Virus record (IMG/VR): IMGVR_UViG_3300035673_000002
Span: 1-64,000 of that record
DNA from: a virus
Taxonomy: Duplodnaviria; Caudoviricetes
DNA length: 64,000 nt
Reading direction: 5' to 3' (one strand)
Shown here: piece after piece, positions 1 through 64,000 of the stretch
Layout: each line of letters begins with the position of its first letter
Numbering within the stretch: the stretch's first letter is position 1
Position numbers and translations under genes: made by a program
The notes under the pieces: generated by a model
The model's database searches: none
The model's input: the letters and a program-made list of their open reading frames with translations, nothing else
What the model was told of the DNA's origin: nothing

Positions 1-1016
1 GCGGATACGTCGACGATGCTGAACTGTCTGCAGGCAACCCCGATGGCAAAGCCGGCACTCACTCCAATGGAAAAACCGCTTACCGTTATTGTCGCGTGAT
101 CTTCTGCGCGGAAAACTGTGCCGGTGGCCGAGAGCACAAATGGACAGTTCGATGGAGTACCAGCGTCGCCAACGAAGCTGAGTATCGGCATCGAGTTGTA
201 GCCGATGACATCGATGGTCTGATTGAAGGCGGCGTTGCACACCGCCTGTATCGTCGCTCCGATGCGAAAGGTCTGTACGATGCCGACGACGGTGTTGAAC
301 GTGGCGCAAGCCGAGGCCATGTCAAGGCAGTCCGCAACCAGCGCGCTATCGCTGCCGCCGGTCGCGGCCACGTAGATGGTGGGACTTGCGATGGATGTGA
401 TGAGAAGCGGCTGCTGCTGCCAGACTGAACCGATCACCTTGTAGGAGACTTGCATCCCCGGCAGAAGACGCTGAGCCGAGAGACCGCTCGGATTGATGGT
501 CTTGCCGCGCGTGGTGTCGGTGTTGGTGAATGTCAGCAGGCAATTCGCTGTGAAGCCGCTCGTCGCACCAACTGTGACGACGTAGAACGCCGCGCCGCCG
601 AGCGAGTTGACCGCACCGCAGTCAGTCCCGGATGCTGCGAACGCTCCGGTCCTGGCCACCACCGGGCTCGGCACCGGAAGCGCGCTGTTCTGCAGCTGGT
701 AGCTCGTGCCGTCGTAGACGATCGCGTAAATGCGGCCGCTGACGATCTCCCCGCCGCCGAGCGCAACGCCGTTGTTCACGACAGCCGTTGCGGGAAGCCC
801 CGTGATCGCGACCGTGGTGGGGCCGGTGTTGCTGGCCGAGGCCTTGAAGCGCAGAGGCACGCCGGGGGTGAGCGCGCTGTAATTCGGGATATTGATTGTG
901 ATCGCGTTGCCGGTGCCGCCGGGCGAACCATCATAGGTTCGCTGGTCGGGGAATTGCGAGTGTGCCGGCGATGCGGCGGTGCCGATGAGCGCGAGTGCGA
1001 GCAGTAGACGAAGCAT
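1..1016 (-). CDS. Tail-fibre/receptor-binding-like protein with N-terminal signal peptide; 3' end lies outside the window
   Basis: Read manually (absent from the ORF track because it has no stop). ATG at 1016 after a GGAGAGAG RBS; open to position 1; MLRLLLALALIGTAASPAHS/QFPDQRTY...; beta-rich; directly downstream of the baseplate and short-fibre genes. Confidence 0.8.
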   Translation of the reverse strand, partial: MLRLLLALALIGTAASPAHSQFPDQRTYDGSPGGTGNAITINIPNYSALTPGVPLRFKASASNTGPTTVAITGLPATAVVNNGVALGGGEIVSGRIYAIVYDGTSYQLQNSALPVPSPVVARTGAFAASGTDCGAVNSLGGAAFYVVTVGATSGFTANCLLTFTNTDTTRGKTINPSGLSAQRLLPGMQVSYKVIGSVWQQQPLLITSIASPTIYVAATGGSDSALVADCLDMASACATFNTVVGIVQTFRIGATIQAVCNAAFNQTIDVIGYNSMPILSFVGDAGTPSNCPFVLSATGTVFRAEDHATITVSGFSIGVSAGFAIGVACRQFSIVDVS

Positions 1017-1036
1017 GGCTGTTCTCTCTCCGATGA

Positions 1037-1765
1037 TCATGCCGCTGCCACGGACCAGCTTGCGGCGGCAGCATAAAATCTGAACCGGGCAACCATCCAA
1101 TCTTCGTTCATGACGTACGCCGTCCTGCCTCCGATCGTTGTGCCTGCTGATGGCACAACCGTGGCGGTGTTCGGCGCGCGGAGATTCCCCACGAGGTCGG
1201 CGATCTCGTACTCCTGGCCATTGATCGGCGCCGCGGTGAAGGCGAGGTTGATCGTCATCGGAGCGAGGCCCGAGGTGCGGTTGAGGCCTATCGCATAATC
1301 GGTGCCACTGTCGAGGTTGAGCGTCGCGCTCGATGTGACGACTCGGGTCGACTTACCGAAGGCATCGATCCAGCCGGCTCCGCCGGAGTCGGGGTTCGTG
1401 ACATTGTCGTCGACGGTGGACTTCCAGAATCGCCCGACGACTGTCGCCGAGGCCACCACGGCATTCTGCGGGTAGCCGCCGATCGCCGCCGAGAACGCCG
1501 AGTCCCATGGAACGGCGCCGCCCGCTCCCTGCCAGCGCGCCCATTGCGTGATCTGCTTAAACAGGCCATTCGCGTCCTGGCCGAATGGCGGCACGCCGCC
1601 GATGCCTTTGGCGGTGAAGTTGAGGGGCGGGCTCCCGTCGGTGAGCGACCAGGCGCCGTCCTGGATGCCGATCTGCGAGGAAACCGGTATCGGTCGAATG
1701 AAGCTGGGGCCCGCGGAGTTGGCGAACGGGATCGGAAACTTTGTCGGGATGTCCGAGAGCTTCAC
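1037..1765 (-). CDS. Short tail fibre / fibre adaptor
   Basis: Follows the DUF2612-like wedge gene; N-terminal IPFA...GVPPFGQDANG segment typical of baseplate-attached fibre proteins in this phage type. Confidence 0.7.
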   Translation of the reverse strand: MKLSDIPTKFPIPFANSAGPSFIRPIPVSSQIGIQDGAWSLTDGSPPLNFTAKGIGGVPPFGQDANGLFKQITQWARWQGAGGAVPWDSAFSAAIGGYPQNAVVASATVVGRFWKSTVDDNVTNPDSGGAGWIDAFGKSTRVVTSSATLNLDSGTDYAIGLNRTSGLAPMTINLAFTAAPINGQEYEIADLVGNLRAPNTATVVPSAGTTIGGRTAYVMNEDWMVARFRFYAAAASWSVAAA

Positions 1766-1778
1766 GGCCTGGTCCCTC

Positions 1779-2444
1779 TCATGCGTGCGGCGTGGTGGCG
1801 ATGTGAGCGAGCACGCCGCACGGCCTCGGCAGCACGCCCGACTGCTGGATGATGGCGAGCTCCAGCGGGGTCAGGATGAAGTTGAAAAAATAGGTAATCG
1901 TCATGTCGAGGCCGTCGATGACGTAGCAGTTTCCGCGGTTCGGGAAAAGGTTCAGCAGCAGTTGGTTGATGCCGGGGATCGATCCGTCGGAAATGTTGGA
2001 CAGCGCCTTGGCGAAGATCAGCACACGGAAGGCGTTGTCGGGCAGGCTAAAGTTGCTGGTAACGGTCGAGACGAACCATGGCTGCTGGTTCCAGCCCTCG
2101 GCGTCGCCGGCTTCCTCCCAGCCGAAGAACGAGCCGGTCGACGGCACCGAGAGCGTGCGACTCACTCCGACGATGCGTCCCCATATGTCGAGCCCGTATC
2201 CTTCCGCGGTGTCCACGTTCCAGATGAGATCAAAGAACGCGTCGAAGTTGGCGGTCTGGTCGAGGTAGCTATCCATGTCGGTGATCAGTTGCGTCAGCGC
2301 TGGGCTGTTCGCGTACTGGCTGATCACGGTGCTCCAGACGTCGAACGCCTCGATCGTGCCGATCGGCGAGATGCCGATGGCGAACGAGCCGATCGCATTT
2401 GAGCCTGGCGCGGGATCCGGGCGCGGATAGGGTGGGCCGGTCAT
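1779..2444 (-). CDS. Baseplate wedge protein (DUF2612-like)
   Basis: ISQYANSP...[16 protein letters not shown]...D..FRVLI..KA..NI motif; downstream of baseplate J. Confidence 0.85.
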
Positions 2445-3871
2445 ACCAGGGTGACCGCGATATTCGCCGGCGCGATCGTCGGCTCCTGGTCCATGTTGAC
2501 GCTGACGGAATCGAGCGTTGCGGTGGCTGTCTTCATCGCCTCGCTGCCGACCGTCTGCGTATTGCTCACGGTGTAGGTTCCGGCGCCGCCGGCTGGGCCG
2601 GTAAGTTGCGCGAGAATTTTCGTTCCGACCACCACGAGGCCGGTCGTATCGGACAGAGTCTGGCCGACCGCGATCGTTCCGGAGACGGACGATGCCGTCA
2701 GCGTGGTTCCGGCGATCGCTCCGGTGAATGATGCGGCGGCGGTATTGGTCGAACCGACTTTGATCGAGACGATCTGCGCCCAGGAGCCCAGCTTGGCCAC
2801 GGGCGGATAGTAGCGGCTGGCCGCGATGGTGGATGCGATGCGCGCTCGAGCTCCGCCGTCAGCGCCGGCGAAGGCGGCGATAATTGCATTCTGGATTTGC
2901 GTGGTGGCGTCGGAGGGAACGAGCGTGCTGTTGGTGATGGAGATGGCGAACAGGATCGCGAGCGAGGCGGGCCGTTCAAAGGTCACGTTGTAGCTCGGGA
3001 ACGGCGGCGAATATTTTGGGTTCTGGTCGAGCACCGCGACTGTCGTGTTGCCGTTGTAGGAGCAGCCGGGGTTTTTTCTGGACCAGATGGCCTGGGCGAT
3101 ATTGGCGTCGGTGCCTCCCACAGCCGAGACGTAGAGCGAGTTTGCGGCCACGACCACGCCGCGGAATGTGACGGGCGCGTTGTTGCCGTTGTCGAAAGCG
3201 AAGGCATCGACGACGTTCGGGACGTCGAACACCGCGCCCACGATCGAAGGCAGCGAGCCTCGCGAATTGAGGGCAACCGAGGCGGCGCGTCTTGCTTCGA
3301 AGTCGGCTCGGCTTTCGGTGTTGTTGCCGATCTGGCCGTCGGTCGGATTCGTGATGCTGTCCCAGCCATTGATCGACTGGTAAATCTGATTGAGCGTTCC
3401 AGCCGGGCATGCGATCGGCCCGTCGAGCACGCATGCAAATGGGAGCGTCACGGTGCCGCCGACCGGGATCGTGCCATCGATCGTGTTGACGTAGCGGTTG
3501 CCGTCTGTGGCGATCGCGATCGCGCCGGCGGGAATGACGACGCCCGTGAGGCCCGTGCACGCGGCCTGCACCAGCGTCGGCCTCGAGGGCAGGCGGGAGA
3601 GGAAATAAATGCGGGCGATGCCGTCTTGCATGCGGCCATCCGCAAACGCCGGATCGACGCCGTTGGCGAGCTTGGCGAAGTTGTCGTTCGCGTTGCCGAT
3701 GATCGCCGTGGTGCTGGTCGCCAGCTGACCCTGCGGCGTCTCGAGGCTCGGGTTGAGGTTGCCGCCGAAGGCTACGAGCTGGTCGGCCTGTACGCCGGCG
3801 AGGACCGCCGATTCCGCCGGGGCGACGAAGCCGTTCAGACCGAATGTGGGTGCGGGGACGTTTGTGGTCAT
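2441..3871 (-). CDS. Baseplate J/gp47-like protein with inserted C-terminal beta module
   Basis: [25 protein letters not shown] motifs; position in the baseplate cluster. Confidence 0.9.
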
Positions 3872-4221
3872 CAGAATGCCGCCGCTGCTGTTCGCCCGCT
3901 CTTGTCCGTCACCTGCACCTGGCCGGCCACCTTACGCTCGGATATCGCCGAGATGAAGCATTTCGCAGAGACCACCTCGGGAACCGTCAGTGCCGCGTCA
4001 TTGAAGCGGGACTTGAGCAACGCGAGCGGCGGGGTGGCACCGAGGATCGTTCCGAAGTAAACGACGCCCTTCGTGGTGTCGTAGTAGAGCTCGCTCCGAA
4101 AAAGCTTTATGGCGCTGGCCGCGTCCTGCCCGAGCGCATAAGGGTTGGAGGCGACCGCGATGTTGCCGTTGATGTCGAGCACCAGGTCCCAGGCGCTCAC
4201 GTCGAGCAGCAGCGTTCTCAT
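3871..4221 (-). CDS. Baseplate wedge subunit (gp25/W-like)
   Basis: WDLVLD..GNIA...[14 protein letters not shown] motif; lies between spike and J. Confidence 0.8.
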
Positions 4222-4234
4222 GCGGCCTCCGTTT

Positions 4235-4897
4235 TCATGTTCCAGGCGTCGGCGATGAGGGCGGCCCGGTGGCCGCGGTAGGATGGTTGTGCGTCTGCAG
4301 ATTGACCTGGTCGCCGGTTCCGAAGCCGGCCACCACAGCGCCGTTGACCCGGAAGGCGAGCGTCGTGACGTCGATCGAGCCAGCCTTCATCTCGATCGCA
4401 TTACCGCTGCGGTCCGAGAGCTTGATCCCCGTCGCGGTCATCGAAACGTACTGCGTCGGCGCTCCGCCGAATAGGCCGCCCATGTAGACGCCGTCGGCGA
4501 GGTCGAACCGCCGGCGGGAGCCCGGGTTCGAGCGCTTGCCGGCGGTGGACTTGACGGCGGAAATGTCGCGATCGGCGACCGCCATCCAGCCGACGTCGTT
4601 TACGGCCGGGTCGCAGACGACCGAGCCGTTGGCGCCCTGGAGCCGAAACACCGGCACGTTGTTGATCGGGCCATGCTCGGTGGCGTTGCCTTTGCCGTCT
4701 ATCTGGTTGACCAGCACCTGGACCGAGACGATGGGAGGCGCCGCGATGCCGCCTCCGGTGATGGAGAGCACGCGCACGATCTGCATCGTGCGGACGCGGC
4801 TGAGTATCTGCGCGACCTGGAATTCGTGCACGGACCAGTCCGAAGCGGCGTCGCTCGGATCGAATTGGCCATAACCGAATGATCCGGCGTCGGTCAT
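4235..4897 (-). CDS. Baseplate central spike (gpV/Gp138-like)
   Basis: OB-fold-like N-terminus (VPVFRLQG, D.G....ADRDIS); C-terminal THNH metal-binding tip motif. Confidence 0.85.
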   Translation of the reverse strand: MTDAGSFGYGQFDPSDAASDWSVHEFQVAQILSRVRTMQIVRVLSITGGGIAAPPIVSVQVLVNQIDGKGNATEHGPINNVPVFRLQGANGSVVCDPAVNDVGWMAVADRDISAVKSTAGKRSNPGSRRRFDLADGVYMGGLFGGAPTQYVSMTATGIKLSDRSGNAIEMKAGSIDVTTLAFRVNGAVVAGFGTGDQVNLQTHNHPTAATGPPSSPTPGT

Positions 4898-5769
4898 TGT
4901 GCGAGCACCGGCTGTGGCGATTTCGGGTTGTAGGCGCCGATGGTCGAGAACCAGGCGCCGTTCGGCATCATGCTCTCGAGCTCGTGGTCGATGGCATAGA
5001 TCGCCCAGGTGCCCTTTGCCGGTGCAAGCGAACTATCGACCTGGATCTGCCCACCGAAGTTGATCGACTTGTTGAACAGCGTTCGGAGCATGATCCCGAC
5101 GGCCGTATACGTGGGATACCCGATCATGCCGGTCGCCGGCGAGACGAGCGGGATGGCGCCACCTCGTGATCCGTTGCGTGGCCAGATGGCGAGTTTGCCG
5201 TTGTCAATCGCCCACATGAAGCCGCCGGCCTCGGCGCAGGCCCTGGCCTGGTCGACCAGCGAACCCGGGAGGTACGGGTTTGAAAGCTGGCCGCTCACGC
5301 CGCTGTTCTCAAAGGTCAGTTGCATCTTGGCCGCGAGCCCGCTCATGATCGTGACCACGTCGGCCGCTCCATTGAAGCTCGCCGGCGGCGTTGGGATCAC
5401 GGCCTCTGCAGCGCCGGCCTGGGCCGAGACATCAAAGGCCACCTCCGGCATGCCCTGAAAATCGATCCACGCCATCGTCACGGTGCCGACGAAGATGATG
5501 CCCATGCCCGTGTCTGCGTCGCCGGCGCTGATCGTCACGGTATTGCGCGCCAGAAGGTTGATCTGGACGCCGAGCGTCGAGAGCTTGTTCATCAGGCTCA
5601 GCGTCATGCCGTAGATGCGCAGGTGCGCCTGCATCGCGGTCGTGCCAGCCTTGGCGATTTGGGCCGTCGTTCGCAGGCCGCTGACCGTGACGACGTCCGA
5701 GCCCGATTCGGTGAAGTTGCCGGTTGCGAGCTTGAACGAAATGTCAATGAGCCGCTCGACGAGCGCCAT
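4894..5769 (-). CDS. Baseplate hub protein
   Basis: Position; L.IYGMT, TGMIGYPT, LFN..I.FGG motifs. Confidence 0.8.
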   Translation of the reverse strand: MALVERLIDISFKLATGNFTESGSDVVTVSGLRTTAQIAKAGTTAMQAHLRIYGMTLSLMNKLSTLGVQINLLARNTVTISAGDADTGMGIIFVGTVTMAWIDFQGMPEVAFDVSAQAGAAEAVIPTPPASFNGAADVVTIMSGLAAKMQLTFENSGVSGQLSNPYLPGSLVDQARACAEAGGFMWAIDNGKLAIWPRNGSRGGAIPLVSPATGMIGYPTYTAVGIMLRTLFNKSINFGGQIQVDSSLAPAKGTWAIYAIDHELESMMPNGAWFSTIGAYNPKSPQPVLAQ

Positions 5770-5772
5770 CGC

Positions 5773-6090
5773 TCATGCTCCCTCGATAAGGAGGAGGTCC
5801 GCCACCTCGAGGTACGCGAGCGAAAACCTGACGCCGAGGCCGGTGAACACGGGATCCTCCCTGCCTTCGTTGTCGAGAAAGCAGAGGTCGCCGATGAAAC
5901 CGAAATACGCGTCGCGCACGATGCGGTTGCGGTCCTGGCAGATCACGCCGCCGATGAGGAGAGCGCCGCTCTTATAGAGGTCGAGGTACATGCCGGTCGA
6001 TTTCTGCCGCACGGTGATGCGGCAGCTCTGCTGGACGAGGATCACCTCGACGGTCTGCGCCGGGACGGCCGTGAGCGGAATGATGAGCAT
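5773..6090 (-). CDS. Small baseplate protein (plug-like)
   Basis: 105 aa, IPL.AVPAQT...F.GDL.F.D..G..DP...GLG.RF.L.Y; conserved position before the hub. Confidence 0.75.
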   Translation of the reverse strand: MLIIPLTAVPAQTVEVILVQQSCRITVRQKSTGMYLDLYKSGALLIGGVICQDRNRIVRDAYFGFIGDLCFLDNEGREDPVFTGLGVRFSLAYLEVADLLLIEGA

Positions 6091-6695
6091 CAGTTGATCT
6101 CACCCGCCGCGGGGGCGGCCGCCTGTGGCGCGGTCGGAGGCTGGGGCTGCACGTTGCCTCCCTCGATCGCGTTCGCTCCGCTCGCTGCCTTCGTGCTCGT
6201 GAATGCCGGCGCGGTGGCGACGCGCATCTGCAGGCAGAATATATCGACCACGAGCAGGCCTGTGCCGCGCTCGGCGGTGCGGTGATAGTCGACGTGCGTG
6301 ATGTTGATGTTCGGAAAAACCGCCTCCGGTGTCACGCCGTCGAAGAGGTCGAGCGAGCCATCGATCGCCTGGATGGACGCGAGCAGCGCCTGGCGCCCGA
6401 ACAAGGATCCTCCGGCCGAAAACCGAAAGCGCAGATTGAAGGGGGCGCGGACCTTGTTGTAGCTCTCGAAAGCGCCGGCCTCGAGCGGGTAGTCCGCGAC
6501 GGCGAAGTCCTGCCGGTAGTCGAACGCCACGACGTTGTCCGCGACCACTACCGGGAAGTCGTCTTGGAAGATGCCCCACCGCGGCGCGAAAAAGCTGCCG
6601 AAGAACGAGATGGCATCCTGTAGCAACAGCGCCGGCACTGTCTTGGAGAAGCTCGCGAGCGGCGGGACGCCTGGCACTTGCGGGACATTTGGCAT
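6090..6695 (-). CDS. Tail tube initiator / Dit-like baseplate protein
   Basis: YPLEAGAF.SYNKV..P motif; immediately after the tape measure gene. Confidence 0.75.
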   Translation of the reverse strand: MPNVPQVPGVPPLASFSKTVPALLLQDAISFFGSFFAPRWGIFQDDFPVVVADNVVAFDYRQDFAVADYPLEAGAFESYNKVRAPFNLRFRFSAGGSLFGRQALLASIQAIDGSLDLFDGVTPEAVFPNINITHVDYHRTAERGTGLLVVDIFCLQMRVATAPAFTSTKAASGANAIEGGNVQPQPPTAPQAAAPAAGEIN

Positions 6696-8251
6696 CAGGC
6701 CGGTCCTGAATTGGAAAGCAGTGCGAAGCGCGTTCGCTCGATCGCGGGCTTGATGTCGCGCGCGATCCGCTCGGCATCGGCGGCCTGCGTCTGCACCGTG
6801 AGTTGCGCGATGTTCACCTCGCTGCGCGCTGACGATTGGCGGTTGTCCACATTGCCGGCGGCGGCCGCAGCTGGTGCTCCCGCCTGGCTGGGCAGGCCTG
6901 CCGGCGATCCTCCGGCGCCTCCGCCGCCACTTTCCTGGAAGCGCCTGGCGGCCTCTGGACTGTTGAACTGGACGTGAAGATGGCCGCCGGTCGAGCCGCG
7001 CGATGGGGTCTTGTATTCATCGATCACGGTCGCGTCGACGCCCATCGCGCGCAGTTTGACGCGCAGGTCCCTGGCGATCGCCTCGGATTGCCTGGGATCA
7101 TTGAGCGTGAAATCCAGCGCGCGGCCCTGCGGGTGGGCGCCGGCGCCGAGAAACGCGTGGTAGACGTCATTGAACGCGGTGAACTGCTTAATGCCTGGCA
7201 CCTGGGTCTGGATGTCCTCGGCGAGCTTCTGGATGCTCGGCGATGCCGTGCCGGCGCCGGGCTTCACGCTACTCTCGCCCAGCGACTTGAGCAGCGGTCC
7301 GACGACGGGGACGTCTTCGGGGGCGCCGAAGCGTCGACGCAGGCTCTCGGTCGATCCCTCGCCGCCCTTGAACTTGCCGAGGATGCGGCCGAGCCAGCTG
7401 TCCGGGTTGACGAACACGCCGCGGCTAAATTGCGTAAAGGCCTTTGTCCAGGTGTCGAGCAGCCCCACGAGCGCGGGCGTGAGAATGTTCGTGATGACGT
7501 TGCCGAGGTTGGTGCCGGCCTGGATCATGGCATTCCAGGCCTTGAGCAGCGGCTCGGCTTCGTCGGCCTGCTTTTGGGAAACGACGCCGAGGCGCTCGGC
7601 CTCGGCGATGAAGCTGCGCGTCTTGTCGATGCCCTGGACCATCAGGTTGATCGTGCCGGGGTCCAGCCCGAGCAGGCGCCCGAACCAGTTGGCGCGCACG
7701 ATCCCGCTTTTCTCCGCGACCTTGGAGAGGTTCTCGGCGATCGTCAGGAACTGCGTTGTGATCGGCTTGGTCTTGTCGATCGCCTTGCCGCCTTCGCTGG
7801 CCAGCCGATCGAGCATGGCGACGAAGTTTACGTCTCCGAGGCCGGCCTGGTAGGCCTGCAGCGCATCCGAATAGGTCTGGATCGATTGCGCCACGCCATC
7901 AGCCGTGCCGCCGGCGAGCTCCACCGCCTTCTGCCACTTCGACACCTCTGGCACCGCCACGCCGAAGTTGCGGGAGAGGCGCGCGAGGGCTGCGTTGTTC
8001 TCGGTGATGTAGCCGGCGAATTGCGAGATCCCGCGACCGCCGAGCATGATGCCGATGAGGCCGAGGGCTCGCCGCTGGAGCACGCTAAAAAACTCCGCGG
8101 CTACCTCGCCGGCGCTCTGGATTTTTTTCGCGGCGTCGAGCGCCTCCTGCTGGGTCTTGCGGAACGCAACGACAGCATCCTTCTGGCCCTGAGTGAACTT
8201 CTTAGGGTCCAGTCCGAGTTCAACGACGAAGGCATCGATTACGGTTGCCAT
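6695..8251 (-). CDS. Tape measure protein with C-terminal M15-type zinc peptidase domain
   Basis: MATVIDA.VVELGLD start and helical body; HPQGRALD (H-x6-D) plus HLH zinc-ligand motifs. Confidence 0.85.
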   Translation of the reverse strand: MATVIDAFVVELGLDPKKFTQGQKDAVVAFRKTQQEALDAAKKIQSAGEVAAEFFSVLQRRALGLIGIMLGGRGISQFAGYITENNAALARLSRNFGVAVPEVSKWQKAVELAGGTADGVAQSIQTYSDALQAYQAGLGDVNFVAMLDRLASEGGKAIDKTKPITTQFLTIAENLSKVAEKSGIVRANWFGRLLGLDPGTINLMVQGIDKTRSFIAEAERLGVVSQKQADEAEPLLKAWNAMIQAGTNLGNVITNILTPALVGLLDTWTKAFTQFSRGVFVNPDSWLGRILGKFKGGEGSTESLRRRFGAPEDVPVVGPLLKSLGESSVKPGAGTASPSIQKLAEDIQTQVPGIKQFTAFNDVYHAFLGAGAHPQGRALDFTLNDPRQSEAIARDLRVKLRAMGVDATVIDEYKTPSRGSTGGHLHVQFNSPEAARRFQESGGGGAGGSPAGLPSQAGAPAAAAAGNVDNRQSSARSEVNIAQLTVQTQAADAERIARDIKPAIERTRFALLSNSGPA

Positions 8252-8496
8252 CAGCCCTCGCTCGTGTGGCGCTTCGCCAGGATGTGGCGGTTGTGCGCGT
8301 CGATCATCGATATCTCGAGGAGGTCGTATGCGTCCTCGATCGAGAGCGCGGTATCGAGCAGGTGCAGCGTCCCTGCCTTGTCCGCGCTCAGCGCGATCAC
8401 GGCGCCGATTACGCGGGGGGTGTTTCGGTACTCAAGGAGCCCGCCGACGTCGACTCCGAGTTCAACCTCGAGAGGGCGTCGGCGATTGAAAAACCC
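8251..8496 (-). CDS. Tail assembly chaperone -1 frameshift extension (gpGT-like)
   Basis: Open -1 frame after the slippery site, with no start codon of its own; ends ...SIEDAYDLLEISMIDAHN..., coupled to the tape measure start. Confidence 0.75.
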   Translation of the reverse strand, partial: GFFNRRRPLEVELGVDVGGLLEYRNTPRVIGAVIALSADKAGTLHLLDTALSIEDAYDLLEISMIDAHNRHILAKRHTSEG

Positions 8497-8876
8497 GTGT
8501 GCAGCGTGAACCACTCCTTGCGCAGCTGAACGCGGGTCGCGACTTCCTCGATGTCGCTCTCGTTGAGCGGCCGCGGCGGGATATCGGGGTGCTGCCGGTC
8601 GATGGCACGGTACTGGACGCACGCCATCATTTCGTCCATCAGCGGCTCGGCCTCCGGGAACTTGATGCCGCCGAGCATCTGCAGGCCGAGGCGTGCGATG
8701 CCGGCGATGCCTGCCTGCGCCACATCCTCGGGGATATAGACGCCCGAGCTCGCCAGGGCGAGCAGCGCGCGCGCGGCCCACTTCTCCAGCTGCGTCGCCG
8801 GCATTTCGGTGATCAAATAGACGCGGCCTTTGTCGCGTCCCTCCGCGCTGATCGTTACCTCGAGCGTCTTCCGCAT
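8409..8876 (-). CDS. Tail assembly chaperone (gpG-like)
   Basis: ATG overlaps the tube stop (TGATG); GRDKG..Y.ITEM.A...E.WA.RA motif; lies between tube and tape measure. Confidence 0.85.
   Translation of the reverse strand: MRKTLEVTISAEGRDKGRVYLITEMPATQLEKWAARALLALASSGVYIPEDVAQAGIAGIARLGLQMLGGIKFPEAEPLMDEMMACVQYRAIDRQHPDIPPRPLNESDIEEVATRVQLRKEWFTLHTGFSIADALSRLNSESTSAGSLSTETPPA
8490..8496 (-). other. Programmed -1 frameshift heptamer G GGT TTT
   Basis: X XXY YYZ in the chaperone reading frame (ACG GGT TTT TCA); the -1 frame reads GGG TTT TTC AAT and stays open to 8251. Confidence 0.8.
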
Positions 8877-9271
8877 CAGGCCACCGCCGGCTGGACCGAT
8901 TCCCACGTGATGCTGAAGGTCTGCGGCTGCAGGAGCTTCTTGGCATCTGGCAGCGGCTTATAGCCGTTTAGGAAGCCCCTGGTCATCGTGAACTTCTTGC
9001 CGATCGCCGTGAGCAGGATGACGCCGTTGGCGGGGAAAAGATCGCGCACGGCCTGCTGGGCATTGAACCAGACATCGAAAATATTCGGGATCGATGGCGA
9101 GTCCGCCTGGAGTTTGTAGTTCTGCTTGACGGCGACGGCCACCCAGCCGGCCGAGAGCTTGCCGTCGACGCCCATCAAGAATTCGGCCGACTCGATCGGG
9201 TCGGTGTCGTAGACGTCGTCGGCCGCGAAGCCCTGGAGTTGGAGCGGCTTCGCACCGGTGATGCTCGGCAT
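8876..9271 (-). CDS. Tail tube protein
   Basis: LQGFAADD...MGVDG.LSAG...LQADSPS...FSITWE motif; follows the sheath gene. Confidence 0.85.
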   Translation of the reverse strand: MPSITGAKPLQLQGFAADDVYDTDPIESAEFLMGVDGKLSAGWVAVAVKQNYKLQADSPSIPNIFDVWFNAQQAVRDLFPANGVILLTAIGKKFTMTRGFLNGYKPLPDAKKLLQPQTFSITWESVQPAVA

Positions 9272-9301
9272 GGTTTTAACCTCCGGGAAAGTGGGCCTCG
9301 G

Positions 9302-11440
9302 TTACTGGACCGCGACTGAGCCCAGGTTGATCGATTGGACGCTCTCGCCGTCCATGTACCAGAACCGACAGGGCGGCGAGCCGCGGTTCGCGCGCACCGT
9401 GGGATCGGCGTCGAGGACCTGGAGATACCAGCCTCGCGTAGAAAGCGTTGGTGCGATGTTCGCATTGGCGTCGGCGTTGACGGCTGCGATCTGGGCGGCC
9501 GAGAGCGAGACGCCGGAGCGGAATGCTCCGAAGTTGAGGCCGGCGTTGATCGGCGTCATCAGTGCCGCCTCGATCAGCGCTCGTCCCGCGGCGTTGTAGG
9601 GCACGGTGCGCATGTTCACCATCATGATAATCAGCGCCAACTGGAACTGCGCATTGAGCCAGATCTGATTGATGTAGGTATCGATCCACTTGAACGGGCC
9701 GGTCACGGTCCCACGCTGGAAGAGCACGAAGCTCGGATTTGCGGTGCCATACACGCCGTAGAAATTGTACCCGTTGCCGAAGTCTCCCGACGTCTGCGGA
9801 TTGCCGGCGAGGTTGTGCGCGGCGTTCTGGTCCGTGATGTCGGCGACCTGGCCGGCCTGCGAGCGGTAGGCCATCGTCGTGCGGCCGTTCGCTTGCGTGA
9901 AGTCCACGCTCGCGATCGCGCCCATCAGGAACGCGGCCTTGGCATAGGTGGGCGTGGCGATCGGCATGCTGCCGGTGTAGTTCGCCTGCTGGAGCAGGTA
10001 GCCGAGGCTCGACGTCGCCGGCACCGTGACCGTGCCGCTGAGATCGGTATCCCACGGGACGTAGGCCCAGCGATTGTTCTGTGTCGAGGTCCAAGCCGCG
10101 AAGGCGAGCTTGTTCGCGTTGCCGGCGCCGTTGTCGGGATCGAAGATCGTGGTGAAGCTCGCCCAATTGCGGGTGTTGACCACGAGCCCACTCATGAACG
10201 CCGACGGCGTCGTGACGGCATCCGCGCCCTGCGAAAGCACGGCTCCGAGCGCCTGTGTCAGCGAGAGCGCGGTGGCGAGGCCTCCGGTGGCGTAGGCGAT
10301 GGTCGAGAGCACTCCGGTGGTCGGCGACGTGACGACAAACGCCCCGGAAATGCTGTCGAAGGTCACGGCCTGGCCGATCGCCGTGCCGAGCAGCGTCGCC
10401 GCGGCCGAGAAGCTCGTCGCGGTCGAGAGGTCGACGCTGGCGCTCGTGGCCGGCGTGCCGTTGACGACGACGGAAACGTCGTAGTTGCCGGTGATGCTCT
10501 CCGAGATCGTGGTCGAGGAGGCCGAGAGCGTGTAGAGGCCGACGCCGCCGGTAGTGCCGCTCAGCTGGCTCACGACGCGGGAGCTCGCGGCGACGTTTGT
10601 GCCGGTGAGCAGCTGGCCGGCCACGATCGGCGTCGCCGCCGCAACCGTCACCTTGAGCACGCTCGAGAGCGCCGTGATGGCGGTGCTCGCCACCAGCTGC
10701 GCCTGGTTGAGCCGATAGAGGCCCACGCCTCCGGCGGTGCCGCTGATCTGCGAGGATACCGTGGTCGCGGCCACGACGTTGGTGCCGCTGATCGCATCGG
10801 TCGCCTGCAGCGAGCCGGAGGTGACCGCGGTGACGTTGAGCACGGTGCTGGTGGCGGTCAGCGCGTTGCCTGCCGAGGTCGTGACCGCGCTCGTGACGTA
10901 GACGCCGGCGCCGCCGGTGGTGCCGCTGGTCTGCGAGAGGATGCGGGTGCCGGCCGGGACGCCGGTGCCGGCGATGATGTCGCCCGCGGAAATGATGCCG
11001 GTGACGGCCGACGTCGTGAGGTTGGTGCCGGAGCCGGTGCCCGTGAAGGAGGCGCCGACCGAGCCGGTGACCACGCCGCCGATCGAGCCGGTCACCACGG
11101 TCGGCTTGATCTGCTGGACGGCCGCAAGCGCAAGGCCCGTGGCCGCTCCGCGCAGGTAGGCTGCGACGGCCACGGTGGGATATTGCGCCGCCAGCATCGC
11201 GCCGGGCTTGACGTTCGAATTGTCGGAGCCGGCGAAGTAGATATCGGCGAATGCCTTCTCGGCCGAGGCGAGACCGAAGAACGCGCCCACGGGCGCCGCG
11301 CCTCCGAACGATGTGGGGGCGCCGACCGGGACTCGGGTGCTCTGAGTGAGCAGGAGCCCGTTGAGGTCGATGGCGTCGCCACCAGCTGCGAGCACTGCCG
11401 GGTTGACGGTTACGAGATCGCTGGCGGGAATCGTGCTCAT
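9302..11440 (-). CDS. Contractile tail sheath (DUF3383-like) with three inserted beta modules
   Basis: IPAS..V.VNP.VL, NW..F.T, W.D.Y.NQIWL, WY.DG.SVQ.I motifs. Confidence 0.9.
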   Translation of the reverse strand: MSTIPASDLVTVNPAVLAAGGDAIDLNGLLLTQSTRVPVGAPTSFGGAAPVGAFFGLASAEKAFADIYFAGSDNSNVKPGAMLAAQYPTVAVAAYLRGAATGLALAAVQQIKPTVVTGSIGGVVTGSVGASFTGTGSGTNLTTSAVTGIISAGDIIAGTGVPAGTRILSQTSGTTGGAGVYVTSAVTTSAGNALTATSTVLNVTAVTSGSLQATDAISGTNVVAATTVSSQISGTAGGVGLYRLNQAQLVASTAITALSSVLKVTVAAATPIVAGQLLTGTNVAASSRVVSQLSGTTGGVGLYTLSASSTTISESITGNYDVSVVVNGTPATSASVDLSTATSFSAAATLLGTAIGQAVTFDSISGAFVVTSPTTGVLSTIAYATGGLATALSLTQALGAVLSQGADAVTTPSAFMSGLVVNTRNWASFTTIFDPDNGAGNANKLAFAAWTSTQNNRWAYVPWDTDLSGTVTVPATSSLGYLLQQANYTGSMPIATPTYAKAAFLMGAIASVDFTQANGRTTMAYRSQAGQVADITDQNAAHNLAGNPQTSGDFGNGYNFYGVYGTANPSFVLFQRGTVTGPFKWIDTYINQIWLNAQFQLALIIMMVNMRTVPYNAAGRALIEAALMTPINAGLNFGAFRSGVSLSAAQIAAVNADANANIAPTLSTRGWYLQVLDADPTVRANRGSPPCRFWYMDGESVQSINLGSVAVQ

Positions 11441-11452
11441 GCTCGGTGCTCC

Positions 11453-12181
11453 TTATGGGGGATAGGTGGCCTCGACGGGTACCAATACCACAGGCCCGAT
11501 GACATCGGCGAATTGCTGCGGCACTGGCACGGTCTGGTTTGCCTGCAGCATCGCCTCGATCACCCAGCGATCTTCGTACTGTTGCTGGTCATTAACGAAT
11601 GGAATTTGCTTGGGATCGTCCGCGTAGAGCGGCGCCACGGTGCTTGAGAGCGCCTTGAAGAACTGCACCGCGTAATCGTCGCGCATCAGGGTGGAGATCA
11701 CCTGCGCATTGTCTGCGCTGTTGGGCCCGTGCACGTCTATCTGCATCACGACCATCGTCTCCTGCATCGCTTGCATGGCGCCGGCGGCCATCGTCTCGCT
11801 GGCGACGGTCTGGCCGGGCAGGATGCCGTAGGTGCCCGCTCCGCCTGGCGGTCCGGAAATCTGCGAGGCGATGACGGTGCCCGCGGTGATGCCGGCGCCG
11901 AACAGGTTTCGGCCGACTTGGATGGTACCGAGCGCGACGGCACTGACGGTCATCGTGGTGCCGGCGATCGACGCGGTGAAGGCGGCATCGTCATAGGTGT
12001 CGATGTTGGTCGCGATCCGCCCGCGCCTGCTCGGCGTCATCATGACGAAATCTATGGCCGCAGGCTCCGACACTCGATTGTCCTGGCCTCCGATCACCTC
12101 GACGCCGCTCGGCAGGATGCTGAGCAGGAACGAGCGCAGCACCGCGTCGATCGCGTCTTCGTTGGGAGTTGGCGCAGTCAT
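11453..12181 (-). CDS. Tail terminator / completion protein with inserted beta module
   Basis: GQ.NRV.EP, Q.D.HGP.S.D.A...L.RD, PLY.DDP.Q.P...QYE.RW motifs; directly upstream of the sheath. Confidence 0.8.
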   Translation of the reverse strand: MTAPTPNEDAIDAVLRSFLLSILPSGVEVIGGQDNRVSEPAAIDFVMMTPSRRGRIATNIDTYDDAAFTASIAGTTMTVSAVALGTIQVGRNLFGAGITAGTVIASQISGPPGGAGTYGILPGQTVASETMAAGAMQAMQETMVVMQIDVHGPNSADNAQVISTLMRDDYAVQFFKALSSTVAPLYADDPKQIPFVNDQQQYEDRWVIEAMLQANQTVPVPQQFADVIGPVVLVPVEATYPP

Positions 12182-14919
12182 GCTGCCATGTCCAGGAAGG
12201 CCGGCGTGTTGTCATTGGCCGCCGGCTCGAGGTCGCGCTTGAGAAGATACGGCGTCGAGATCGCCTGCTCGAGCGAATTCGGGATGCGCGTGGTGAGCCA
12301 CAGCGCTGCGCTGATGATGTAGCCGTTCCAGAACTGCGTTGCGTTCGCGAGCGCTCCGAGGTGGAACGTGGTCACGACAGGCGTCGCCGCCGCGGCCGTG
12401 GCGTTGTTCGCGCCATTGAAATAGGCGGATTGATCTGACGCAGCCGTGGCTGCGACGATCTTTCCGTTTGCGTTTTGCGCCCACACCGCATTCGGCTGGA
12501 AGCCGGAGAACGATCCTCCATTGACTATTCCCGCCTGCGCCAGACCGATATCGAGCGGCCGGAACAGCACCAGACGGTTTGTATTGGAGGTGTCATCGAT
12601 CTGGGCAGCGGTTTGGGTGATGCCGTAGGTCACCGGCGCATTCGGCCTTCCATTGATGAACACCGAGTAGGCGCTCCCGAACGAGAACGTGCCCGTCACC
12701 ACATCGCCCGGACGCGCCACTGCCGCATTCGTCGTGCGGATGGGCGAGCTTGCATAGCCGGTGTTCTTGCCGGACGTCCAGGGGCCAACATAGTAGCGAT
12801 AGGTCACGGTCGGCGTGCCCGAGTAGACGTGCCGCACGCGCACGAAGGCTTGCGTCGTGAGTGCTGGCGCGACCGCCTGGACCTGGTAGAGCGTCAGCGC
12901 ACCGGCAGCTTTGTTGATCGCGGTCGAGGTTCGACTGATCTCGACGTTGCTCGAGTTCCCGAAAAGGACCTCGAGGAAGACGGCGGTGAAGCCCGCATCG
13001 TCGGTGACGGTTTGATAGTAGGCTGTAGCAACCACCACATCGCCGGGGGCAACGGGCGTGACGCTCGCACCTCCAAACGACGCCTGCGGATTGATATCGT
13101 ATTCCGTTCCCGCCGGCAGTGCGCCGCCGGCGAGCGACACGTCGAGCACGTTCTGACCGCTGATCGTTGGAAGCGCCAGCGTGCGCGTCTCGGTCCCGAC
13201 GTTGCTCGAAGCCCACGATGCACCGCCCACGAACGGCAGTGTGCCGGGCGATCCCGCAACGGCTCCGGCGACAGTCGGAGCGCCGAGAAGCTGGGACGTG
13301 ACGCCCGCCTCGATCTGCGGCCAACCGAGCCGCACGATGATGAAGGTATTGGTCGTTGCTGATGGCTGGACGAAGAACACAGGCCGCGTCGTCGCGACGG
13401 TCGCGTCGGTGATGGTCGGCGTGAAGACCATCCGGTTCGCACCGATGCCCGCCGCGCTGCCGCTGGCGACTTGGTTCGCATTTCGATAGGTGCCGATGAA
13501 CGCCGGGCCGGACGCGAAGCTATCCACTCCGTTGTAGACGGACGCGATATTGGTGGCGGTGCCGAGGGTGCGCCAGAACACGCTCGTCGCCACGATCCCA
13601 TTGAGAGCGGTCGCAAACTGCCCGCCCGCTTCGAAGTGAACCCCCTGCTCGGCGGCGGCCGTCGCAAGACCGAAGAAGCACAGATCAAAATACTCGACGC
13701 CGTTCTCCGTTCCGTTGCTGACAACTTGGATGCCGGTGCCAGTATTGTTGTTGAACACATCTTGGTTTGTGGGCAGTTGTCCGGCGTCCTGCACCGAGAC
13801 CCTGGTCAGCGTGACGGCTGTGCTCGCGGTCGAGTTCACGAATGAGATAAAGCTCGTCGTCGATCCAGCCACGAACTGGAAGCGCTTTCCGATCCCCATT
13901 CCGGAACTGACATTGAGCAGCGTGCTCCCGGCAACCGCCGTTCCGACGCGCACCGTGACGGACGTGCCGCCACTGGCGTCGATTGAAAGGTTGTAAGTGT
14001 GGCCAGCAATCGTCGTGAGCGCCGTCGTGCCCTGGAAGTTCGCCGCGTTGCCACTGCCATCCGCCGTGAGGACCACGTTCGGATTGGAGTAGGTCACGGT
14101 CGATGTGCCGCCCACTATGTTCCACTGCCATCCGTTCTGCGGCGTGTTCTGCGAGGCGTTGATCGGGCTCGAAACAAAGTTGCCGTTCGTCACCAACTCG
14201 GCAATGACCGAGGTGCCCTGGAGGATAACCGGGCTGGCAGTGTTGCGCCCGAAGCGGAGCCATGTCGTCGCGCCCGAGGCGGTGAACTGCAATCGAAAGA
14301 AATTGGCTCCGCTGGTGTTGAGCAGATCGTGAGCGCCTTGAGTGGTGCCAACCTCGACATTGACGTTTGCGCCCGAGGTAAATCCGCTGACGTTGTAGGT
14401 CGCGCCAGGAGCAGTGACCATCGACTGCTCGGCGAAGGCCTCGTTGGTACCGTCTCCGGTCAGCGTCAGTTGCGCCGCCCCGAAGACGACGGTGCCGGTG
14501 CCACCGCTCAGACCTGTGGTCCATGTGCTGGTGTCGTAGAATAAGCCGTTGGCGATCAACGTAGGCGCGACGACGATCCCCTGCGCCGAGTTGTTGCGGA
14601 TGCCGTTGGTGGCGGGCTGCTCGATCAGCGCGCCTTTATTCGTGTAGCAGAGCGTGTTCGACGGGACCTGACCCCAATTTCCCGCGGTGTCATCGCAGGC
14701 CTTTGGCAGCGCGCGGACGGTGGTCAGCGGGCAATTGAAAAGCTGCCCGGTCGAGAAGAAGCATCCGACCGACGCGCTCTGGAAACCACTCGGCAAGCGG
14801 TTGGCTCCGCCGAGGATCGCCACGCCCTGGGTCTGCGGCTGGACCGGCTGCGCGATCGCTCCGCTCGCCAGGGCGATGGCGAGGAAGGCCGCAAACCATG
14901 AGCGCATGAAGGAGCGCAT
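12178..14919 (-). CDS. Large fibre/spike-like protein with signal peptide, several CBM-like beta-sandwich domains and a ConA/LamG-like C-terminus
   Basis: FAAFLAIALASGAIA/Q leader; ALIEQPATN...SPIRTTNAAVARPGD frame resembling phage head-spike fibres; repeated (L/V)xNGxF domain starts. The true start may be the second Met (14907). Confidence 0.65.
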   Translation of the reverse strand: MRSFMRSWFAAFLAIALASGAIAQPVQPQTQGVAILGGANRLPSGFQSASVGCFFSTGQLFNCPLTTVRALPKACDDTAGNWGQVPSNTLCYTNKGALIEQPATNGIRNNSAQGIVVAPTLIANGLFYDTSTWTTGLSGGTGTVVFGAAQLTLTGDGTNEAFAEQSMVTAPGATYNVSGFTSGANVNVEVGTTQGAHDLLNTSGANFFRLQFTASGATTWLRFGRNTASPVILQGTSVIAELVTNGNFVSSPINASQNTPQNGWQWNIVGGTSTVTYSNPNVVLTADGSGNAANFQGTTALTTIAGHTYNLSIDASGGTSVTVRVGTAVAGSTLLNVSSGMGIGKRFQFVAGSTTSFISFVNSTASTAVTLTRVSVQDAGQLPTNQDVFNNNTGTGIQVVSNGTENGVEYFDLCFFGLATAAAEQGVHFEAGGQFATALNGIVATSVFWRTLGTATNIASVYNGVDSFASGPAFIGTYRNANQVASGSAAGIGANRMVFTPTITDATVATTRPVFFVQPSATTNTFIIVRLGWPQIEAGVTSQLLGAPTVAGAVAGSPGTLPFVGGASWASSNVGTETRTLALPTISGQNVLDVSLAGGALPAGTEYDINPQASFGGASVTPVAPGDVVVATAYYQTVTDDAGFTAVFLEVLFGNSSNVEISRTSTAINKAAGALTLYQVQAVAPALTTQAFVRVRHVYSGTPTVTYRYYVGPWTSGKNTGYASSPIRTTNAAVARPGDVVTGTFSFGSAYSVFINGRPNAPVTYGITQTAAQIDDTSNTNRLVLFRPLDIGLAQAGIVNGGSFSGFQPNAVWAQNANGKIVAATAASDQSAYFNGANNATAAAATPVVTTFHLGALANATQFWNGYIISAALWLTTRIPNSLEQAISTPYLLKRDLEPAANDNTPAFLDMAA

Positions 14920-14926
14920 GCTGGCG

Positions 14927-15505
14927 CTAATTCCGCAGGAGGCCGAAGCCGACCGAGATGTCGGTTGCGGCGGTGAAGGTGGGAGTTGCTCGCGTCACGA
15001 GGCAGGCGAACATAGTCGTGATGTTTATCAGCGCGTAGGGCATCGCCAGGTTAAGCGCCTGGCCGATCGATGGCGTGCCGAGCGACGTCCAATCCGTGAT
15101 GTGGACGACGCCGCGGACCTTGTCGAAGTCGGCGGCGGAGACGGCGATCGCGGTCTTGTCTGTGCATGTGGTCGTGGTCGGGTTGGCGTTGAAAAGCACG
15201 AGGTCCATTTGCGTCGTCTGCAGCGATTTCGAATTCACGAACACCGATTGCAGCAGACCGCTCGTGGCCGGCGCTCCGGCGTAGGTACCGAGCGCGCGCG
15301 CCGCTCCTGCGAGCGTCATGAGGCCGCCGACCGCGTTGCCGCTGGCGTAGGCCGATCCTGCCGTGACGGTCTGCGGGATCTGCAGCGGGATTTGATTGCC
15401 GCCGACTTCGCCGATGTGAAAATCACCTTGCGCTGCGGCCGGTGCGATGGCCGCGAGCAGCCAGACAGCAGCTGCCACGAGAAATTTCGTCATCATGGGC
15501 GTCAT
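14927..15505 (-). CDS. Signal-peptide-bearing beta-sandwich protein in the neck region
   Basis: [20 protein letters not shown] leader; two Cys; coupled to the head-closure stop (ATGA). Confidence 0.75.
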
Positions 15506-16083
15506 GCTCCGTTCTGCAGGGTGACGGCGACCTTACACCAGTCCGGCCAATATTCGAGCACCAGAACGACCAGCCAGATTTCGCCGTTCGGCCTGGTGAT
15601 GAGATCGCCGCCTTTGTTGTCCTTGCGCACCAGGCCGTCGATCCGGCCGTTGAGATAAATCGCGCGCTTGATGCCCTGGAGGTTGAGCGAGTCGACCTGG
15701 TGGAGATCGCTGAAGGTCATCGATTGAACTTGGCCCGGAACGGTGAGCGCCGATGTCATGGCCTCGCTGCCGACCGTCTGTCCGGTTGGGCTCACCAGAT
15801 ACGTTCCCGCTCCGCCGGTGCCGGTGCCGAGCGCGACGATCACGGTCCCGGGGGCGACGCCGGGACCTGTGATCGTCTGCCCCACTTTCAGGACGCCGGA
15901 AGCCACGGCGCTGACGGTGAGCACGTTGCCGGCGATCGCTCCGGTGAAGCTCCCGGGCGTGGCGTATTTCGGCGAGCGGGTTCCGCTCCCGGCGGTGGTG
16001 TAGCCGACGCTGATCTGCACGCCGAGTTGCTCGTCCGGGTTTACGGCCGTGATGGCGCCGCGGACGATCTGGTGAAGGTTCAT
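15502..16083 (-). CDS. Head-closure / neck protein with inserted beta module
   Basis: MNLH.IVRGAI..VNP, Q.I.RAIYL.G...G.VR...KGGDL, WPDWCKV motifs. Confidence 0.8.
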
Positions 16084-16098
16084 CGCGCTCGATCGGGG

Positions 16099-16857
16099 TC
16101 AGTAGAGGCTGGCGACGGGTCCCACCGCGGTGGTGAAGGTGCCGGCCGGGGCGAAGGAGACGAAGGTTCCGAAGGTACCGGCGGCCTGGCTTTGGGCGCC
16201 GAAGTCGCCGATCGTGTGCGAGCGGAACTTGTAGCCGACGTTGTTGCACTGCAGTTGGACGTAGTAGGTCGCCGGGCCCTTGGCGGCGTAGGGGGTGGCG
16301 AACGGCACGCGCTGGTAGACCGCGGTACCGGAGGCGGCGGTGGACGCCGAAAGGGCCGCGGCGATCGGCGCTCCGGCGCTGGTGGCGAGGCCGACCTGAA
16401 TGTTGCCAGCCACGGCGGTCGCGTTGACGAGCGCGACGCCGGTCACGGTCATGTTCGCCGGGATGAAGAGCTCGGCGACGTAGGTCGTGGTCGCGACGCA
16501 GGTGACTTCGGTGCCGTCGGTGATGGCGAGCGGCTTCCAGTTGCCGGTCATCACCAGGCGCGGCGAGATCGTGAAGCCCGCGGCTGGCCCGATGCCGCCG
16601 GTGGGAGTGTACGCTCCGGTGGACGAGAACGTGCCGGTGGCCGTCAGATTCGTGAAGGTGCCGGCGACCGGCGTGGTGCCGCCGATCGTCATGTTGTCGA
16701 TGAGGCCTGGCGCGGCCGGGCTCGTAGTCGGCGGCGTGAACGGAAACACCTGGTCGCCGATGTTCGTAAAGAACGTCGTGTTGGCAGCCAGGGCGATCGC
16801 GTACACGCTGATGAGGGCAGCGCCGGTGATGAGTGCCTTGCGAAGCATCGGGATCAT
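16099..16857 (-). CDS. Signal-peptide-bearing fibre-like protein
   Basis: RKALITGAALISVYAIALA/A leader; IDNMTIGGTTPVAGTFT fibre-shaft motif; C-terminal beta-sandwich with two Cys. Confidence 0.75.
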   Translation of the reverse strand: MIPMLRKALITGAALISVYAIALAANTTFFTNIGDQVFPFTPPTTSPAAPGLIDNMTIGGTTPVAGTFTNLTATGTFSSTGAYTPTGGIGPAAGFTISPRLVMTGNWKPLAITDGTEVTCVATTTYVAELFIPANMTVTGVALVNATAVAGNIQVGLATSAGAPIAAALSASTAASGTAVYQRVPFATPYAAKGPATYYVQLQCNNVGYKFRSHTIGDFGAQSQAAGTFGTFVSFAPAGTFTTAVGPVASLY

Positions 16858-17393
16858 CCTTTCACGTCGTAGTCGACGCTGTTGAGCATGTGGGCAGTCT
16901 CGTCGAGCACCTTGGTGGAAACGCCGGCGGTCGACTCGCCGGCGGCGACGCGTCGTGCCGCCTCGCCCACGGTCTTGCGTGTTACCACGAGCGCCTGGTT
17001 CTGCGATTTCATTTTGCGCAGCATGATCGTGACCGGGCTCAGAGGCGGGGTGTCAGTCTCGATGATTGCTTGCTGCAGCTGGCCGCGGATGCCCTCGCCC
17101 AAGCGGCGCAGCGCCTGGTCGGCGTCGTTGTCGACGGCCTTGAGGTTGGCCTCGAGCGCAGCAGCCCAGCCCGGGCTTTTCGCCGCGACCATGCTCGAGA
17201 AAAACGGCCGCGGCGGGATCCTGACTTTCGGTGCGCCGTAGTTCTGGATCGCCGCCACCATGGCGACCGGCGTGCCGTTGGGATAGGTCGCGTTCTCGAG
17301 GAAGCCCACGCGGAGCGTTTCCTTGCGGGCGAGCTTGTGCGCCAGGACCGCCAGAGCGGCTTCGAATTTGTCGCCGCCTCTGATCGTGGCCAT
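16854..17393 (-). CDS. Neck / virion morphogenesis protein
   Basis: ATG at 17393 after AGGAGAGG; VGFLE.ATYP.GTPVAMVAAIQ.YG...IPPRPFF...L.SV.Y.V motif. Confidence 0.85.
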   Translation of the reverse strand: MATIRGGDKFEAALAVLAHKLARKETLRVGFLENATYPNGTPVAMVAAIQNYGAPKVRIPPRPFFSSMVAAKSPGWAAALEANLKAVDNDADQALRRLGEGIRGQLQQAIIETDTPPLSPVTIMLRKMKSQNQALVVTRKTVGEAARRVAAGESTAGVSTKVLDETAHMLNSVDYDVKG

Positions 17394-17469
17394 CAGGCCT
17401 CTCCTGGTCGCACGGGCCGCGGCCTCGGGCTTAGGTGGGGGTTTGGTGCCGAGGCCGTCTTGCGCGTGT

Positions 17470-18186
17470 TCAGCGGGGCTCGTTACCCGGCACGACCGGG
17501 TCCGGGTTGTTGGGGTCGGGCTGCCGCGGCTGCGGATCGCCGGGATCGCGCGGGTTGCTCGCGGCCTGGTCGCCGCTCTGGTCGACGCGCTGGGGCGGGA
17601 TCGCGCCTGGTGCGCCGGCGTGCTGCGGGGCGTTTGTGGCGAGCGTCGGCGCGCGGCCGGCCTCATGGGGATTGACGAGGCCCGCCTCATTGGGCCCGGT
17701 CTGGGGGCCGACCTGGAGGCGTGGCGTGCCCCGTGGGCGGCCTAACGGTGGCCGTTCGGTAATCGGGACCATTCCGGATGCCGACGGGTCCAGCGGCCTT
17801 CCGCCGGCGCGCTGGAGGCCATAGGAGGTGGCCAGATCGTCGAGGTCCTGGCCGGAAGCGTTCGAGATCGGGTTCTTGACGTCGTAGGCGGCGTCATCGC
17901 CGCCGACCGCCTGGAGCGTGCGGGCGCGCAGGCTGTCGTCGCTCTCGAGGTCCTGGCCGCCCTCGTACTGGGCACGATCATCGTCCTTGCGCGGGGTCTC
18001 GGGCGGCGGCAGCGGCTTGTGGATTTCGTCATGCAGCCTTTTCGCGTCGGCGTCTTCCTCGGCCTTCTCGCGCGCGCTGTGCGCCTCCCATTGCGGGAGC
18101 ATGCCCTGGACGAGCATCGGCTCGACCTTGGCCTTGAAGGCCATCAACTCGGCGATCTGTTTTTCCATCTTGTCGACGTCGGCCAT
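17470..18186 (-). CDS. Hypothetical Pro-rich protein carrying baseplate-J-like motifs
   Basis: GGAGAG RBS; in operon; ESDDSLRAR and ASGQDLDDLATSYGLQR. Confidence 0.7.
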   Translation of the reverse strand: MADVDKMEKQIAELMAFKAKVEPMLVQGMLPQWEAHSAREKAEEDADAKRLHDEIHKPLPPPETPRKDDDRAQYEGGQDLESDDSLRARTLQAVGGDDAAYDVKNPISNASGQDLDDLATSYGLQRAGGRPLDPSASGMVPITERPPLGRPRGTPRLQVGPQTGPNEAGLVNPHEAGRAPTLATNAPQHAGAPGAIPPQRVDQSGDQAASNPRDPGDPQPRQPDPNNPDPVVPGNEPR

Positions 18187-18213
18187 GGCCGTTCTCTCCT
18201 TGCTTGTGTGGGT

Positions 18214-18717
18214 TTACCCCGTGTAGCCGTTCCAGTTGCTGCCGCCCCAGCCTGCCGCCCAGGCGCTCCGGAACGGGTAGATGCTGTCGACGACGATGGT
18301 CGGCCTGGCGATGTAGCGCATCGTGCGGTACTGCGCCGTCATCGCCCAGAAGGCCGCCCCGTATTTGCTTTGCTGCCACCATTGCGCGGAGCCCGCCGGA
18401 TAGTCGTTCTCGGCGCTGACCGAGACCGATCCTTCGCTCGCGCTCGAGACGCGCCCGACCAGGCCTGGGGCCTGGACGGCGCCGCCGGTGACGATGTTGC
18501 CGTTGGCGTCGCGTGTGGAGCAGAGCCAGGCAATGTGGGCGGTGACCGTGTTGAGGAGCACGGCGAGAATGGCCGACGAGCTCACCGGGCCGCCGCCATC
18601 GTTGCGGACGTACGTGGTCGCTTCATCGAAATAGAGTTGAGCGACCTGCTGCGTCACGCCCGCGAATTCAGGGTAGCGCGCGATCCAGGTGGCGTAATTG
18701 AACGTGACGATCGCCAC
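18214..18717 (-). CDS. Head-tail adaptor (DUF4054-like)
   Basis: W..RYPEF...F.EA...AH.A.L...GRVSSASEGSVSVS...W.Q.KYG..FW motif. Confidence 0.9.
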   Translation of the reverse strand: MAIVTFNYATWIARYPEFAGVTQQVAQLYFDEATTYVRNDGGGPVSSSAILAVLLNTVTAHIAWLCSTRDANGNIVTGGAVQAPGLVGRVSSASEGSVSVSAENDYPAGSAQWWQQSKYGAAFWAMTAQYRTMRYIARPTIVVDSIYPFRSAWAAGWGGSNWNGYTG

Positions 18718-18722
18718 GGCGG

Positions 18723-19196
18723 TTAGTCTTCCTTCTCGTTGGTCTGCAGCACGAGGCCTTTGGCCTTGGGCACGCGTGGGTCGCGCGCACGCTTGATGCC
18801 GTCGCGGTCGACCATGGCCATGTCCATGGGCTCGAGGCCGCTCCTGGTGGACTTGTGCTCGCGCGATTCCGCGGTGGCGTCAGCCGGCTTGTCCTGCACC
18901 AGGATGAGCTTGTTCATCACGACGTCGGAGCGCTTGTTCTGCTGCAGCCACGTCTCCATGAAGTCCGCGCTGACGTTGTGGGTCAGGGCGTAGCCGTAGA
19001 CGATGGTCGCCCTCGGCGCCTTGTTGATCTCGTGCGCCGGTCCATTGATGTGCACGGACTCGCCGATCGGACGGGCCACCTTGACATCCTTGTACGAGCC
19101 ATCGCGCTGGAGCTCGCGGGTGTCTTCGTAGGCGAAAACTCGCAACTCGAGCCCGTTGGGGATCTTGCATGCGACGGTGCACGTGTCGGTGGACAT
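18723..19196 (-). CDS. Conserved head-associated protein
   Basis: TVACKIPNGL...V.ADF.E.WL.QN...SGLEP motif typical of the post-capsid gene in this module type. Confidence 0.75.
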   Translation of the reverse strand: MSTDTCTVACKIPNGLELRVFAYEDTRELQRDGSYKDVKVARPIGESVHINGPAHEINKAPRATIVYGYALTHNVSADFMETWLQQNKRSDVVMNKLILVQDKPADATAESREHKSTRSGLEPMDMAMVDRDGIKRARDPRVPKAKGLVLQTNEKED

Positions 19197-19471
19197 CAGT
19201 CGGCTCCTGCGTTGGCCTCGGCGTTCTCGGGCGTGGCGGTGATCCAGCGCTCGGTGGCGAGGATGTTGTGTTCCTTGTTCTGCTCGAGCCATGCGGAATA
19301 AAACTCCGCATCGATCCCTTGGTTCAGCCCGGGCGCGATCTGGACGCCGTCGCCGATCGGGCGCGCGACCTTGCTGCCAGGGATGTCGCCGTCGACCATC
19401 TGAAAGCGGCGCAGGATGACAGCGTTCCCGAGCCTCGAGGTGACCGAGACGGTCTTGCGCTGCTCGCCCAT
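19196..19471 (-). CDS. Short paralogue of the downstream head-associated protein
   Basis: Shares KVARPIG..V.I and A.F...WL.QNK with 18723-19196. Confidence 0.7.
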   Translation of the reverse strand: MGEQRKTVSVTSRLGNAVILRRFQMVDGDIPGSKVARPIGDGVQIAPGLNQGIDAEFYSAWLEQNKEHNILATERWITATPENAEANAGAD

Positions 19472-19553
19472 CGCGTTGCCCCTTGTGTGGCCTGCCCGGG
19501 TCCAGGCGGGAGGATTTTGCCTGTATCCTCCGCGCTGGCTCGACGTCCTTGTA

Positions 19554-20660
19554 TCAGACGCCGATCATGGACGAGAAGGAAACCGGCATCCGGATCACGG
19601 CGCCCCAGGTTCCGCCGGTGAGCTTCTGCTTGAAGCTCGAGGTGCCGCGGACCATCGGGTGCGCGCGCATCTTCTCGCTAAACGCCGCGTAGCCGGTTTT
19701 CTGGTTCTCGAGGTTCTCCACAAACATCTGGATCATGTTGCCGCCGGCGATGCCCTGCGGGTTGGCGGCCGAGAGTGCGCCGTACTGGACCGCGGTCTCG
19801 AATCGGATGTTCGGGAAGTTCTCCTTGAGCAGTTGGTAAACGTTCACGCCGAAGCTGTTCGTTGTGGTGAGCGCCATCTCGACCGCGGGCGACATCGCGA
19901 TGACGATATTCGAGCGCATGTCGACCAAGCCTGCGGTCTGGGTCACGAGCGCGATGAAGATCGACTGGATATCGGCGAAGATTTCGTTGGCGGTCGCAGT
20001 CACAACGTTGTTCGTGAGCCAGCGGGTGTTGCCCGAGGCCTTGAGTGCCGGAGTGAGCGAGGCTGGCAGGTTCGGGTCGTTGATGAGCCCGTAATTCTGC
20101 AGGCCGAGCACGCCGAAAAAGTACGTCAGGTTCTGGAATCGGTTCATGACGCCGGCTGCGGCCTGGTCCATCTCCGAGACCCAATTGAGCCTCGCGAGCC
20201 CGGCGCGGTCGATTTCACGATCGCCGTATTCTTTGATGATCTGGAAAATGTAGTTCTGGCGAGCCGGCCAGTTGGCGTTGACGCCGACGTGGCCGTTCTC
20301 GTTGTAGTCGCCGTAGCTCGACACCTCGCCGTCGGCCTCGACCATCGGAAACAGGATGGTGTCGTCCACCCATGTTCCCTTCTTGACTTCGCCGACGATC
20401 TCCGCGGCCTTGGTGGGGGCGAAGAGGATGCGGAACACGTCCGGGTCGATGGTCGTGGTCAGCTGCATCGGGATGCCCGAGTTCGGGTCGGTCACGAGCG
20501 TGGGCTGCGCGTCCATGGCGAAGATCGTGCCGTTGCCCAAGGTGTAGTCGAGCTTCATTTCCTCGGGCAGATACGAGAGGACGTTCGGCAGAATGACGCC
20601 GCGCGCTGCGAGCGTGCCGGCGTGCGCGCGGTACGTGCTCTGTGCTTCTTGCATGTTCAT
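19554..20660 (-). CDS. Major capsid protein (DUF2184-like)
   Basis: 368 aa; GAG RBS; GE.KKG.W, E..GEVSSYGDY..NG, FFGV.GL.NYGL.NDP, K..GGTWGA.I..P motifs. Confidence 0.92.
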   Translation of the reverse strand: MNMQEAQSTYRAHAGTLAARGVILPNVLSYLPEEMKLDYTLGNGTIFAMDAQPTLVTDPNSGIPMQLTTTIDPDVFRILFAPTKAAEIVGEVKKGTWVDDTILFPMVEADGEVSSYGDYNENGHVGVNANWPARQNYIFQIIKEYGDREIDRAGLARLNWVSEMDQAAAGVMNRFQNLTYFFGVLGLQNYGLINDPNLPASLTPALKASGNTRWLTNNVVTATANEIFADIQSIFIALVTQTAGLVDMRSNIVIAMSPAVEMALTTTNSFGVNVYQLLKENFPNIRFETAVQYGALSAANPQGIAGGNMIQMFVENLENQKTGYAAFSEKMRAHPMVRGTSSFKQKLTGGTWGAVIRMPVSFSSMIGV

Positions 20661-20726
20661 GGCGGTGCGAGCTCCTATGACACGAGGGACCGGCGCGCGG
20701 CCGGGGGTTGGGGGCGGGCGGTTTAA

Positions 20727-21671
20727 TTACCCGTTGGGCTGGCTGACCATCTTGACGAGCTCGCCCGGGAGGCCAGTGGACATCGCGAACCACTTCGTCT
20801 CGACATTGCTCGCCGCGGTGATGGTCGTGGATCCCACGACGGTGTTGTTGTTGACGATGTACGTGCCGGTGCCGCCCGTGCCGGTGCCGAATGCCGTGAG
20901 CGTGGTGCCGACGACGACGTTCGTCCCGGAGAGCGAGTCATTGATGGCGAGCACTCCGGAGCCAACGGCCGAGACGGTCATGGTGCCGTAGGTTTCCGAG
21001 ATCGTGGTCGAGGCGACCGTCTGCTCCGGGATGTTGACGCGATACGTGCCAATGCCGCCGGCGGTGCCGGTCAGCTGGTTCACGATCATCGTTCCGGTGG
21101 CGACGTTGGTGCCGGAGAGCGTGCCGCCTGGCACGGCCACGCCGGAGCCGACTGCGGTGATGGTGAGCACGTCGCCGGAGATCGAGCCGGTGAACGATCC
21201 GGTCGAGGCGGCGATCGCGGCGGTCACGGAGGCGCCGGTCGCCGGCGAGCCGGTGGGACCGAACGAGATCTTGCCGGTGGCGAGGTCCGCGTAGGCCTTC
21301 TGGCCGAGCAGCGCCTCGGTGGTGCCGTTGTTCTTTACCCAGAACCCGCCGCCCTTCATGAGGGTGATCGGGAAACCGGCGGGCACGAGCATGCCGGCGT
21401 TGGACATGTAGACGGTGTTGAGGCCCTGCATCTCGCCGTGCACGAAGCCGGTCGGCGCTCCTGCGCCGAAATTGTTCGCGACCGTGGGCGTGCCGTTCAC
21501 ATCAAGCGGAGGCGCCCACCAGGCGAAGCGGCCGATCGTGATGCCGCTGGCGCCGCAGACGAGGCCGCCGGGTCCAGCGTTAACGGACGCGCGCGGGTTC
21601 GAATCGCAAAAGTCGCCCTCTCGAGCGGGCGCCTGTACTGCGCTGACTGCTGTCTGAAATCCGCCGGCCAT
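20727..21671 (-). CDS. Capsid decoration/cement protein with two inserted beta modules
   Basis: FQT.V....A....GDF...NPR.SV.AGPGGL..G..G...GRFAW; lies between protease and capsid genes. Confidence 0.8.
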   Translation of the reverse strand: MAGGFQTAVSAVQAPAREGDFCDSNPRASVNAGPGGLVCGASGITIGRFAWWAPPLDVNGTPTVANNFGAGAPTGFVHGEMQGLNTVYMSNAGMLVPAGFPITLMKGGGFWVKNNGTTEALLGQKAYADLATGKISFGPTGSPATGASVTAAIAASTGSFTGSISGDVLTITAVGSGVAVPGGTLSGTNVATGTMIVNQLTGTAGGIGTYRVNIPEQTVASTTISETYGTMTVSAVGSGVLAINDSLSGTNVVVGTTLTAFGTGTGGTGTYIVNNNTVVGSTTITAASNVETKWFAMSTGLPGELVKMVSQPNG

Positions 21672-21789
21672 GATCGTATCTCCTTACGCGTCTGGTTTGC
21701 TGGAGCGGCCTTACCGCGGCGGCGCCGCGTGAATGCTCCAGGTAGTCGCTGCCGCGGCGGGGGCACCGCGGCAACGTCTTGGCCCGAGA

Positions 21790-23679
21790 TCAGCCAAGGA
21801 CTTTGATCTTGCCGATCCCGGGGAACATCTCATTGAGCGATGCGGTGGCGGCCGCATCCATGCCGAGCGGCGTCCTGCCGCCGGCCGGGACGTGCTTGCG
21901 CTCGCCGGGCTTGGGCACCATGCCGAGAATGGCCTTGAGCGCGGGCACTTCCTTGATGCCCTCGTGGTCGATCTTGAGGCCGTCGAGCGCGGTGCGATAG
22001 ACCTGCTCGGCGCTGTCGCACGCGATCTCGAGCTCGCCCACCCACGGCGCCACGAAGCGCTCGGCCTCGCGGATGTCGCGGGAGTTCTTGATGGCGGCGT
22101 CCTGCGCAATCCGGGTGGCCTTCTTGATCGCGGCGTCCATGGCCTCTTTGGTCACGGTGGGCTTGTCCTCATCCTCGCCCTTGTTTCCCTCGTCCTTCTT
22201 ATCGTCTTCATCGTCGTCCTTGTCGTCCTCGTCGGCCGCGCCAACCTTGCTGGCCTTGCTGAACATGTCGCAGGCCTTGGTGTAATCGTCCTCGGAGAGC
22301 TTGCCTTTGAGGAAGCCGGGAAGGTCGGCGTCATCGACTGGGCGAACCGGGAGGGGCTCGACGATCCCGTTCTCCGGAAGAACGTCTTCCTCGTGCGCCT
22401 CGACCATGTCGAGCAGTTGCGCGAGCCCGTCGATCGAGGCGTCCTGGGCGAGCTTGCCCTTGGTGGCCGCGTTGACGGCCGCGATGATCGCTGGGCGCTG
22501 CGCTTTGAAGTTCTTGACCGTAACGCCGGCGAGGCTGGCAAGGATCGGCTTGGTGTCGAGCTTGGCGTCCTGCGCCATCTTGGGCTTGAGGAACGGAATC
22601 AGCGCGCCGTACGCGAGCAGAGCCTTCACGGTGGTCACGGTCTTTTTGCTCATGTCCAACTCCTTTGGTTGTTCGTCGCCGACCACCACATCGGAGCCGG
22701 CCCTGCCTTGTTTCACGAGCGCAACGTGATTGCCGATCATGTCGCGCATCACGCCGTCGTAGCTCTCGCCCTCGTACTCTCCTGGGGTCATGTCGGCGCG
22801 GTAGCGGTACGCGCTCGAGAGTTCCTTCTTTTCCTCGCTCTCGATGTCGTCGATCGCGTCGCGACGCCAGACCACGAGACCGTTGTCGAGGTACGGCGCG
22901 TTGAACGCCGCGGTCGAGCCGGTGGAGCCGATTACGAGTTCTGCGGGGTGGTCATCGGCGCTGACCGGGACGTGTTTCGATAGCAGCGGCTTGTTGTTGA
23001 AGGTCGATGCGGCCTTCGCCAACTCCGCCGGATCCCGGAAAAGCTTGTAGACCTTCTCCGCCTCGAGGCCCAATTCTTTATAATTTGGGATCTCGCGCCC
23101 GAGGTACGGGCAGATGTTGGCCTTCGAAATGTGCGTGTTCGAAACATGGAGGTGGCCGTCGACGCTCTCGGTCCGCACGCTCGCGTAGTCGAGCGCCAGG
23201 CCAGCGCGGGCTGCAGCCAATTTGGCGTCCAGTTGGATGCCATCCGGCGCCCGATCGAACGCCAGGCCGTGGTCCGCGGCGATCGGCTCGAGCGCCTTGA
23301 GAAACTCGACCGCGCTCGCGGTCCCGGGGTGGAGCGGCTGCGGCGGGTCCGACAGCTTGGCCCAGGCGTGGCCGGTGTTTTCGTCGTTGAGCGTCGGCAG
23401 GAATGGCGCATCGAGCGGAAAGCGGTACGTGCGGTACATGCCGCCGGCGCCGCCCTCGCCGATCGGCGTGCCGGCGATCTCCTGGAGGTCCGCTCCGGCG
23501 GTGTCGTGGCCGGTTTCCTCGAGCGCCTCGCGGCGCGCAGCTGCATCGTGCGTTTCGTCGCCCTCGGTGCCGCCGCCGGGGAAGCACCACTCGCCCTGAT
23601 GATCGCCGCCGGCGCCGCGCTTGACGAAGAGCGCGAGGCCGCCTGGTGCGAGGAACGCGATGCCGCCAGCGCCGGTCAT
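21790..23679 (-). CDS. NUDIX hydrolase fused to DUF2213 putative prohead protease/scaffold
   Basis: Nudix box GGTEGDETHDAAARREALEETG; DUF2213 motifs KANICPYLG.EIP, ELSSAY.Y, NHVALV..GRAG.DV.V.D; acidic scaffold-like C-terminus. Start taken at ATG 23679. Confidence 0.88.
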   Translation of the reverse strand: MTGAGGIAFLAPGGLALFVKRGAGGDHQGEWCFPGGGTEGDETHDAAARREALEETGHDTAGADLQEIAGTPIGEGGAGGMYRTYRFPLDAPFLPTLNDENTGHAWAKLSDPPQPLHPGTASAVEFLKALEPIAADHGLAFDRAPDGIQLDAKLAAARAGLALDYASVRTESVDGHLHVSNTHISKANICPYLGREIPNYKELGLEAEKVYKLFRDPAELAKAASTFNNKPLLSKHVPVSADDHPAELVIGSTGSTAAFNAPYLDNGLVVWRRDAIDDIESEEKKELSSAYRYRADMTPGEYEGESYDGVMRDMIGNHVALVKQGRAGSDVVVGDEQPKELDMSKKTVTTVKALLAYGALIPFLKPKMAQDAKLDTKPILASLAGVTVKNFKAQRPAIIAAVNAATKGKLAQDASIDGLAQLLDMVEAHEEDVLPENGIVEPLPVRPVDDADLPGFLKGKLSEDDYTKACDMFSKASKVGAADEDDKDDDEDDKKDEGNKGEDEDKPTVTKEAMDAAIKKATRIAQDAAIKNSRDIREAERFVAPWVGELEIACDSAEQVYRTALDGLKIDHEGIKEVPALKAILGMVPKPGERKHVPAGGRTPLGMDAAATASLNEMFPGIGKIKVLG

Positions 23680-23686
23680 TTGCCGC

Positions 23687-24025
23687 TCAGTCCTCGGCCG
23701 CGCCAATGACAAGCTCGAGGTCGCCCTTCGTGGCCGCCGGTGGGACGCGCTTGAGTTCCGCGGCGAGGCTCGTCTGCTCCTGTACCGTGAGTGGCGCCAG
23801 CTCGGCCGCGCGCGCCGGCGCCGGCATCAGGAGCGCATAGGCGAGCGCTACAACGAGCAGCGCATGGAGCCCGAGTCGGCCGATGCCGCCGGCCAGTTGG
23901 GCGGCGAGGAAGAACGCCAGCGCGAGCCACCCGAAATGCCAACGGCCGTAGATCGGGCCGGGTACGAAGGATGCGATGCAGGCGAAGACGAACGCGAAAA
24001 CGAGCAGCACGAGGCTGATGTTCAC
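23687..24025 (-). CDS. Small membrane protein (three hydrophobic segments, the last signal-peptide-like)
   Basis: GTG after an AAGGAG RBS; NISLVLLVFAFVFACIASF / WLALAFFLAAQL / LLVVALAYALLMPAPARA/A. Confidence 0.65.
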   Translation of the reverse strand: MNISLVLLVFAFVFACIASFVPGPIYGRWHFGWLALAFFLAAQLAGGIGRLGLHALLVVALAYALLMPAPARAAELAPLTVQEQTSLAAELKRVPPAATKGDLELVIGAAED

Positions 24026-24030
24026 GGTGT

Positions 24031-24372
24031 TCACTCCTTCGGTTTCGGTGCCGGCAGCGGTACCGACTCCGCGGGCTTGGCAGCCTCGTCTGCGTCGGTC
24101 TTGGCCTTTGCTGCGGCCGCTGCCGCTGCGATCGCCCGGCCTTCTGCGCCGTCGAGCCAATCGATGACCTTGCGGGAGAACATGTGCGGTTGCTGCTCGA
24201 GATATTGGCGCAGCGCCATATAGTCGGCTTCGCTCACCGTGAACGGTACGTAGGCCTGGGGCGCCGTCGGCGGTGGGGGCCCTGCCGGCGGCGCCTGGGC
24301 GGCCGCGGTCGAGATGGAGATCGCGGCAACGATCGCGGTGGCAAGCGCCGGTCCCTTAAGCGAAAATGTCAT
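24031..24372 (-). CDS. Small signal-peptide-bearing helical protein
   Basis: KGPALATAIVAAISISTAAA/QAPP leader. Confidence 0.7.
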   Translation of the reverse strand: MTFSLKGPALATAIVAAISISTAAAQAPPAGPPPPTAPQAYVPFTVSEADYMALRQYLEQQPHMFSRKVIDWLDGAEGRAIAAAAAAAKAKTDADEAAKPAESVPLPAPKPKE

Positions 24373-24379
24373 GTCGCGA

Positions 24380-25429
24380 TCATTCGAAGCCTGGGATCAC
24401 CGGGCGGCTCGTGCACCGGCAGTTGATGAGTTCGCCGGGCAAGATGTAGCGCCTTTCGGCCGGGTCGTACATACCCTTTGAAATTTCGTAGGTCTTGCCG
24501 TTCATCGCGACGTGGGTCGGACGCGGTTCCTTGCCGGCGCGGCTATGCATCCAGACGTTGGTTGTGATGCCCAGGCTGGTCTGCCTGGCGTGGGTCATGG
24601 CCGAGGTGGCCTTGTTGTTCTGGTCGCGCGCAATCAGCGCCGCTCGCCGCTTTGTCACGCCGTAGCGCTTCTCGAGCTCGCCGGCGAGCGTGCCGAGGTC
24701 GCGGCCGGTCTGGACCGAGCGCATGACGAGGCCCTGCACTTCGGTGTGGTACTGCGCCGGGATGGATTTGATGAGGGCGATGTTCTGGGCGATCGTCGCG
24801 TCGAGCACGTCGCGCATCACCGGCGTCATCGTCATCGGGACGCTGAACCCGCCTTGCTTGAGGATGGCCTTGAGGTTGGCGGCCGAGCGTTCGTTGACCT
24901 TCTTGGCGAAGTATTCCGCGAGCTTCGGTGCCGCGTCGTCAAATCGCTTCTGCCATTGCTGGGCAAGCCTGGCGACCACGGGCCCCAGCTTGCTCGCCGG
25001 CGTGGCGAACGATGCCGCGACCGCCTCGCCGGCCTCGGTCAGTATCCACTCGATCGTGGCCTGGTGACCTTGGGGCTGCGGCTTGGTGCGGATCAGGCCC
25101 TTGCGCTCGAGCGAATAGACCGGTTCTTGGACGCCTGGCAGACGCGGGTCGCCGCCGTCGTATAGGCGCCGTAGCCGCTCGATCTCGGCCGCGGTCAGCC
25201 GATCGGTGGGTTCCTCGTCGACGGCCAGGATCGCGGGCTCGTTGGCGCGGTATGCGGCCTTGAGCCATCGGTTGAACGAGCGGTGCATGCGGTCGACGAG
25301 CTTGACCAGGCACTCGCGATAGTCGGCCTCGATCCCGGCGTTCGGGTGAAGCGGGCGCATGACGCGGGGCTTGAAGCCTGGCCCACGCCGGCGCCGGCGG
25401 CCGTGCTCGATGCCAATTACCGGCGGCAT
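24380..25429 (-). CDS. Phage head morphogenesis protein (MuF-like) with internal winged-helix-like insert
   Basis: LIKSIP.QY, RAALIARDQNNKA, W.HS.AG..PR..HV..NG..Y, PG.LINCRC motifs. Confidence 0.88.
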   Translation of the reverse strand: MPPVIGIEHGRRRRRGPGFKPRVMRPLHPNAGIEADYRECLVKLVDRMHRSFNRWLKAAYRANEPAILAVDEEPTDRLTAAEIERLRRLYDGGDPRLPGVQEPVYSLERKGLIRTKPQPQGHQATIEWILTEAGEAVAASFATPASKLGPVVARLAQQWQKRFDDAAPKLAEYFAKKVNERSAANLKAILKQGGFSVPMTMTPVMRDVLDATIAQNIALIKSIPAQYHTEVQGLVMRSVQTGRDLGTLAGELEKRYGVTKRRAALIARDQNNKATSAMTHARQTSLGITTNVWMHSRAGKEPRPTHVAMNGKTYEISKGMYDPAERRYILPGELINCRCTSRPVIPGFE

Positions 25430-25544
25430 GCGCGCACCTTGGCGAGCCGTCGCTCGAGCTTCTTCTTTTCGCGCTGGACGCGGGTAAGCGCGAGAGCGAT
25501 GAGGGTGAGTTCGCGCATCAACTCGGCCTCGAGGAGGCCGGCGC

Positions 25545-25820
25545 TCAGATCCCGGCTGCGGCCTCGATCGCCTCGGCCTTGCAGCGGTCCCACAGGTGCC
25601 ACACGCGCAGCTGCCGGCGGGCGAGGTGCGGGCTGTCGAACGGCGTCCGCTTGCGCACGCGCCGGGCTCGGTTGTAGGCCCACCTGGTGGGCCATCGCAC
25701 GCCTCGCCAGTGTTCGCCACATAGCCATTCGTGCTCTGGGTTCGGATCGGCCTTGTCGTGCTTCCTGCGGCCGCGGGTGTGGCTGCAGAATGGCACGAGG
25801 CAGGATAGTCGCGCTACCAC
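25545..25820 (-). CDS. Hypothetical zinc-binding protein
   Basis: CLVPFC...WLCGEHW...CKAEAIEAAAGI; GTG start overlaps the upstream stop. Confidence 0.6.
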   Translation of the reverse strand: MVARLSCLVPFCSHTRGRRKHDKADPNPEHEWLCGEHWRGVRWPTRWAYNRARRVRKRTPFDSPHLARRQLRVWHLWDRCKAEAIEAAAGI

Positions 25821-26092
25821 CTTGATTGCCGCACGAGCCGGATTGCCTGGAGCGCCGCGAGGCTCATGCTCGAGCAGTCCGGGAGGTCTGGGCGCTTCTC
25901 GCACGCGCAGCCGTTCGCCGGGTAGATGCACCGACAGAGCGCATGCGCCACGAGGCGCGTGAGCGGGTGCTCAACCTCGGCGGCGAAAACCTGCAGCTGG
26001 TGCTGTTTCGATATCGCCTGCTTGGTCGCGCGCCGGCGCTGCGCCCGGTCTTTGCGTTCCTCCGCGGTCAGCGCCATTGCGGGCACCGGCAT
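25814..26092 (-). CDS. Hypothetical protein (Cys cluster)
   Basis: Coupled operon position; CRC...CAC...C; start uncertain. Confidence 0.5.
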   Translation of the reverse strand: MPVPAMALTAEERKDRAQRRRATKQAISKQHQLQVFAAEVEHPLTRLVAHALCRCIYPANGCACEKRPDLPDCSSMSLAALQAIRLVRQSRW

Positions 26093-26373
26093 GTCGTCGG
26101 CGCAGTGCAATCGCACGTACAGCGCTCGAGGCCCTCGACGAGGCGACCGGTGAGCTTAAACGCGACCGAGGTCAGCGGGGTCATTCGCCGCTTGGCGAAG
26201 ATTTCGTTACGAGGCGCGGTTTCCACGATCATGCGTTTGGAGCGCTGATCGAGATGGCGCAGCTGCATGCGCGGATCGGGCGCCGTGACCGGGTGCGCGC
26301 GCTTGAAGGCGGCGAAGGCCTCGGCCTGGCGCTGCTTGCGCTTCGCCGTTTTTCGGGATTGCTTGGTGCTCAT
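26068..26373 (-). CDS. Hypothetical basic protein
   Basis: ATGA coupling with the upstream gene. Confidence 0.5.
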   Translation of the reverse strand: MSTKQSRKTAKRKQRQAEAFAAFKRAHPVTAPDPRMQLRHLDQRSKRMIVETAPRNEIFAKRRMTPLTSVAFKLTGRLVEGLERCTCDCTAPTTCRCPQWR

Positions 26374-26594
26374 CCGCGCTCGCCGCCTGGTTCCACGCCG
26401 GTCTTGATGACGGACAGTTCGGTGGCGTCGTCGATCACGAGCAAGCGCGTCCCTTCAGGCAGTATCGGTTCGACCATGCGCGCGATGTTCTCGACCGCGC
26501 TGGCATAGGCGTGCGCTGGCACCTTGAAGATGAGGGTGTCGCCGGGCTGCAGTTCGAGCTTCGCTATCTCGACGCGCACGCATTCGATTTCCAT
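26370..26594 (-). CDS. Hypothetical protein
   Basis: 74 aa, globular composition, TGATG coupling. Confidence 0.65.
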   Translation of the reverse strand: MEIECVRVEIAKLELQPGDTLIFKVPAHAYASAVENIARMVEPILPEGTRLLVIDDATELSVIKTGVEPGGERG

Positions 26595-26977
26595 CAGGCG
26601 TTTCTCCGTTTGAGCCGGGGCGCCTCTGCCACCGTCGCCGGCTTGTAATCGGGCCCATGGGCCGCGAGGAGGCGCTCGAGCAGGCGGTCGCGGTGGCCGA
26701 CGAGCCTTTCGCGGTTCTCGCCATCCTCGCTCTGCGGATCGTAGTCCGAGGGCCGGAGCGCATCTCGATCGCGCTTGAGGCTCGCGCCGCCGTCGCGCTC
26801 AACGTTGGGCCGGTGACCGCTCGTTGGGATCTTGCCGGTGGTGCGCAGGCGCCGCCAGTGCCCGTAGAGCTCGCTCTCGCTCATGTCGAGCGTCTCGGCG
26901 ATCGCCACGGCGCGCTCGGGCCCGTGCCAGAGACGGACAAATTCCTCGTCGGTGAATTTGTCGGCTTTCGAGGTCAT
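26594..26977 (-). CDS. Hypothetical protein with N-terminal HTH-like motif
   Basis: AVAIAETLDMSESELYGHWRRL. Confidence 0.6.
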   Translation of the reverse strand: MTSKADKFTDEEFVRLWHGPERAVAIAETLDMSESELYGHWRRLRTTGKIPTSGHRPNVERDGGASLKRDRDALRPSDYDPQSEDGENRERLVGHRDRLLERLLAAHGPDYKPATVAEAPRLKRRNA

Positions 26978-27852
26978 TCGTTGGCCGTGCGCCAGGCCGC
27001 TTTCTTGGCCGCCTGGAACGAGGGGGAGCCCACGCCGCCGGACTGTCCGAGCGGCGCGTTCTTGATGCGGTAGACTTCCTCGATCGAGACGCCGTAAGCG
27101 CGGGCGATGTCGGCCGGGTCGCGGCCGTCGCGCTTGATCTGGATTGCGCTCGTGTCGGCGTCCTGCGCCTGATCGGTGGCATATCCGGCTGCTCGACCGG
27201 CCTCGGCCGCGGCGGTGGCGTCGCCATACGGGCCGTAGCGCACGCCGTCTGCCATGTAGAACCAGCGGCCTCCCACGATCGTGATGGTGGCGCGCGACGC
27301 GTCCTTGCCGACGAATTCCTTCCCGACCTTTTCCGGGATGCCGAGGTCGCTGTTGCCATGGGCGGCCGCCTGCATCGCGCGGCGCTGGGCTTCGCTCACC
27401 GGCGGATCGGTCGCCATCGCCTGGTCCCGGCCTTTGAGCAGACTGTGGATGAGCTTCGCCTCCTGCCCTCCGATTCTGCGGCCGGCGCGGTTCGAGCTTT
27501 CGATCGCCTTCTGAACCGCCTCGGCATTGTAGCGCGATCCCTCCTGGTCCTTGGGCTCGGCGTCGCCGCTGAATTGCCGCACCACTTCGTCCATGGCCGG
27601 GCTGAAGCTGTCTCGCCCTCCGACCTTGTAGGCGTTCTTTTCGAGCCCGTAGATTTCCTCCTTGATGTGGCGGGCGAGGTCGACCGCTGCCTGGTATGCC
27701 GGCGACATCGTGCTGTAAGTCCGCATCGTCGCCTGGGCCTCGGCAAGGCGCCGCTTGGCGTCTGCGAGGTCGCCGCCGGCGTCCTGGGCGAAGCGGTTCG
27801 CGGATCGATACTGCAACTCGGCAGTCAGCGCGTCAGTCTCGGCGGTGGTCAT
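26974..27852 (-). CDS. Putative head-associated multi-segment protein
   Basis: Contains PPVSEAQRRAMQAAAHGNSDLGIPEKVGKEF (a recurrent phage head-region motif), repeated AQD motifs and a C-terminal HTH (PADIARAYGVSIEEVYRIK). Confidence 0.7.
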   Translation of the reverse strand: MTTAETDALTAELQYRSANRFAQDAGGDLADAKRRLAEAQATMRTYSTMSPAYQAAVDLARHIKEEIYGLEKNAYKVGGRDSFSPAMDEVVRQFSGDAEPKDQEGSRYNAEAVQKAIESSNRAGRRIGGQEAKLIHSLLKGRDQAMATDPPVSEAQRRAMQAAAHGNSDLGIPEKVGKEFVGKDASRATITIVGGRWFYMADGVRYGPYGDATAAAEAGRAAGYATDQAQDADTSAIQIKRDGRDPADIARAYGVSIEEVYRIKNAPLGQSGGVGSPSFQAAKKAAWRTANE

Positions 27853-28046
27853 GGCGTGGCGCTCCCGGGTTGGTGTTCAGCGTCGCGTGCTTTCCCGTCC
27901 ATGGCGGGAAGCGGGACTTCGATCCAGTGCGGCGACGTGTGACCGACACACGAGCCGCGCCATGGACACGTCGGGCAATCGCATCCGGTGCGATATTCCC
28001 ACCGATATCCGGGTCGATCTTTAAGATTTCGGTCCCGCAAGTTCAT
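27849..28046 (-). CDS. Small Cys-rich hypothetical protein
   Basis: GCDCPTCPWRGSC; ATGA coupling to the next gene. Confidence 0.45.
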   Translation of the reverse strand: MNLRDRNLKDRPGYRWEYRTGCDCPTCPWRGSCVGHTSPHWIEVPLPAMDGKARDAEHQPGSATP

Positions 28047-28203
28047 TACGTCCGCCCGTATCCCCGACACCGCCGGCGGCCGCGGTGGCGCGCTTGTCCA
28101 TGGCGTTGGCGATCGCATCATGGTGCTTGGCGAGTTCCTCTGCGCCGGGCTTGCCGCTCTTGCGCAGGAGCTCGGCCTGCTCACGGTGCTGCGCGCTCGT
28201 CAT
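28021..28203 (-). CDS. Small hypothetical protein
   Basis: MTSAQHREQAELLRKSG...; start overlaps the portal 3' end. Confidence 0.5.
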   Translation of the reverse strand: MTSAQHREQAELLRKSGKPGAEELAKHHDAIANAMDKRATAAAGGVGDTGGRNELAGPKS

Positions 28204-30967
28204 CAGGTAGCGCGTCCCAGCCCTCGATGTCGTCGGGGATGCGTTCGTATCCTTCATCATCGGAAACTCCTGCCTCGGTCTGCTCCATCACCGCGCGCTC
28301 GTAGGCCTCGAGCGGGTCGCCGACCTGTTCCATGTGCATCATCTCAATGATGCGCTCGCGCAGCTTGCCGGTGACCGAGCCAGCCGGAATGTCTGCCTGT
28401 TCGAGTTCGGTGTCTAGCGAACGTTCGATATCGTCCAACTGCCTCGATGTGTCGGCCGGTGGTTCGTAGCCGACCTTGTATTGCTTTTGGCCGCGCATCT
28501 CGGTGTCGATCGACTCGAGCAGGGTGTTGACGGTGCTTGTGGCCAAGCCCTCGCCGCGGAAACCGGCATCGCTGATGTAGCCGGCCTCGACCGAGGATTC
28601 GCGCGCCTGGTCTAGCTTGTTGCCCTTCGGCCGGATCAACATGCCGAAGCCCGGAACGAATAGGTTTTTCTTTCCGATGATCTGGCGCAGATCGTTCACG
28701 AGCGGATCCTTATCGCTGATCCCTCCGGTGGCGGCGAGGTGCTCGACGAGAGACCACGAGTCGCTGCTGCGCGCGGCCGGGCCCTTGCCGCTCCGGATGT
28801 TCTTGCGGACCGCCGGCGTGATCGCGGCGATCTCGGCCTCCGACATCGGCGTGCCGTAGTAGACGCTGGTGGCGCCTTCCTTGACCTTGCGCAGGTTCAT
28901 GCGCGCGGCCTTGGCCGCCTGGGGCATCGATACGCTCGGCCAGCCGGTGGCCTCGAGCACCTGCTTTGCGGTCACGCCGTGCTCGAGCAGGTAGCCGATG
29001 AGTTCCTTCTTGGATTTAAACGAATCGACTTCGCGCTTTTCGCGCACGGGCTCGCCGGCGCCTGCAGTTGCTCCGCCTGGTGATGCGCCGCCGCCGCCTT
29101 CGCCGAACTTGCCGTCATCGTCGCGCGGGTGCTTCGATTCCTCCCAGGCGTCGAGGTTCAACCAGACATCACCGGCGAGTTCGACGATCCTGCCGCCTCG
29201 GTGGCCAAAAGGGACGATGCTGTCTTCGGCCACCTCCCGCCTGCCGTCGCCGGCGTCGGGATCATCACCGCTTTTGACTTCGGCGCCGGCGAGGCCTCCG
29301 CCGCCTCCGCCCTTGGGCACCAGGCCGCCCATTTCTTCCTCGATTAGATCGGGGGCGTCTTCTGGGTCGAGGCCCGGGTAAAGCGATTCCGGGTCGGCCG
29401 CGACGCGCCGGCGTTCTTCCTCCGGCCGGATGACTCCGGTGTCGATCAGAACCTGCGCGGTCTCGGCATCGCCCTTGCGCTTCTCGCTCTGCTCTTTTTC
29501 GGTGAGCGAAAACAGCGGCAGGAACACAAACGTAAGGTCGGGATCGACTTCGCCCCAGAGGCAGCGCTGCGCCATGTAAAACACCGTTCGGAGGTGGTCG
29601 CCGAAGAAGCGCTCTTGGTAGGCGGCGATGGTGTCGTAATAGGTCCGCGTTACGCCCTCGCTGTCAGCATTGAGGCCCTGCGGTTGGATGCCGAGCAGCT
29701 TGACGGTCGGGATGCGGCTCACCGTGCACATGTGCTCCTGCGACTGCGCCTGCAACTCGTGGAGCCCACCGAGCGGCGCCGATACGTTGCTGAATTCCTC
29801 GGTGTCCTTGTCGAGCACCATGGTTCCGTTGTTGTCTCGGAGGTTGCTGAAGAGCGCGAGGCGCTTAAACAACTGATCGCCGTCGGCCTGCAGCGACGTG
29901 CCGAGATTGGTGCCGAGGACCATCACCGAGAAGGCCTTGATCATGTCGGAGACGCTCTGGCGCGTGCGCAGCCAGTTGTCGACGTAGGGCTTGGCCATCT
30001 GCGACATCGATAGGCCGCCGAAGCCGTAGGCCGGCTTGAGCAGATCGGGCACCTCGCGGCCGACGAACGGAAGCATGCGCGAGACGTGGATTTCGCGCGC
30101 CATGCAATACCAGAATTCGGGCTTGTACCAATCCTTCGCGAGCGGGTTGGTCGCGTTGTAATTCGTCGGGTAGCACCACTGTGGCTCGACGGTGCGAAGC
30201 TCGATTGTGGTGCCCTTGGTGATCTTCGCTTTGCTGAGATCGTCGCGGCCGTCGCCGATCGGGATTTTCAACTCAGCCGGTCTCTCGTAGCTGCCGTTGA
30301 CGTCGATGTAGAGGTGCATGCGGCCGAAGTAGCCGTCCTTTTCCGCGCACTCACGGAACCGGTCCTTGACCTTGAGGCGGTCCATGTAATCGGTGAGCTC
30401 GGCGATCTTATCGGTCTTGTCCTCGCCGCCCTTGGGGCCCTTCGGTGCATCGGGCGCGGCATCGGTGGCGGGATCATCGTCGCCGCGCTCATCGTCGTCC
30501 TGGTCCTGCTTTTTGTTTTTCTTGTCGTTGGGTGCGGTCTTGCCCTGGATGCGGATCCACTTTCGCGTCATCTCGGTCGCGTTGGTTTCGCTAAAGACGC
30601 GGTACTCCGGACGCTGCGCCAGCTGGGCCAGGTAGGCGTAGCCGAGAAACTGCAAGCCTTCGGACCACATGCTCGTGCTGACCTGGGCGAACGCCCAGGT
30701 GAGCGAAGTTCCCTCGCCGGCAAACGCATCGTCCATCGCCATGCCCGTTTCCTTCTCGGGCTTCACGCCCGGCGGGAAGGCGGGCAGCGTGTACGGATTG
30801 ACGAGCGGCGTCGGCCTCCTGGCGGAGCGCGAGACGTGCGTGTCGGTCACGAGTTTGCGGGGTTTGGGCGCCTCATCTTCGGCGGCGATCGGCTTTGAGC
30901 GCCTGCTTGGTGCCGGCTTCGCCTCGAGCGCCTGGCGCGGGGTGTTGGGGGCGCGGGTGCGGGGCAT
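28181..30967 (-). CDS. Portal protein (DUF1073-like) with ~385-aa C-terminal extension
   Basis: FLGYAYLAQLAQRPEYR, EP.WCYP..YNA.NPL..D.YKP, YGFGGLSMSQ, GLNA.SEG....YYD motifs; start at ATG 30967. Confidence 0.9.
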   Translation of the reverse strand: MPRTRAPNTPRQALEAKPAPSRRSKPIAAEDEAPKPRKLVTDTHVSRSARRPTPLVNPYTLPAFPPGVKPEKETGMAMDDAFAGEGTSLTWAFAQVSTSMWSEGLQFLGYAYLAQLAQRPEYRVFSETNATEMTRKWIRIQGKTAPNDKKNKKQDQDDDERGDDDPATDAAPDAPKGPKGGEDKTDKIAELTDYMDRLKVKDRFRECAEKDGYFGRMHLYIDVNGSYERPAELKIPIGDGRDDLSKAKITKGTTIELRTVEPQWCYPTNYNATNPLAKDWYKPEFWYCMAREIHVSRMLPFVGREVPDLLKPAYGFGGLSMSQMAKPYVDNWLRTRQSVSDMIKAFSVMVLGTNLGTSLQADGDQLFKRLALFSNLRDNNGTMVLDKDTEEFSNVSAPLGGLHELQAQSQEHMCTVSRIPTVKLLGIQPQGLNADSEGVTRTYYDTIAAYQERFFGDHLRTVFYMAQRCLWGEVDPDLTFVFLPLFSLTEKEQSEKRKGDAETAQVLIDTGVIRPEEERRRVAADPESLYPGLDPEDAPDLIEEEMGGLVPKGGGGGGLAGAEVKSGDDPDAGDGRREVAEDSIVPFGHRGGRIVELAGDVWLNLDAWEESKHPRDDDGKFGEGGGGASPGGATAGAGEPVREKREVDSFKSKKELIGYLLEHGVTAKQVLEATGWPSVSMPQAAKAARMNLRKVKEGATSVYYGTPMSEAEIAAITPAVRKNIRSGKGPAARSSDSWSLVEHLAATGGISDKDPLVNDLRQIIGKKNLFVPGFGMLIRPKGNKLDQARESSVEAGYISDAGFRGEGLATSTVNTLLESIDTEMRGQKQYKVGYEPPADTSRQLDDIERSLDTELEQADIPAGSVTGKLRERIIEMMHMEQVGDPLEAYERAVMEQTEAGVSDDEGYERIPDDIEGWDALPDDERAAP

Positions 30968-30969
30968 GG

Positions 30970-31230
30970 TCAGGACCCTCGGCGAGCGAATTGGAGCGCG
31001 GCCTTGATCCGATGGAATTCGAATTCGAAGGAGGCGTGCACGCCTTCGCGGGTGAGCCAGGCATGGCCGCGATCGTGCTCGGCGAGCCCGCGCGCTACGA
31101 GACTCTCGCAGCCCTCTTTGCTCTGCATGTCGGCATCGCTGGTGGGGCCGCCGATGAAAAGTCGCCGCATTGTATCGAGCTCGGCGGCACTGAGTGGTGC
31201 GGCAAGGTCCTTGAGATCCATGGCGGTCAC
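30970..31230 (-). CDS. Small winged-helix-like protein between terL and portal
   Basis: LSAAELDTMRRL...SLVARGLA...WLTREG; GGAGG RBS. Confidence 0.65.
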   Translation of the reverse strand: MTAMDLKDLAAPLSAAELDTMRRLFIGGPTSDADMQSKEGCESLVARGLAEHDRGHAWLTREGVHASFEFEFHRIKAALQFARRGS

Positions 31231-31260
31231 CTCCTGGGCGGCGGGCGGTGGGCGTCGACG

Positions 31261-32649
31261 CTAGTGGCGCCGCATCGATCGCGCAAGGATCGAGTTGGTG
31301 ATGACGAGCGGCTTGGGCGCGTGGGTCATGTGCATCACCGCGAGCGCGAGGGCACAAACGCAATCGTCGTGCATGCCCTCGGGGGCACTGTAGCGCACTC
31401 CGGTCCTGGTGTGCTCGTATTCGAACGCCTCGAGTTCGCTCACGATCTCGCCTGGCGGGAACGTGATGCTGTTCGATTGGATGGCCACGGCGAGGCCCTC
31501 CATCAGTTTCTGCTTGCTCGCCGGGTTGAAATGATAGCCCTCGAACTTGGTGCCGGGCTTGGCCTGCAGGAAGTCGACGATGGGATCGCCGAGGCCGGTC
31601 GAATCGACCAGCGCCGGCCTGCTCGCCGTCATGCGCACGATGTTGTCGAGGATGGTCGGCCACGGGATGCGCTGGAAGCGCTCAAACTTCGCGGTGTAGC
31701 CGACAACATCGAGGCCGATGCCCACGGTGTAATCCTGGCGCTTGCCGAGGTCCCATCCCCAGACCGCGACGGCCGCGGTGCTCAGATTCGGCACGGTGCA
31801 CTTGGCAATGTGCTGAATGCCGAAGGGATTTCCGCCGTCGTCGCTCGGCTCCGCCATGTAGAGTTCGCGAAACGCGTGCTCTGGGATCGTGCCTCGCACG
31901 CTGTCGATCTCGCGCTGCTTGAGCACGCCCGCGGCGACGGCGTCGGGCGCGGTGATCTTGTGGTATCCGAGCTCGAGGTCGCCGGGATTGCGCGCACGTA
32001 CCTGCTGGGCTCGGCGTGCCAGCTGGTAGAACCAGTTCTTTCGGCCCTTGACGTTGCCGATGATGCGCATCGGCCCTTCGGTGGCGCTGACTGTGGTACG
32101 CACCGCGTGCCAGGCGCCTTCCTTGAGGCGGCTCGCCTCGTCGATCACGGCCGCGTGGACGTCGTCGCCGTAGAGGCTATCCGGGCGGTCCGCGCCCTTG
32201 AACCAGATGATCGCGCCGTTCATGAGCACGATGGTGTGCTTGCCCTTGTGGGCGGTGTACGTGCCCTCCGGCAGGTAGGCCAGCATGCGAGTGAAGGCGA
32301 TCTCCGCCTGGGCTCCGACGGGCGCCACCCACCAGTAATTCCTGCCGCCGCCGCCGCCGAAGAGCGCCTTCTCGATAAGCCAGATGATGCAGCCGACGGT
32401 CTTGCCGGCCTTGGTGCTCGCTTCGATGAGCGAGAGCCTGGCGGGATCGTAGATGGCGTCGAGTTGCTTGCGGTAGAGCCAGGGTCGGACGAATTCGACG
32501 ATCGTGCTGTGGACGAGCGTTTCAGGACGATGTGGGGTCGGGCTCTCGTCCGGCGATGGCGTCGATCGTGACGTGTCCGTTGCCCGATTCGCCGGCGGCG
32601 CCTCTTGCGTCGCCCGCATGATCTCCGCCGTTGTGAGCGGCATTTCCAT
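31261..32649 (-). CDS. terL: Terminase large subunit
   Basis: Walker A ASTKAGKT, Walker B AVIDEA, nuclease WGWDLGKRQDYT, HDDCVCALAL. Start uncertain (32649, 32643 or 32619). Confidence 0.92.
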   Translation of the reverse strand: MEMPLTTAEIMRATQEAPPANRATDTSRSTPSPDESPTPHRPETLVHSTIVEFVRPWLYRKQLDAIYDPARLSLIEASTKAGKTVGCIIWLIEKALFGGGGGRNYWWVAPVGAQAEIAFTRMLAYLPEGTYTAHKGKHTIVLMNGAIIWFKGADRPDSLYGDDVHAAVIDEASRLKEGAWHAVRTTVSATEGPMRIIGNVKGRKNWFYQLARRAQQVRARNPGDLELGYHKITAPDAVAAGVLKQREIDSVRGTIPEHAFRELYMAEPSDDGGNPFGIQHIAKCTVPNLSTAAVAVWGWDLGKRQDYTVGIGLDVVGYTAKFERFQRIPWPTILDNIVRMTASRPALVDSTGLGDPIVDFLQAKPGTKFEGYHFNPASKQKLMEGLAVAIQSNSITFPPGEIVSELEAFEYEHTRTGVRYSAPEGMHDDCVCALALAVMHMTHAPKPLVITNSILARSMRRH

Positions 32650-33061
32650 TCACGGGCCGTCCTGGCTGCTCGGTGGTGCCGAGCTTGAGTTGGAACACGA
32701 AGCGATTTTCGATCGTGGTCTGCGGCGCGTCGCCCACGTGGTCGAGGCGGTTGAGCTTTTGGTAGCCGTACTGGGCGACCTTGTCGAGGCTGTCCATGGT
32801 CGAGACGGCGAGCTTGATGTTCTTCTCGTCGGCGGCGAACACCTCGGGCGATTGCGTCTGCTGTCGATGCGCGAGGATGCCGTAGAGCATCAGGCCGACG
32901 TCGACCATCTTCTGCAGGATCTCGTTCTGCTTGCAAAGCTCCATGCCATTGGGGCCGCCCTTCCAGCGCTTGGCGTTGCCCTGCTTGGAGGCCTCGACCG
33001 CGCGCGGGTCGCCGGGCTTGAAGATGCCTTCGGCGAACGTGGTGGGGGCGGGCGTTGGCAT
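32522..33061 (-). CDS. terS: Putative terminase small subunit
   Basis: Directly upstream of and overlapping terL; N-terminal FKPG motif, AQYGYQKL, helical body. Confidence 0.65.
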   Translation of the reverse strand: MPTPAPTTFAEGIFKPGDPRAVEASKQGNAKRWKGGPNGMELCKQNEILQKMVDVGLMLYGILAHRQQTQSPEVFAADEKNIKLAVSTMDSLDKVAQYGYQKLNRLDHVGDAPQTTIENRFVFQLKLGTTEQPGRPVNGNAAHNGGDHAGDARGAAGESGNGHVTIDAIAGREPDPTSS

Positions 33062-33062
33062 T

Positions 33063-33473
33063 TCAGGCGCCCTGGCTCGTTATGCTGCGGAGGAGCAGCT
33101 CGGCGGCCTCCGGGTCGAAGTGCGGTACATCGCCGTCGCGCAATGCGCGTGCCATCGAGTTGTTCCCGGTGATGAGGGCGTCGATCTGCTCGCGCAGCCT
33201 CTGCGGTACCGGCTGCTCGGGCGTGGCGATCGCCTCGAGTTCCGACAGCACCTTGCGAAAAGTTACGGCCCGGCCGTCGAGGTAGGCAGCGTAGCGCTCT
33301 GTGATGTCGGCCCGCCGGATGTCGGCCCGCCACGCCTGGTCGGCCTCGGTTGCGGTCGCCTGGTCAGCCGCGTCGAGGATGGCTTGGGCATTCTTGTCCT
33401 TGCCGCTCTCCAGCAGCAAGGTCGCGACGCTGTGCGCGAGAGTGACGAGGAGCCTGCGCTCGAGCGGCGTCAT
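33063..33473 (-). CDS. Hypothetical protein
   Basis: GGAGAAAG RBS; helical composition. Confidence 0.6.
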   Translation of the reverse strand: MTPLERRLLVTLAHSVATLLLESGKDKNAQAILDAADQATATEADQAWRADIRRADITERYAAYLDGRAVTFRKVLSELEAIATPEQPVPQRLREQIDALITGNNSMARALRDGDVPHFDPEAAELLLRSITSQGA

Positions 33474-33504
33474 GCGGCTTTCTCCGTGATGGTGTGGGCC
33501 AGGG

Positions 33505-34155
33505 TCATTCTCCGGCTCTCATGATGCGGGCTCGAAACTCCGTGTCTGTCTCGAGCGGCAGCCCGGTCACCGGATCGGGTGCGCGGCCATCCGCGATGAC
33601 GCGCCGGCACATCGTGTTGTCTTTGAGCAGGTTCGGCGTGACCTTCTCCATCGCGAGGCGGTATTGCTCCGCGGCCGAGTTATGCGGGCAGTCGGCGTCG
33701 CAGGGAGTGCCGTCCACCCACTCGCCGCATTTGCTGCATTCGGCGACGGCGTTCACGGCGCCGACCATGGCGCGGCAGTTCGCGCGCTCCTGGGCGAACA
33801 TGGCGTCGGCGGTGCTTCTCGGCAGGTCCTCGTAATTGACGTGGTGGACGGTTTGGCCGCGATCGTCGACGATGACGATCCGCTGCAGGTTGTCCTCGTC
33901 GATCCGCCAGGGACGGTTCACCGGCATGGGGGGCGCTCCCTCGTCATGGTTCGCTCCTGCAGTTCGGTCCCTCCGGACGATCTCAGCCTCGAGGCGGAAG
34001 GCCTCGCGCGATCGCCGGGCCCAGGTCATCGATCCGCCGTCGGGTTCCTTGGGGGCGCCGTGCGCCTGGCGCGTGGCCTCGAGGTGGGCCTCGGCCAGTT
34101 GCGCGTCGGTGGCCTCGTGGAGACGCTCGAGGTTGATCTGGTCGCGCCCGGTCAT
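33505..34155 (-). CDS. Hypothetical protein with CxxC motifs
   Basis: ATG at 34155 coupled to the GNAT stop; CSKC...C..C; ends ETDTEFRARI. Confidence 0.55.
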   Translation of the reverse strand: MTGRDQINLERLHEATDAQLAEAHLEATRQAHGAPKEPDGGSMTWARRSREAFRLEAEIVRRDRTAGANHDEGAPPMPVNRPWRIDEDNLQRIVIVDDRGQTVHHVNYEDLPRSTADAMFAQERANCRAMVGAVNAVAECSKCGEWVDGTPCDADCPHNSAAEQYRLAMEKVTPNLLKDNTMCRRVIADGRAPDPVTGLPLETDTEFRARIMRAGE

Positions 34156-34637
34156 TGCCGTGGTCCCCCTTCGGCGCCGGCGGGCGCGGCGGTTATGCCC
34201 TCGAGGTCGAACACCAGCACGATGCCTTCCTCGCGCCGGCCCAGGACCTGGGCGGCCGCGCGCATGGCCGTGTTGTCGACGTGCGTGATCGAGCAAATCT
34301 TGGCCACCTTGAGTTCCCGGGCCTTCTCGACGACGGTGCCCCAGAGGGCCGTGTAGATGCCGCGCCGGCGCCATGGCGGCAGGACGTAGGATTGGTGCAC
34401 GAAGAGTTCGCGTCGCCACTCGATGTGCGCCCAGGTGATGACGCCCACGGCCGTGCGCTCTCCGCCGCCTGCCGCACCTGCGAAGCCCACGAAGGCCTGC
34501 TGGTCCCACGCGACATTGATCGTGTCCTCGCCGAGGCCGCGCTCGACGTCCTCGAGCCATCCTCTGGTGGCAAGCACCGCCGCCGGCGTGCGGCTGATCT
34601 TGTCGTAATGAACGATCTCGATGAGGTCTTTGGTCAC
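34152..34637 (-). CDS. GNAT-family acetyltransferase
   Basis: Motif A YVLPPWRRRGIYTAL; H..N.AM; GTG start. Confidence 0.85.
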   Translation of the reverse strand: MTKDLIEIVHYDKISRTPAAVLATRGWLEDVERGLGEDTINVAWDQQAFVGFAGAAGGGERTAVGVITWAHIEWRRELFVHQSYVLPPWRRRGIYTALWGTVVEKARELKVAKICSITHVDNTAMRAAAQVLGRREEGIVLVFDLEGITAAPAGAEGGPRQ

Positions 34638-34897
34638 TTGGCGTCGTCCCTGATCTCGATGCCGCGACATCCCTTCGGGAGCGGAGCGGGACCGGGATCA
34701 AACTCGTTGATCTTCACGGCCGCGCTCGTGGCGAACGTCACGCCGTCGGGCATGGTGAACGTGCGGACACTATCGTCGATCTCGCAGCGGGGGCGCGGCT
34801 CGATAAACACCATCGTATAGGCGGCGACGAAGCCGGAGAGGGCGAACAGCGCGAGCGCTGAAACGACAACGATCGAGTGCTGTGCATGCGTCATCAT
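34634..34897 (-). CDS. Small membrane-anchored protein
   Basis: N-terminal TM segment IVVVSALALFALSGFVAAYTMVFI. Confidence 0.6.
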   Translation of the reverse strand: MMTHAQHSIVVVSALALFALSGFVAAYTMVFIEPRPRCEIDDSVRTFTMPDGVTFATSAAVKINEFDPGPAPLPKGCRGIEIRDDAK

Positions 34898-35208
34898 TTC
34901 GGCTTTCCCCATCCTCGCCGGCGGCCGCTGTCCGGCCGCGCCTGGTGCTCCTGGTCCGCGCTCGCGAAGTCGATGCCCACCATGACGGGGATGCCGGCCC
35001 GGAGATAGCTGAGCGCATCCTCGAAATCCGGGCTCCCGCATAGGCCTGGCGGCGCGGCGGGTTCGCACTCCGGTAGCGGGCCCGGCTGCGCCTGGTCCCG
35101 CGGGGTCACGGTGTGCGCGAGCACTTCCTTGGCTGCTCCGACCTGGTCGAGGCAATCGACGAGCTTCCTGGCCTCGCTGCGGGGCAGGTAGCTGCGGATG
35201 TTGTCCAT
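34894..35208 (-). CDS. Hypothetical protein
   Basis: AGGAAGAG RBS; in operon. Confidence 0.55.
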   Translation of the reverse strand: MDNIRSYLPRSEARKLVDCLDQVGAAKEVLAHTVTPRDQAQPGPLPECEPAAPPGLCGSPDFEDALSYLRAGIPVMVGIDFASADQEHQARPDSGRRRGWGKPK

Positions 35209-35221
35209 GGTGGTCGCTCTC

Positions 35222-35569
35222 CTAAAGCTTGAAGGCGCCGACCGCCTCAGCGATCGCGTCCGGGTCAACGCCGGGTGGCGCCCGCAGGGTCGCGATCCAG
35301 AGCGTGAGGCGCCGGCATATGGGGCATGCGGCGGGGAGAGCGCCCGCGTCCCACCAGTATTCGGCCTCGCAGCCCATGTGCGTGCATTTGAACGATTGCA
35401 GGTTGGCTGTCTCGCGGCCGCCGTACGCGGCCTCGAACACGCGCTTATGCTCGGGGCCCGAAAGGTAAGCCCGGACGTCGAAGCGAGCGTGCACCGCCCG
35501 GTAATACTTCCACTTTTCAACTTCGCTCTGCCGGCTGTCGGCGATGCAATCCGCCTCGGGGTATTCCAT
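35222..35569 (-). CDS. Hypothetical zinc-ribbon protein; first gene of the leftward unit
   Basis: CTHMGC...CPIC. Confidence 0.6.
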   Translation of the reverse strand: MEYPEADCIADSRQSEVEKWKYYRAVHARFDVRAYLSGPEHKRVFEAAYGGRETANLQSFKCTHMGCEAEYWWDAGALPAACPICRRLTLWIATLRAPPGVDPDAIAEAVGAFKL

Positions 35570-35634
35570 GGTCGGGACTCGCTTCGGTTGTTTCTGGCTC
35601 CGGGGATTCGCCGGTGCCGGCGTCGGTCGCTCAA

Positions 35635-35662
35635 CTCATAGTCCGTCCGGCCCGGGTGTCAA
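35635..35662 (-). promoter_or_regulatory. Putative sigma70 promoter, leftward
   Basis: TTGACA-N16-TATGAG about 65 nt upstream of the 35569 start. Confidence 0.55.
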
Positions 35663-35689
35663 CGCCAGGCGCTCGGCGGCGGGTTCCGG

Positions 35690-35705
35690 TGTTTCATGTG
35701 AAACG
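35690..35705. promoter_or_regulatory. parS: parS-like centromere site TGTTTCATGTGAAACG
   Basis: 14 of 16 positions match the chromosomal parS consensus TGTTTCACGTGAAACA, with intact GTTTCA/TGAAAC arms; intergenic. Confidence 0.75.
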
Positions 35706-35813
35706 GCGCCACTTGGCCGACAGATGGCGGGCAAATGGCGCTATCTGGCGGGCGGCTTTGGGTCGTGTTGGGTTTAAGTGTTGCGCCTGGGAGACGGCGC
35801 TTTTGCCTTTGCG

Positions 35814-35926
35814 AACAAATCGGTACGCGCATGAAAATCGTATTTGAATAACTCTGCTGGGTATGGCTACGTGGTCGTTGCCGGCGCCGCTCGGTGCTGG
35901 TCGACAAACCGATGGAGGTTCCGATG
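35814..35926 (+). repeat. Early promoter-leader cassette, copy 1
   Basis: AACAAAtCGGTaCGCGCATGAaAAT...TATGGCTACGTG, hairpin, CGACAAACCGAT, GGAGG, ATG; also TTGAAT-N16-GCTACG. Confidence 0.75.
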
Positions 35927-36184
35927 CCTGCTTTCACCCGCTCCCAGGTCGACGCGATCGCGATCGGCTCTCTCGTCGCCCGTAGCATCGACGGCGTGCG
36001 GTTCTCGCCGGCGGAGCCGGTCACCCGCATCTTCGGCAAGGGCGACAACGTCTCGGGCGAGCTCTACGTGTGCTTCTACGCTCGCTTCGGTGCGAACGCC
36101 GAGATGTCGGGCTCGATCTCCGAGGGCGATACGCTCGACGGCCGCCTCTACCGGATCGTCGAGGGCCCGGTCGCCCCGCTCTGA
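35924..36184 (+). CDS. Hypothetical early protein
   Basis: GGAGG RBS, ATG at 35924. Confidence 0.75.
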   Translation: MPAFTRSQVDAIAIGSLVARSIDGVRFSPAEPVTRIFGKGDNVSGELYVCFYARFGANAEMSGSISEGDTLDGRLYRIVEGPVAPL

Positions 36185-36227
36185 TTTCCGTGCGCGTACC
36201 TTCCTGACAAACCAAGGAGTTTCCGAG

Positions 36228-36950
36228 ATGCTGTTCCCCAACAAATTCGCCGGTACCTGCCGCATCTGTGCAGAGCCGGTCGCTGCCCGTGCCGGGTTCG
36301 TCGAGAAGCGCGACGGTGCCTGGACGGTGCTCTGTGCCGACAGTGGTCGGTGCAAGCCGAAGCCTCCGACGTCGCCGGCGGCGCCTGCAGCTGCTCGTAC
36401 CGCGGTCGGTGATCTATCCGGCATCCTGGCGCTGTTCGGCAAGGCTCGCCAGCACCTGAAGTTCCCGGCGATCTCGCTGGTGGTGCGTATGGCCGATGAG
36501 GCTGAGCTTGCCATCCGTGTCAACGTCGCCGGCGCGCAGGCCCGGGTTCCGGGCTCGCTCACGGTGGTCGACTCCGAGCGCGACGAGGCGACGGGCCGGC
36601 GCGATTGGTTGGGCCGGATTCATCTCGACGGGACGTTCGAGGTGTCGCGCTCGGGGCGCGCGTACATGCCTGCGCTACTCGATCGGCTGCAGGCCTTCGC
36701 TGCCGATCCCGCCAAGATCGCGGGCGAGGATGGGCGCCTGCATGGCCGGTGCTGCTTCTGCCGCATCGCGCTCTCCGATGAGCGCTCGACGTTCGTCGGG
36801 TATGGCAGGATTTGCGCTTCGCGCTACGGGCTGCCGTGGGGCGAGGTCGAGGCGCCGGTCGAGCCGTCGGCTCCGGCGGTCAATCTGTTCAATGGCGCGA
36901 CCGATCCCGAGCGCGATGCGGTCGGGCAGATGATGGGGAGGAACCTGTGA
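36228..36950 (+). CDS. Zinc-ribbon protein (DUF6011-like C-terminus)
   Basis: AAGGAG RBS; CRIC...C and GRCCFCRIALSDERS..VGYG.ICA..YGLPW. Confidence 0.8.
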   Translation: MLFPNKFAGTCRICAEPVAARAGFVEKRDGAWTVLCADSGRCKPKPPTSPAAPAAARTAVGDLSGILALFGKARQHLKFPAISLVVRMADEAELAIRVNVAGAQARVPGSLTVVDSERDEATGRRDWLGRIHLDGTFEVSRSGRAYMPALLDRLQAFAADPAKIAGEDGRLHGRCCFCRIALSDERSTFVGYGRICASRYGLPWGEVEAPVEPSAPAVNLFNGATDPERDAVGQMMGRNL

Positions 36951-37150
36951 AGCCGGGCGCGCGGCTCTGGACCAAGGGATTGCCGGCTTTTGCCGGCTTT
37001 CCTGGCGTCGCTCCCGAGGAGGTCACGATCGTGCGGTGGCGCGACCGCGTGCATGGGCCTCAGGACCAATGGCTCGGCTGGCACATCGTGGAGTTCGCCG
37101 ATGGCGGGCGCCTGTGCATGCACGAGGGCAACCTCGAGGTGCCGTTGTGA
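36947..37150 (+). CDS. Small hypothetical protein
   Basis: GTGA coupling on both sides. Confidence 0.6.
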   Translation: MKPGARLWTKGLPAFAGFPGVAPEEVTIVRWRDRVHGPQDQWLGWHIVEFADGGRLCMHEGNLEVPL

Positions 37151-37452
37151 GCGCGCAGCTGCAGCTTGGCCTCCAGGGCGGCGCCGATCGCGCCGTCTCT
37201 TGGCGGCGCGTCCCTGGCATCACGCGGGCCCACCACGAGATGCTGGTCGGCGGCGCTCCCACGGGCGTGTGGGTCCGGTGCTGCGGCCATCCGACCGCGC
37301 TCCGGCCGTACTACCTCGCGGGCCCGGGCGGCATGCTGGTGGAGCGCAAGTTCGCGCTCCTGGCCGAGGCCAAGGCGGCGATCGTCGCCCTGGTCGAGGC
37401 GGCCGGCGGCTTCGAGGTGTGGCGCATCGGAGACAGCCTTTTCTCACGTTAA
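37147..37452 (+). CDS. Hypothetical protein
   Basis: VRCCGHPTALRPYY motif; GTGA coupling. Confidence 0.65.
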   Translation: MSAQLQLGLQGGADRAVSWRRVPGITRAHHEMLVGGAPTGVWVRCCGHPTALRPYYLAGPGGMLVERKFALLAEAKAAIVALVEAAGGFEVWRIGDSLFSR

Positions 37453-37559
37453 AACAAAGCGGTGCGCGCATGAGAATTCGCTACACAAACGAACGACGCT
37501 ATGGCTACGTGTGCGGGCCGGCAGATGCCGGTCCGACAAACCGATTGGAGCCTGCCATG
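37453..37559 (+). repeat. Early promoter-leader cassette, copy 2
   Basis: AACAAAgCGGTgCGCGCATGAgAAT...TATGGCTACGTG, hairpin, CGACAAACCGAT, GGAG, ATG. Confidence 0.75.
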
Positions 37560-37754
37560 TCCAAGTTCATCGTCACCGTCGTCCACAATGGCCTGAAGGT
37601 GCCTCTGCGCGGCACCGTGTGGGCGTTCTCGATGGAGCGCGCGCAGAAATTCGAAACTCGCGAGTTGGCGCAGGCCGCGCTCGATCGCGCGCAGCGGTTC
37701 ATGAAGGCCTCCGTCTACAAAAAGGCGGTGATCGAAGAAGTCGCCGCCGACTGA
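37557..37754 (+). CDS. Small hypothetical early protein
   Basis: GGAG RBS; follows cassette 2. Confidence 0.75.
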   Translation: MSKFIVTVVHNGLKVPLRGTVWAFSMERAQKFETRELAQAALDRAQRFMKASVYKKAVIEEVAAD

Positions 37755-37846
37755 CGGCCGTCCCTGGCCTTCCGCGGCGTCCTGGTGGCGCCGCGGTGGG
37801 GCGGGATCGTCCCGTCTGACAAACCACAAACCGAAGGAATTTTGCC

Positions 37847-38944
37847 ATGTCTCTCATGAATAGCACCGCGGCCGCTCCGAAGCCGCATAGCTTCGAATAC
37901 AAGGGCCGTCCGATCACGTCTCGCCTGGGCGATGACGGCGTCGGCGTGGTCCGCGTCTACAATGCCTGCCGGTCCCGCGTCGTGCACAAGACGACGTCGC
38001 TCGATCTCGCCACGCGCTGGATCGACGGCTTGGCTGGCAGCGATGCCGGCGTGCCGGCTCCGGAGACCGAGGCGTCGGTCGCGGCCGAAGTGGACGCATG
38101 GGCGACGGCGGCGGGCGTGCCGGTGCCGGCTGAGCCGGCCTTGGATGCCGGCATGACGCCTCGCGAGGTCCGCGATTTCATCAAGGCCGGTGACCATGTT
38201 CGCGTGCTGGTCGACGGCTGCGGTGGCGTCGGCACCGACGATGGCGGCGAAGAGCAACGCGAATTCAAGGCGGGCGAGATCGTCCGGGTGGATCGTCTCG
38301 ATCAGTTCCGGCCTCCGCAGGGGTTGGCGGCCACGATCGTGTCGGCGAGTGGCGTCGTCAACGTGTTCGACGAGGCCGACTTCGATGGGATCTACCCGTT
38401 CGAGCTTCTGGGCGACGGCACGCCGCTCGCCGCGGGCACGCTGATCGATGGGATTGATTGCTCCGGCATGACGGATCTCGCCCCGGGCATCCCGGTCTAC
38501 CTGCAGCCCCACAATCGCCGCGCGCTCACTCCGGAGCAGGCTGGTCGTGTGGCTGCTCTGGCTGCGGCTCGTGCGGAAGAGGCCCGCATCAAGCGCGAGG
38601 GCGATAGCACCGTGGTGTCCGATCTGGTCGCCGCGGCGAAGGCGAAGCGCGGCGGTGGCAAGGGCGCGAAGCGCTCGGGCGGTGGCGCCGGTGCCGGCGG
38701 CTCGGGCTCGGGCGGTGGCTCAGCCAAGAAGCGCGGCGGTGGGGCGAAGAAGCCGGCCGACGGGAAGAGCAAGACGGCGATCGTCGCCGGTCTGCTCAAG
38801 CGCTCGGGCGGCTGCACCACGGCCGACATCCTCGAGGCGACGGGTTGGCCGTCGGTGTCGGTGCCGGCCATGGCGAAGGCGGCTGGGCTCCGGCTCCGGA
38901 AGGAGAAGGTCAAGGGCTCGCCCACTCAGTACTTCGGGTCCTGA
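37847..38944 (+). CDS. Multidomain protein with C-terminal DUF3489-like winged helix
   Basis: KSKTAIVAGLLKRSGGCTTADILEATGWPSVS; Gly-rich linker. Confidence 0.75.
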   Translation: MSLMNSTAAAPKPHSFEYKGRPITSRLGDDGVGVVRVYNACRSRVVHKTTSLDLATRWIDGLAGSDAGVPAPETEASVAAEVDAWATAAGVPVPAEPALDAGMTPREVRDFIKAGDHVRVLVDGCGGVGTDDGGEEQREFKAGEIVRVDRLDQFRPPQGLAATIVSASGVVNVFDEADFDGIYPFELLGDGTPLAAGTLIDGIDCSGMTDLAPGIPVYLQPHNRRALTPEQAGRVAALAAARAEEARIKREGDSTVVSDLVAAAKAKRGGGKGAKRSGGGAGAGGSGSGGGSAKKRGGGAKKPADGKSKTAIVAGLLKRSGGCTTADILEATGWPSVSVPAMAKAAGLRLRKEKVKGSPTQYFGS

Positions 38945-39006
38945 TCCTGGTGGCGATCGGGGGCGGCTTCGGCCGCCTCCGCTTCGTTCGTGGGGAGGCT
39001 GCAGCC

Positions 39007-39462
39007 ATGCGGGACCATCGACTTCGTACGCGCCGGCTCAAGCTCGGCGTTTCGCAGTTTCACCTGGGGTGTGTCGCCGGTTTTACTCCGCGCAGCGCTC
39101 AATCCATGGTCAGCCATGTCGAGCGCTCGAGCGCGTCCTCGAGCCCGGCGGCCGTTCAGAAGGTCCGCTCCGCCCTGGTATGGCTGGAGACCCAGCAGCG
39201 GCGCGAGCGGGAATGGGCGCGTGCGGATGCGGCCGCGGGCGCGCTGGTGGCGCGCGCGGTCGCCGAGGGGCCGGGCGCCGAGGGCTACGAGACGCTGGTG
39301 GTCGAGCGGCTCGTGTCGCTGCTGTGCGACAATCGCGGCGACGAGTTCGACGTCCTGGCTGCGCGCGTGCCGGCGCCGCTCTGTGAGCGCGCGGGCAATC
39401 TGTACCTGGATCTGTGCACTCCGGTGCCGCTGGTGCCGGGCAACATCGGAGAACGTTCATGA
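39007..39462 (+). CDS. XRE-family HTH protein
   Basis: LRTRRLKLGVSQFHLGCVAGF...SMVSHVERS. Confidence 0.7.
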   Translation: MRDHRLRTRRLKLGVSQFHLGCVAGFTPRSAQSMVSHVERSSASSSPAAVQKVRSALVWLETQQRREREWARADAAAGALVARAVAEGPGAEGYETLVVERLVSLLCDNRGDEFDVLAARVPAPLCERAGNLYLDLCTPVPLVPGNIGERS

Positions 39463-39629
39463 GCGATGACGCTTCGTCTGCCCAGGATACGCTGGTTCAT
39501 TACTTCCGCACCGTGTGGGAGCAGGCTGGCTTGCCGTGGATCGCCGACAACGAGACCGAGGTTCGCGGGATCGTGCGCCGCATCGTCGACGCCTCGGTGA
39601 AGGCCGCGCGGCACGACATCTGCCGATGA
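39459..39629 (+). CDS. Small hypothetical protein
   Basis: ATGA coupling; GGAG RBS. Confidence 0.6.
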   Translation: MSDDASSAQDTLVHYFRTVWEQAGLPWIADNETEVRGIVRRIVDASVKAARHDICR

Positions 39630-40051
39630 GAGACAATCAGCATCTTGAGGCCGGTGCTCGGCGCGCGCGGTACTACCCGGTGCGGCCGACATGGCTCTCG
39701 CATCAACAGAGCATCCGCCGGCGCGGTCCCTGGCATCGCTGCACCGATTGCGGTGGCGCGCGTCCGCTCGGGCCCATGCTGATCGAGGACCTGTGGGAGC
39801 GTCTCGGCGGCGATGATGACGTGCTCTGTCATCCCTGCCTGTGCCGGCGGCTCGGCCGGCCGGTTACCGTGCGGGATCTCCGCGAGTGCCTGTTCAACTT
39901 GCAGCACCTGCCCGAGCGTCTGCTCGAGCCGTACCTGCGCGAGGTCCTGCGCCGGATCCATGGGCGGATGAACGTGCAGATGGCGCTCGAGGCCCGGGTG
40001 GACGAGCAGCTCCTGCCGGCGGGCTGGCGGGGCGACGGCGAATTGCTCTAA
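39626..40051 (+). CDS. Zinc-finger hypothetical protein
   Basis: CTDC...M...LW......LCHPCL.RRLGR. Confidence 0.65.
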   Translation: MRDNQHLEAGARRARYYPVRPTWLSHQQSIRRRGPWHRCTDCGGARPLGPMLIEDLWERLGGDDDVLCHPCLCRRLGRPVTVRDLRECLFNLQHLPERLLEPYLREVLRRIHGRMNVQMALEARVDEQLLPAGWRGDGELL

Positions 40052-40072
40052 GCTCGGGGCGTGGATGGGGAG

Positions 40073-40105
40073 AGGGCTCGGCTTCGGCTGGGCCCTTTTC
40101 CTTTT
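40073..40105 (+). terminator. Rho-independent terminator
   Basis: AGGGCTCGGC-TTCG-GCTGGGCCCT followed by TTTCCTTTT, at the convergence of two operons. Confidence 0.85.
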
Positions 40106-40123
40106 GGGGCGGCCGCTGGTGCG

Positions 40124-41656
40124 TTAAACGAGGGCGTCCGCTGCCTCGGCCCGCCCTCTGGCGATCTCCGCATGGGTGTGGCGGCCGCCGGCCAGGACGG
40201 CGGCATTCCCGGAGAACGTTTGCCACCTCTGGATGGCCGCGTCGCAATAGGCCGGGTCGAGTTCCACGCCGAAAGCCCGGCGCCCGGTCATCTCGGCGCC
40301 GATGATCGTGGTTCCGGAGCCGGCGAAGCCGTCGATCACGATCTCGCCTGGTCGGCTCGAGTTCGCGATCGCGCGCCTGGCGAGCTCGACGGGCTTCTGC
40401 GTCGGATGCACGTAGTCCTGGTCGCGGGCGACTTCCCACACCGTGCTCGAGCCCTCGGCGCCGGCGAGGTAGACCGTCGGTCGCTTGCCGGTGAGCCGGA
40501 CCTGGCGCACGGTCTTGCCCTTGGGCGTCTTGCTGTGGACGTAGAGCGCGTTGCCCTCGCCGTCGAGCACGACGATGCCTGGCCCAATGACGGCCGCGGT
40601 GTCGTTGGCAGTTGCGAGCTCCACCCGCCAGACCGTCGACTCGTTGGGTTCGCCGTGAAACGCCGGTTTGTGCTCCGGCCTCGAGGCGTAAAAGCACGGC
40701 TCGTGCGCCCAGCGGTAGTCGGCGTGGCCTGGTACGATGCTGGGCTTGGCCCAGATCAGGTACTGACGCTCGACCAGGCCGGCGGCGGTCATCGCCTCGG
40801 AGAAGTCGTTGCGGGTGGCGCTGGCGTGCCAGATGTACCAGCCGGCATCGGGGACGGTCATGGCGGCCATGCGGGTGAAGCTCGCCACCAGCATCCGGAA
40901 GAGGTCATCGCGGCGCTTGTCGTCGCCCTCGATCGTCTCGCCGGCGGCGTTCTCGTAGCTCACGCCGTAGGGCGGATCGGTGAACACCATCGCCGCGCGC
41001 TCGCGCTGCATGAGCGCGTTCCAGGTGGCCTCGAGGGTGGCGTCGCCGCAGATCAGGCGGTGCTCGCCGAGGATCCAGACGTCGCCGCGCCGGGCGGTCG
41101 CCGCGCGCGGTGGCACCGGGACCTGGTTCGGATCGCCGGTCGCCGGCGTGGCGAGCAGCTGCGGCATGTTGGGGAAGCCGAGCAGCGGCATGTCGAAGCC
41201 GGCGAGGCTGAGCCGACGTGCCTCGGCCTTGAGCATCGGCATGTCCCATTGGGAGATGCGGCCGAGTTGGTTGTCTGCGAGGCGGTAGGCCGCCTTGTCG
41301 CTCTCCGGCCATCCGCGCGCGATCGCCACGGGTAACTCGGCAAAGGCGCGCTGGCCCTGGTCGACGAGCTTGAGCGCCGCGAGGCGCCGGCCGTGGCCGT
41401 AGATGAGCACGCCTTCCTCATCCACCAGCACCGGGGTGGTGACGCCGAAGCGCTCCATCGATGCCGCCAGCTGCTCGATCTGGTCGGGGTCGTGCTTCAT
41501 GGCGTTCTGTGGGTATGGCTTGATGCGATCGAGCGGCCAGCGCTCGACCTGGTCGGCGGGCCAGGGCCGCAGCGGCGGCCGGAGTTTCGCGTCTCCGGCC
41601 GCCGCATCAGGCATCAGGCGTCTCTGCATGGGAGGAATGGCGGCAATGTTAATCAC
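40124..41656 (-). CDS. ParB-N-domain / DNA amino-methyltransferase fusion
   Basis: YPQNA.KH...VLVD...LIYGHGR..AA (ParB/Srx), DPPYG, HPTQKPVEL, DGFAGSGTT. True start probably 41629 or 41614. Confidence 0.9.
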   Translation of the reverse strand: MINIAAIPPMQRRLMPDAAAGDAKLRPPLRPWPADQVERWPLDRIKPYPQNAMKHDPDQIEQLAASMERFGVTTPVLVDEEGVLIYGHGRRLAALKLVDQGQRAFAELPVAIARGWPESDKAAYRLADNQLGRISQWDMPMLKAEARRLSLAGFDMPLLGFPNMPQLLATPATGDPNQVPVPPRAATARRGDVWILGEHRLICGDATLEATWNALMQRERAAMVFTDPPYGVSYENAAGETIEGDDKRRDDLFRMLVASFTRMAAMTVPDAGWYIWHASATRNDFSEAMTAAGLVERQYLIWAKPSIVPGHADYRWAHEPCFYASRPEHKPAFHGEPNESTVWRVELATANDTAAVIGPGIVVLDGEGNALYVHSKTPKGKTVRQVRLTGKRPTVYLAGAEGSSTVWEVARDQDYVHPTQKPVELARRAIANSSRPGEIVIDGFAGSGTTIIGAEMTGRRAFGVELDPAYCDAAIQRWQTFSGNAAVLAGGRHTHAEIARGRAEAADALV

Positions 41657-41675
41657 GTTCGATGTCGGGCGTCAA
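41646..41675 (-). promoter_or_regulatory. Putative sigma70 promoter for the methyltransferase
   Basis: TTGACG-N18-TAACAT. Confidence 0.55.
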
Positions 41676-41679
41676 ACGC

Positions 41680-41833
41680 AGCTGCGCCCCGCTCGTGGGG
41701 AGCAGGGCGCAGCCTCTACGACAAACCGAAGAGCCCGGTTCGAACGGAAGGCCTCCGATGACAAGAGACCGCCACACTCGTTTGGACCAACATCGCCCCA
41801 GGAGGAGTTTCCGACGCTTCAACCGGGGCTGCA
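41680..41833 (-). ncRNA. Candidate antisense small RNA
   Basis: Intergenic; promoter upstream; several stems; contains the complements of both early-leader boxes (see findings). Confidence 0.45.
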
Positions 41834-41839
41834 GGGCGG

Positions 41840-41869
41840 TGCATACGCCAAGCCGAGGGCTGGTGTCAA
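41840..41869 (-). promoter_or_regulatory. Putative sigma70 promoter for the candidate sRNA
   Basis: TTGACA-N18-TATGCA. Confidence 0.55.
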
Positions 41870-41880
41870 ACATCGCGTGG

Positions 41881-42222
41881 TCATGCGCTCCGGCCATCGA
41901 GCCATCGATAATCGATTGCCCGTCCCGCGTCCCGCGCTGCCTCGATCCCTTGCTTCATGCCACGCGAGATTCCGCGGTCCTGGTAGACGACGGTCTTGGT
42001 GGCGTGGTTGCCCCAGGCGAGCCCGGCGAGAATACCGAGGTTGCGCTCCGAATCGATCGCGTCGTTGAGGATGCCGGGCTGGGTGTAGAGCAGATGCGAA
42101 GCGAACGGGTATTCCCAGCGGTCGAAGCAGTCGCGCATGCAGGCGCGGGCATATGCGACGTTTTCCGCCGTCTCCGCGTCCGTGGCGCCGCGGTACGGGC
42201 TCTCGAGTAGGACCAGGATCAC
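41881..42222 (-). CDS. Small Rossmann-like phage protein (nucleoside deoxyribosyltransferase-like fold suspected)
   Basis: VLLESPY.G.....N..YARACMRD.....E.PFASHLLYTQPGIL.D...ER..GI.AGLAW...GIS.GM; GTG start. Confidence 0.7.
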   Translation of the reverse strand: MILVLLESPYRGATDAETAENVAYARACMRDCFDRWEYPFASHLLYTQPGILNDAIDSERNLGILAGLAWGNHATKTVVYQDRGISRGMKQGIEAARDAGRAIDYRWLDGRSA

Positions 42223-42413
42223 AGCCGGTACTCCTTTTCGACAAACCCGAGGTTCGGGTCGCCCACGAGCGTCCACGGGATCTTGGTTTTGTGGCTGACG
42301 TAGTGGCGCCAATGCGATCGGCGGAAATGCAGGCGCTTGCGGGTGTGATGCTCGAATGCGCCGGCGGGCGTCGGGAGCCGATCGGCGCGCTCGTGGCGCC
42401 TGGCGAGGCTCAC
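42219..42413 (-). CDS. Short, possibly truncated hypothetical protein
   Basis: RLHFRRSHWRHY...WTLVGDPNLGFVEKEYRL. Confidence 0.5.
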   Translation of the reverse strand: MSLARRHERADRLPTPAGAFEHHTRKRLHFRRSHWRHYVSHKTKIPWTLVGDPNLGFVEKEYRL

Positions 42414-42470
42414 GATGTGGTGAGTCGCCCGGGTAGTGCATCTTTTCGGTGGGCTCCCATGGCTTGTCGG

Positions 42471-42710
42471 TCATGGCTTCCTCCGGATTTCGTTGATGCC
42501 CTCGGGCCCGTAGATCACGAACGTCGGCGACATCCGCACCGTCGTGAGGTCGGCCTCGAGGTGGACGTCCTTGGTGAAGCACCTGCCGCCGAGCAGGCGG
42601 TGCGCGCGCTCGTGCGCGTCGCGTGCGCTCGAGGCCGTGATGGTGGCCGTGCCGGTGATCCGGATTGGCACCGTGAACTCCTGCGGAGCGGCCTTGGATG
42701 CCCTGCGCAT
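42471..42710 (-). CDS. Small hypothetical protein
   Basis: GGGAGGAAG RBS; coupled to upstream gene. Confidence 0.55.
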   Translation of the reverse strand: MRRASKAAPQEFTVPIRITGTATITASSARDAHERAHRLLGGRCFTKDVHLEADLTTVRMSPTFVIYGPEGINEIRRKP

Positions 42711-42898
42711 CACGCTTCCTCCCGGTCTGCGCATTCGTCGCATTGGTAGCCGCGGCGGCGATCGGCCTCACTCAGCCGGTTGGGTTCGCCGCAGGTTGGG
42801 CACGGCTGGTTGCGCGGGTTGCGGCGGTTGGCGGCGACGAGCGCGGAATGCTTCATCGGCGAGAAGCCGGCCTTTTGGAAATGACGTCTGTGCCTCAT
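42710..42898 (-). CDS. Small zinc-finger protein
   Basis: PCPTCGEPNRL...GYQCDEC. Confidence 0.7.
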   Translation of the reverse strand: MRHRRHFQKAGFSPMKHSALVAANRRNPRNQPCPTCGEPNRLSEADRRRGYQCDECADREEA

Positions 42899-43218
42899 CG
42901 CACGCCTCCCGGGTTGAGATCTGTGATGTCATCGCAGAGGAGTACCTGGGCGATCGTTTCCTCGATCAACTTGTGCGATCGCGGGAAGGTTTGCCTCGCG
43001 GCGGTGGCCCGTTTGGGTTTCGTCTCTCGCACCGTGATTTCGAAGGTGCGCCTGATCTCGCCCTTGGGCGCCGTGATACGCACCTGCAGCGTGCCGGTGC
43101 GCGGTTGGCTCACGTCGATGCTACAGCCCTTGTCGACCAGCCCACGCAGGAGCGGGTTGCACGAGACTGCGATGCGCATTTCCTCGGTGAGCGCGGCCTT
43201 GATCTGGTGCGGGTTCAT
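42895..43218 (-). CDS. Hypothetical protein
   Basis: ATGA coupling; GGAGG RBS for the next gene at its end. Confidence 0.6.
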   Translation of the reverse strand: MNPHQIKAALTEEMRIAVSCNPLLRGLVDKGCSIDVSQPRTGTLQVRITAPKGEIRRTFEITVRETKPKRATAARQTFPRSHKLIEETIAQVLLCDDITDLNPGGVR

Positions 43219-43349
43219 TGTGCCGGCTCGCCGGCGGCGAGCATGACGAGCGGCCGGATGTACGGGGCCCAGGTCATGATCATGTAAGCGAAGCCCGAAG
43301 CGGCGGCGACGGCCGCGGCCTCGAGCGCTATGTCCTTGAATGTCGGCAT
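43215..43349 (-). CDS. 44-aa membrane peptide
   Basis: Not in ORF track; AGGAG RBS; MPTFKDIALEAAAVAAASGFAYMIMTWAPYIRPLVMLAAGEPAQ; stop overlaps the next ATG. Confidence 0.65.
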   Translation of the reverse strand: MPTFKDIALEAAAVAAASGFAYMIMTWAPYIRPLVMLAAGEPAQ

Positions 43350-43386
43350 CGGAAACTCCTGCTCGTTTGGGTTTGTCGCTGGTGGT

Positions 43387-43698
43387 TCAGTCTCGCCGCG
43401 TCAGCGCGCGCTTTTCCATGTGCTCTGACACGACGTCTTCCCAGGCCTGTCTCGGGCGTCGGGCTCGAGCGGCCGTGAGTGCTTCCTGGGCTTCGGCGCC
43501 GAGCGCGATGAGCGCCTCGGATGCGCGCCGCTCGGAGAGCAGAGCTCTCGCCTGGGCCCTCGACATTCTGGTCGACCGCCGCTGGCGGCGATCGTCGCCG
43601 AAATAATTGACCACGGCGGTTCTGCCGTTGCGCTCGATCGTGACGCGCTGGCGTGCCAGCTGGAGCGCGCTCCTGATGGTGATCCGGGCGAGGGACAT
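43387..43698 (-). CDS. Hypothetical basic protein
   Basis: TAATG coupling. Confidence 0.55.
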   Translation of the reverse strand: MSLARITIRSALQLARQRVTIERNGRTAVVNYFGDDRRQRRSTRMSRAQARALLSERRASEALIALGAEAQEALTAARARRPRQAWEDVVSEHMEKRALTRRD

Positions 43699-43931
43699 TA
43701 CGCGGCTTCCTTGCTTCGCCTGCGGTGCAGCTCGTCCTGGTTCGGGTAGATGAGATTGGCCAGGATGTTGCCGGCGATCACCACGACGAGCGTGCGCCAG
43801 GGCTCGAGCCCGAGCGCCATCGCCAGCATCATGAGCAGGCCGGCCCAAACGAACACCCGGACCGCGTGCTCGCGCAGGCCGACGATGAAGCCGTGCGCGA
43901 AGCGGGCCTTGAGGTAGATGGCGCGGATCAT
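43698..43931 (-). CDS. Small two-TM membrane protein
   Basis: VFVWAGLLMMLAMALGL / LVVVIAGNILANLIY; AGGAG RBS. Confidence 0.65.
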   Translation of the reverse strand: MIRAIYLKARFAHGFIVGLREHAVRVFVWAGLLMMLAMALGLEPWRTLVVVIAGNILANLIYPNQDELHRRRSKEAA

Positions 43932-44197
43932 GGTGTGCTCCTGGGCGCGACGCTGAAGGTGCCGATCCAGCGCGCGTTGCGCTGGAGCACTCGTTGGCGC
44001 GCGGTGGGGTCGAGTCGGTGGATGTCGAACAGGGCGATCGTGCGGGCGCGGTTCGCGTAGGCCGGTACCGCGAGGGCTCGGCGTGCCATGCTGCGGCCGC
44101 TCTCGTAGGCCTCGCGCACCGAGGCGCATTTGCGCGCCTCGACGATCGCGTACCTGCCGGGTTCGACCAGGGCGATGACGGTGGCCATATAGTTCAT
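43928..44197 (-). CDS. Hypothetical protein
   Basis: GGGAG RBS; ATGA coupling. Confidence 0.55.
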   Translation of the reverse strand: MNYMATVIALVEPGRYAIVEARKCASVREAYESGRSMARRALAVPAYANRARTIALFDIHRLDPTARQRVLQRNARWIGTFSVAPRSTP

Positions 44198-44391
44198 CGG
44201 ACCATCTCCCGCCTGTCCGCAATCACCAGCTGCTGAGTCCGCGCCCAGGCAAGCGTCTTCTCGCCATCGCGGCCGTTCGCCAGTCCCATCGAGAGATCCG
44301 TGACGCCGGCGGGCCCGATGCGCTTGAGCGCGTGCCAGACGTCCCCGGTCACGGGGTCGCGCCAAAAGTCGGCGTGGGTGTAGAAGCTCAT
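44194..44391 (-). CDS. Small hypothetical protein; first gene of the leftward early unit
   Basis: CGACAAGCC box plus GGAG RBS before ATG at 44391. Confidence 0.6.
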   Translation of the reverse strand: MSFYTHADFWRDPVTGDVWHALKRIGPAGVTDLSMGLANGRDGEKTLAWARTQQLVIADRREMVR

Positions 44392-44526
44392 GATTGCGCT
44401 CCGGCTTGTCGAAACGGGCTCTTGTGCCCGCGGGACCGACATTGCCGGGGGCGTGGTCGGAAGGCAACGAAATAGTGACGCGCCTATCGCCTTTGAAAAC
44501 TCAATGAGATCGGTGTGACTTTTATG

Positions 44527-46878
44527 TCACCGGTAGGGCTCGCGGTCCATGATTATGTCCTCGATGTCCTGGGGGCGCTCGCCGGCGGCAAGCAGCGGCG
44601 TTGGGTCTGCTTTCGGCTTGGGCGGATCTTCGTCGACCATGAAAACCTTGCGGGTAGTGCGCCATACCCACTCCCGGTGCTTTCCGATTAGGTTAACCCT
44701 GCCTGGACCATCACCGGCCCAGCCTCGGCTGGCGCGGTAGATGCGCGCCTTGATCCGGCCGCGCAGCGCGTCGGTTATTTCCTCGTGGCCCATCTGGAGT
44801 TCGATCAGCTGGTCCTGCCATTCGCCAACCGTGACGCATTGGGCGCCGGCTGGCGCCTCGATCCCGCCTGGTGCTGATCGTCCGTGTCGGTTGAGCGCCT
44901 TCACCAGGCTGCGGAAGACATCTTCGTTGGCTGGGTTCAGCTGGAGGTAGTTGAACGGCACCTGCCTGATGCCGCCTCCGCCGGCGATCGCGGCCGCCGC
45001 GGTGGTCGTGGGCGCCACGATGCACGATGTGAGCTCGTCGCCGTCCTGGTCGATGCCGAGCACGACTTGCTTGAGCACGAAGGTGCGCGAGAGACGGTCC
45101 GGCGCGTCCTTCTGCTTAGTCACGATCAACTCGCGGATGTCGCGATTGACGTAATGGTCGCCGACCTGCTCCCGCTCGGTGCGGCCTTCGTGGCGGATGA
45201 CACAGATGGCGTTGTCGACGTTGCCCATCTTGCCGGACCATCCTCGGGGGCTGCCGCCGTCCTTGGGGGTGTGGTCGACGAGCGCGACGTGCGCGCCAGT
45301 CTCGACGCTGATCCGCCGGCAGCGGTTGAGCACGGGCCCGATGTCCTTGCCGGAGTTTTCGTCGGCGCCTGGGGTGGCGGCGTTGAGCGTGTCGATCACC
45401 ACGAGCTCGAGCGGGATATCGTAGAATTGCTTCCAGGCCTTGATCTCGGCGATCAGTTTGCCGACGTCGGCGTCGCCGGTAAAAATATCAACGCGGCACG
45501 GCAGCATAACGAAGGGCACATTGTCGGTCGGGGAAATGTGGTTGTGCTTGCGATACGCGCGCATGCGCTGGCGCAGCCCGAGGCCGCCTTCGCCGGCCTG
45601 GTAGATCACGAGCCCGGGCCTGGTGCGCTGGCCCATCCAGTGTTTGCCGAGCGCGATCGCGAAGGCCGCGTCGGTCATCAGGAAGCTCTTGCCCGATCCC
45701 CACTGGCCGTACCAGATCGAGACTTCTCCGCGGGTGAGCACGCCCTTGATGAGCCACTCGAGCTCGGGCGCCTCGCGCTCGAGGTCGATGAAGCGCACCG
45801 CGTGAAATTGGGAGATCGGGGGCTCGGCCGCCCAATCGGTGAGTTTGTCGAGGATGACAAGCAGTTGCTCGGTCGTGCCGCCGGCGTTGCGCCAATCGGT
45901 GATGTCGCCTTTGTCCGGGCAGGCATGCCAGTGCTCGGTCAAATCGAGCAGGCGTACGCGGCGGGCAAATTTTTTGATTGCGTGCGCCTTCTCGTGCGCG
46001 AATTTGCGGCCTGGCGCGTCGTTATCCATGGGGATGACGACGTCGGCGTTGCCAAAATAGTCTGCGAAGTGGTTCTGCCAGCCGTTCGTGCCGCCCATGC
46101 TGGTGGTCGCGACGAAGCCCATGGCGGCGAGCGTGTCGGCATCCTTCTCGCCCTCGGGCACGAAGATCACCTGTTGGTCGGCCGCGTCCTGGGCGACTTC
46201 CTCGAGCAACTCGGGCAGGCGGTAAAGGATCGGAGCGGTGGCCTCGAACACGCGGGGCTCGGCGTTCTTCCAGTCCTTGCCATAGTAAAAATCGCCGTTC
46301 TTGCCGCGGAGATACGTGCCTTCCTTCATGCCCCAGGCGTAGACGCCGGGTTCGTCGGTCAACTCGCGCCGCGGCGTCGCGGCCTTGCGCGGCCGACCTT
46401 CGTCGGCCCATTCGAAGCGCGCCACCTGGTAAATCTCGGCGCCGTCGGCGTCGCGATACGGATAGATCGCGACCGGCTCGCCCCACGATGCTGCCTGCGC
46501 GCGCCGTGCTGGTTCGGCGCCGTAGTCGGATGGGTCCGGCGGCGGCGGTTCCTCGCGGCTCCTGGGCGCCGCGTGGCCGTTCGCGGATCGCTGATCGCGC
46601 GGGAGCGGCAGGCCTGCGTCCTTAGCCAGGCTGCGCACCGCCTCGTCGAACGTGCAGCCGGTCGCCGCCATCTCCCAGGTGATGACGTCGCCGCCCTCGT
46701 GGCCGCGGCCGAAGTCGTACCAGAGATTTGTTCGGGCGTTGCAGGTCAGCGAGGGATCGTCGATCGCCTGGTATTCGCTGCCGCTCTTTTTGCGCATCTT
46801 GTGGCGGCGGGAGATCGCCGTCAGGATCGGGTTCGCCGTCTTGACGTCCTCAATGAATTGTTTGGGAAAGCCCGGCAT
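44527..46878 (-). CDS. DNA primase (TOPRIM) - SF4/RepA-like helicase fusion
   Basis: VPEGEKDAD and DND..G (TOPRIM); Walker A GQWGSGKS; VVIDT, H..K...RG..motifs. Confidence 0.9.
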   Translation of the reverse strand: MPGFPKQFIEDVKTANPILTAISRRHKMRKKSGSEYQAIDDPSLTCNARTNLWYDFGRGHEGGDVITWEMAATGCTFDEAVRSLAKDAGLPLPRDQRSANGHAAPRSREEPPPPDPSDYGAEPARRAQAASWGEPVAIYPYRDADGAEIYQVARFEWADEGRPRKAATPRRELTDEPGVYAWGMKEGTYLRGKNGDFYYGKDWKNAEPRVFEATAPILYRLPELLEEVAQDAADQQVIFVPEGEKDADTLAAMGFVATTSMGGTNGWQNHFADYFGNADVVIPMDNDAPGRKFAHEKAHAIKKFARRVRLLDLTEHWHACPDKGDITDWRNAGGTTEQLLVILDKLTDWAAEPPISQFHAVRFIDLEREAPELEWLIKGVLTRGEVSIWYGQWGSGKSFLMTDAAFAIALGKHWMGQRTRPGLVIYQAGEGGLGLRQRMRAYRKHNHISPTDNVPFVMLPCRVDIFTGDADVGKLIAEIKAWKQFYDIPLELVVIDTLNAATPGADENSGKDIGPVLNRCRRISVETGAHVALVDHTPKDGGSPRGWSGKMGNVDNAICVIRHEGRTEREQVGDHYVNRDIRELIVTKQKDAPDRLSRTFVLKQVVLGIDQDGDELTSCIVAPTTTAAAAIAGGGGIRQVPFNYLQLNPANEDVFRSLVKALNRHGRSAPGGIEAPAGAQCVTVGEWQDQLIELQMGHEEITDALRGRIKARIYRASRGWAGDGPGRVNLIGKHREWVWRTTRKVFMVDEDPPKPKADPTPLLAAGERPQDIEDIIMDREPYR

Positions 46879-47726
46879 CAGGCTTCCGCCTGGTCGAGCA
46901 GCGGCAGCTGACCGGGCCCGGCCTCGGCCGTGCGTCCCCAGCGCCGGCGATCGTCAGCGCGCTCGAGCCGGGTCCTGCATCCCGGCGGTATCCAGAACGG
47001 CGGCAGCGGTGGTCGGCCGCGCTCCCAAACGAACCACGAGTAGGACGTAGCGGTCTTGGCGTCGGGATCCCATCGTCCCGCGACCATCGGCAGGCGCTCG
47101 ACGAAATGCGCGATGAGTGTCGGTGGGCGGTGGCGGAAAAGTTTGTTGTAGCGTTCCTCGCCCTCTACCCATTGCGTGCGCAGCAGGAGCGCGGCGCCGA
47201 CCTGGGAGCGGGTCACGGCGCGAAGCGCAATCTCGAGCGCGGTCGTGAACGGCGGGTTTGTGATCGTCCAATCCGGCGGCTCGCCGAGCGGCGCGAGCGG
47301 ATGCAGATAATCGATGCCGGACGTGCCGTAGCCATAGTCGAGGATGTCGCTCGCTCTCACCGGGCAGCCCGTGAATTCCTCGAGCACGCCGGCCATGTGC
47401 CCTTCGCCGCAGCAGGGTTCCTCGATCGTCTCGCCGGCGAGATCGATATCGAGGCGCGGCAGGACGTGATGCACGAGCGCGCGCGTGCCCCATGGCGGCG
47501 TGGCATAGAAGTCTGCGGCCTCCTTTGCCGATTTGCGGCGCGCGACCACTGCCGGGTTGTCCTGTTGCGGGGTGGCGGCGATCGCTGCGCGTGCGGCCGC
47601 GACGCACATCGCCTTGCGCTCTGGCGTGACTTCGCGCCATCCGGTCTGCGCGGATGTGCTGAACGGGAGCGCGGCCTCGATCGCGAGCGCGATCGCGTTC
47701 TCCCGCTTGGTCACGCCTCGGAGCAT
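46878..47726 (-). CDS. DNA N6-adenine methyltransferase
   Basis: DFYATPPW, EPCCGEGHM (SAM-binding), ITNPPF (catalytic); ATG at 47726. Confidence 0.88.
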   Translation of the reverse strand: MLRGVTKRENAIALAIEAALPFSTSAQTGWREVTPERKAMCVAAARAAIAATPQQDNPAVVARRKSAKEAADFYATPPWGTRALVHHVLPRLDIDLAGETIEEPCCGEGHMAGVLEEFTGCPVRASDILDYGYGTSGIDYLHPLAPLGEPPDWTITNPPFTTALEIALRAVTRSQVGAALLLRTQWVEGEERYNKLFRHRPPTLIAHFVERLPMVAGRWDPDAKTATSYSWFVWERGRPPLPPFWIPPGCRTRLERADDRRRWGRTAEAGPGQLPLLDQAEA

Positions 47727-48106
47727 GTCGTTGCCTTTGCCGCTCGCCGGTGCCGGGTGCGCCATCCTTTTTTGGTGCGCTCGCTCGCGCCTGGTCGGCG
47801 GCAGTGCGCGGCGGCGCTGGCCTTCATGTCCGGGCGCTGCATGCGGTCGGTCATAACCGCGCTGGCGATCGCGCGGGCGTCCGGACGCCGGCGAGACTTG
47901 GTGACAGATCGGATGTTCCGGGCCTTTAGCTTTTCGTCGAGCAACATGCGGACATTGAGCGCCCTCATTCGGCCGCTGCGGCGCTCGCGCTCGGCGTCGG
48001 CAATGGTAGGCGACTTGCGGTTGGCAAACTCGCCGCCCTTCCAGCGCCGGCGCATGCGGCGGCTGTGCTCCGCGCGACGTTCTTCCGTCCAGGGTTTGCC
48101 GGCCAT
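47711..48106 (-). CDS. Basic helical protein with NUMOD3-like DNA-binding repeats
   Basis: PWTEERRAEHSRRM, ERERRSGRM repeats. Confidence 0.55.
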   Translation of the reverse strand: MAGKPWTEERRAEHSRRMRRRWKGGEFANRKSPTIADAERERRSGRMRALNVRMLLDEKLKARNIRSVTKSRRRPDARAIASAVMTDRMQRPDMKASAAAHCRRPGASERTKKGWRTRHRRAAKATTCSEA

Positions 48107-48118
48107 GGGCGACGCGCC

Positions 48119-48940
48119 TCAATGCTGGAGAAAGGCGACGCGCTTCGTGGTCGACCAACACGCGCCGCATGTGCTGCAGCTTTCGGTGCGCTCGGTTTGC
48201 TCTGGGCAAATGAAGGCATCGGCCGGCAGCTGGATCGGATGCTCGATCGTGACCGTGGTCGGCAGGTGCCCGAGTGGTGCGTTGGAAAACCGGAGCGCGA
48301 AGCGGTCCCAATGCTGGGCGACGAGCGCCTGCAGGGCGCGGCCGATATCGTCGTCCCATCTTGCCGTGTAACCAAACACGCGCAGCGGCGGCAGCGTCTC
48401 GATCATCGCGCGCCAGATGTTCACGTACCGGACGCTGTAGAAATCGCCCAGCTGGTGGAGCCGAACCACAAAGCCCCTGGGATTGGCCCGGGCGATGTCG
48501 ACGACTTCGCTCACCAGCGCGAGCTCGAATTCGGTTCCGTGCGCGAAGCGCTGTGCCCACTGCATGTGGTTGCCAGTGCACGATCGCCAGTGACGGCACG
48601 ACGTCGGGCATGTCGCGCGTTCCTCGAGCGTGAGCGTGTGGACCGGCATGCCGCGCCAGTGTCCCTTGAGGATGCGCGCGCCGATCTTGCGTGAGTTAAA
48701 TCCGCTCTTAAGCAGGCGCGCTCCCTCGAGGTCGCGCACGATCGTGTTCGGGTAGAGCGTGTGTCCGGTGGCGACGGCGGCGTTGCTGAGCTTGGGGAGG
48801 CGCGCGATGTTCTCATCGATCGGATGCGATTTAAACCGTGCGGTGGTCTTGCGGCCCCTACGTCCATCCTGCTCGCCGGTGACCAGCCGGCGCACCGTGC
48901 CATAGACGCAGGCGATGTTGCGCGCGTGGAGTTCGTCCAT
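48119..48940 (-). CDS. GP88-like Fe-S protein (radical-SAM-related)
   Basis: N.KIG, TCPTSCRHWRSC, RLHQLGDFYS, FGYT, C-terminal CPEQ...CSTCGACW; start uncertain. Confidence 0.75.
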   Translation of the reverse strand: MDELHARNIACVYGTVRRLVTGEQDGRRGRKTTARFKSHPIDENIARLPKLSNAAVATGHTLYPNTIVRDLEGARLLKSGFNSRKIGARILKGHWRGMPVHTLTLEERATCPTSCRHWRSCTGNHMQWAQRFAHGTEFELALVSEVVDIARANPRGFVVRLHQLGDFYSVRYVNIWRAMIETLPPLRVFGYTARWDDDIGRALQALVAQHWDRFALRFSNAPLGHLPTTVTIEHPIQLPADAFICPEQTERTESCSTCGACWSTTKRVAFLQH

Positions 48941-48966
48941 CGTGCGCTGGACGGCACCGTGCGGCC

Positions 48967-49326
48967 TTATGCGGTGCTCTCGCTCATAGATAGCTCGGAC
49001 AAGGGCTCGGTCGATCGCCGATCCCGGGCCTCGGCGCCGCGCTCGCGCTGGTAGCTTGCGTTGTGCCTGGCTGCCGTGACGATCTTCAAGAACTCCAACT
49101 CGTGTTGCATCAGCAGGTCGAGTGTCTTCGCCATTCGTTGGAACACCAGGCGCCTGCGCATCATCGAGGGATCCATGTCCTGGCCCTCGGAATGCAAAAC
49201 TCTTTCCCATGTGGTCATCCTCTCGGCTTCGGTTTCGGCGTAGTGGACCATTTCCCACAGTCCCACCTTGAGCGGTGCTTTTGGCTTGCCGGCGTCGGCT
49301 GCGGCAGCGGTAGGCTCGTCATTCAT
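48967..49326 (-). CDS. Hypothetical helical protein
   Basis: ATGA coupling. Confidence 0.6.
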   Translation of the reverse strand: MNDEPTAAAADAGKPKAPLKVGLWEMVHYAETEAERMTTWERVLHSEGQDMDPSMMRRRLVFQRMAKTLDLLMQHELEFLKIVTAARHNASYQRERGAEARDRRSTEPLSELSMSESTA

Positions 49327-49556
49327 TGCGGTGGCGTCCCCTTTGTGGCGGCAAGGGCCGCGCGGCCGGCGTCGGTGATGGATAGAAAATCGCCGTCGAT
49401 CTCGACTAGCGGCGGCTCCATCATCCCAAGGTCGATTGCGCGCTGCCGATATGGTTCGCTGATCTTCCTAATGTCGATTTGATTGATGCGGCCCGTAAGC
49501 ATGTCGACACGCGGTTCAGCGATATGGCGCAGGACAATGATTTGGGCCTCGGTCAC
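49323..49556 (-). CDS. Small winged-helix-like protein
   Basis: MTEAQ..VLR.I...LVE.....ITDAGRAAL. Confidence 0.6.
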   Translation of the reverse strand: MTEAQIIVLRHIAEPRVDMLTGRINQIDIRKISEPYRQRAIDLGMMEPPLVEIDGDFLSITDAGRAALAATKGTPPQ

Positions 49557-49750
49557 GCTTTGTCCCCCTGCGTGGCGGCAACGGCCACTTCAAATCGTTG
49601 CAGCCAATCGTCGAGGAAGCGCTCGTGTCGAGCCAGCGACTCGTCAATGGACGAGGCGGCGCGCTGCATCCGATCAGCAGCGTCGGACATTCTGCCGGCG
49701 GCGTTCTGCACCTGCTCGGCACCAAGCAGCGTCATGTATCGGTCGCTCAT
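49553..49750 (-). CDS. Small coiled-coil protein
   Basis: GAEQVQNAAGRMSDAADRMQRAA; coupled. Confidence 0.65.
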   Translation of the reverse strand: MSDRYMTLLGAEQVQNAAGRMSDAADRMQRAASSIDESLARHERFLDDWLQRFEVAVAATQGDKA

Positions 49751-49998
49751 GGCTTGTTGGTCCCCTGCGTGGCGGAGACCGCTGCTTCGTAGATTGCCGA
49801 GCCACAAGAGGGACATTTCCGCTTTTTCAAAGGTCGGGACGCCCTGCGCACTGCCAGTTGCTCGGCCTTCTGGTCGCGCTCAAGTTGGGTCAGTCCCCGC
49901 TCGCGGAATAAGGCGCACTCCTCGTCATAACGGGCCGGGAGAGCCTTCGCTTTCCGCAGGCGGTTGATGTCTCGATCAATCTCAGCAATCGTGCGCAT
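49747..49998 (-). CDS. Small protein with CPSC knuckle
   Basis: TGATG coupling. Confidence 0.55.
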   Translation of the reverse strand: MRTIAEIDRDINRLRKAKALPARYDEECALFRERGLTQLERDQKAEQLAVRRASRPLKKRKCPSCGSAIYEAAVSATQGTNKP

Positions 49999-50165
49999 CA
50001 CGGTGTATCCCCAGAAGCGCGGCGCAACCAATAGCCGGACTTAGGCCACACGATTTCGAGTGGCCCAATGCCAACCGCCGTCAAAGTTTCATATCGACGA
50101 ACGACCAATACTAAAATTGGCCAATGCCATGCCATGAACAGCTTACGATGATCTACCAGCACCAT
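49998..50165 (-). CDS. 55-aa hydrophobic peptide
   Basis: Not in ORF track; GAGG RBS; MVLVDHRKLFMAWHWPILVLVVRR...; stop overlaps the next ATG. Confidence 0.5.
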   Translation of the reverse strand: MVLVDHRKLFMAWHWPILVLVVRRYETLTAVGIGPLEIVWPKSGYWLRRASGDTP

Positions 50166-50204
50166 GGATTCATCCTCGGTCTGCGGTCTTGACTGTCGAC
50201 GCCC

Positions 50205-50765
50205 TCATGCCGTGCCCCGAAAAAGCGGCGTCTGCATCACCGCTAGCCTTGGGTTCTGCAGGTTGCACGCGTATTGCCAGATCACCCAGCTATCGGCCTC
50301 GTTGTCGCTCTCCGCGGGCACGCGGTGGATCTTGGTTACCTCGCGGACGACTCGCGCTTTCGTGGCCTCGTCCGTCTCGCCGCGGTTGGTGCGCCAGCCG
50401 AGCACGCTCGAGCGCGCGTCCTGCACGCTCGCGGACTCGCATTGCTTTCCGTGGGCGAAGCAGCGTTCCTCGAGCACGCCGATCGCGCCGCGGGCGAAGG
50501 CAACGTTGGCCTCTGACATGATCGGGCCCTTCTTGGCCGATGGCTTGTGCACGAGCATGCCGATCGGCATCGGCGCCTCGTACACGACGGCATCGCATTC
50601 GCACTTCGCAAAGTATCGATCGAGAAAACCGTGGAGCGAATGGAGCCTGGCCGGCCGCGTGTCTCCGCCGTCGGCCAGGTACCACGAGAACAGCCTTGGC
50701 TTGCCGCCAACGGGCCCGTCGCAGACTCCGGTGGCCGTCGCGAGATCGAAGGCGGCGATGATCAT
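50205..50765 (-). CDS. RuvC-like Holliday junction resolvase
   Basis: IAAFDLATATG, VVYEAP, DNEADS acidic catalytic motifs. Confidence 0.8.
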   Translation of the reverse strand: MIIAAFDLATATGVCDGPVGGKPRLFSWYLADGGDTRPARLHSLHGFLDRYFAKCECDAVVYEAPMPIGMLVHKPSAKKGPIMSEANVAFARGAIGVLEERCFAHGKQCESASVQDARSSVLGWRTNRGETDEATKARVVREVTKIHRVPAESDNEADSWVIWQYACNLQNPRLAVMQTPLFRGTA

Positions 50766-52423
50766 CAGTCCCACCTGTCGATGCGATATTCGCACCATGC
50801 GCCGGCGACGAGCGCGCGCAGGCTGCAGGTGGCCGCTCGGCCCTTGCGGAGATCGTATCCGCATGCGCTCGCCGTCTCTCGGCCGGCAAGCTGTGCGGCC
50901 TTCGAGTAGGCTTCGATGGTCGCGCGCACGCCGTGCATCTCTGCGCGCAGGCACTCGGGAAAGAGCGCGTTGCCGGTATCGGTTCGTCCGTCGACGGCGC
51001 CCTCGATCACGAGCGTAATGCCGTCGTCGAGAAACGGCATCGGCCGCGAGCCCCACATGTTGGGCATGGGCGCGATCGCGGTGATCGGCGTCCAGTTGCC
51101 CGGAATGAGCGACCACTGAGCGGCGGGGCTGCCGTTCGGATAGACGTACCATGCGACCGGGTTTCGTTCCTCCTGGTGGTCCCACTTGAGGATCGGCGGC
51201 GCCGTCGGGTGGACCGCGGTCGTGAGCGCGATGAAATTGCCGCGGCCTGGCACCTGGATCGACATCTTCTCGGCGCTCGGCAGGATGGTCCGGGCGAATT
51301 TTTCCCAGGTCATGACGACGGGCGGGAGATCGACTTCGCGCACGAAGTCGCGCGAGCTTCCTTTCGGCCTGATGTGTCCGAAGACGCCGCCGGCGGCCGA
51401 GGTGTCCTCGCGCTCCGGCGCCGGGCGCCAGATGGTCTGGAGTTCCTCGAGCCGGGCGAAGCGTCGCTCGAGCGACGGTGCGATACCGAGCGTCTCCACG
51501 ATCTTTTCCGCCTGGGCGATGTTGGCGGCGCTCGGCGCCGCCTGCGGACGCTGATAGCGCAGCGGCTGCACCATCGCGTCGAAGCGCCGCTTGATCGTTT
51601 CGAACGGCAGGGTGCCTTGAGCGATGTCGTTGAGCAGCGGTCCCACGACTGAAGCGCGCGGGTGGCAGTAGCCCTCGGGCGCCATGGCGATCGCGCGCCA
51701 CAGCTGGTTCTCGCCCGATCGTCCCTTGTGCCGATCGTGAAGCGCGCGGAGCCACTTCACCGGACCGACGAACTTTTCGCTGCGGTCGAGCGCATAGGCC
51801 TCGAATAACCGGATGGCCTGGTCCAGCATCGGCGCGGTGAACTCGGCAAGCGCGCGCGCGACGGTGCCGAAGTTTTCCCTCGACGCCGCCATGGCCTGAT
51901 CCGGCGTGAGCAAAGCGCCGGCGTAGATCATCTCTTTGGCGGGATAGACCGCAATGTGCGACCAGATTTCTGACGGCGGCCGCATCGTCTTCGGGATGCC
52001 CCAGGTGGTTGCCGCCGAGTGGAACACCGAGACGATGCGCGCCCTCTGCACGCGGTCGCACATTGCCTGGAAGCTCGGCCGGTAGAACTCCGGCGCCCAG
52101 GCGGGTTGCCACATAACCGAGATCGCGGAGCCGTCCTCGTCGAGCCTGACGAGACCGCCATACGTTTCGATGAAGCGCCTGCAGGCGTGACACTTGTGCA
52201 CCTGCCGCTCGGCCGGCAGGCCGTCGAGATAGGTGTCGTTCAAGTTCAGCACGTCGGTGAGAAACAGGTGGGGCGCCCGCGCGTTGGCGTAGAACGCTTG
52301 TTGCACGCTGGCGAGCAGGGCGGTGTAATCGTGCTCGTGGTCGTGCCTGCTCTTGATTCTCGATCGGCTGGACGTCACTGCCGGCTTTGCGGTTTTCCGG
52401 CGTCGGTTCGGGTGGTTGATCAT
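50765..52423 (-). CDS. Large conserved hypothetical protein
   Basis: 552 aa, strongly coding; HKCHACRRFI, YQRPQA.PS..N, LFPE.L...H.VR.TIEAYS, Y.IDRWD. Confidence 0.85.
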   Translation of the reverse strand: MINHPNRRRKTAKPAVTSSRSRIKSRHDHEHDYTALLASVQQAFYANARAPHLFLTDVLNLNDTYLDGLPAERQVHKCHACRRFIETYGGLVRLDEDGSAISVMWQPAWAPEFYRPSFQAMCDRVQRARIVSVFHSAATTWGIPKTMRPPSEIWSHIAVYPAKEMIYAGALLTPDQAMAASRENFGTVARALAEFTAPMLDQAIRLFEAYALDRSEKFVGPVKWLRALHDRHKGRSGENQLWRAIAMAPEGYCHPRASVVGPLLNDIAQGTLPFETIKRRFDAMVQPLRYQRPQAAPSAANIAQAEKIVETLGIAPSLERRFARLEELQTIWRPAPEREDTSAAGGVFGHIRPKGSSRDFVREVDLPPVVMTWEKFARTILPSAEKMSIQVPGRGNFIALTTAVHPTAPPILKWDHQEERNPVAWYVYPNGSPAAQWSLIPGNWTPITAIAPMPNMWGSRPMPFLDDGITLVIEGAVDGRTDTGNALFPECLRAEMHGVRATIEAYSKAAQLAGRETASACGYDLRKGRAATCSLRALVAGAWCEYRIDRWD

Positions 52424-52466
52424 CGGACTTCTCCGCCCCTGAAATCCCCGAGGCGCGGGAACGCGT

Positions 52467-52835
52467 TTACTCGATCGGCTTGACGCCGCAGGCGATGTCG
52501 AGCGCGTGGCCGACCACGCCCATCGGGGCTCCCTTGCTGTCGCGCTTGCAGGCCTGCCGGAGCACCTCCGCCGGCGCTCCGTACTGCAGCGCGATCGATG
52601 CCATGATCGCGGCGTCCGAGACGGCGATGTCGGCTCCGTTGCCGAGCTTGCCGCTCGTGTTGAGAAAAATCTCCGCCGGCTGGCTGTCCGGGAATTCCGA
52701 CCACGTGACGATGTAGGTTGCGGTCGATTGTCCGTGGTCGTGGCGGAACGTGACGGTGGTGCCGTCGCGTCGGTTTTTCAGCGGCCGCCTCGACGTTGAG
52801 GGGGCCGCTGTCTCGGTGTGCCCGACGTCCGTCAT
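52467..52835 (-). CDS. Stand-alone TSCPD / class II RNR C-terminal-like protein
   Basis: RRPL.NRR...F.H...Y.VT...P..EIFL...K.G...D....DAAI.AS.ALQYG. Confidence 0.7.
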   Translation of the reverse strand: MTDVGHTETAAPSTSRRPLKNRRDGTTVTFRHDHGQSTATYIVTWSEFPDSQPAEIFLNTSGKLGNGADIAVSDAAIMASIALQYGAPAEVLRQACKRDSKGAPMGVVGHALDIACGVKPIE

Positions 52836-53596
52836 TCGCCCGCGGCCTTGCCGGCCTCAAAATCCTTGTTCAGTTGATTGCCCGCGGCGGCGTTCGCCGC
52901 GAGCGTGGCAGCGAAGTCCTTTCGGCTCACCGGCGTGCCGCTGGTTTGCTCGGCGGGGCCGAGCTTGTCGGCACCGAGCTCCGGCGTGGCGGGTGCTACG
53001 TCGCCCGGCATGGTCTGCCCGGCCGCGGCCTGATGCTCGGTCCTCGACGGTGGCGCCTTGAAACCGCCGGCGAGCGTCTCCTGGTGGTTGTTGTAGCCGG
53101 CCATCCAGGATCGATAGGCCTCGGTGTCGGGTGCGTGCGGCGGCTTGCGCGGCTGGTTGTTCATGCTCGCGATCTTGCCGGCGTCAAACGCGCGGTCGGT
53201 GATCGGTGTGCGGTCGGGCTGTTCGAACAGGTCCAGCTGGGCGCCCATAGGGTGGCCGATCCAACGAGCGACCTGGAGGCGATCCTTGACTTCGGCGACG
53301 ACTTTCGCCTCCGCCTTCGCCTTGCCGGCCAGCTGGTCGGCGATCTGCATCTGCTTGACCGTGTAGCCGTCGGCCTTGAGCGCGGCCTTCACATCGCGCC
53401 CGATTTCCTCGACCGCGGCGACCTTGCCCTGCCAGGAAATCCACGCGGTGCGGTGCTGCAGGAAGCCTTCCTGCATCTGATCGGCGGTGCGATCGCCGCC
53501 GTTGTCGCCCGGGCCGGCGGCGCCTGGCGCGTCAGCCTTGGTGCGCGGTTTGCGGGGTGACTTGCTCGCTCCGGTTTTCGGCGGTCGCTTGGCCAT
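52832..53596 (-). CDS. GapR/DUF2312-like nucleoid protein with C-terminal extension
   Basis: EE.GRDVKAALKADGY.VKQM...L...E..LQVARWIG...QLDLF. Confidence 0.6.
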   Translation of the reverse strand: MAKRPPKTGASKSPRKPRTKADAPGAAGPGDNGGDRTADQMQEGFLQHRTAWISWQGKVAAVEEIGRDVKAALKADGYTVKQMQIADQLAGKAKAEAKVVAEVKDRLQVARWIGHPMGAQLDLFEQPDRTPITDRAFDAGKIASMNNQPRKPPHAPDTEAYRSWMAGYNNHQETLAGGFKAPPSRTEHQAAAGQTMPGDVAPATPELGADKLGPAEQTSGTPVSRKDFAATLAANAAAGNQLNKDFEAGKAAGE

Positions 53597-54173
53597 CGGT
53601 GGGGCTCCCTGGGGTTGTGCCGAGTGGAATTTTAAAACGATGATGCGCTGCGGCGAGCCCGGCGACGCTCGCGAAGCGGTGGAACGGACAATAAAAATCG
53701 TTCGGATCATCGCGCCGTGGGCGCGCGCAGTGCAGGAACGGCGTGGTCTCAGTCACCGGCCAGCGGCATTCGTTCCAGGCGAGATCCAGGAGCGACTTGG
53801 CGCCGTGGTCGATGGACATCGAGCGGTGGACTTCGGCCGTGGTCGGTTCGCGCGGCTTGGCCGCCTCGGTGGCGCCCTTCGGCCGGATCGTGGGATTGAA
53901 ATTTCCGCGCGTCGCCGGCGGCTTTTTCGGCGGTGCGTTCGGGCCCTTGGTCGCCGGCCGGCCGCGGACGTTCATGTGGCCGAAGCCGTGCGTGTGCTCG
54001 CCCGGCCATTTGCGCCGGTTCTGGAGGCCGAGGACCTGGTTTCGGGTGATCGTGATGGCGAACTTGGCGGTCAACTCAAAAGCGATATCGCCGCCCGTGC
54101 GGCCCTCGCCCCACATCGCCTTGGCTTCGGCTACCCACTCCGGATCGTTTGGTTTCGCGTCGCGGTTTGTCAT
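53532..54173 (-). CDS. gcrA: GcrA-like cell-cycle regulator
   Basis: N-terminal W..G.TG.DIA.EL...TRNQV.G...R HTH; C-terminal SLLDL..NECRWPV...C....YCPFH. Confidence 0.85.
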   Translation of the reverse strand: MTNRDAKPNDPEWVAEAKAMWGEGRTGGDIAFELTAKFAITITRNQVLGLQNRRKWPGEHTHGFGHMNVRGRPATKGPNAPPKKPPATRGNFNPTIRPKGATEAAKPREPTTAEVHRSMSIDHGAKSLLDLAWNECRWPVTETTPFLHCARPRRDDPNDFYCPFHRFASVAGLAAAHHRFKIPLGTTPGSPTDGQATAENRSEQVTPQTAHQG

Positions 54174-54430
54174 GGCCCGGCGTCGGCTCCGGGTTGGAGG
54201 AAGTTCTCGGCGGCGGCTGGCGGGAGGTGTCCGCGATGCCCGAACCCCGGGCACGGCGACCACGCGTATGCCCGTTCGCGCGCGTTGTCAAACGAGCCGG
54301 GTGACGACGTTGCGAGTCCTGCCGTCGGCGAGACGCCGGCGCGAGCCGCCTTCGGCGAAGCGCAGCGCCGGCGGGATCTCTGCTCTCTCGGCTCGAGTCC
54401 CTCTGTGGTGGAAAAATGCTCTATCGGCAT
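54170..54430 (-). CDS. Possible small hypothetical protein
   Basis: ATGA coupling to gcrA; weak composition. Confidence 0.35.
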   Translation of the reverse strand: MPIEHFSTTEGLEPREQRSRRRCASPKAARAGVSPTAGLATSSPGSFDNARERAYAWSPCPGFGHRGHLPPAAAENFLQPGADAGP

Positions 54431-54494
54431 TTTCCCACTTTGATGGATCTGTGTTCTAACTGCCGCGCGCGTTCTTTATACGCAGATTTTCTGA

Positions 54495-54671
54495 GGTGAC
54501 AGCGTCCTAAAACCTGTCCCCTGGAGCGTGTCACCTTGTCACCATCCTTTGTTTTCAAATACTTGCGCGCATGGATTTTCGAGGCTCGTTCAGGCGTGTC
54601 CCCGGCGTTGTAACTTTGAGGGGACACTTCGGGTGACATGTCCCCTGCTTGTCCCCTGGCGTGTCCCCTGG
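54495..54671. repeat. Cluster of ten TGTC(C/A)CC heptamers (iteron/operator-like)
   Basis: TGTCCCC at 54515, 54597, 54620(rc), 54639, 54650, 54662; TGTCACC at 54496(rc), 54529, 54537, 54632(rc); flank an AT-rich core. Confidence 0.7.
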
Positions 54672-54877
54672 TCGCTCCGCGGGGCGGTCGGGGCGTCGTC
54701 TGCGGCGCCGATTTTGACATCATGAAATTCTTGCCCTATGGCTGTCGACGCGTTGCCGACCGACGAGGCTGCGTTCCGCTCTCCGCTTGCGCCATCGGGT
54801 GTATTCTAATACCCGGCGCTACCTGAAAGCACCGCCTCCCGGCCGCCTGCGCGGCGAACCGAATGGGAGGCTTTCCG

Positions 54878-56149
54878 ATGAAAATCATAGAGTTGCGCGC
54901 ATCGAATTTTGCGCGGTTGCGGGCTGTGGAAATCCGGCCCGATGGTCACTTGGTGCCCATCACCGGCGCCAACTCGCAGGGCAAGTCGTCGGTGCTGCGC
55001 TCGATCTGGACCGCCCTGGTCGGTCGCGCGGTGGCGCCTCCGGAGCCGATCCGGCTCGGCGCCGAGAAGGCGGTGATCAAGCTCGACCTGGGGGCGCTGT
55101 CGATCGTCCGGACGTTCAAGCGCACCAAGCACGACGACGTGACGTCGGACCTGGTCATCACCGACGTCGACGGCGGGCGGGTCACCCGGAAGCCGCAGGA
55201 GCTCATCGATGGGCTGCTAGGCGATCTGTCGTTCGATCCCCTGGCGTTCGCCCGGTCCAAGCCTGCGGACCAGCTGGCGGTGCTCAAGGGGCTCGTGCGC
55301 GGGTTCGACTTCGACAAGGCGGCGCGCGAGCGTCTTCGGCTGTTTGTGGAGCGCACCGATGCGAACCGGCTCGCGAAGGCGTCCCAGACGCGAGCGCTGG
55401 GCATCCAGTTGCCGGCGGGCCCGGTGCCCGCGCCGATCGACACGGCCGCTCTGATGGCGCAGCTGAACTCGGCTAATCAAACGAATGCCACCCGCCAGCG
55501 GCAACTCTCGGAGAGCCAGCGGATGGTGGATGAGGCGGGTAGGCAGTTGGACGAAGCTGAACGTCTGCGGGCCCGTGCCAGCGCGCTTGAGATCAGCGCG
55601 GCCGCTCTGATGAAGAGCGCCGGCGAGGTCGGGGCGCGGGCGCCGGCGGAGGTTGATGTTTCCGAGATCACGGCCGCGCTTGGCTCGGCCGAGCGGGTGC
55701 TCGGGGTGCGCAATCTGCACGAGGAGCGCCGGCGGCATGAGGCCGATGCCGAGGCGCAGGCGCAGGAATCGCAGCGGCTGACCGAGGCGATCGAGGCGCT
55801 GGATGCCGATGCGCAGGAGGCGGTCGAAATGGCGAAGCTCCCGGCCGGGCTTTCGCTCACCAGCGACGGCGTGCTGCTCAATGGGCATCCGTTCGAGGTG
55901 GCCGGCACGGCCGAGAAGATCGTGGCGTCGGTCAATGTCGGGATGACGCTCAATCCCGACCTGCGCGTGATGCTCATCGACGAGGGTTCCGAGCTCGACA
56001 GCAAGGCGCTCGCTCTCCTGGCGTCGCTGGCCGAGGAGCGCGATTTCCAGATCTGGTACTGCCGGGTCGAGGAGGGCGAGAAGGGCGCGGGGTTCCGCAT
56101 CGAAGATGGCAGCAATGTCGGCCAGCGCGGCGCGGTGGCTGCAGAATGA
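54878..56149 (+). CDS. SMC/RecF/SbcC-like AAA ATPase with coiled coil
   Basis: Walker A GANSQGKSS, Walker B MLIDEGSELD; GGGAGG RBS. Confidence 0.85.
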   Translation: MKIIELRASNFARLRAVEIRPDGHLVPITGANSQGKSSVLRSIWTALVGRAVAPPEPIRLGAEKAVIKLDLGALSIVRTFKRTKHDDVTSDLVITDVDGGRVTRKPQELIDGLLGDLSFDPLAFARSKPADQLAVLKGLVRGFDFDKAARERLRLFVERTDANRLAKASQTRALGIQLPAGPVPAPIDTAALMAQLNSANQTNATRQRQLSESQRMVDEAGRQLDEAERLRARASALEISAAALMKSAGEVGARAPAEVDVSEITAALGSAERVLGVRNLHEERRRHEADAEAQAQESQRLTEAIEALDADAQEAVEMAKLPAGLSLTSDGVLLNGHPFEVAGTAEKIVASVNVGMTLNPDLRVMLIDEGSELDSKALALLASLAEERDFQIWYCRVEEGEKGAGFRIEDGSNVGQRGAVAAE

Positions 56150-56640
56150 GCACCGAGGACGATATCACGCGCGAGGTCGAGGCTCTGGCCAACGCGCTGA
56201 CGGATGGCATCGCAGACAATATGCGCTTTGCCGATCGGAGCGCCGCACGCGCGGCCATCATCCTCGGTCGCGGTTTGCTGGCTCGCGCTCTGCGCAGCCT
56301 CGAGCGCATCGCGGTCGCGGTCGAGGGCTCTCCCGCGCCAGCATCGGCGCGACCGTCTGGGTCGCCCTTTGATCCCGCCGTTCATGAAAAGTGGGAGGCG
56401 GCGACAGCGATGAATGAGCGCATGCGCGCCGCCGCGGTTGCAGGTCAATGGCTGGACTTTAGGATGAATGCTTTAACGCAGATGGTGCCCGGCGATCCGG
56501 ACTGTGACGCCTGCGCTCTTGCGCGGTCGTATCTGCGCGCGCTCGAGAAGATCGCTCGGCTCACGCGCATCGTCGTGGACCAGGCCGAGGCCGAGCACGA
56601 GTTGCGGGACGAGTGGCCACAACCGGACGGGGGCAAGTGA
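56146..56640 (+). CDS. Hypothetical protein
   Basis: Coupled on both sides. Confidence 0.6.
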   Translation: MSTEDDITREVEALANALTDGIADNMRFADRSAARAAIILGRGLLARALRSLERIAVAVEGSPAPASARPSGSPFDPAVHEKWEAATAMNERMRAAAVAGQWLDFRMNALTQMVPGDPDCDACALARSYLRALEKIARLTRIVVDQAEAEHELRDEWPQPDGGK

Positions 56641-57623
56641 TGGACGCGATTGCTGTCGACCGACCTAAGCTCCGGGATCCCGGCATTTATTTTGATCTCG
56701 ACGAGGACGTGTACCACGCCGATCCGGCGCTGGGCTCGAGCGACGAGCGCCGGCTCGCGCTCAATCCGTCCGACTACTGGTGGGGCTCGTGGATGAACCC
56801 GCGGCGGCGGCCCGACAAGGAAACACCCTCGACGATTCGGGGATCCGCGGTGCACGCCCTCGTGCTCTACGGCGAGGCCGTGTTCGACGAGCGCTACATG
56901 CGCGGCGCCGAGCTCACCGAGGATATGACCGCGGCGGAGAAGGGCGCGCTGACTAAGGCTGCGAACAAGAAGGCGGAGGAGCGCGGCCTCGTGGCGCTCC
57001 CGGCCGAGACTTACGACAACATCGCCATTGCCTCGGCGATGATCGCCAAAAATCCGAAGCTCGCGAAGGCGCTGGTCGGCGGCGTCAATGAGGTTTCGAT
57101 CTTCTGGCGCGATCGCGCGAATGGCATTCCGAAGAAGGCGCGCGTGGATTGCATGAAGGTGGCGCGGCGAAACCAGGTTTCCTACCTCGGCCTGGGCGAT
57201 CTCAAAAGCCTCGTAAACAAATACGACAAGCCGTTTCCGAAGGCCTGCACCGATGCGATTTCGAACTACCGCTATGACGTGCAGGCGAAGCATTACATGA
57301 ACGGCTGCTCGCTCATTCCCAAGCTGGTCGCGGACGGTTGCGTGCACGGCTCGCATGATCCGGACGTGCTCAAACTCCTGGCGTCGACGACGGCGTGCGC
57401 GTGGCAGTTTGTGTTCTGGCAGGCCGAGGGCGCTCCGCTCACGTTCTCCAAGGTGATCTCGCCGGCGAACCCGCTGCTCGAGGTGGCGCAGGCCACGCTC
57501 GATCGCGCGGACCACAACTACCTCGATTACATGGAGCGCTTCGGCACGTCGATGTGGCTGCTCGAGGAAGAGCCGACCGAGCTCTTGCTTGAAGAGTTGC
57601 CGCCCTGGCACGCGCGGGATTGA
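56640..57623 (+). CDS. RecE/Exonuclease VIII-like PD-(D/E)xK nuclease
   Basis: PGIY.DL....YHAD.ALGSS, GSAVH.L.L, E.SIFW.D......KAR.D, DLKS, Y.Y.VQA..Y. Confidence 0.85.
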   Translation: MDAIAVDRPKLRDPGIYFDLDEDVYHADPALGSSDERRLALNPSDYWWGSWMNPRRRPDKETPSTIRGSAVHALVLYGEAVFDERYMRGAELTEDMTAAEKGALTKAANKKAEERGLVALPAETYDNIAIASAMIAKNPKLAKALVGGVNEVSIFWRDRANGIPKKARVDCMKVARRNQVSYLGLGDLKSLVNKYDKPFPKACTDAISNYRYDVQAKHYMNGCSLIPKLVADGCVHGSHDPDVLKLLASTTACAWQFVFWQAEGAPLTFSKVISPANPLLEVAQATLDRADHNYLDYMERFGTSMWLLEEEPTELLLEELPPWHARD

Positions 57624-57629
57624 TCGCAA

Positions 57630-58040
57630 ATGGCTCGCTCCTTCTTCCGCGATTTCACACGCGACGACGGTTCGCGTGTCACCGTCGAATACGAGGTGTC
57701 GAGCTACGGTTCGCCCGCCACCTATTCGCCGATCTCTGGCGCTGATGGCGGCGATGCGTTCGAGATAGAGATCGTCTCCTGCTGGCCGAGCACCGAGCAG
57801 TACGATCGCCTTCTCGCCGAGCGTGCGTGTGAGTTGACCGTGGCTGGGGGGACCTGGCCGTGGGCCTCGATTTGGCGGGCGGCGCTTTGGCTCGATCGGT
57901 TCGTCCTGGCCTGGCGGATCAAACGCCTGGAGCGACGCGCTCAACTCTCCGCATCCGAGAGCGAGCGGTTCGAAGCTAACGTCGCGGAGTTCGGCGATCA
58001 CTTCCCAGATGACGATGACTGTGACGAGCGGGGATTTTGA
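57630..58040 (+). CDS. Hypothetical protein
   Basis: In operon; acidic C-terminus. Confidence 0.6.
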   Translation: MARSFFRDFTRDDGSRVTVEYEVSSYGSPATYSPISGADGGDAFEIEIVSCWPSTEQYDRLLAERACELTVAGGTWPWASIWRAALWLDRFVLAWRIKRLERRAQLSASESERFEANVAEFGDHFPDDDDCDERGF

Positions 58041-58191
58041 AGTGCCGGCCGCCCAGATCGACGAGCGCGCGTTCTTTGTCTGCATGCTCGCGGTGGTCGC
58101 TTCGTTTATGGCGTTCTTCGCCGGAGATCGTGCGTCTGCGATCCTGCTCATGCTGCTGACGCACCTGACCGTGAAAGGGATCCGGCTATGA
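58009..58191 (+). CDS. Small membrane protein
   Basis: FFVCMLAVVASFMAFFAG / AILLMLLTHL. Confidence 0.5.
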   Translation: MTMTVTSGDFEVPAAQIDERAFFVCMLAVVASFMAFFAGDRASAILLMLLTHLTVKGIRL

Positions 58192-58553
58192 AGTTTTCCG
58201 GCGACGCGACCGATGTCACTGCTCTGGTCAAATATGCCGAGAGCCTCGAGCGCGACCTGGATCGCTCGCAGGAGGCATCGGCCACCGCTCGTGCCGCACT
58301 CGGCGCGCAGCTGCAGCAGACGCGCGCGGCGGTGAATGGGGCGAAGATAGCGGCGGATAACGTGCTCAAGATCATCGAGGACCTGACCGCCCGTTGCGAG
58401 GCCTATTCCCTGGTGCTGTGGACCGCGGCGAACAGTCCTGGCTTCGACGAAACTGCTGTGCGCAAAGTGCTCACGTTTGAGGTTACCGAGTTGCTGGTCG
58501 CATTGCGCGGCCAGCCGTGTCCCGTTCCACCCAAACCGAAGGAAGCATCCTAA
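58188..58553 (+). CDS. Coiled-coil hypothetical protein
   Basis: ATGA/TAATG coupling. Confidence 0.65.
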   Translation: MKFSGDATDVTALVKYAESLERDLDRSQEASATARAALGAQLQQTRAAVNGAKIAADNVLKIIEDLTARCEAYSLVLWTAANSPGFDETAVRKVLTFEVTELLVALRGQPCPVPPKPKEAS

Positions 58554-59953
58554 TGGGCGATCCCCGAGACGACATGGACGGCCCGGTCATTGATCAGGCC
58601 GGGAATTCTGTTCTCGATCCGAAGAAGGCGCTGGCCGAGCCGACGCTCGCGGTCGACCTGGCCGCGGTCGAGTTCGACCGGCTCATCGCCACCGCGCATC
58701 GGTTCCCGCGCATCATCAAAACGATGGAGGCGCAGATCGAAGGCCTGGCGACGCACAACGAGGCCGCGGCGGAGAATTCCGTCTATGCGCTCCCTCGTGG
58801 CGGCAAGGCGATCGTCGGGCCCTCGATCGGCTTTGCGAACATCGTCGCCTCGGCCTGGGGCAATTGCTGGGACCATGGGCGCTGGGTCTACACCGATCGC
58901 AAGGAGAAGGTGGTCGTGTGTGAGGGCGTCTTCATCGATTGGCAGTCCAATCGCCGTCTCTCGACCACCGAGCAGCGCCGGATCGTCGGCTCGAGCGGCC
59001 GCATCTACACCGATGACATGATCATCATCACGTCGAAGGCTGCCACCCAGATCGCTCGGCGCAATGCGATCCTAAACGCGGTGCCGCGCGCGCTCTGGTT
59101 CCCGAGCTATGAGAAGGCGCTTTTCATGGTTCGCGGCGAGGAGAAGACGCTGCCGGAGCGCCGGTCGAAGGCGATCAAAGCGATGGCGAACTTCGGCATC
59201 GATCCGAAAAAAATCTACATGTACCTCAACGTGAAAGACGAGGGGGAAATCGGCATCGAGCATATGCCGACGCTGCGCGGCATGTTCGCCCAGCTGCGCG
59301 ACGGCTCGGTCACGCCCGAGGAGATGTTCGATCCGCGGCGCATGATGGGCCGGGGTTTCGACATGGTGGACAATCCGCTCGGCGGCGACGGCGAGGGCGA
59401 GGCTCCCGCGGTGCCGGCCGGCGGCGTCGAAACCAGGGGCGCGGAGCCCGATTCGACCGCGGGCCTGGGCGAGGCGCCGGAGGCTGCCCGCACGGAAGGG
59501 GTCGCTGTGACCGGGAAACAGGCCGCCGGTGAGCTCCCGCTGGAGACCGGGGGGAAGGCGCCCGGTCCTGGCGCCAGCGCACAGGCGCCTGCGGCTGCCC
59601 AGTCGGCCGGGGATTCGGCTCCGGCCAAGGCCGGTCCGGTCGTGTCGGAGGCGGCGGTCGCCCGATCGGCGAAGCCGGCCGCCCAGCAGGAGGCGACGCC
59701 GGCGAAGCCTGCTGCGGCCGCTGCGGCGGCGCCGGCGGAGAACGATGAGCCGACCAACCCTGCCGAGTATGTGGCAGAATGGCTGGCGTTCTGCTCGACG
59801 GCGGCGTCGGCGGCCGCCATCCAGAAAAAGTGGGCCGACGAGCGGGCGCTCCGCAAAGGCCTCGGCGCCAAGAGCGCCGGCGGGTTCTCGGAGGAGCAAT
59901 TCACGGAATGCACGAGCGCGCGCGCTCGGGCCGAAGCTCGGCTCGCCGGATGA
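58553..59953 (+). CDS. Putative single-strand annealing recombinase with disordered C-terminus
   Basis: IATA.RFPR, YALPRGGK.I.GPS...A......WGN motif; co-located with the RecE-like nuclease. Confidence 0.7.
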   Translation: MGDPRDDMDGPVIDQAGNSVLDPKKALAEPTLAVDLAAVEFDRLIATAHRFPRIIKTMEAQIEGLATHNEAAAENSVYALPRGGKAIVGPSIGFANIVASAWGNCWDHGRWVYTDRKEKVVVCEGVFIDWQSNRRLSTTEQRRIVGSSGRIYTDDMIIITSKAATQIARRNAILNAVPRALWFPSYEKALFMVRGEEKTLPERRSKAIKAMANFGIDPKKIYMYLNVKDEGEIGIEHMPTLRGMFAQLRDGSVTPEEMFDPRRMMGRGFDMVDNPLGGDGEGEAPAVPAGGVETRGAEPDSTAGLGEAPEAARTEGVAVTGKQAAGELPLETGGKAPGPGASAQAPAAAQSAGDSAPAKAGPVVSEAAVARSAKPAAQQEATPAKPAAAAAAAPAENDEPTNPAEYVAEWLAFCSTAASAAAIQKKWADERALRKGLGAKSAGGFSEEQFTECTSARARAEARLAG

Positions 59954-60150
59954 ACCCCGAACAGCAGGCGGCCTACGTCAATGCGCAGGCCGCGTGCGCC
60001 CTGGCCGAATTGATGGCCATGACGCTCGAAAACGATATCGCGGTGGAGACCGGTGTGGAGCGGCCGCACAAGCCTCAAGCCTTTCGCAATCTGCCGTTGG
60101 CCTACTGTATCGGCCGTAACGATGTCATCGGCATGTTCGTCGGGAGGTGA
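59950..60150 (+). CDS. Small hypothetical protein
   Basis: ATGA coupling. Confidence 0.6.
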   Translation: MNPEQQAAYVNAQAACALAELMAMTLENDIAVETGVERPHKPQAFRNLPLAYCIGRNDVIGMFVGR

Positions 60151-60154
60151 GCGC

Positions 60155-60430
60155 GTGAAGATCGACCGGATTTGGATGCTCGAGAAGGCCATGCGCGACT
60201 TGCCGGCGCTCCTGAAGGCGGCGCGCGATCCGGTCGACTATGCGGCGCAGGACCTCGAGGGCTATCGGGCGATGGTGATCTCGGTGGGCGATCACTGCGA
60301 TGCGGGCGGCACGTTCGATGCGAGCGTGGCCATCGATCCGGAGACGTCGCACCTGGTGGCCGATGCCGTGCACCGCGTGGTCGCCGATGAACTTCGCAAG
60401 CTGAAAGCTGCGGCCGGCCGTGGTCAGTAA
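60155..60430 (+). CDS. Hypothetical protein
   Basis: GGGAGG RBS, GTG start. Confidence 0.6.
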   Translation: MKIDRIWMLEKAMRDLPALLKAARDPVDYAAQDLEGYRAMVISVGDHCDAGGTFDASVAIDPETSHLVADAVHRVVADELRKLKAAAGRGQ

Positions 60431-60737
60431 AAACACCGAGCTTTGCATGAAGTCTGGTCGTCGGCATGCGCTCGACGTTTTGGCGGCGCTCGATCGGTGC
60501 TCCGAGGGCTGCAACACGTTTTGGGCAGTCGTCCACGAGAGCGGCCGCAACAGTGCGTGCGTCAAATACGCTCTTGATGCCCTTGTGGAACACGGCGCGA
60601 TCGTGCGCCCGTGGCCGGGCAGGTGGCTCATCACCGAGCGCGGCAGGATCGCGCTCGCTCTGCGCGCCGGCAGGATCGAGCGCGCTCGTCATCAGCTAGA
60701 AGGTCGGCGCCGCGCGCAGATGGAGACTCGCCCATGA
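60420..60737 (+). CDS. Winged-helix-like protein
   Basis: ALD.LVEHG.I.....W.ITERGR.AL. Confidence 0.6.
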   Translation: MVSKNTELCMKSGRRHALDVLAALDRCSEGCNTFWAVVHESGRNSACVKYALDALVEHGAIVRPWPGRWLITERGRIALALRAGRIERARHQLEGRRRAQMETRP

Positions 60738-60985
60738 CGTATCGAATTGAGCGCTGCCAGTGCGGGCATGCCTCGTGCAAGGATTGGCATGTGCATCCCG
60801 TTGCCGCGGTGCAATGCGTCAAGTTCACCGAAGAGCAGGCGGCCGTCACCGCGGTCGCGCTCGCGAAGCTCGACGGCATCAAAGGACTCTGCATCCGGTG
60901 CGGCTCGACCGATAGGAAGGTGGTCGACCAGTGCGCGTTCGAGGGCGGCGGCATCGGCCCGCGGTGCGAATGGCGGGTGCCGTGA
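60734..60985 (+). CDS. Cys/His-rich small protein
   Basis: CQCGHASC, CIRC. Confidence 0.6.
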   Translation: MTYRIERCQCGHASCKDWHVHPVAAVQCVKFTEEQAAVTAVALAKLDGIKGLCIRCGSTDRKVVDQCAFEGGGIGPRCEWRVP

Positions 60986-61158
60986 TGAGCAAATACGACG
61001 ATCTGCGCCGCATGCGGGAGCAACAGGTCGAAGAGAACCGGCGCGATGCTGCAATCGCTCGCCGCCGGCTACGCGAAATCAACTCGGGAAAGGTGAAGCT
61101 GCTCTCTGTCGATGAGGTCAAGGCGGCGACGTCGCGCAGGCCGAGGAGGCACAAGTGA
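60985..61158 (+). CDS. Small protein resembling an addiction-module antitoxin C-terminus
   Basis: ARRRLREINSGKVKLLSVDEV. Confidence 0.55.
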   Translation: MSKYDDLRRMREQQVEENRRDAAIARRRLREINSGKVKLLSVDEVKAATSRRPRRHK

Positions 61159-61991
61159 CCAGGATCATCCGTGTCATCGACTTCGAGACCTGCGGGTTTC
61201 CTCCGGACAACGCGCAAATCGTCGAGGTGGCGACGGTCGATCTGGTGCCCGCGCTCGCCGGGACCAGGACCGATGGCAGCGCGCTGCTGCTGTGGCGGCG
61301 TGGTCGCGTATGGCAATCGCTTGTCCAGCCGATGCGCGACATCCCGCCCGAGGCGAGCGCCATCCATCACATTACGAATGACATGGTGTTCGGCTGCCCT
61401 GAGTTTCACACTCTCCTGCCGCACATTCTCGATGGCGATCCCGTGTTCTGCGCCCACAACTCGCGCTTTGAGATCGAGTGCGCGAAGCTCAACGAGCACG
61501 TGCCCGTATCGGCGAAGCCATTCGATCCTTCAGAGCCGTTGGTGCCAGCTGCGTTGCCGCTGTCCGCTCGGCCGATGCTCTGCACGTACAAGGGCGCGGT
61601 GACAGCGTGGCCGGATGCGCCGGCGCACGGCAATCAGGTTATGCGGTACTGGCTCGGGCTTAAGCTGCAGCCTCCGGATGAGCTTCCAGAACTCTACGCC
61701 CCGCATCGCGCCCTCGGGGACGCGGTGGTTACGGCCGCGATCGCGCGCCGCATCCTCGCAATCCCGGCGTGCACGATCGAGGATTGGCTGGCGCTGTCTT
61801 CCGGGCCCATCCTGCTGCCTCGGCTCACGTTCGGCGAGCATGCGATGAAACCGATCGCGGAAGTGCCGACCAGCTACTTCGACTGGATCGTCAACAAGTC
61901 GAAGGGCCCGTGGGATCCCGACGTCATGTACACGGCGCAGACGCAGTTGGCGGAGCGCCGCGCGGCGTCGCGCTCGAGGAGTCCGGTCTGA
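61155..61991 (+). CDS. DEDDh 3'-5' exonuclease (ExoX-like)
   Basis: VIDFETCG, AHNSRFE, HRALGDA; C-terminal FG.H...I.EVP..Y..W motif. Confidence 0.88.
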   Translation: MTRIIRVIDFETCGFPPDNAQIVEVATVDLVPALAGTRTDGSALLLWRRGRVWQSLVQPMRDIPPEASAIHHITNDMVFGCPEFHTLLPHILDGDPVFCAHNSRFEIECAKLNEHVPVSAKPFDPSEPLVPAALPLSARPMLCTYKGAVTAWPDAPAHGNQVMRYWLGLKLQPPDELPELYAPHRALGDAVVTAAIARRILAIPACTIEDWLALSSGPILLPRLTFGEHAMKPIAEVPTSYFDWIVNKSKGPWDPDVMYTAQTQLAERRAASRSRSPV

Positions 61992-62443
61992 TGGTCGCCT
62001 ATTCCTTCCAGCACCGGTTCGTGGCGCCGATCTGCCTGGGCCTCGGGCGCGACATTCCCGAGGGCTTCGAGGTCGGCTCTGGCCTTCGTGAGCAGGAGCC
62101 GAAGCGGCAGACGATCCGCGCGATCGGCAAGAAGCGACACGCGCGTGCCGGCGAACTCGTCCAGCTTTACCACGGGATGCGCACGAAGGGGTGCTTCCAG
62201 ATCGGCGTCGCGCGTTGCGTCGATTGCCTGCCGATCTTCATGAAAGTCGGCGATCCGAACCTCGGCCCCTACGTCCGCATCGAGGGGCGCCATCCGTTTG
62301 CGGCTCATCATCAACTCGACTACTTCGCGCGCAACGACGGATTCTCCAACTTCGCCGAAATGACCCTGTTCTGGCTCGATCACCATCCGGCCGAGGCGTA
62401 CGGTTTCCGCGGCGTCATCGTCTTCTGGGAGCCTCTCACGTGA
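61991..62443 (+). CDS. ASCH/PUA-like protein
   Basis: YSF...F...I......K.QTIR.....R.GE..QLY.GMRTK; FAR.DGF. Confidence 0.7.
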   Translation: MVAYSFQHRFVAPICLGLGRDIPEGFEVGSGLREQEPKRQTIRAIGKKRHARAGELVQLYHGMRTKGCFQIGVARCVDCLPIFMKVGDPNLGPYVRIEGRHPFAAHHQLDYFARNDGFSNFAEMTLFWLDHHPAEAYGFRGVIVFWEPLT

Positions 62444-62883
62444 GCCAACGCGCGGGCGATCCTGGCTTCGCGGCGAATTGGTGCGTGCACTATCGCGCCA
62501 AGGATCACAAGACTTGCGCGGCGGGCGTGAACTACCAGCAACTCGGCGGCGTGGCCGGGACGTATGGGATGCTTCAGCGGTTCCCGTGCTTCCTCAAATA
62601 TTACGAGCCGGCGCGGTCGGACGCCGTCTCCTGCAAGCACCTGCGCGTGCCGACGCGTGAGGAGGTGGCCGCACACGACGAGTGGGCGGCCGCTCGAGCG
62701 CGCGAGCTTCTCTCTGCGATGGTGGCGATCGCTCCGCTGCGGGATCAATACAAGGATGTGGGCTTCGCCGGCGTCATCGAGTGCCCGGCCTGTCAGGGCC
62801 GTCTGCATCTGACGATCGCGGCTACAAACGGTCACACGCACGGCAAGTGCGAAACCGAAGGGTGCTTGTCATGGATGGAGTGA
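62440..62883 (+). CDS. Cys-rich hypothetical protein
   Basis: WCVHY, C.AGV, IECPAC.G.L......NGH..G.C.T.GC.SWME. Confidence 0.7.
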   Translation: MSQRAGDPGFAANWCVHYRAKDHKTCAAGVNYQQLGGVAGTYGMLQRFPCFLKYYEPARSDAVSCKHLRVPTREEVAAHDEWAAARARELLSAMVAIAPLRDQYKDVGFAGVIECPACQGRLHLTIAATNGHTHGKCETEGCLSWME

Positions 62884-63053
62884 AAGTGTTCACGGCCGAG
62901 CAGAAGCGCGCGGCCGCTCTGCGCGAGGTGGCGCTCCGCAAGAACGTATTTCGCCGCAAGGTCCAGGCGGGAACGATGACGGCCGAAAAGGCCGAGCATG
63001 AAATCGCGGTGATGCAGGCGATCGCCGATGATTACACCGTGGGGTCGGTCTGA
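62880..63053 (+). CDS. Small helical hypothetical protein
   Basis: REVALRKNVF.R.V..G.M..EKA..EIA.M.AI. Confidence 0.65.
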   Translation: MKVFTAEQKRAAALREVALRKNVFRRKVQAGTMTAEKAEHEIAVMQAIADDYTVGSV

Positions 63054-63295
63054 TGCTGATCGGTCGAGGACGCGTGTGCCGCGGCTGCGGCTGCACCGAG
63101 ACGCATGCCTGCGAAGGCGGGTGCTGCTGGGTGCTGTTCGACATTCCGCAGACGCCGATCGGTCCGACCGGCGTGTGCAGCGCGTGCGCCGAAGAGGTTG
63201 GCTGGAGCCCGGGGCACATGGCAATGATGGGGCTCGATGAACTTTGCAACGACGAGGCTCGCGCCATCCTGGCGCCGGTAAACCGAGGAGACTGA
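63053..63295 (+). CDS. Zinc-finger protein
   Basis: CRGCGCTETHACEGGCCWV...CSAC. Confidence 0.7.
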   Translation: MLIGRGRVCRGCGCTETHACEGGCCWVLFDIPQTPIGPTGVCSACAEEVGWSPGHMAMMGLDELCNDEARAILAPVNRGD

Positions 63296-63297
63296 CG

Positions 63298-64000
63298 ATG
63301 GCGACTGCTGAACTCAAAAAGGCGACGGTGACGATGCTGCCGCTGCTCGAATTGAAGTCGGGCGGCAAGGGCTTGAACTCGCGCAAGCGCAAGAGCGACG
63401 TTGCCAGCCTGGCGCGTTCGATCGGCGCTCACGGATTGCTGGTCCCACTCCTGGTGCGGCGGAGCCTGGACGCCGGCTATTCCGTCATCGATGGGAATCG
63501 ACGCTACGAGGCGCTGCGCTTCCTGCACAAGACCGATCACGCGAAGGTCGAGGTGCCGTGCCTAGTCGACGCCGGCGACGGAAGCGCGCTCGAGCTTTCC
63601 ATGGTCACCAACGTCGAGCGCGAAGGCCTGCATCCCGTTGATCGGTTCGAGGTCTATGTCGCGCTTGTGAACGGCGGCGAGACAGTCGACGCGATCGCGG
63701 CGCGCTACGGCCTTAAGATCACCCAGGTCCGGCAGGCGCTTGCGCTGGGCCGGCTGGCTCCGGAGGTTCGCGACGCCTGGCGCGAGGGTAAGATCAGCGC
63801 CGAGGCGGCCGAGGCCTTCGCGCTCACGTCCGATCTCAAAGCGCAGGCGGCCGCGCTGAAAAAGTGCGGCCGACATGTCGATGCCTGGCAGATCAAGCGC
63901 ACGCTGAGCGTCGATCGGGATGATCTTCCGGACGTCGGCGCGCTGTTGAAATACGTGGGGCGGGATGCCTACCAGAAGGCCGGGCATCATCTGAACGAGA
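63298..64000 (+). CDS. parB: ParB/RepB/Spo0J-family protein, 3' end outside the window
   Basis: Read manually; GAGGAG RBS; LA.SI..HGLL.PL.V, VIDGNRRYEAL, N.ERE.LHPVD, HTH TVDAIAARYGL...V.Q.L.LG.L. Confidence 0.88.
   Translation, partial: MATAELKKATVTMLPLLELKSGGKGLNSRKRKSDVASLARSIGAHGLLVPLLVRRSLDAGYSVIDGNRRYEALRFLHKTDHAKVEVPCLVDAGDGSALELSMVTNVEREGLHPVDRFEVYVALVNGGETVDAIAARYGLKITQVRQALALGRLAPEVRDAWREGKISAEAAEAFALTSDLKAQAAALKKCGRHVDAWQIKRTLSVDRDDLPDVGALLKYVGRDAYQKAGHHLNE

Follow-up and report, generated by a model that had tools for sequence, protein, structure and literature searches.

Assembly of tailed phages is, in the textbook view, entirely cytoplasmic. To our knowledge, no tailed phage exports parts of its virion, and the prior for such export is therefore low. 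Our survey of the literature on tailed phages returned no published description of exported virion parts, and phiCbK genomics and a ribosome-profiling preprint on HFTV1 contained nothing on exported phage fibres. Two kinds of described system come close. Branched receptor-binding complexes are built on gp10-like domains, as in T4 gp10 with gp11 and gp12, or in CBA120, where TSP2 and TSP4 carry TSP1 and TSP3. Small phage proteins that use Sec and act in the envelope are T5 Llp, phi80 Cor, P1 Sim, lambda Lom and Bor, and PBSX XepA; unlike the proteins described here, they have no likeness to fibres, many are lipoproteins or reside in the outer membrane, and most are made early or have promoters of their own. 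Three further systems share single features with the present locus. The gp25 protein of cyanophage A4 is a trimeric auxiliary cement protein with a sugar-binding module and an N-terminal anchor on the capsid (PDB 9jwb chain Z; PMC12002296). The MAT fibres of Bdellovibrio bacteriovorus are phage-fibre-like trimers with a signal peptide, a conserved β-rich N-domain and variable tips, some of them with a Peptidase_S74 chaperone (Caulton et al. 2024, PMC10769870). Phages of Porphyromonas gingivalis have signal-peptide genes that obey the Bacteroidetes Q-rule (Matrishin et al. 2023, PMC10367356).

We compared these systems with the late operon of a contractile-tailed phage, whose circular genome has 72.8 kb and 65% G+C; the window analysed is a stretch of 64,000 nt of it. 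The two ends of the record have 12 nt in common, and at the far end lies the coding sequence for the C-terminus that homologues lead one to expect, so that gene A, which is cut by the window edge, is an intact gene for 456 aa in a circular genome. The genes for sheath, tube, terminator, baseplate J and wedge follow the order of contractile tails of the Pseudomonas phage E217 and Burkholderia phage PE067 type (Pfam E217 families), and the host is probably a proteobacterium. PE067 differs in having one leaderless tail fibre of 678 aa and no B-, C- or D-like genes between neck and sheath. A megablast search of positions 1-24400 against isolated phages gave no match, and a sheath query against viral contigs gave no close relatives. 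The genes that concern us here are collected in Table 1.

Table 1. Leader-bearing genes and their leaderless neighbours (window positions unless marked as genome positions)
Feature	Position	Strand	Remarks
Protein A, first 338 of 456 aa	1..1016	-	20-aa leader; rest at genome 72464-72818, across the circular join
Stub, leaderless, 242 aa	1037..1765	-	candidate adaptor for A
Protein B, 913 aa	12178..14919	-	23-aa leader; start 14919, second Met 14907
Protein C, 192 aa	14927..15505	-	25-aa leader; single jelly-roll core; start 15505, later Met 15493
Leaderless neck or 'head' protein, phrog_1912, between D and C	15502..16083	-	inserted module of ~65 aa
Protein D, 252 aa	16099..16857	-	24-aa leader; C-terminal sugar-binding-type jelly roll; start 16857, later Met 16848
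Protein E, 113 aa	24031..24372	-	25-aa leader-like N-end; Pro-rich start; no Cys; between MuF-like gene and protease/scaffold gene
Four further leader-bearing genes, past window edge	genome 72160-72447, 70222-72138 (638 aa), 69629-70225, 67951-68523		called by home-made rule

Leaders and cysteines of the late proteins

The sequence-only reading had described five leaders, on A to E, each with a basic N-region, a hydrophobic H-region and an A-x-A/S cleavage site. All five are present on the minus strand as described, the strings quoted for B, C and D beginning at the later Met given in Table 1, but five is an undercount, since the genome has nine. That four of the mature ends start with Gln (A, B, C and E) was also confirmed, as were the exactly two cysteines each in C and D and the cysteine clusters in A and B, whose mature parts contain 10 and 5. 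The carriers are indeed fibre-, cement- or lectin-type late proteins within the structural operon. This operon is tightly packed with start/stop overlaps: the starts of D and C overlap the preceding stop codon by 4 nt, which fixes the start codons of both, and the gene after B overlaps the stop of B. A scan found no promoter-like site in positions 1-19500, and its terminator-like sites occurred at chance level only and inside genes.

We called leaders with a home-made rule, which requires K or R, followed by a run of 11 or more uncharged residues that includes a hydrophobic core and, after it, small residues at -3 and -1. Eight of the 36 late genes are positive here, in addition to A, and none of the 25 structural genes of the related and also G+C-rich phage PE067. 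When the first 40 residues were shuffled, the rule called a mean of 1.24 genes (at most 5) per 36 genes. By eye and by this rule, all nine proteins fit the Sec/SPI layout, in which a positive n-region precedes an h-region of 10-15 uncharged, hydrophobic residues, and positions -3 and -1 are occupied by small residues. The +1 residue is always Q, A or E and is Gln in seven of the nine. This predicted exposure of Gln by leader cleavage recalls the P. gingivalis phages, although the genes there are function-unknown, capsid and spanin genes of Bacteroidota phages, and no tail fibres or adaptors are described among them. Position +1 is thus never Cys, so none of the nine is a lipoprotein; a receptor-blocking lipoprotein of the T5 Llp or Cor type was rejected on this ground and on size, the proteins ranging from 95 to 913 aa. 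As regards the twin-arginine route, A to E lack an RR motif, and the LRRI of a 190-aa protein encoded outside the window does not fit the Tat consensus.

Leaders recur in the surveyed homologues of A, B, C and D, where their sequence varies and their character stays. They are also found on relatives in contigs L007 and L022, the latter with 44% G+C, and in relatives a Peptidase_S74 fibre (L019) and a homologue of the 638-aa protein (L018) have leaders as well. The leader proteins cluster beside the lysis genes, both in this phage and in others. Searches of PHROGs and Pfam, loose thresholds included, gave nothing for A, B, C, E or the four leader proteins outside the window.

The cysteines follow the leaders. 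In this phage, the cysteine density is 1.37 per 100 aa in the leader proteins vs 0.58 in the leaderless virion proteins. Of the D family members with a leader, 28 of 37 carry a Cys pair (117/201 or 102/216), as against 0 of 49 without a leader; for the pair 110/164 of the C family, the corresponding counts are 38 of 45 and 1 of 33. A tree-corrected test reduces these counts to only 2-3 independent contrasts for D and about one for C, all in the same direction and not significant. Since the leaders are kept in relatives and the domain Cys pair of the C and D families is almost confined to leader-bearing members, export of the leader-bearing proteins is, judged from their sequences, likely. With leaders and extra cysteines on all of the fibre-like and sugar-binding late proteins, these proteins probably fold in another compartment than the cytoplasm, in which the particle is assembled.

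Protein A and the leaderless stub

Protein A shows the clearest layout. Its leader is followed by an invariant mature end, QF.DQ.TY/W, a conserved N-module of ~90 aa, a Cys-rich middle with four invariant cysteines and a C-end that looks like a β-helix. Conservation in the family begins exactly at +1; the junction A/QF.DQ is invariant in 13 of 13 sequences, and the QF.DQ motif stands directly after the leader in 25 cluster representatives. Among A-type proteins the N-module is constant and the length (225-719 aa) and C-end differ, a pattern typical of receptor-binding proteins. This layout resembles that of the MAT fibres, with leader, conserved N-domain and variable end, and the relative with a Peptidase_S74 fibre adds to the likeness. 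The MAT fibres, however, are encoded by chromosomal genes and serve the predator's own surface, whereas the present proteins are encoded by a phage and made late, and A has a candidate baseplate adaptor as its partner.

The A-type gene follows a short leaderless stub in all seven loci examined, which belong to phages of 44-65% G+C and differing architectures, and in the five loci with called gene coordinates its start overlaps the stub stop by 4 nt. This pairing across very different phages is new. The N-ends of the stubs differ between loci, and a C-domain of ~100 aa is common to them; the present stub shares, over its first 132 aa, 47% identity with that end of the 678-aa PE067 tail fibre which attaches to the baseplate. 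A profile of the C-domain matched T4 gp10 residues 72-142 and tailspike N-terminal domains in the PDB, at a weak E of 0.009-0.1; these regions are docking platforms for other fibres. Because its C-domain is conserved upstream of every A-type gene examined, the stub is a candidate adaptor for A. The proposed arrangement parallels the T4 gp10 and CBA120 complexes, in which a baseplate-fixed adaptor has a conserved docking domain and the product of the adjoining gene combines a constant N-end with a C-end that binds the receptor and varies. It departs from them in that the partner A has a Sec leader and many cysteines, and in the weakness of the stub likeness. The late genes examined include no other leaderless long fibre.

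Protein searches of A against isolated phages gave no match, and sequence searches of the PDB with A, B and the 638-aa protein gave nothing usable. The A-type pattern was found at two loci in metagenome contigs. Among one genome each of 185,579 species it gave 12 candidates, none of which was confirmed, and this argues against A being a cargo of lysogenic conversion.

Proteins D, C, B and E

After its leader, protein D has an extended N-part of ~60 aa, which includes IGGTTPVAGTFT; its Cys pair is at 117/201 (numbered from Met 16848). The model of D has a pLDDT of 87, and its best fold match is A4 gp25 (9jwb_Z), with a Z of 15.3 over 163 residues, an rmsd of 5.6 and 15% identity. The alignment pairs model residues 66-249 with chain residues 8-200, so that the shared fold includes the N-terminal extension. 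Unlike gp25, D possesses a leader and a Cys pair, and its gene lies between neck genes. Assignment of D to DUF4082 (PF13313) was rejected, at 24.2 bits against a gathering cut-off of 28.4; precomputed hits place DUF4082 in some D homologues. A protein search of D against isolated phages gave no match. Given its cement-protein fold and long N-anchor, D may be added late, as proposed for A, to decorate the head or neck, and so may C.

Protein C has its Cys pair at 110/164 (numbered from Met 15493). Its fold matches are generic jelly rolls only, with Z up to 7.2, and we therefore give it no family; the exported PBSX protein XepA is among them, at a non-specific Z of 6.7. Among isolated phages, C matches only Seuss gp47 and a protein of one spring phage, and the homologue in Caulobacter phage Seuss is encoded after the lysis genes and has no leader.

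Protein B is homologous from end to end with P0002, a protein of 827 aa with its own leader from a P22-like phage, except for an insert of ~185 aa and a C-terminal extension in B. In that phage, the P0002 gene lies upstream of the terminase among other leader proteins, outside the structural module. The C-terminal tail of B, with an ANDNTP motif, is common to the 638-aa leader protein, and a back-translated pattern of this shared tail had no match in viral contigs. The 638-aa protein in turn aligns with a distal, internal part of a T7-type tail fibre without a leader, that of Rhizobium phage Paso; the leader of the 638-aa protein thus takes the place that a virion-attachment domain would have. 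Protein E matched only unnamed viral clusters in a protein atlas.

Possible assembly in two compartments or action outside the particle

We consider, at somewhat under an even chance, that A is an exported distal fibre which docks on the stub around lysis and so joins the particle. The sequence-only reading had supposed that exported parts join particles around lysis; for A, this idea gains one new argument, the conserved leaderless adaptor stub, and we still infer the joining itself. The head, neck, tail and baseplate would be assembled in the cytoplasm from leaderless proteins, and the outermost add-on parts would be routed through the host Sec pathway. Signal peptidase I would cut off the leaders, and the exported proteins would fold and form disulfides in the periplasm, reaching finished particles only upon breach of the inner membrane by the holin or following lysis. 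A would be a distal tail-fibre or tailspike subunit, whose newly exposed N-end and N-module dock on the C-domain of the stub, which would already be fixed to the baseplate. A slightly more tentative proposal extends the scheme to assembly in two compartments: the core would be made in the cytoplasm, and Sec-exported A, probably D and C and perhaps B would snap onto leaderless adaptors after the holin breach, with the Gln N-end as the docking plug and leader cleavage licensing attachment. The same pool could coat or cut receptors on the dying cell.

Nearly as likely as docking of A is that the leader proteins are exported but never enter the particle, and instead work in the periplasm, at the infected cell's surface or in the lysate; display on the host surface was also the alternative named in the sequence-only reading. 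They could possibly bind, mask or cut the phage's own glycan receptor or cell-surface polymers, by which progeny would be spared loss on debris, rival phages excluded or release eased; in that case the actual binding of the receptor would fall to the small C-domain of the stub, with A as a co-inherited exported partner. Exported receptor blockers and excluders are known in T5 (Llp), phi80 (Cor) and P1 (Sim), and the adjacency of stub and A also fits a receptor-binding protein beside an exported receptor blocker, just as the T5 blocker gene adjoins that of the receptor binder. The clustering beside lysis genes, the location of P0002, the replacement of the attachment part in the 638-aa protein and the non-specific match of C to XepA point the same way, and the MAT fibres illustrate that a leader, a conserved N-domain and a variable tip can serve cell-surface display (PMC10769870). 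However, the phage would then spend ~8.6 kb, or 12% of its genome, on late non-virion proteins whose genes have no promoter or terminator of their own, and would be left with the 242-aa stub as its sole tail fibre. Moreover, the stub C-domain is kept across phages of 44-65% G+C, unlike a receptor-binding tip, and a constant N-end with a variable C-end in A is as in attached receptor binders.

Two further readings fare much worse. It is quite improbable that the N-ends are not cleaved signals but uncleaved anchors, trimerisation or docking helices, or Ala/Leu-rich products of 65% G+C coding with mis-chosen starts. The calls do come from a home-made rule that still passes 1.24 shuffled N-ends per 36 genes, a high G+C content biases coding towards Ala, Leu, Gly and Pro, and E has no cysteine; against this stand nine positives where ~1.2 are expected, the absence of calls in G+C-rich PE067 and the leader on the L022 relative. 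The hydrophobic part drifts and conservation begins sharply at the predicted cleavage site, whereas a structural helix would be conserved; in addition, the starts of C and D are fixed by their overlaps and the Cys pairs track the leaders. Least probable of all is that these genes are lysogenic-conversion cargo ('morons'), which would alter the surface of the lysogen from plastic spots in the late operon. Lambda lom and bor are exported morons near tail-fibre and lysis genes, and the slot with D, C and B is plastic, being short in PE067 and holding a homing-endonuclease-like gene in a relative (L009). The positions of A and D, by contrast, are kept in related phages, the starts overlap neighbouring stops without flanking promoter- or terminator-like sites, the large early genes tested include no integrase, and the species genomes hold no confirmed A-type copy.

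The pair of stub and A sets one small adaptor domain against one conserved N-end exposed by cleavage, and docking between them is concretely testable. Even if the exported proteins do not join particles, ~12% of this genome encodes late exported fibre-like lectins or enzymes, a set for which the literature searched holds no description in tailed phages. If host-recognition parts routinely mature in the periplasm, a new step would be added to the assembly of tailed phages, and the cysteine-rich fibres of soil phages would be explained. Infectivity would then be tied to the Sec, signal-peptidase and Dsb systems of the host, and anyone who wishes to study or engineer receptor-binding proteins from uncultured phages would have to express them differently.

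Genome form and late-gene layout

The virus record has 72,830 bases, and the first 64,000 make up the window. The same 12 nt, GCGGATACGTCG, stand at both record ends, and the far end codes for the expected C-terminal 121 residues of A, with a match to residues 341-466 of its homologue P0203 (E 1e-17). The shared ends, together with the run of A across the join, indicate that the 'linear' record is a circular or permuted genome, on which A is, as read from the sequence, an intact 456-aa protein. The late genes follow in the order large terminase, 1160-aa portal, MuF-like head protein, E, NUDIX-protease/scaffold fusion, minor head protein, major capsid protein, adaptor and neck proteins, D, phrog_1912 neck or 'head' protein, C, B, terminator-like protein, DUF3383 sheath, tube, tape measure, baseplate, the 242-aa 'tail fiber' stub, A and, beyond the window edge, the 95-aa, 638-aa and 198-aa proteins, a GH25 endolysin and membrane proteins. 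Burkholderia phage PE067 and E217-type phages have tails like that of the window phage. The starts of C and D overlap the preceding stop codon by 4 nt, and the stop of B is overlapped by the next gene. No promoter-like site is found in 1-19500, and terminator-like sites occur at chance level, at positions inside genes; thus, these genes appear to be co-transcribed late genes rather than independent cassettes.

The sheath has 712 aa, against ~490 aa in PE067-type phages, and its two-piece alignment to relatives spans only 63-67% of it, so a large insert is indicated. The head-maturation protease/scaffold (DUF2213) has a NUDIX hydrolase domain fused at its N-end, and the portal matches its family only in residues 327-782, with a long extension at each end. 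The longest ORFs of the Neck1-like and MuF-like genes have Arg/Pro-rich starts outside the family matches; the true starts probably lie further downstream. A ~65-aa module, matching parts of phrog_38233 and phrog_21413, is repeated at the DNA level (67-76% identity) in four genes.

Coordinates of the features discussed; all late genes of the window phage lie on the minus strand
Feature	Location	Remarks
12-nt shared end	window 1-12; genome 72819-72830	both record ends
A	start 1016	leader
Stub	1037..1765	leaderless; directly upstream of A
B	start 14919	leader
C	start 15505	leader
D	start 16857	leader
E	start 24372	leader
Genes past A	genome 66635-72447 (L008 4635-10447)	L008, same genome past window edge
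Sheath	window 9302-11440
Common C-end, B	window 12178-12249
Common C-end, 638-aa protein	genome 70222-70293
Neck1-like ORF	window 16854-17690
Possible additional gene	window 17470-18186	may be present
NUDIX-protease/scaffold fusion	window 21790-23712
MuF-like ORF	window 24380-25720
Portal ORF	window 28181-31663
~65-aa module	2533-2592	baseplate J-like protein
~65-aa module	11789-11981	terminator-like protein
~65-aa module	15757-15965	neck protein
~65-aa module	21014-21210	minor head protein
Peptidase_S74 fibre	L019 11756-14785	1009 aa
Leader protein	L021 9370-10776	468 aa
Leader-gene run	L011 8818-12951	podovirus-like contig with 4036-aa polyvalent protein
Leader-gene run	L007 8478-12936	P22-like contig
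Leader-gene run	L015 6599-8140	HK97-like contig

Leader-type starts and their conservation

The sequence-only reading had described Sec-type leaders (basic, hydrophobic, A-x-A/S site) on A-E, and all five are present as written. A leader-type start also occurs in four late proteins a little beyond the window edge, giving nine in the genome, and Gln is the first residue of seven of the nine predicted mature ends. Detection used a simple, home-made sequence rule, supplemented by comparative evidence from relatives. Among 36 late genes the rule picks out 8, to which A is added; with the first 40 residues shuffled it flags 1.24 genes on average, and it flags none of the 25 structural genes of PE067. 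Past A, three leader proteins (95 aa with 8 Cys, 638 aa, 198 aa) precede the leaderless endolysin, after which come a 190-aa protein with a leader and a hydrophobic segment, then a pair of single-pass membrane proteins; no lipoprotein spanin is seen among these genes. The Cys density of leader proteins in the window phage is 1.37 per 100 aa, versus 0.58 in leaderless virion proteins.

The leaders are very probably real signals, with predicted Sec export. As the same reading had proposed, homologues were surveyed, and leaders are found in relatives of A, B and, in part of each family, C and D. The A family has 3986 matches, and all 12 full-length relatives aligned with A carry a leader of free sequence. 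The invariant residues, including four Cys, start exactly at the predicted cut between A and QF.DQ, a motif that immediately follows the leader in 25 cluster representatives. Among 5.8 billion proteins only two are related to B; one of them is complete, comes from a P22-like phage contig and bears a leader of its own that ends in A-x-A before a Gln. The C and D families each share a conserved C-terminal domain behind an N-end that is either leader-like or leaderless and fibre-like, and a Cys pair within this domain accompanies the leader. In the D family, the pair (117/201 or 102/216) is present in 28 of 37 leader-bearing and 0 of 49 leaderless members; in the C family (110/164), the counts are 38 of 45 and 1 of 33. 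Such tracking would be expected if the leader-bearing members were exported to an oxidising compartment. With relatedness accounted for on domain-only trees, D has only 2-3 informative independent contrasts and C about one; these all point the same way, yet the result is not significant.

The stub, A and the other leader proteins

In two E217-type relatives (L018 and L019), an A-type gene occupies exactly the position of A, after Baseplate_J, wedge and a short leaderless protein, whose gene it overlaps by 4 nt. The pair is also present in L020, L021, L022 (44% G+C) and L023, four contigs of quite different kinds; thus, a stub lies upstream of the A-type gene in 7/7 loci examined. The stubs have divergent N-ends and a common ~100-aa C-domain. 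In its first 132 residues, the window phage stub shares 47% identity with the N-end of the 678-aa tail fibre of PE067, a fibre to which A has no match. The C-domain profile weakly matches residues 72-142 of T4 gp10 and tailspike N-terminal domains (E 0.009-0.1), both of which serve other fibres as docking platforms. A-type proteins have a constant N-module and variable length and C-end. As predicted proteins, the stub and A fit a common arrangement, an adaptor whose receptor binders can be exchanged, save for the leader on the binder. No other leaderless long fibre is seen among the late genes examined. The A-type gene is followed in L018 by a leader-bearing homologue of the 638-aa protein, and in L019 by a leader-bearing Peptidase_S74 fibre and three more leader proteins. 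The Peptidase_S74 domain is an intramolecular chaperone, and the leader is Sec-type; the L021 protein listed in the table has the same mature N-end and a Sec-type leader. In the late regions of phages of unrelated types, two to four leader-bearing genes follow one another directly, and leader proteins are clustered in the further loci retrieved as well.

In the D model (pLDDT 87), a long unstructured N-part precedes a jelly roll. The A4 gp25 auxiliary cement protein gives the best fold match (Z 15.3 over 163 residues at rmsd 5.6), ahead of the Bxb1 tail-tip protein (Z 13.4) and the phi812 baseplate protein (Z 12.3). A4 gp25 is a trimer at the capsid threefold axes, with an N-anchor and a sugar-binding module (PMC12002296). 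The C model (pLDDT 90.7) is a single jelly roll with generic fold matches only (Z up to 7.2). B, which no Pfam family matches, has repeated modules and a C-terminal domain in common with its P22-like relative, besides a ~185-aa insert and a C-terminal extension. E is small and Pro-rich, and belongs to a viral cluster that carries no name. In PE067, small neck genes are all that separates capsid from sheath, so the slot of D, C and B is plastic; in L009 it holds a leader-bearing D homologue, a homing-endonuclease-like gene and two small leader proteins. B and the 638-aa protein, otherwise unrelated, have a near-identical ~23-aa C-end (L-x-[KR]-R-D-L-[ED]-P-A-A-N-D-N-T-P-x-F-x-D), of which the back-translated pattern finds no further copy in viral contigs; it could be a docking or chaperone tag.

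Possible fates of the probably exported proteins

The favoured reading, though one we hold short of probable, is a split assembly. The core particle and the stub would be produced in the cytoplasm, while A, and perhaps D and C, would be exported, trimmed and disulfide-bonded, and would meet the particle at the holin opening of the inner membrane or after lysis. In other phages, fibres and cement proteins are able to join finished particles, which makes such an assembly physically possible. Nearly as likely is that the proteins are exported but do not become part of the particle, and instead act on the envelope, the receptor or surface polymers. Small phage-encoded receptor blockers are known, leader proteins are frequently close to lysis genes, and the relative of B is encoded outside the structural module. 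In the leaderless tail fibre of Rhizobium phage Paso, it is an internal part that matches the N-end of the 638-aa protein, so a leader stands in place of an attachment domain. The Bdellovibrio MAT fibres described by Caulton et al. (2024) have the same layout of leader, N-domain and tip, and are used for cell-surface display (PMC10769870). An artefact, or N-ends that are not export signals, is improbable. Lysogenic-conversion genes are about as improbable, since no promoter of their own is recognised in 1-19500, no integrase is present among the large early genes tested, and no A-type copy is confirmed among the genomes of 185,579 species, one per species.

Leader-bearing genes obeying the Q-rule were reported in Porphyromonas phages by Matrishin et al. 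(2023); the likeness extends to the leaders and the Q-rule, but no tail parts are among those genes (PMC10367356). A literature search for Sec-exported fibres of tailed phages found no paper. Fibre and cement proteins of phages are a known kind, and so are phage proteins that are exported; the export of virion parts in a tailed phage would, if true, be categorically new.

Follow-up and report, generated by a model that had tools for sequence, protein, structure and literature searches.

What is the role of a spacer that codes for no protein and that carries, in reverse, pieces of the ribosome-binding leaders of other genes of the same phage? The spacer in question measures 225 bases (41657-41880) and lies between two minus-strand genes of an uncultured soil phage, a DUF7768 gene and a ParB-methyltransferase gene (the methylase). 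The phage genome is 72,830 bp long and its DNA is 66% GC. Throughout, the window means the whole stretch of 64,000 nucleotides that was analysed.

Judging by its sequence, the spacer is probably transcribed into a small RNA, a mirror image of the ribosome-binding leaders of early genes. We lean slightly towards a stronger statement, namely that the minus strand of the spacer holds a small non-coding transcription unit, whose antisense RNA would block the translation of these genes.

Layout of the spacer

There is no coding signal on either strand of the spacer. GC3 is 0.60 and 0.67, compared to 0.76-0.92 in the adjoining genes, and a small protein gene was rejected for both strands. The idea of a pseudo-leader for a plus-strand gene was rejected as well: the open reading frame (ORF) that begins at 41758 has a GC3 of 0.67 and extends, in antisense, into the DUF7768 gene.

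The sequence anatomy is given in Table 1. All features that a preliminary description of this locus had named are in place. These include the minus-strand promoter-like site TTGACA-N18-TATGCA at 41869-41840, and the GC hairpin at the 3' end (41714-41680).

Table 1. Features of the spacer, its neighbouring genes and the predicted target leaders. Gene starts in the window are our own calls.
Feature	Position	Strand	Remarks
ParB-N6/N4 DNA methyltransferase gene	40124..41629	minus	ATG 41629 or 41614; PF01555 3.9e-24, phrog_498 2e-122
Second promoter-like site	41646..41675	minus	TTGACG-N18-TAACAT; just past the GC hairpin, before the methyltransferase start
GC hairpin, 15 bp	41680..41714	minus	Probable terminator or attenuator of the predicted RNA; tail UGCGUUUGA
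Anti-box seed UCGGUUUGUCG	41719..41729	minus	Complement of leader box CGACAAACCGA
Palindrome CCGUUCGAACCGG	41747-41735	minus	T-loop-like hairpin of the preliminary description
Middle stem-loop	41750..41770	minus	GGUCUCU/GGAGGCC, two G-U pairs
5' stem-loop	41795..41829	minus	GCCCCGG (41829-41823) and CUGGGGC (41801-41795); 7 bp, one G-U, 21-nt loop
Anti-RBS seed UCGGAAACUCCU	41803..41814	minus	Exact complement of AGGAGUUUCCGA
Sigma-70-type promoter-like site	41840..41869	minus	TTGACA-N18-TATGCA, read from sequence; predicted start near 41833
-35 and -10 of this site	41869-41864; 41845-41840	minus	TTGACA; 18-nt spacer; TATGCA
DUF7768 gene (nucleoside deoxyribosyltransferase-like C-terminal domain)	41881..42413	minus	Stop codon 41881-41883; true start uncertain
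Target: 79-aa gene, SD and start	28258..28271	minus	AGGAGTTTCCG-ATG; overlaps the portal gene 3' end
Target: 86-aa gene leader	35902..35926	plus	CGACAAACCGA-TGGAGGTTCCG-ATG; 5' hairpin stable in sense strand only
Target: DUF6011 gene leader	36205..36230	plus	GACAAACC, then AGGAGTTTCCGA, ATG 36228
Target: 65-aa gene leader	37534..37559	plus	Exact box, ATG 37557; 5' hairpin stable in sense strand only
Target: DUF3489 gene leader	37824..37849	plus	ACAAACCGAAG, 11-nt match; ATG 37847
Target: 44-aa gene leader	43347..43378	minus	CGACAAACCCA, 7 nt, AGGAGTTTCCG-ATG

Of the two neighbours, the methylase is on record in a form of 496 amino acids. The DUF7768 domain (PF24963, 8e-26) occupies residues 186-288 of a long ORF; homologues have about 170-180 aa. 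A search of IMG/VR with this protein gave no match, and in a large protein set its C-terminal domain alone was found.

The pattern TTGACA-N16-18-TATG occurs three times in the genome, versus 0.05 times in 200 dinucleotide shuffles, where it should be noted that the pattern was picked after the sites had been seen. All three copies (35662 and 41869 on the minus strand, 54714 on the plus strand) are intergenic. The -10 hexamer TATGCA of the site at 41869 matches three of the six consensus positions.

A simple terminator scan misses the GC hairpin of the window, which has a poor U-tail (UGCGUUUGA). Its G-U pairs do make it stronger on the methylase strand, at -32.3 kcal/mol versus -28.5 on the plus strand, and the same holds in the related phage L139, introduced below (-29.3 versus -22.1 kcal/mol). 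Hairpins at this position in other relatives have clearer U-tails: UCUUUUUU in L007 and UUUUUC in L222, both canonical, and UUCAAUUUC in L139.

The preliminary description also held that two complementary segments of the RNA are exposed. This is correct in so far as both seeds (41814-41803 and 41729-41719) are able to sit in loops, the anti-RBS seed UCGGAAACUCCU in that of the 5' stem-loop, and the anti-box seed UCGGUUUGUCG in that of a 4-bp CUCU/AGAG stem. In the full-length fold they are however just moderately open: it costs 5.1 and 3.4 kcal/mol, respectively, to unpair them. The 5' hairpin by itself has -13.5 kcal/mol; in the full-length fold, its region is partly paired otherwise. The middle stem-loop favours the minus strand (-11.5 versus -5.6 kcal/mol). 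Taken over the whole element, fold z-scores have no such preference, at -2.3 for the minus strand and -3.0 for the plus strand.

Complementarity to the leaders

The sequence AGGAGTTTCCGA has exactly four copies in the genome, where base composition leads one to expect about 0.005. The three copies outside of the spacer (28260 minus, 36215 plus, 43349 minus) form the Shine-Dalgarno (SD) sequence and spacer of ORFs with a coding-type GC3 of 0.76-0.86. The loop had earlier been described as the exact 12-nt complement of the ribosome-binding sites at 36228 and 43349. This is confirmed, and the copy at 28260, overlooked at the time, is to be added. Counted by hand, UCGGAAACUCCU pairs over 15 bp across the AUG at 43349 (with one G-U), over 14 bp at 28260 and over 12 bp at 36228. 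Similarity among the copies ends sharply at the borders of the 12-mer. This speaks for selection on the motif and against a recent long duplication.

The second motif, the box CGACAAACCGA, is found exactly at 35902, 37534 and 41719, the last of which is in the spacer. The leader of the DUF3489 gene bears this box in five phages (that of the window, L007, L025, L139 and L222), and that of the DUF6011 gene in the window and in L139. The hairpins of true leaders are more stable on the leader strand.

By itself, a 12-mer match is unremarkable for a query of 158 nt in a GC-rich genome, and an unrelated match of that length was also found. The block as a whole is exactly complementary, over 9 nt or more, to 7 of 32 start regions. 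The mean for composition shuffles is 1.1, and none of 300 attains the observed score. In the sense-strand control, one start region has an exact match of at least 9 nt. The two elements had been said to follow each other in the order of the target leaders, and both leader motifs are indeed found so ordered within this one spacer. That the block is complementary to the shared leaders is a real feature, and one that chance does not explain, because both motifs sit in one spacer, in leader order, and because 7 of the 32 start regions are complementary.

Not every measure is able to pick this up. In DNA of 66% GC, RNAduplex hybridisation energies fail to tell real seeds apart from shuffled ones, both over the whole genome and over start regions. 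The longest helix with G-U pairs allowed is equally unspecific, since the antisense of any leader trivially matches other leaders.

The same unit in related phages

Four further uncultured phages were reached via the methylase protein: L007 with L025 (sister lineages, counted as one), L139, L222 and L008. Methylase identity is 49-66% among the relatives examined. L139 and L222 were fetched as tests once the pattern had been formulated. In each of these phages, the gap just upstream of the methylase gene holds the complement of that phage's own leader, on the methylase strand. Conservation with covariation, which the preliminary description had offered as a check, is thus seen in four related phages, with the block matched to the phage's own leader and in the same place and orientation. 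The gene directly after the block is always the methylase gene.

The seeds themselves are specific to each lineage. In L008, GUGGUCCUCUC stands against GAGAGGACCAC, which is found at four gene starts; the five copies share one strand, and the orphan copy alone has no start codon. L007 and L025 have CUCCGUCGGUUGAAG versus leaders of the form (C)TTCAACCGA-N-GGAG, L139 has UUCGGUUGGAC versus GTCCAACCGAA, and L222 has UUUCGGUUGG versus CCAACCGAA. L139 also displays a similar loop, CGGAAACCCCUCCUC, in a CCCC/GGGG stem. The anti-leader matches the phage's own leaders in L007, L008, L139 and L222. In L025, the complementarity is interrupted and the exact-match statistic is not significant. It should be added that the negative control L140 reached P = 0.01 on this statistic, through unrelated GC-rich matches.

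What follows the anti-leader is also shared. In L007, L025, L139 and L222 the anti-boxes (UCGGUUG...), like the anti-leader of the window, lie 0-9 nt ahead of a terminator-like hairpin. Four of the five loci (window, L007/L025, L139, L222) have a strong hairpin and a U-rich tail directly after the anti-leader, on the methylase strand. The hairpins are of 11-15 bp and -27 to -35 kcal/mol, and from the U-tail it is 1-42 nt to the methylase ATG (window, L007, L025, L139 and L222). At the L008 locus the hairpin is present and the U-run is absent. The composite of anti-box, hairpin and U-tail occurs five times in 4.8 Mb of fetched loci, and four of these are the blocks before the methylase.

Promoter-like hexamers that are similar by eye are found at matching positions, TTGCAA-N17-TATGCC in L025 and TTGTGA-N17-TATATC in L007. 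L007 furthermore has a TTGACA directly past its terminator, comparable to the second promoter-like site of the window.

An intact plus-strand gene at this place in related genomes would have made the block a decayed leader. No such gene was found: L007, L025, L008 and L222 have no start codon at a working distance, and L139 has just a GTG that, after an SD-like stretch, opens about 45 uncalled codons.

In seven relatives the methylase gene abuts the upstream gene, and the block is absent. Six of these have AACCGA, the core of the box, in 1 of 125 called leaders; the seventh, L142, has no AACCGA copy at a gene start. The lineages with the block are scattered across the methylase tree.

Further afield, no DNA match to the block was found in the phage collection, and an exact 26-mer of the block has no match in IMG/VR. 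In metagenome contigs there are no methylase relatives above 48% identity, and in methylase alignments over IMG/VR and genome contigs, all relatives are at most 55% identical. Among cultured phages, the best methylase identity is 38%. A crude automated search for inverted leaders, over the IMG/VR loci and the earlier loci, gave no excess of antisense over sense matches. Given that the excess is absent among relatives of at most 55% identity, the unit seems confined to a closer clade. The 15-mer CTCCGTCGGTTGAAG has 30 matches in IMG/VR, which are chance ones or true leaders read backwards. Contigs from two soil DNA runs gave just the source assembly and short fragments of a relative of about 90% identity, which give no useful cover of the block. 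Among RNA runs, none is listed as containing the phage. The 3' modules of the relatives align poorly (MAFFT), too poorly for a covariance model.

Proposed mechanism and its alternatives

The layout suggests the following. Transcription would start near 41833 from the promoter at 41869-41840, and the RNA would end at, or pause in, the GC hairpin, for a length of about 150-160 nt. The seed UCGGAAACUCCU, in the loop of the 5' stem, could pair with the SD sequence, spacer and start of three genes. The seed UCGGUUUGUCG, just before the terminator, could pair with the GACAAACCGA box that lies between the 5' hairpin and the SD sequence of early-gene leaders. Such pairing would mask the ribosome-binding site, so that a set of early genes, the DUF3489 and DUF6011 genes among them, would cease to be translated. 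It might also open the mRNAs to decay. That the unit is transcribed and terminated, that its RNA pairs with leaders in vivo and that translation is thereby affected is our inference.

The RNA may be a free-standing sRNA with a gene of its own. Equally, it may be the methylase mRNA's own 5' leader, cut short by premature termination, and read-through would then couple the shut-off to expression of the methylase.

The leaders and the orphan copy in the spacer are one repeat family, and recombination between copies could preserve their likeness without any selection for pairing. The spacer might then be an orphan leader copy with no antisense role, inverted by recombination at leader repeats and kept alike by gene conversion, with as its working parts a terminator for the upstream gene and a promoter for the methyltransferase. 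We regard this as unlikely, if credible. The plus strand does resemble pieces of leader, with the box at 41719, a 14/15 match to the leader at 44391 (in 41729-41743), GGAAGG-N6-ATG at 41758 and AGGAGGAGTTTCCG-ACG, and repeated leaders are natural recombination sites. Against it, the orphan recurs in at least four lineages, each time in one place and orientation before the methylase, with differing upstream neighbours and leader sequences. The adjoining hairpins are also long and U-tailed on the methylase strand, and two are clearly stronger there; the hairpins of true leaders differ from these. Nor does neutral decay look like this: the box and the 12-mer are intact, and the 73 nt between them are unrelated to any leader.

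In every case the block adjoins the methylase gene, at 1-42 nt from its ATG, and the anti-box abuts the hairpin, which would also suit a regulator that works in cis. Transcripts from 41869 would in this account stop at the hairpin unless the anti-leader is bound, which would time the methylase and silence no early genes. Early mRNA leaders, being abundant, might do the binding, or else a protein with an affinity for the leader motif. In the window, the methylase start lacks an SD sequence of its own, and has just ahead of it CAUUCCUCCC, which is found again in L008, L025 and L007. Such an attenuator is quite improbable, given that the seeds lie outside of the terminator stem, so that pairing would not obviously stop this stem from forming. 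There is also a second promoter-like site between hairpin and methylase gene (in the window and in L007), and near methylase starts we found no consistent cis partner for the seeds. It is less probable still that the box, with its core AACCGA, is an operator, bound as double-stranded DNA by a phage regulator like the DUF3489 winged-helix protein or a GcrA-like protein, in which case the strand would be irrelevant. The core is kept across phages with differing flanking bases, the DUF3489 gene always bears the box as an autoregulated gene would, and in L007 and L025 the block has GANTC sites and GcrA genes close by. Yet the shared sequence spans the SD sequence and the spacer to the start codon (12/12 in the window, 11/11 in L008), and in five out of five cases the leader copy runs strictly opposite to the methylase. 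The box is moreover neither palindromic nor repeated in the usual manner of operators, and the hairpins of true leaders form in the sense RNA only.

If the antisense reading is extended to all these phages, one arrives at a clade of soil phages with a co-evolving RNA regulon. Hairpin, box and SD sequence would together tag the leaders, one anti-leader RNA would switch the tagged set off, and read-through of the terminator would turn the methylase on. This extension is tentative, and we put it at somewhat below even. Were it true, the tagged early genes would always include the DUF3489 winged-helix gene, and one RNA element would time the transition from early to middle genes. It would then be an RNA counterpart of RegB and RegA of T4, and a new RNA family absent from Rfam.

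Relation to known systems

The c4 RNA represses phage genes by pairing at the ribosome-binding region, with complementary segments that are thought to be displayed in loops (PMC12197685; PMC8546580). The RNA predicted here would resemble c4 of P1/P7 and CI of P4 in being a phage RNA with two separate seeds against the ribosome-binding region. In other ways it is different. The c4 RNA of P1/P7 arises by processing of the immI operon transcript and has a single target, the downstream gene ant. Its reported length is 77 bases (title of Citron and Schuster 1992, cited in PMC8546580). Here we predict about 160 nt with their own promoter-like site and terminator, and at least six targets, dispersed over both strands.

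The interpretation in the preliminary description stands in part. The block is non-coding, and its complementarity to the shared leaders is beyond chance, but a match to the C4 model and likeness to a tRNA or T-loop were not borne out. In the window, all Rfam families stay below their gathering scores, and the C4 model has no match in 41500-42000, even up to E = 10. L007, L025, L139 and L008 have no Rfam match either. The Caulobacter sRNA CC1840 came up at 25.2 bits (E = 0.27) and was rejected; its gathering score is 50 bits, and the match is driven by the terminator hairpin. Processing from an operon transcript by RNase P at a tRNA-like end, with a target downstream in that operon, as for c4, is not supported: ARAGORN finds no tRNA-like gene, the supposed T-loop-like hairpin is marginal at -2.9 kcal/mol, and the targets are dispersed.

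An immunity switch, which had also been suggested and which is the setting of c4, is unlikely in a genome that lacks lysogeny genes: no tyrosine integrase, serine recombinase or HTH_3 repressor was found in it. A temporal shut-off of early genes fits better.

Bacterial sRNAs that act in trans, or that derive from 5' untranslated regions, have a promoter, a seed and a Rho-independent terminator, and control several mRNAs at their ribosome-binding sites. The predicted RNA would have the same plan, with a seed beside the terminator and perhaps premature termination before a gene. Unlike these, it would come from a phage genome and have as its targets that phage's own early genes, which share a dedicated leader cassette of hairpin, box and SD sequence. 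In T4, the endoribonuclease RegB and the repressor RegA perform a global shut-off of early phage mRNAs via Shine-Dalgarno regions. The proposed outcome is alike, but the effectors there are proteins, and here it would be an RNA.

Most of the regulatory RNAs known from phages have as their target either a single neighbouring gene (c4, sar, OOP) or genes of the host. If the proposal is right, silencing a phage's own set of early genes via a shared leader tag would be a compact temporal programme that needs no repressor protein, and the physical coupling to the DNA methyltransferase gene would tie this switch to methylase expression. The element is short enough for synthetic constructs even though the phage is uncultured. 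The comparison also yields a testable rule, which is that the gap before the methylase, where present, carries the complement of that phage's own leaders, with the DUF3489 and DUF6011 genes as the conserved targets.

Genome setting

The source record, an IMG/VR virus from soil, is 72,830 bp long with 65.6% GC, and CheckV estimates its completeness at 100%; the window covers its first 64 kb. The spacer before the methylase gene lies in a minus-strand block of replication genes, among them those for a primase-helicase and a second methylase. Small genes, a DUF6011 gene and a DUF3489 gene are found in a short plus-strand block at 35.9-39.5 kb. We take the spacer to be a candidate small antisense-RNA unit directed against the shared leaders of early genes, a reading based on sequence comparison.

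Every sequence feature listed in the preliminary description was found to be present, and the spacer is indeed non-coding. Its sole open reading frames, one of 42 codons on the minus strand (GC3 0.60) and one on the plus strand that extends antisense into the DUF7768 gene (GC3 0.67), are below the GC3 of the genes discussed here (0.76-0.92).

Features of the spacer and related sites (gene starts within the window are calls made in this analysis)
Feature	Position	Strand	Remark
Spacer	41657-41880, 225 bp		separates two minus-strand genes
Gene with C-terminal DUF7768 (nucleoside deoxyribosyltransferase-like) domain	stop at 41881	minus	upstream of spacer
ParB-N6/N4 DNA methyltransferase gene	ATG 41629 or 41614	minus	downstream of spacer
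12-mer AGGAGTTTCCGA	28260, 36215, 43349	-, +, -	SD and spacer immediately 5' of the ATG of coding-type ORFs
12-mer AGGAGTTTCCGA	41803	+	followed by CG; orientation opposes local transcription
Promoter-like TTGACA-N18-TATGCA	41869-41840	minus	
TTGACA-N16-18-TATG copies	35647-35662, 41840-41869, 54714-54742	-, -, +	intergenic only; face genes or block
G-U-containing stem	41770-41750	minus	second element of predicted RNA
Second promoter-like site TTGACG-N18-TAACAT	between hairpin and methylase	minus	
Perfect 13-bp hairpin GCGGCGGCCGGAG/CUCCGGCCGCCGC, loop ACGCGAAA	41567-41600	minus	first 20 codons of ParB-methyltransferase ORF

The stretch of the methyltransferase ORF with the 13-bp hairpin is not conserved, and homologue matches start at residue 28. 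The methyltransferase start lacks a Shine-Dalgarno (SD) sequence; in front of it lies the pyrimidine motif CAUUCCUCCC (window 41630-41640, minus; 3795-3805 in L008, a locus of a related uncultured phage), and CCUCC stands just before the methylase ATG in two further such loci, L007 and L025. By sequence, these motifs resemble an anti-SD more than an SD. The whole genome record also encodes two ParB-like proteins (40124-41629 and 63244-65019) and a GcrA-like protein (53532-54263); L007 and L025 likewise have GcrA genes close to the methylase.

Shared leaders and complementarity

The genome has exactly four copies of the 12-mer, and the likeness between them ends abruptly at its borders. Exact copies of the box CGACAAACCGA lie at 35902, 37534 and 41719, and near variants at 36206, 37824, 43368(-) and 44411(-). 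True leaders run in the order hairpin, box, SD, ATG. G-U pairs occur in their hairpins, which fold far more stably on the sense strand than on the other (-15.8 vs -6.9, -19.3 vs -14.0 and -14.5 vs -6.6 kcal/mol).

The SD/spacer 12-mer of two early genes recurs (28258-28271, minus) at a 79-codon gene, the start of which overlaps the portal gene's 3' end, so the predicted regulon would extend into the structural operon. In other IMG/VR contigs, CTTCAACCGACGGAG-N5-7-ATG forms a true gene leader after a hairpin (L040 3554-3568, L050 363-377, L055 3559-3573), which means the box-plus-SD cassette is in use outside the methylase-linked clade.

For a 158-nt query, a lone 12-mer match is unremarkable in this genome, since an unrelated 12-mer finds one too. 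What stands out is the presence of both leader motifs within one spacer, in leader order. Exact complementarity to the block reaches 9 nt or more in seven of 32 start regions, against 1.1 in shuffles (0 of 300 reach the observed score) and 1 in the sense-strand control. The same statistic yields P < 1/300 for L008 and P = 0.01 for both L007 and L139. L025, with leaders that deviate from the seed by small indels, does not reach significance. The gap-less control L140 also scored P = 0.01, via unrelated GC-rich matches, so the statistic is by itself not clean.

Predicted anatomy of the RNA

TTGACA-N16-18-TATG has three copies in the genome against 0.05 in shuffles, for a pattern chosen after the sites were seen; these are probably the phage's host-type promoters. 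From a predicted start near 41833, the RNA would open with a 7-bp stem holding the anti-RBS seed in its loop. The G-U-containing stem comes next, followed by a weak palindromic hairpin and the anti-box seed, possibly within a 4-bp stem. The final element is a 15-bp hairpin (-32.3 kcal/mol), whose tail UGCGUUUGA contains the -35 of the second promoter-like site. Both seeds are moderately accessible (opening energies 5.1 and 3.4 kcal/mol). Fold z-scores of the whole element do not separate the strands.

Related phages

Loci were obtained via methylase homologues of 49-66% identity, all from uncultured assemblies, and none is near enough for direct spacer alignment. In the loci fetched, every non-coding gap before the methylase has, on the methylase strand, a stretch that is reverse-complementary to the early-gene leader of the same phage.

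L008 has five copies of GAGAGGACC, none of which is on the methylase strand. In four cases it forms the SD-spacer-ATG of a called gene; the remaining copy is an orphan, a leader copy with no gene, about 280 nt ahead of the methylase and followed by a hairpin without a U-run. It lies just past an uncalled, protein-like ORF of about 110-124 codons (3315-3689, +) that occupies most of the apparent gap, which gives the same order of gene, anti-leader and methylase as in the window. In L007 and its sister L025 the leaders read (C)TTCAACCGA-N1-2-GGAG, and the gap has CUCCGUCGGUUGAAG, then an 11-bp GC hairpin with the tail UCUUUUUU (L007) or AUUCUUCGG (L025).

Two loci, L139 and L222, were fetched once the pattern had been formulated and are prospective tests. 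The L139 gap contains UUCGGUUGGAC; its complement, GTCCAACCGAA, is part of the leader belonging to the gene at 14176-14409. Next in the gap come a 15-bp hairpin, three of whose pairs are G-U, and the tail UUCAAUUUC. L139 also has a CCCC/GGGG stem with a loop, CGGAAACCCCUCCUC, similar to the 5' loop in the window. In L222, UUUCGGUUGG is the complement of CCAACCGAA in the DUF3489 leader, with a hairpin and UUUUUC next. Except in L008, 1-42 nt separate the hairpin end from the methylase ATG.

An intact plus-strand gene at this place in homologous genomes was the counter-case named in the preliminary description. No start codon stands at working distance in L007, L025, L008 or L222, and the GTG in L139 opens only about 45 uncalled codons. 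A composite of TCGGTT(T)G, strong hairpin and U-rich tail, defined from these same data, has five matches in 4.8 Mb of fetched loci (both strands), four of them pre-methylase blocks.

The block is absent in seven relatives where the methylase abuts the upstream gene (L006, L026, L027, L028, L140, L141, L142). Across six of these, AACCGA is in 1 of 125 called leaders; L142 has no copy at any gene start. The box is in 3 of 12 leaders in L007, 3 of 23 in L139 and several in the window. Lineages with and without the block are interleaved in the methylase tree (the window's sister L006 has none), so the pattern is not inherited by one clade alone; this tree may differ from whole-phage history, and L007 and L025 are to be counted as a single lineage. 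The box is kept on DUF3489 leaders in the window, L007, L025, L139 and L222, and on DUF6011 leaders in the window and L139, which matches the prediction of a real RNA regulon.

Long pre-methylase gaps also contain dense repeats, AAAGGAGGAAA/TTCCTCCTTT in L139 (6440-6740) and GTAACC units in L007 (3500-3720), that look like iterons or multiple protein-binding sites. Short contigs from a second soil metagenome (run X2) match parts of window 38400-44000 at about 90-95% identity. A close strain therefore exists, and could yield fine-scale covariation data.

Direction, function and rival explanations

The hairpin is stronger on the methylase strand through G-U pairs in the window and in L139 (-29.3 vs -22.1), neutral in L007 and slightly biased toward the opposite strand in L025. 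U-rich tails are on the methylase strand, and block hairpins are longer than leader hairpins. Together, the G-U bias, tails and hairpin length point to an RNA in the methylase direction, ending at or attenuated by the hairpin. The block could instead be an orphan leader whose likeness is kept by recombination, with terminator and promoter as its only functions. Against this, position and orientation are conserved despite different neighbours, and the terminator-like features are on the methylase strand. A DNA operator is another rival, weakened by a match that continues through SD and spacer and by the strict orientation. A further rival is a cis attenuator that times the methylase.

With an antisense RNA, the seeds would pair over the SD, spacer, start and box of the shared leaders, and this pairing would shut off a set of early genes. 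The RNA may be a free-standing sRNA, a terminated methylase mRNA leader, or both together. The preliminary description proposed a shut-off or an immunity switch. Temporal shut-off is the more likely; lysogenic immunity is disfavoured because no tyrosine integrase, serine recombinase or HTH_3 repressor was found in the whole genome.

Known RNA families

No Rfam family reaches its gathering score in the window or four relatives, and the C4 family, suggested earlier as a check, fails as a model for the block. The best weak match, CC1840 (25 bits; threshold 50), is hairpin-driven and was rejected; weak microRNA-type matches at 41567-41600 are artefacts of the 13-bp hairpin. In the c4 RNA of P1/P7, loop-exposed complementary segments pair with the ribosome-binding region of the ant mRNA (PMC12197685; PMC8546580). 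The predicted block RNA is alike in this mode of action, but differs in biogenesis, size and target number.
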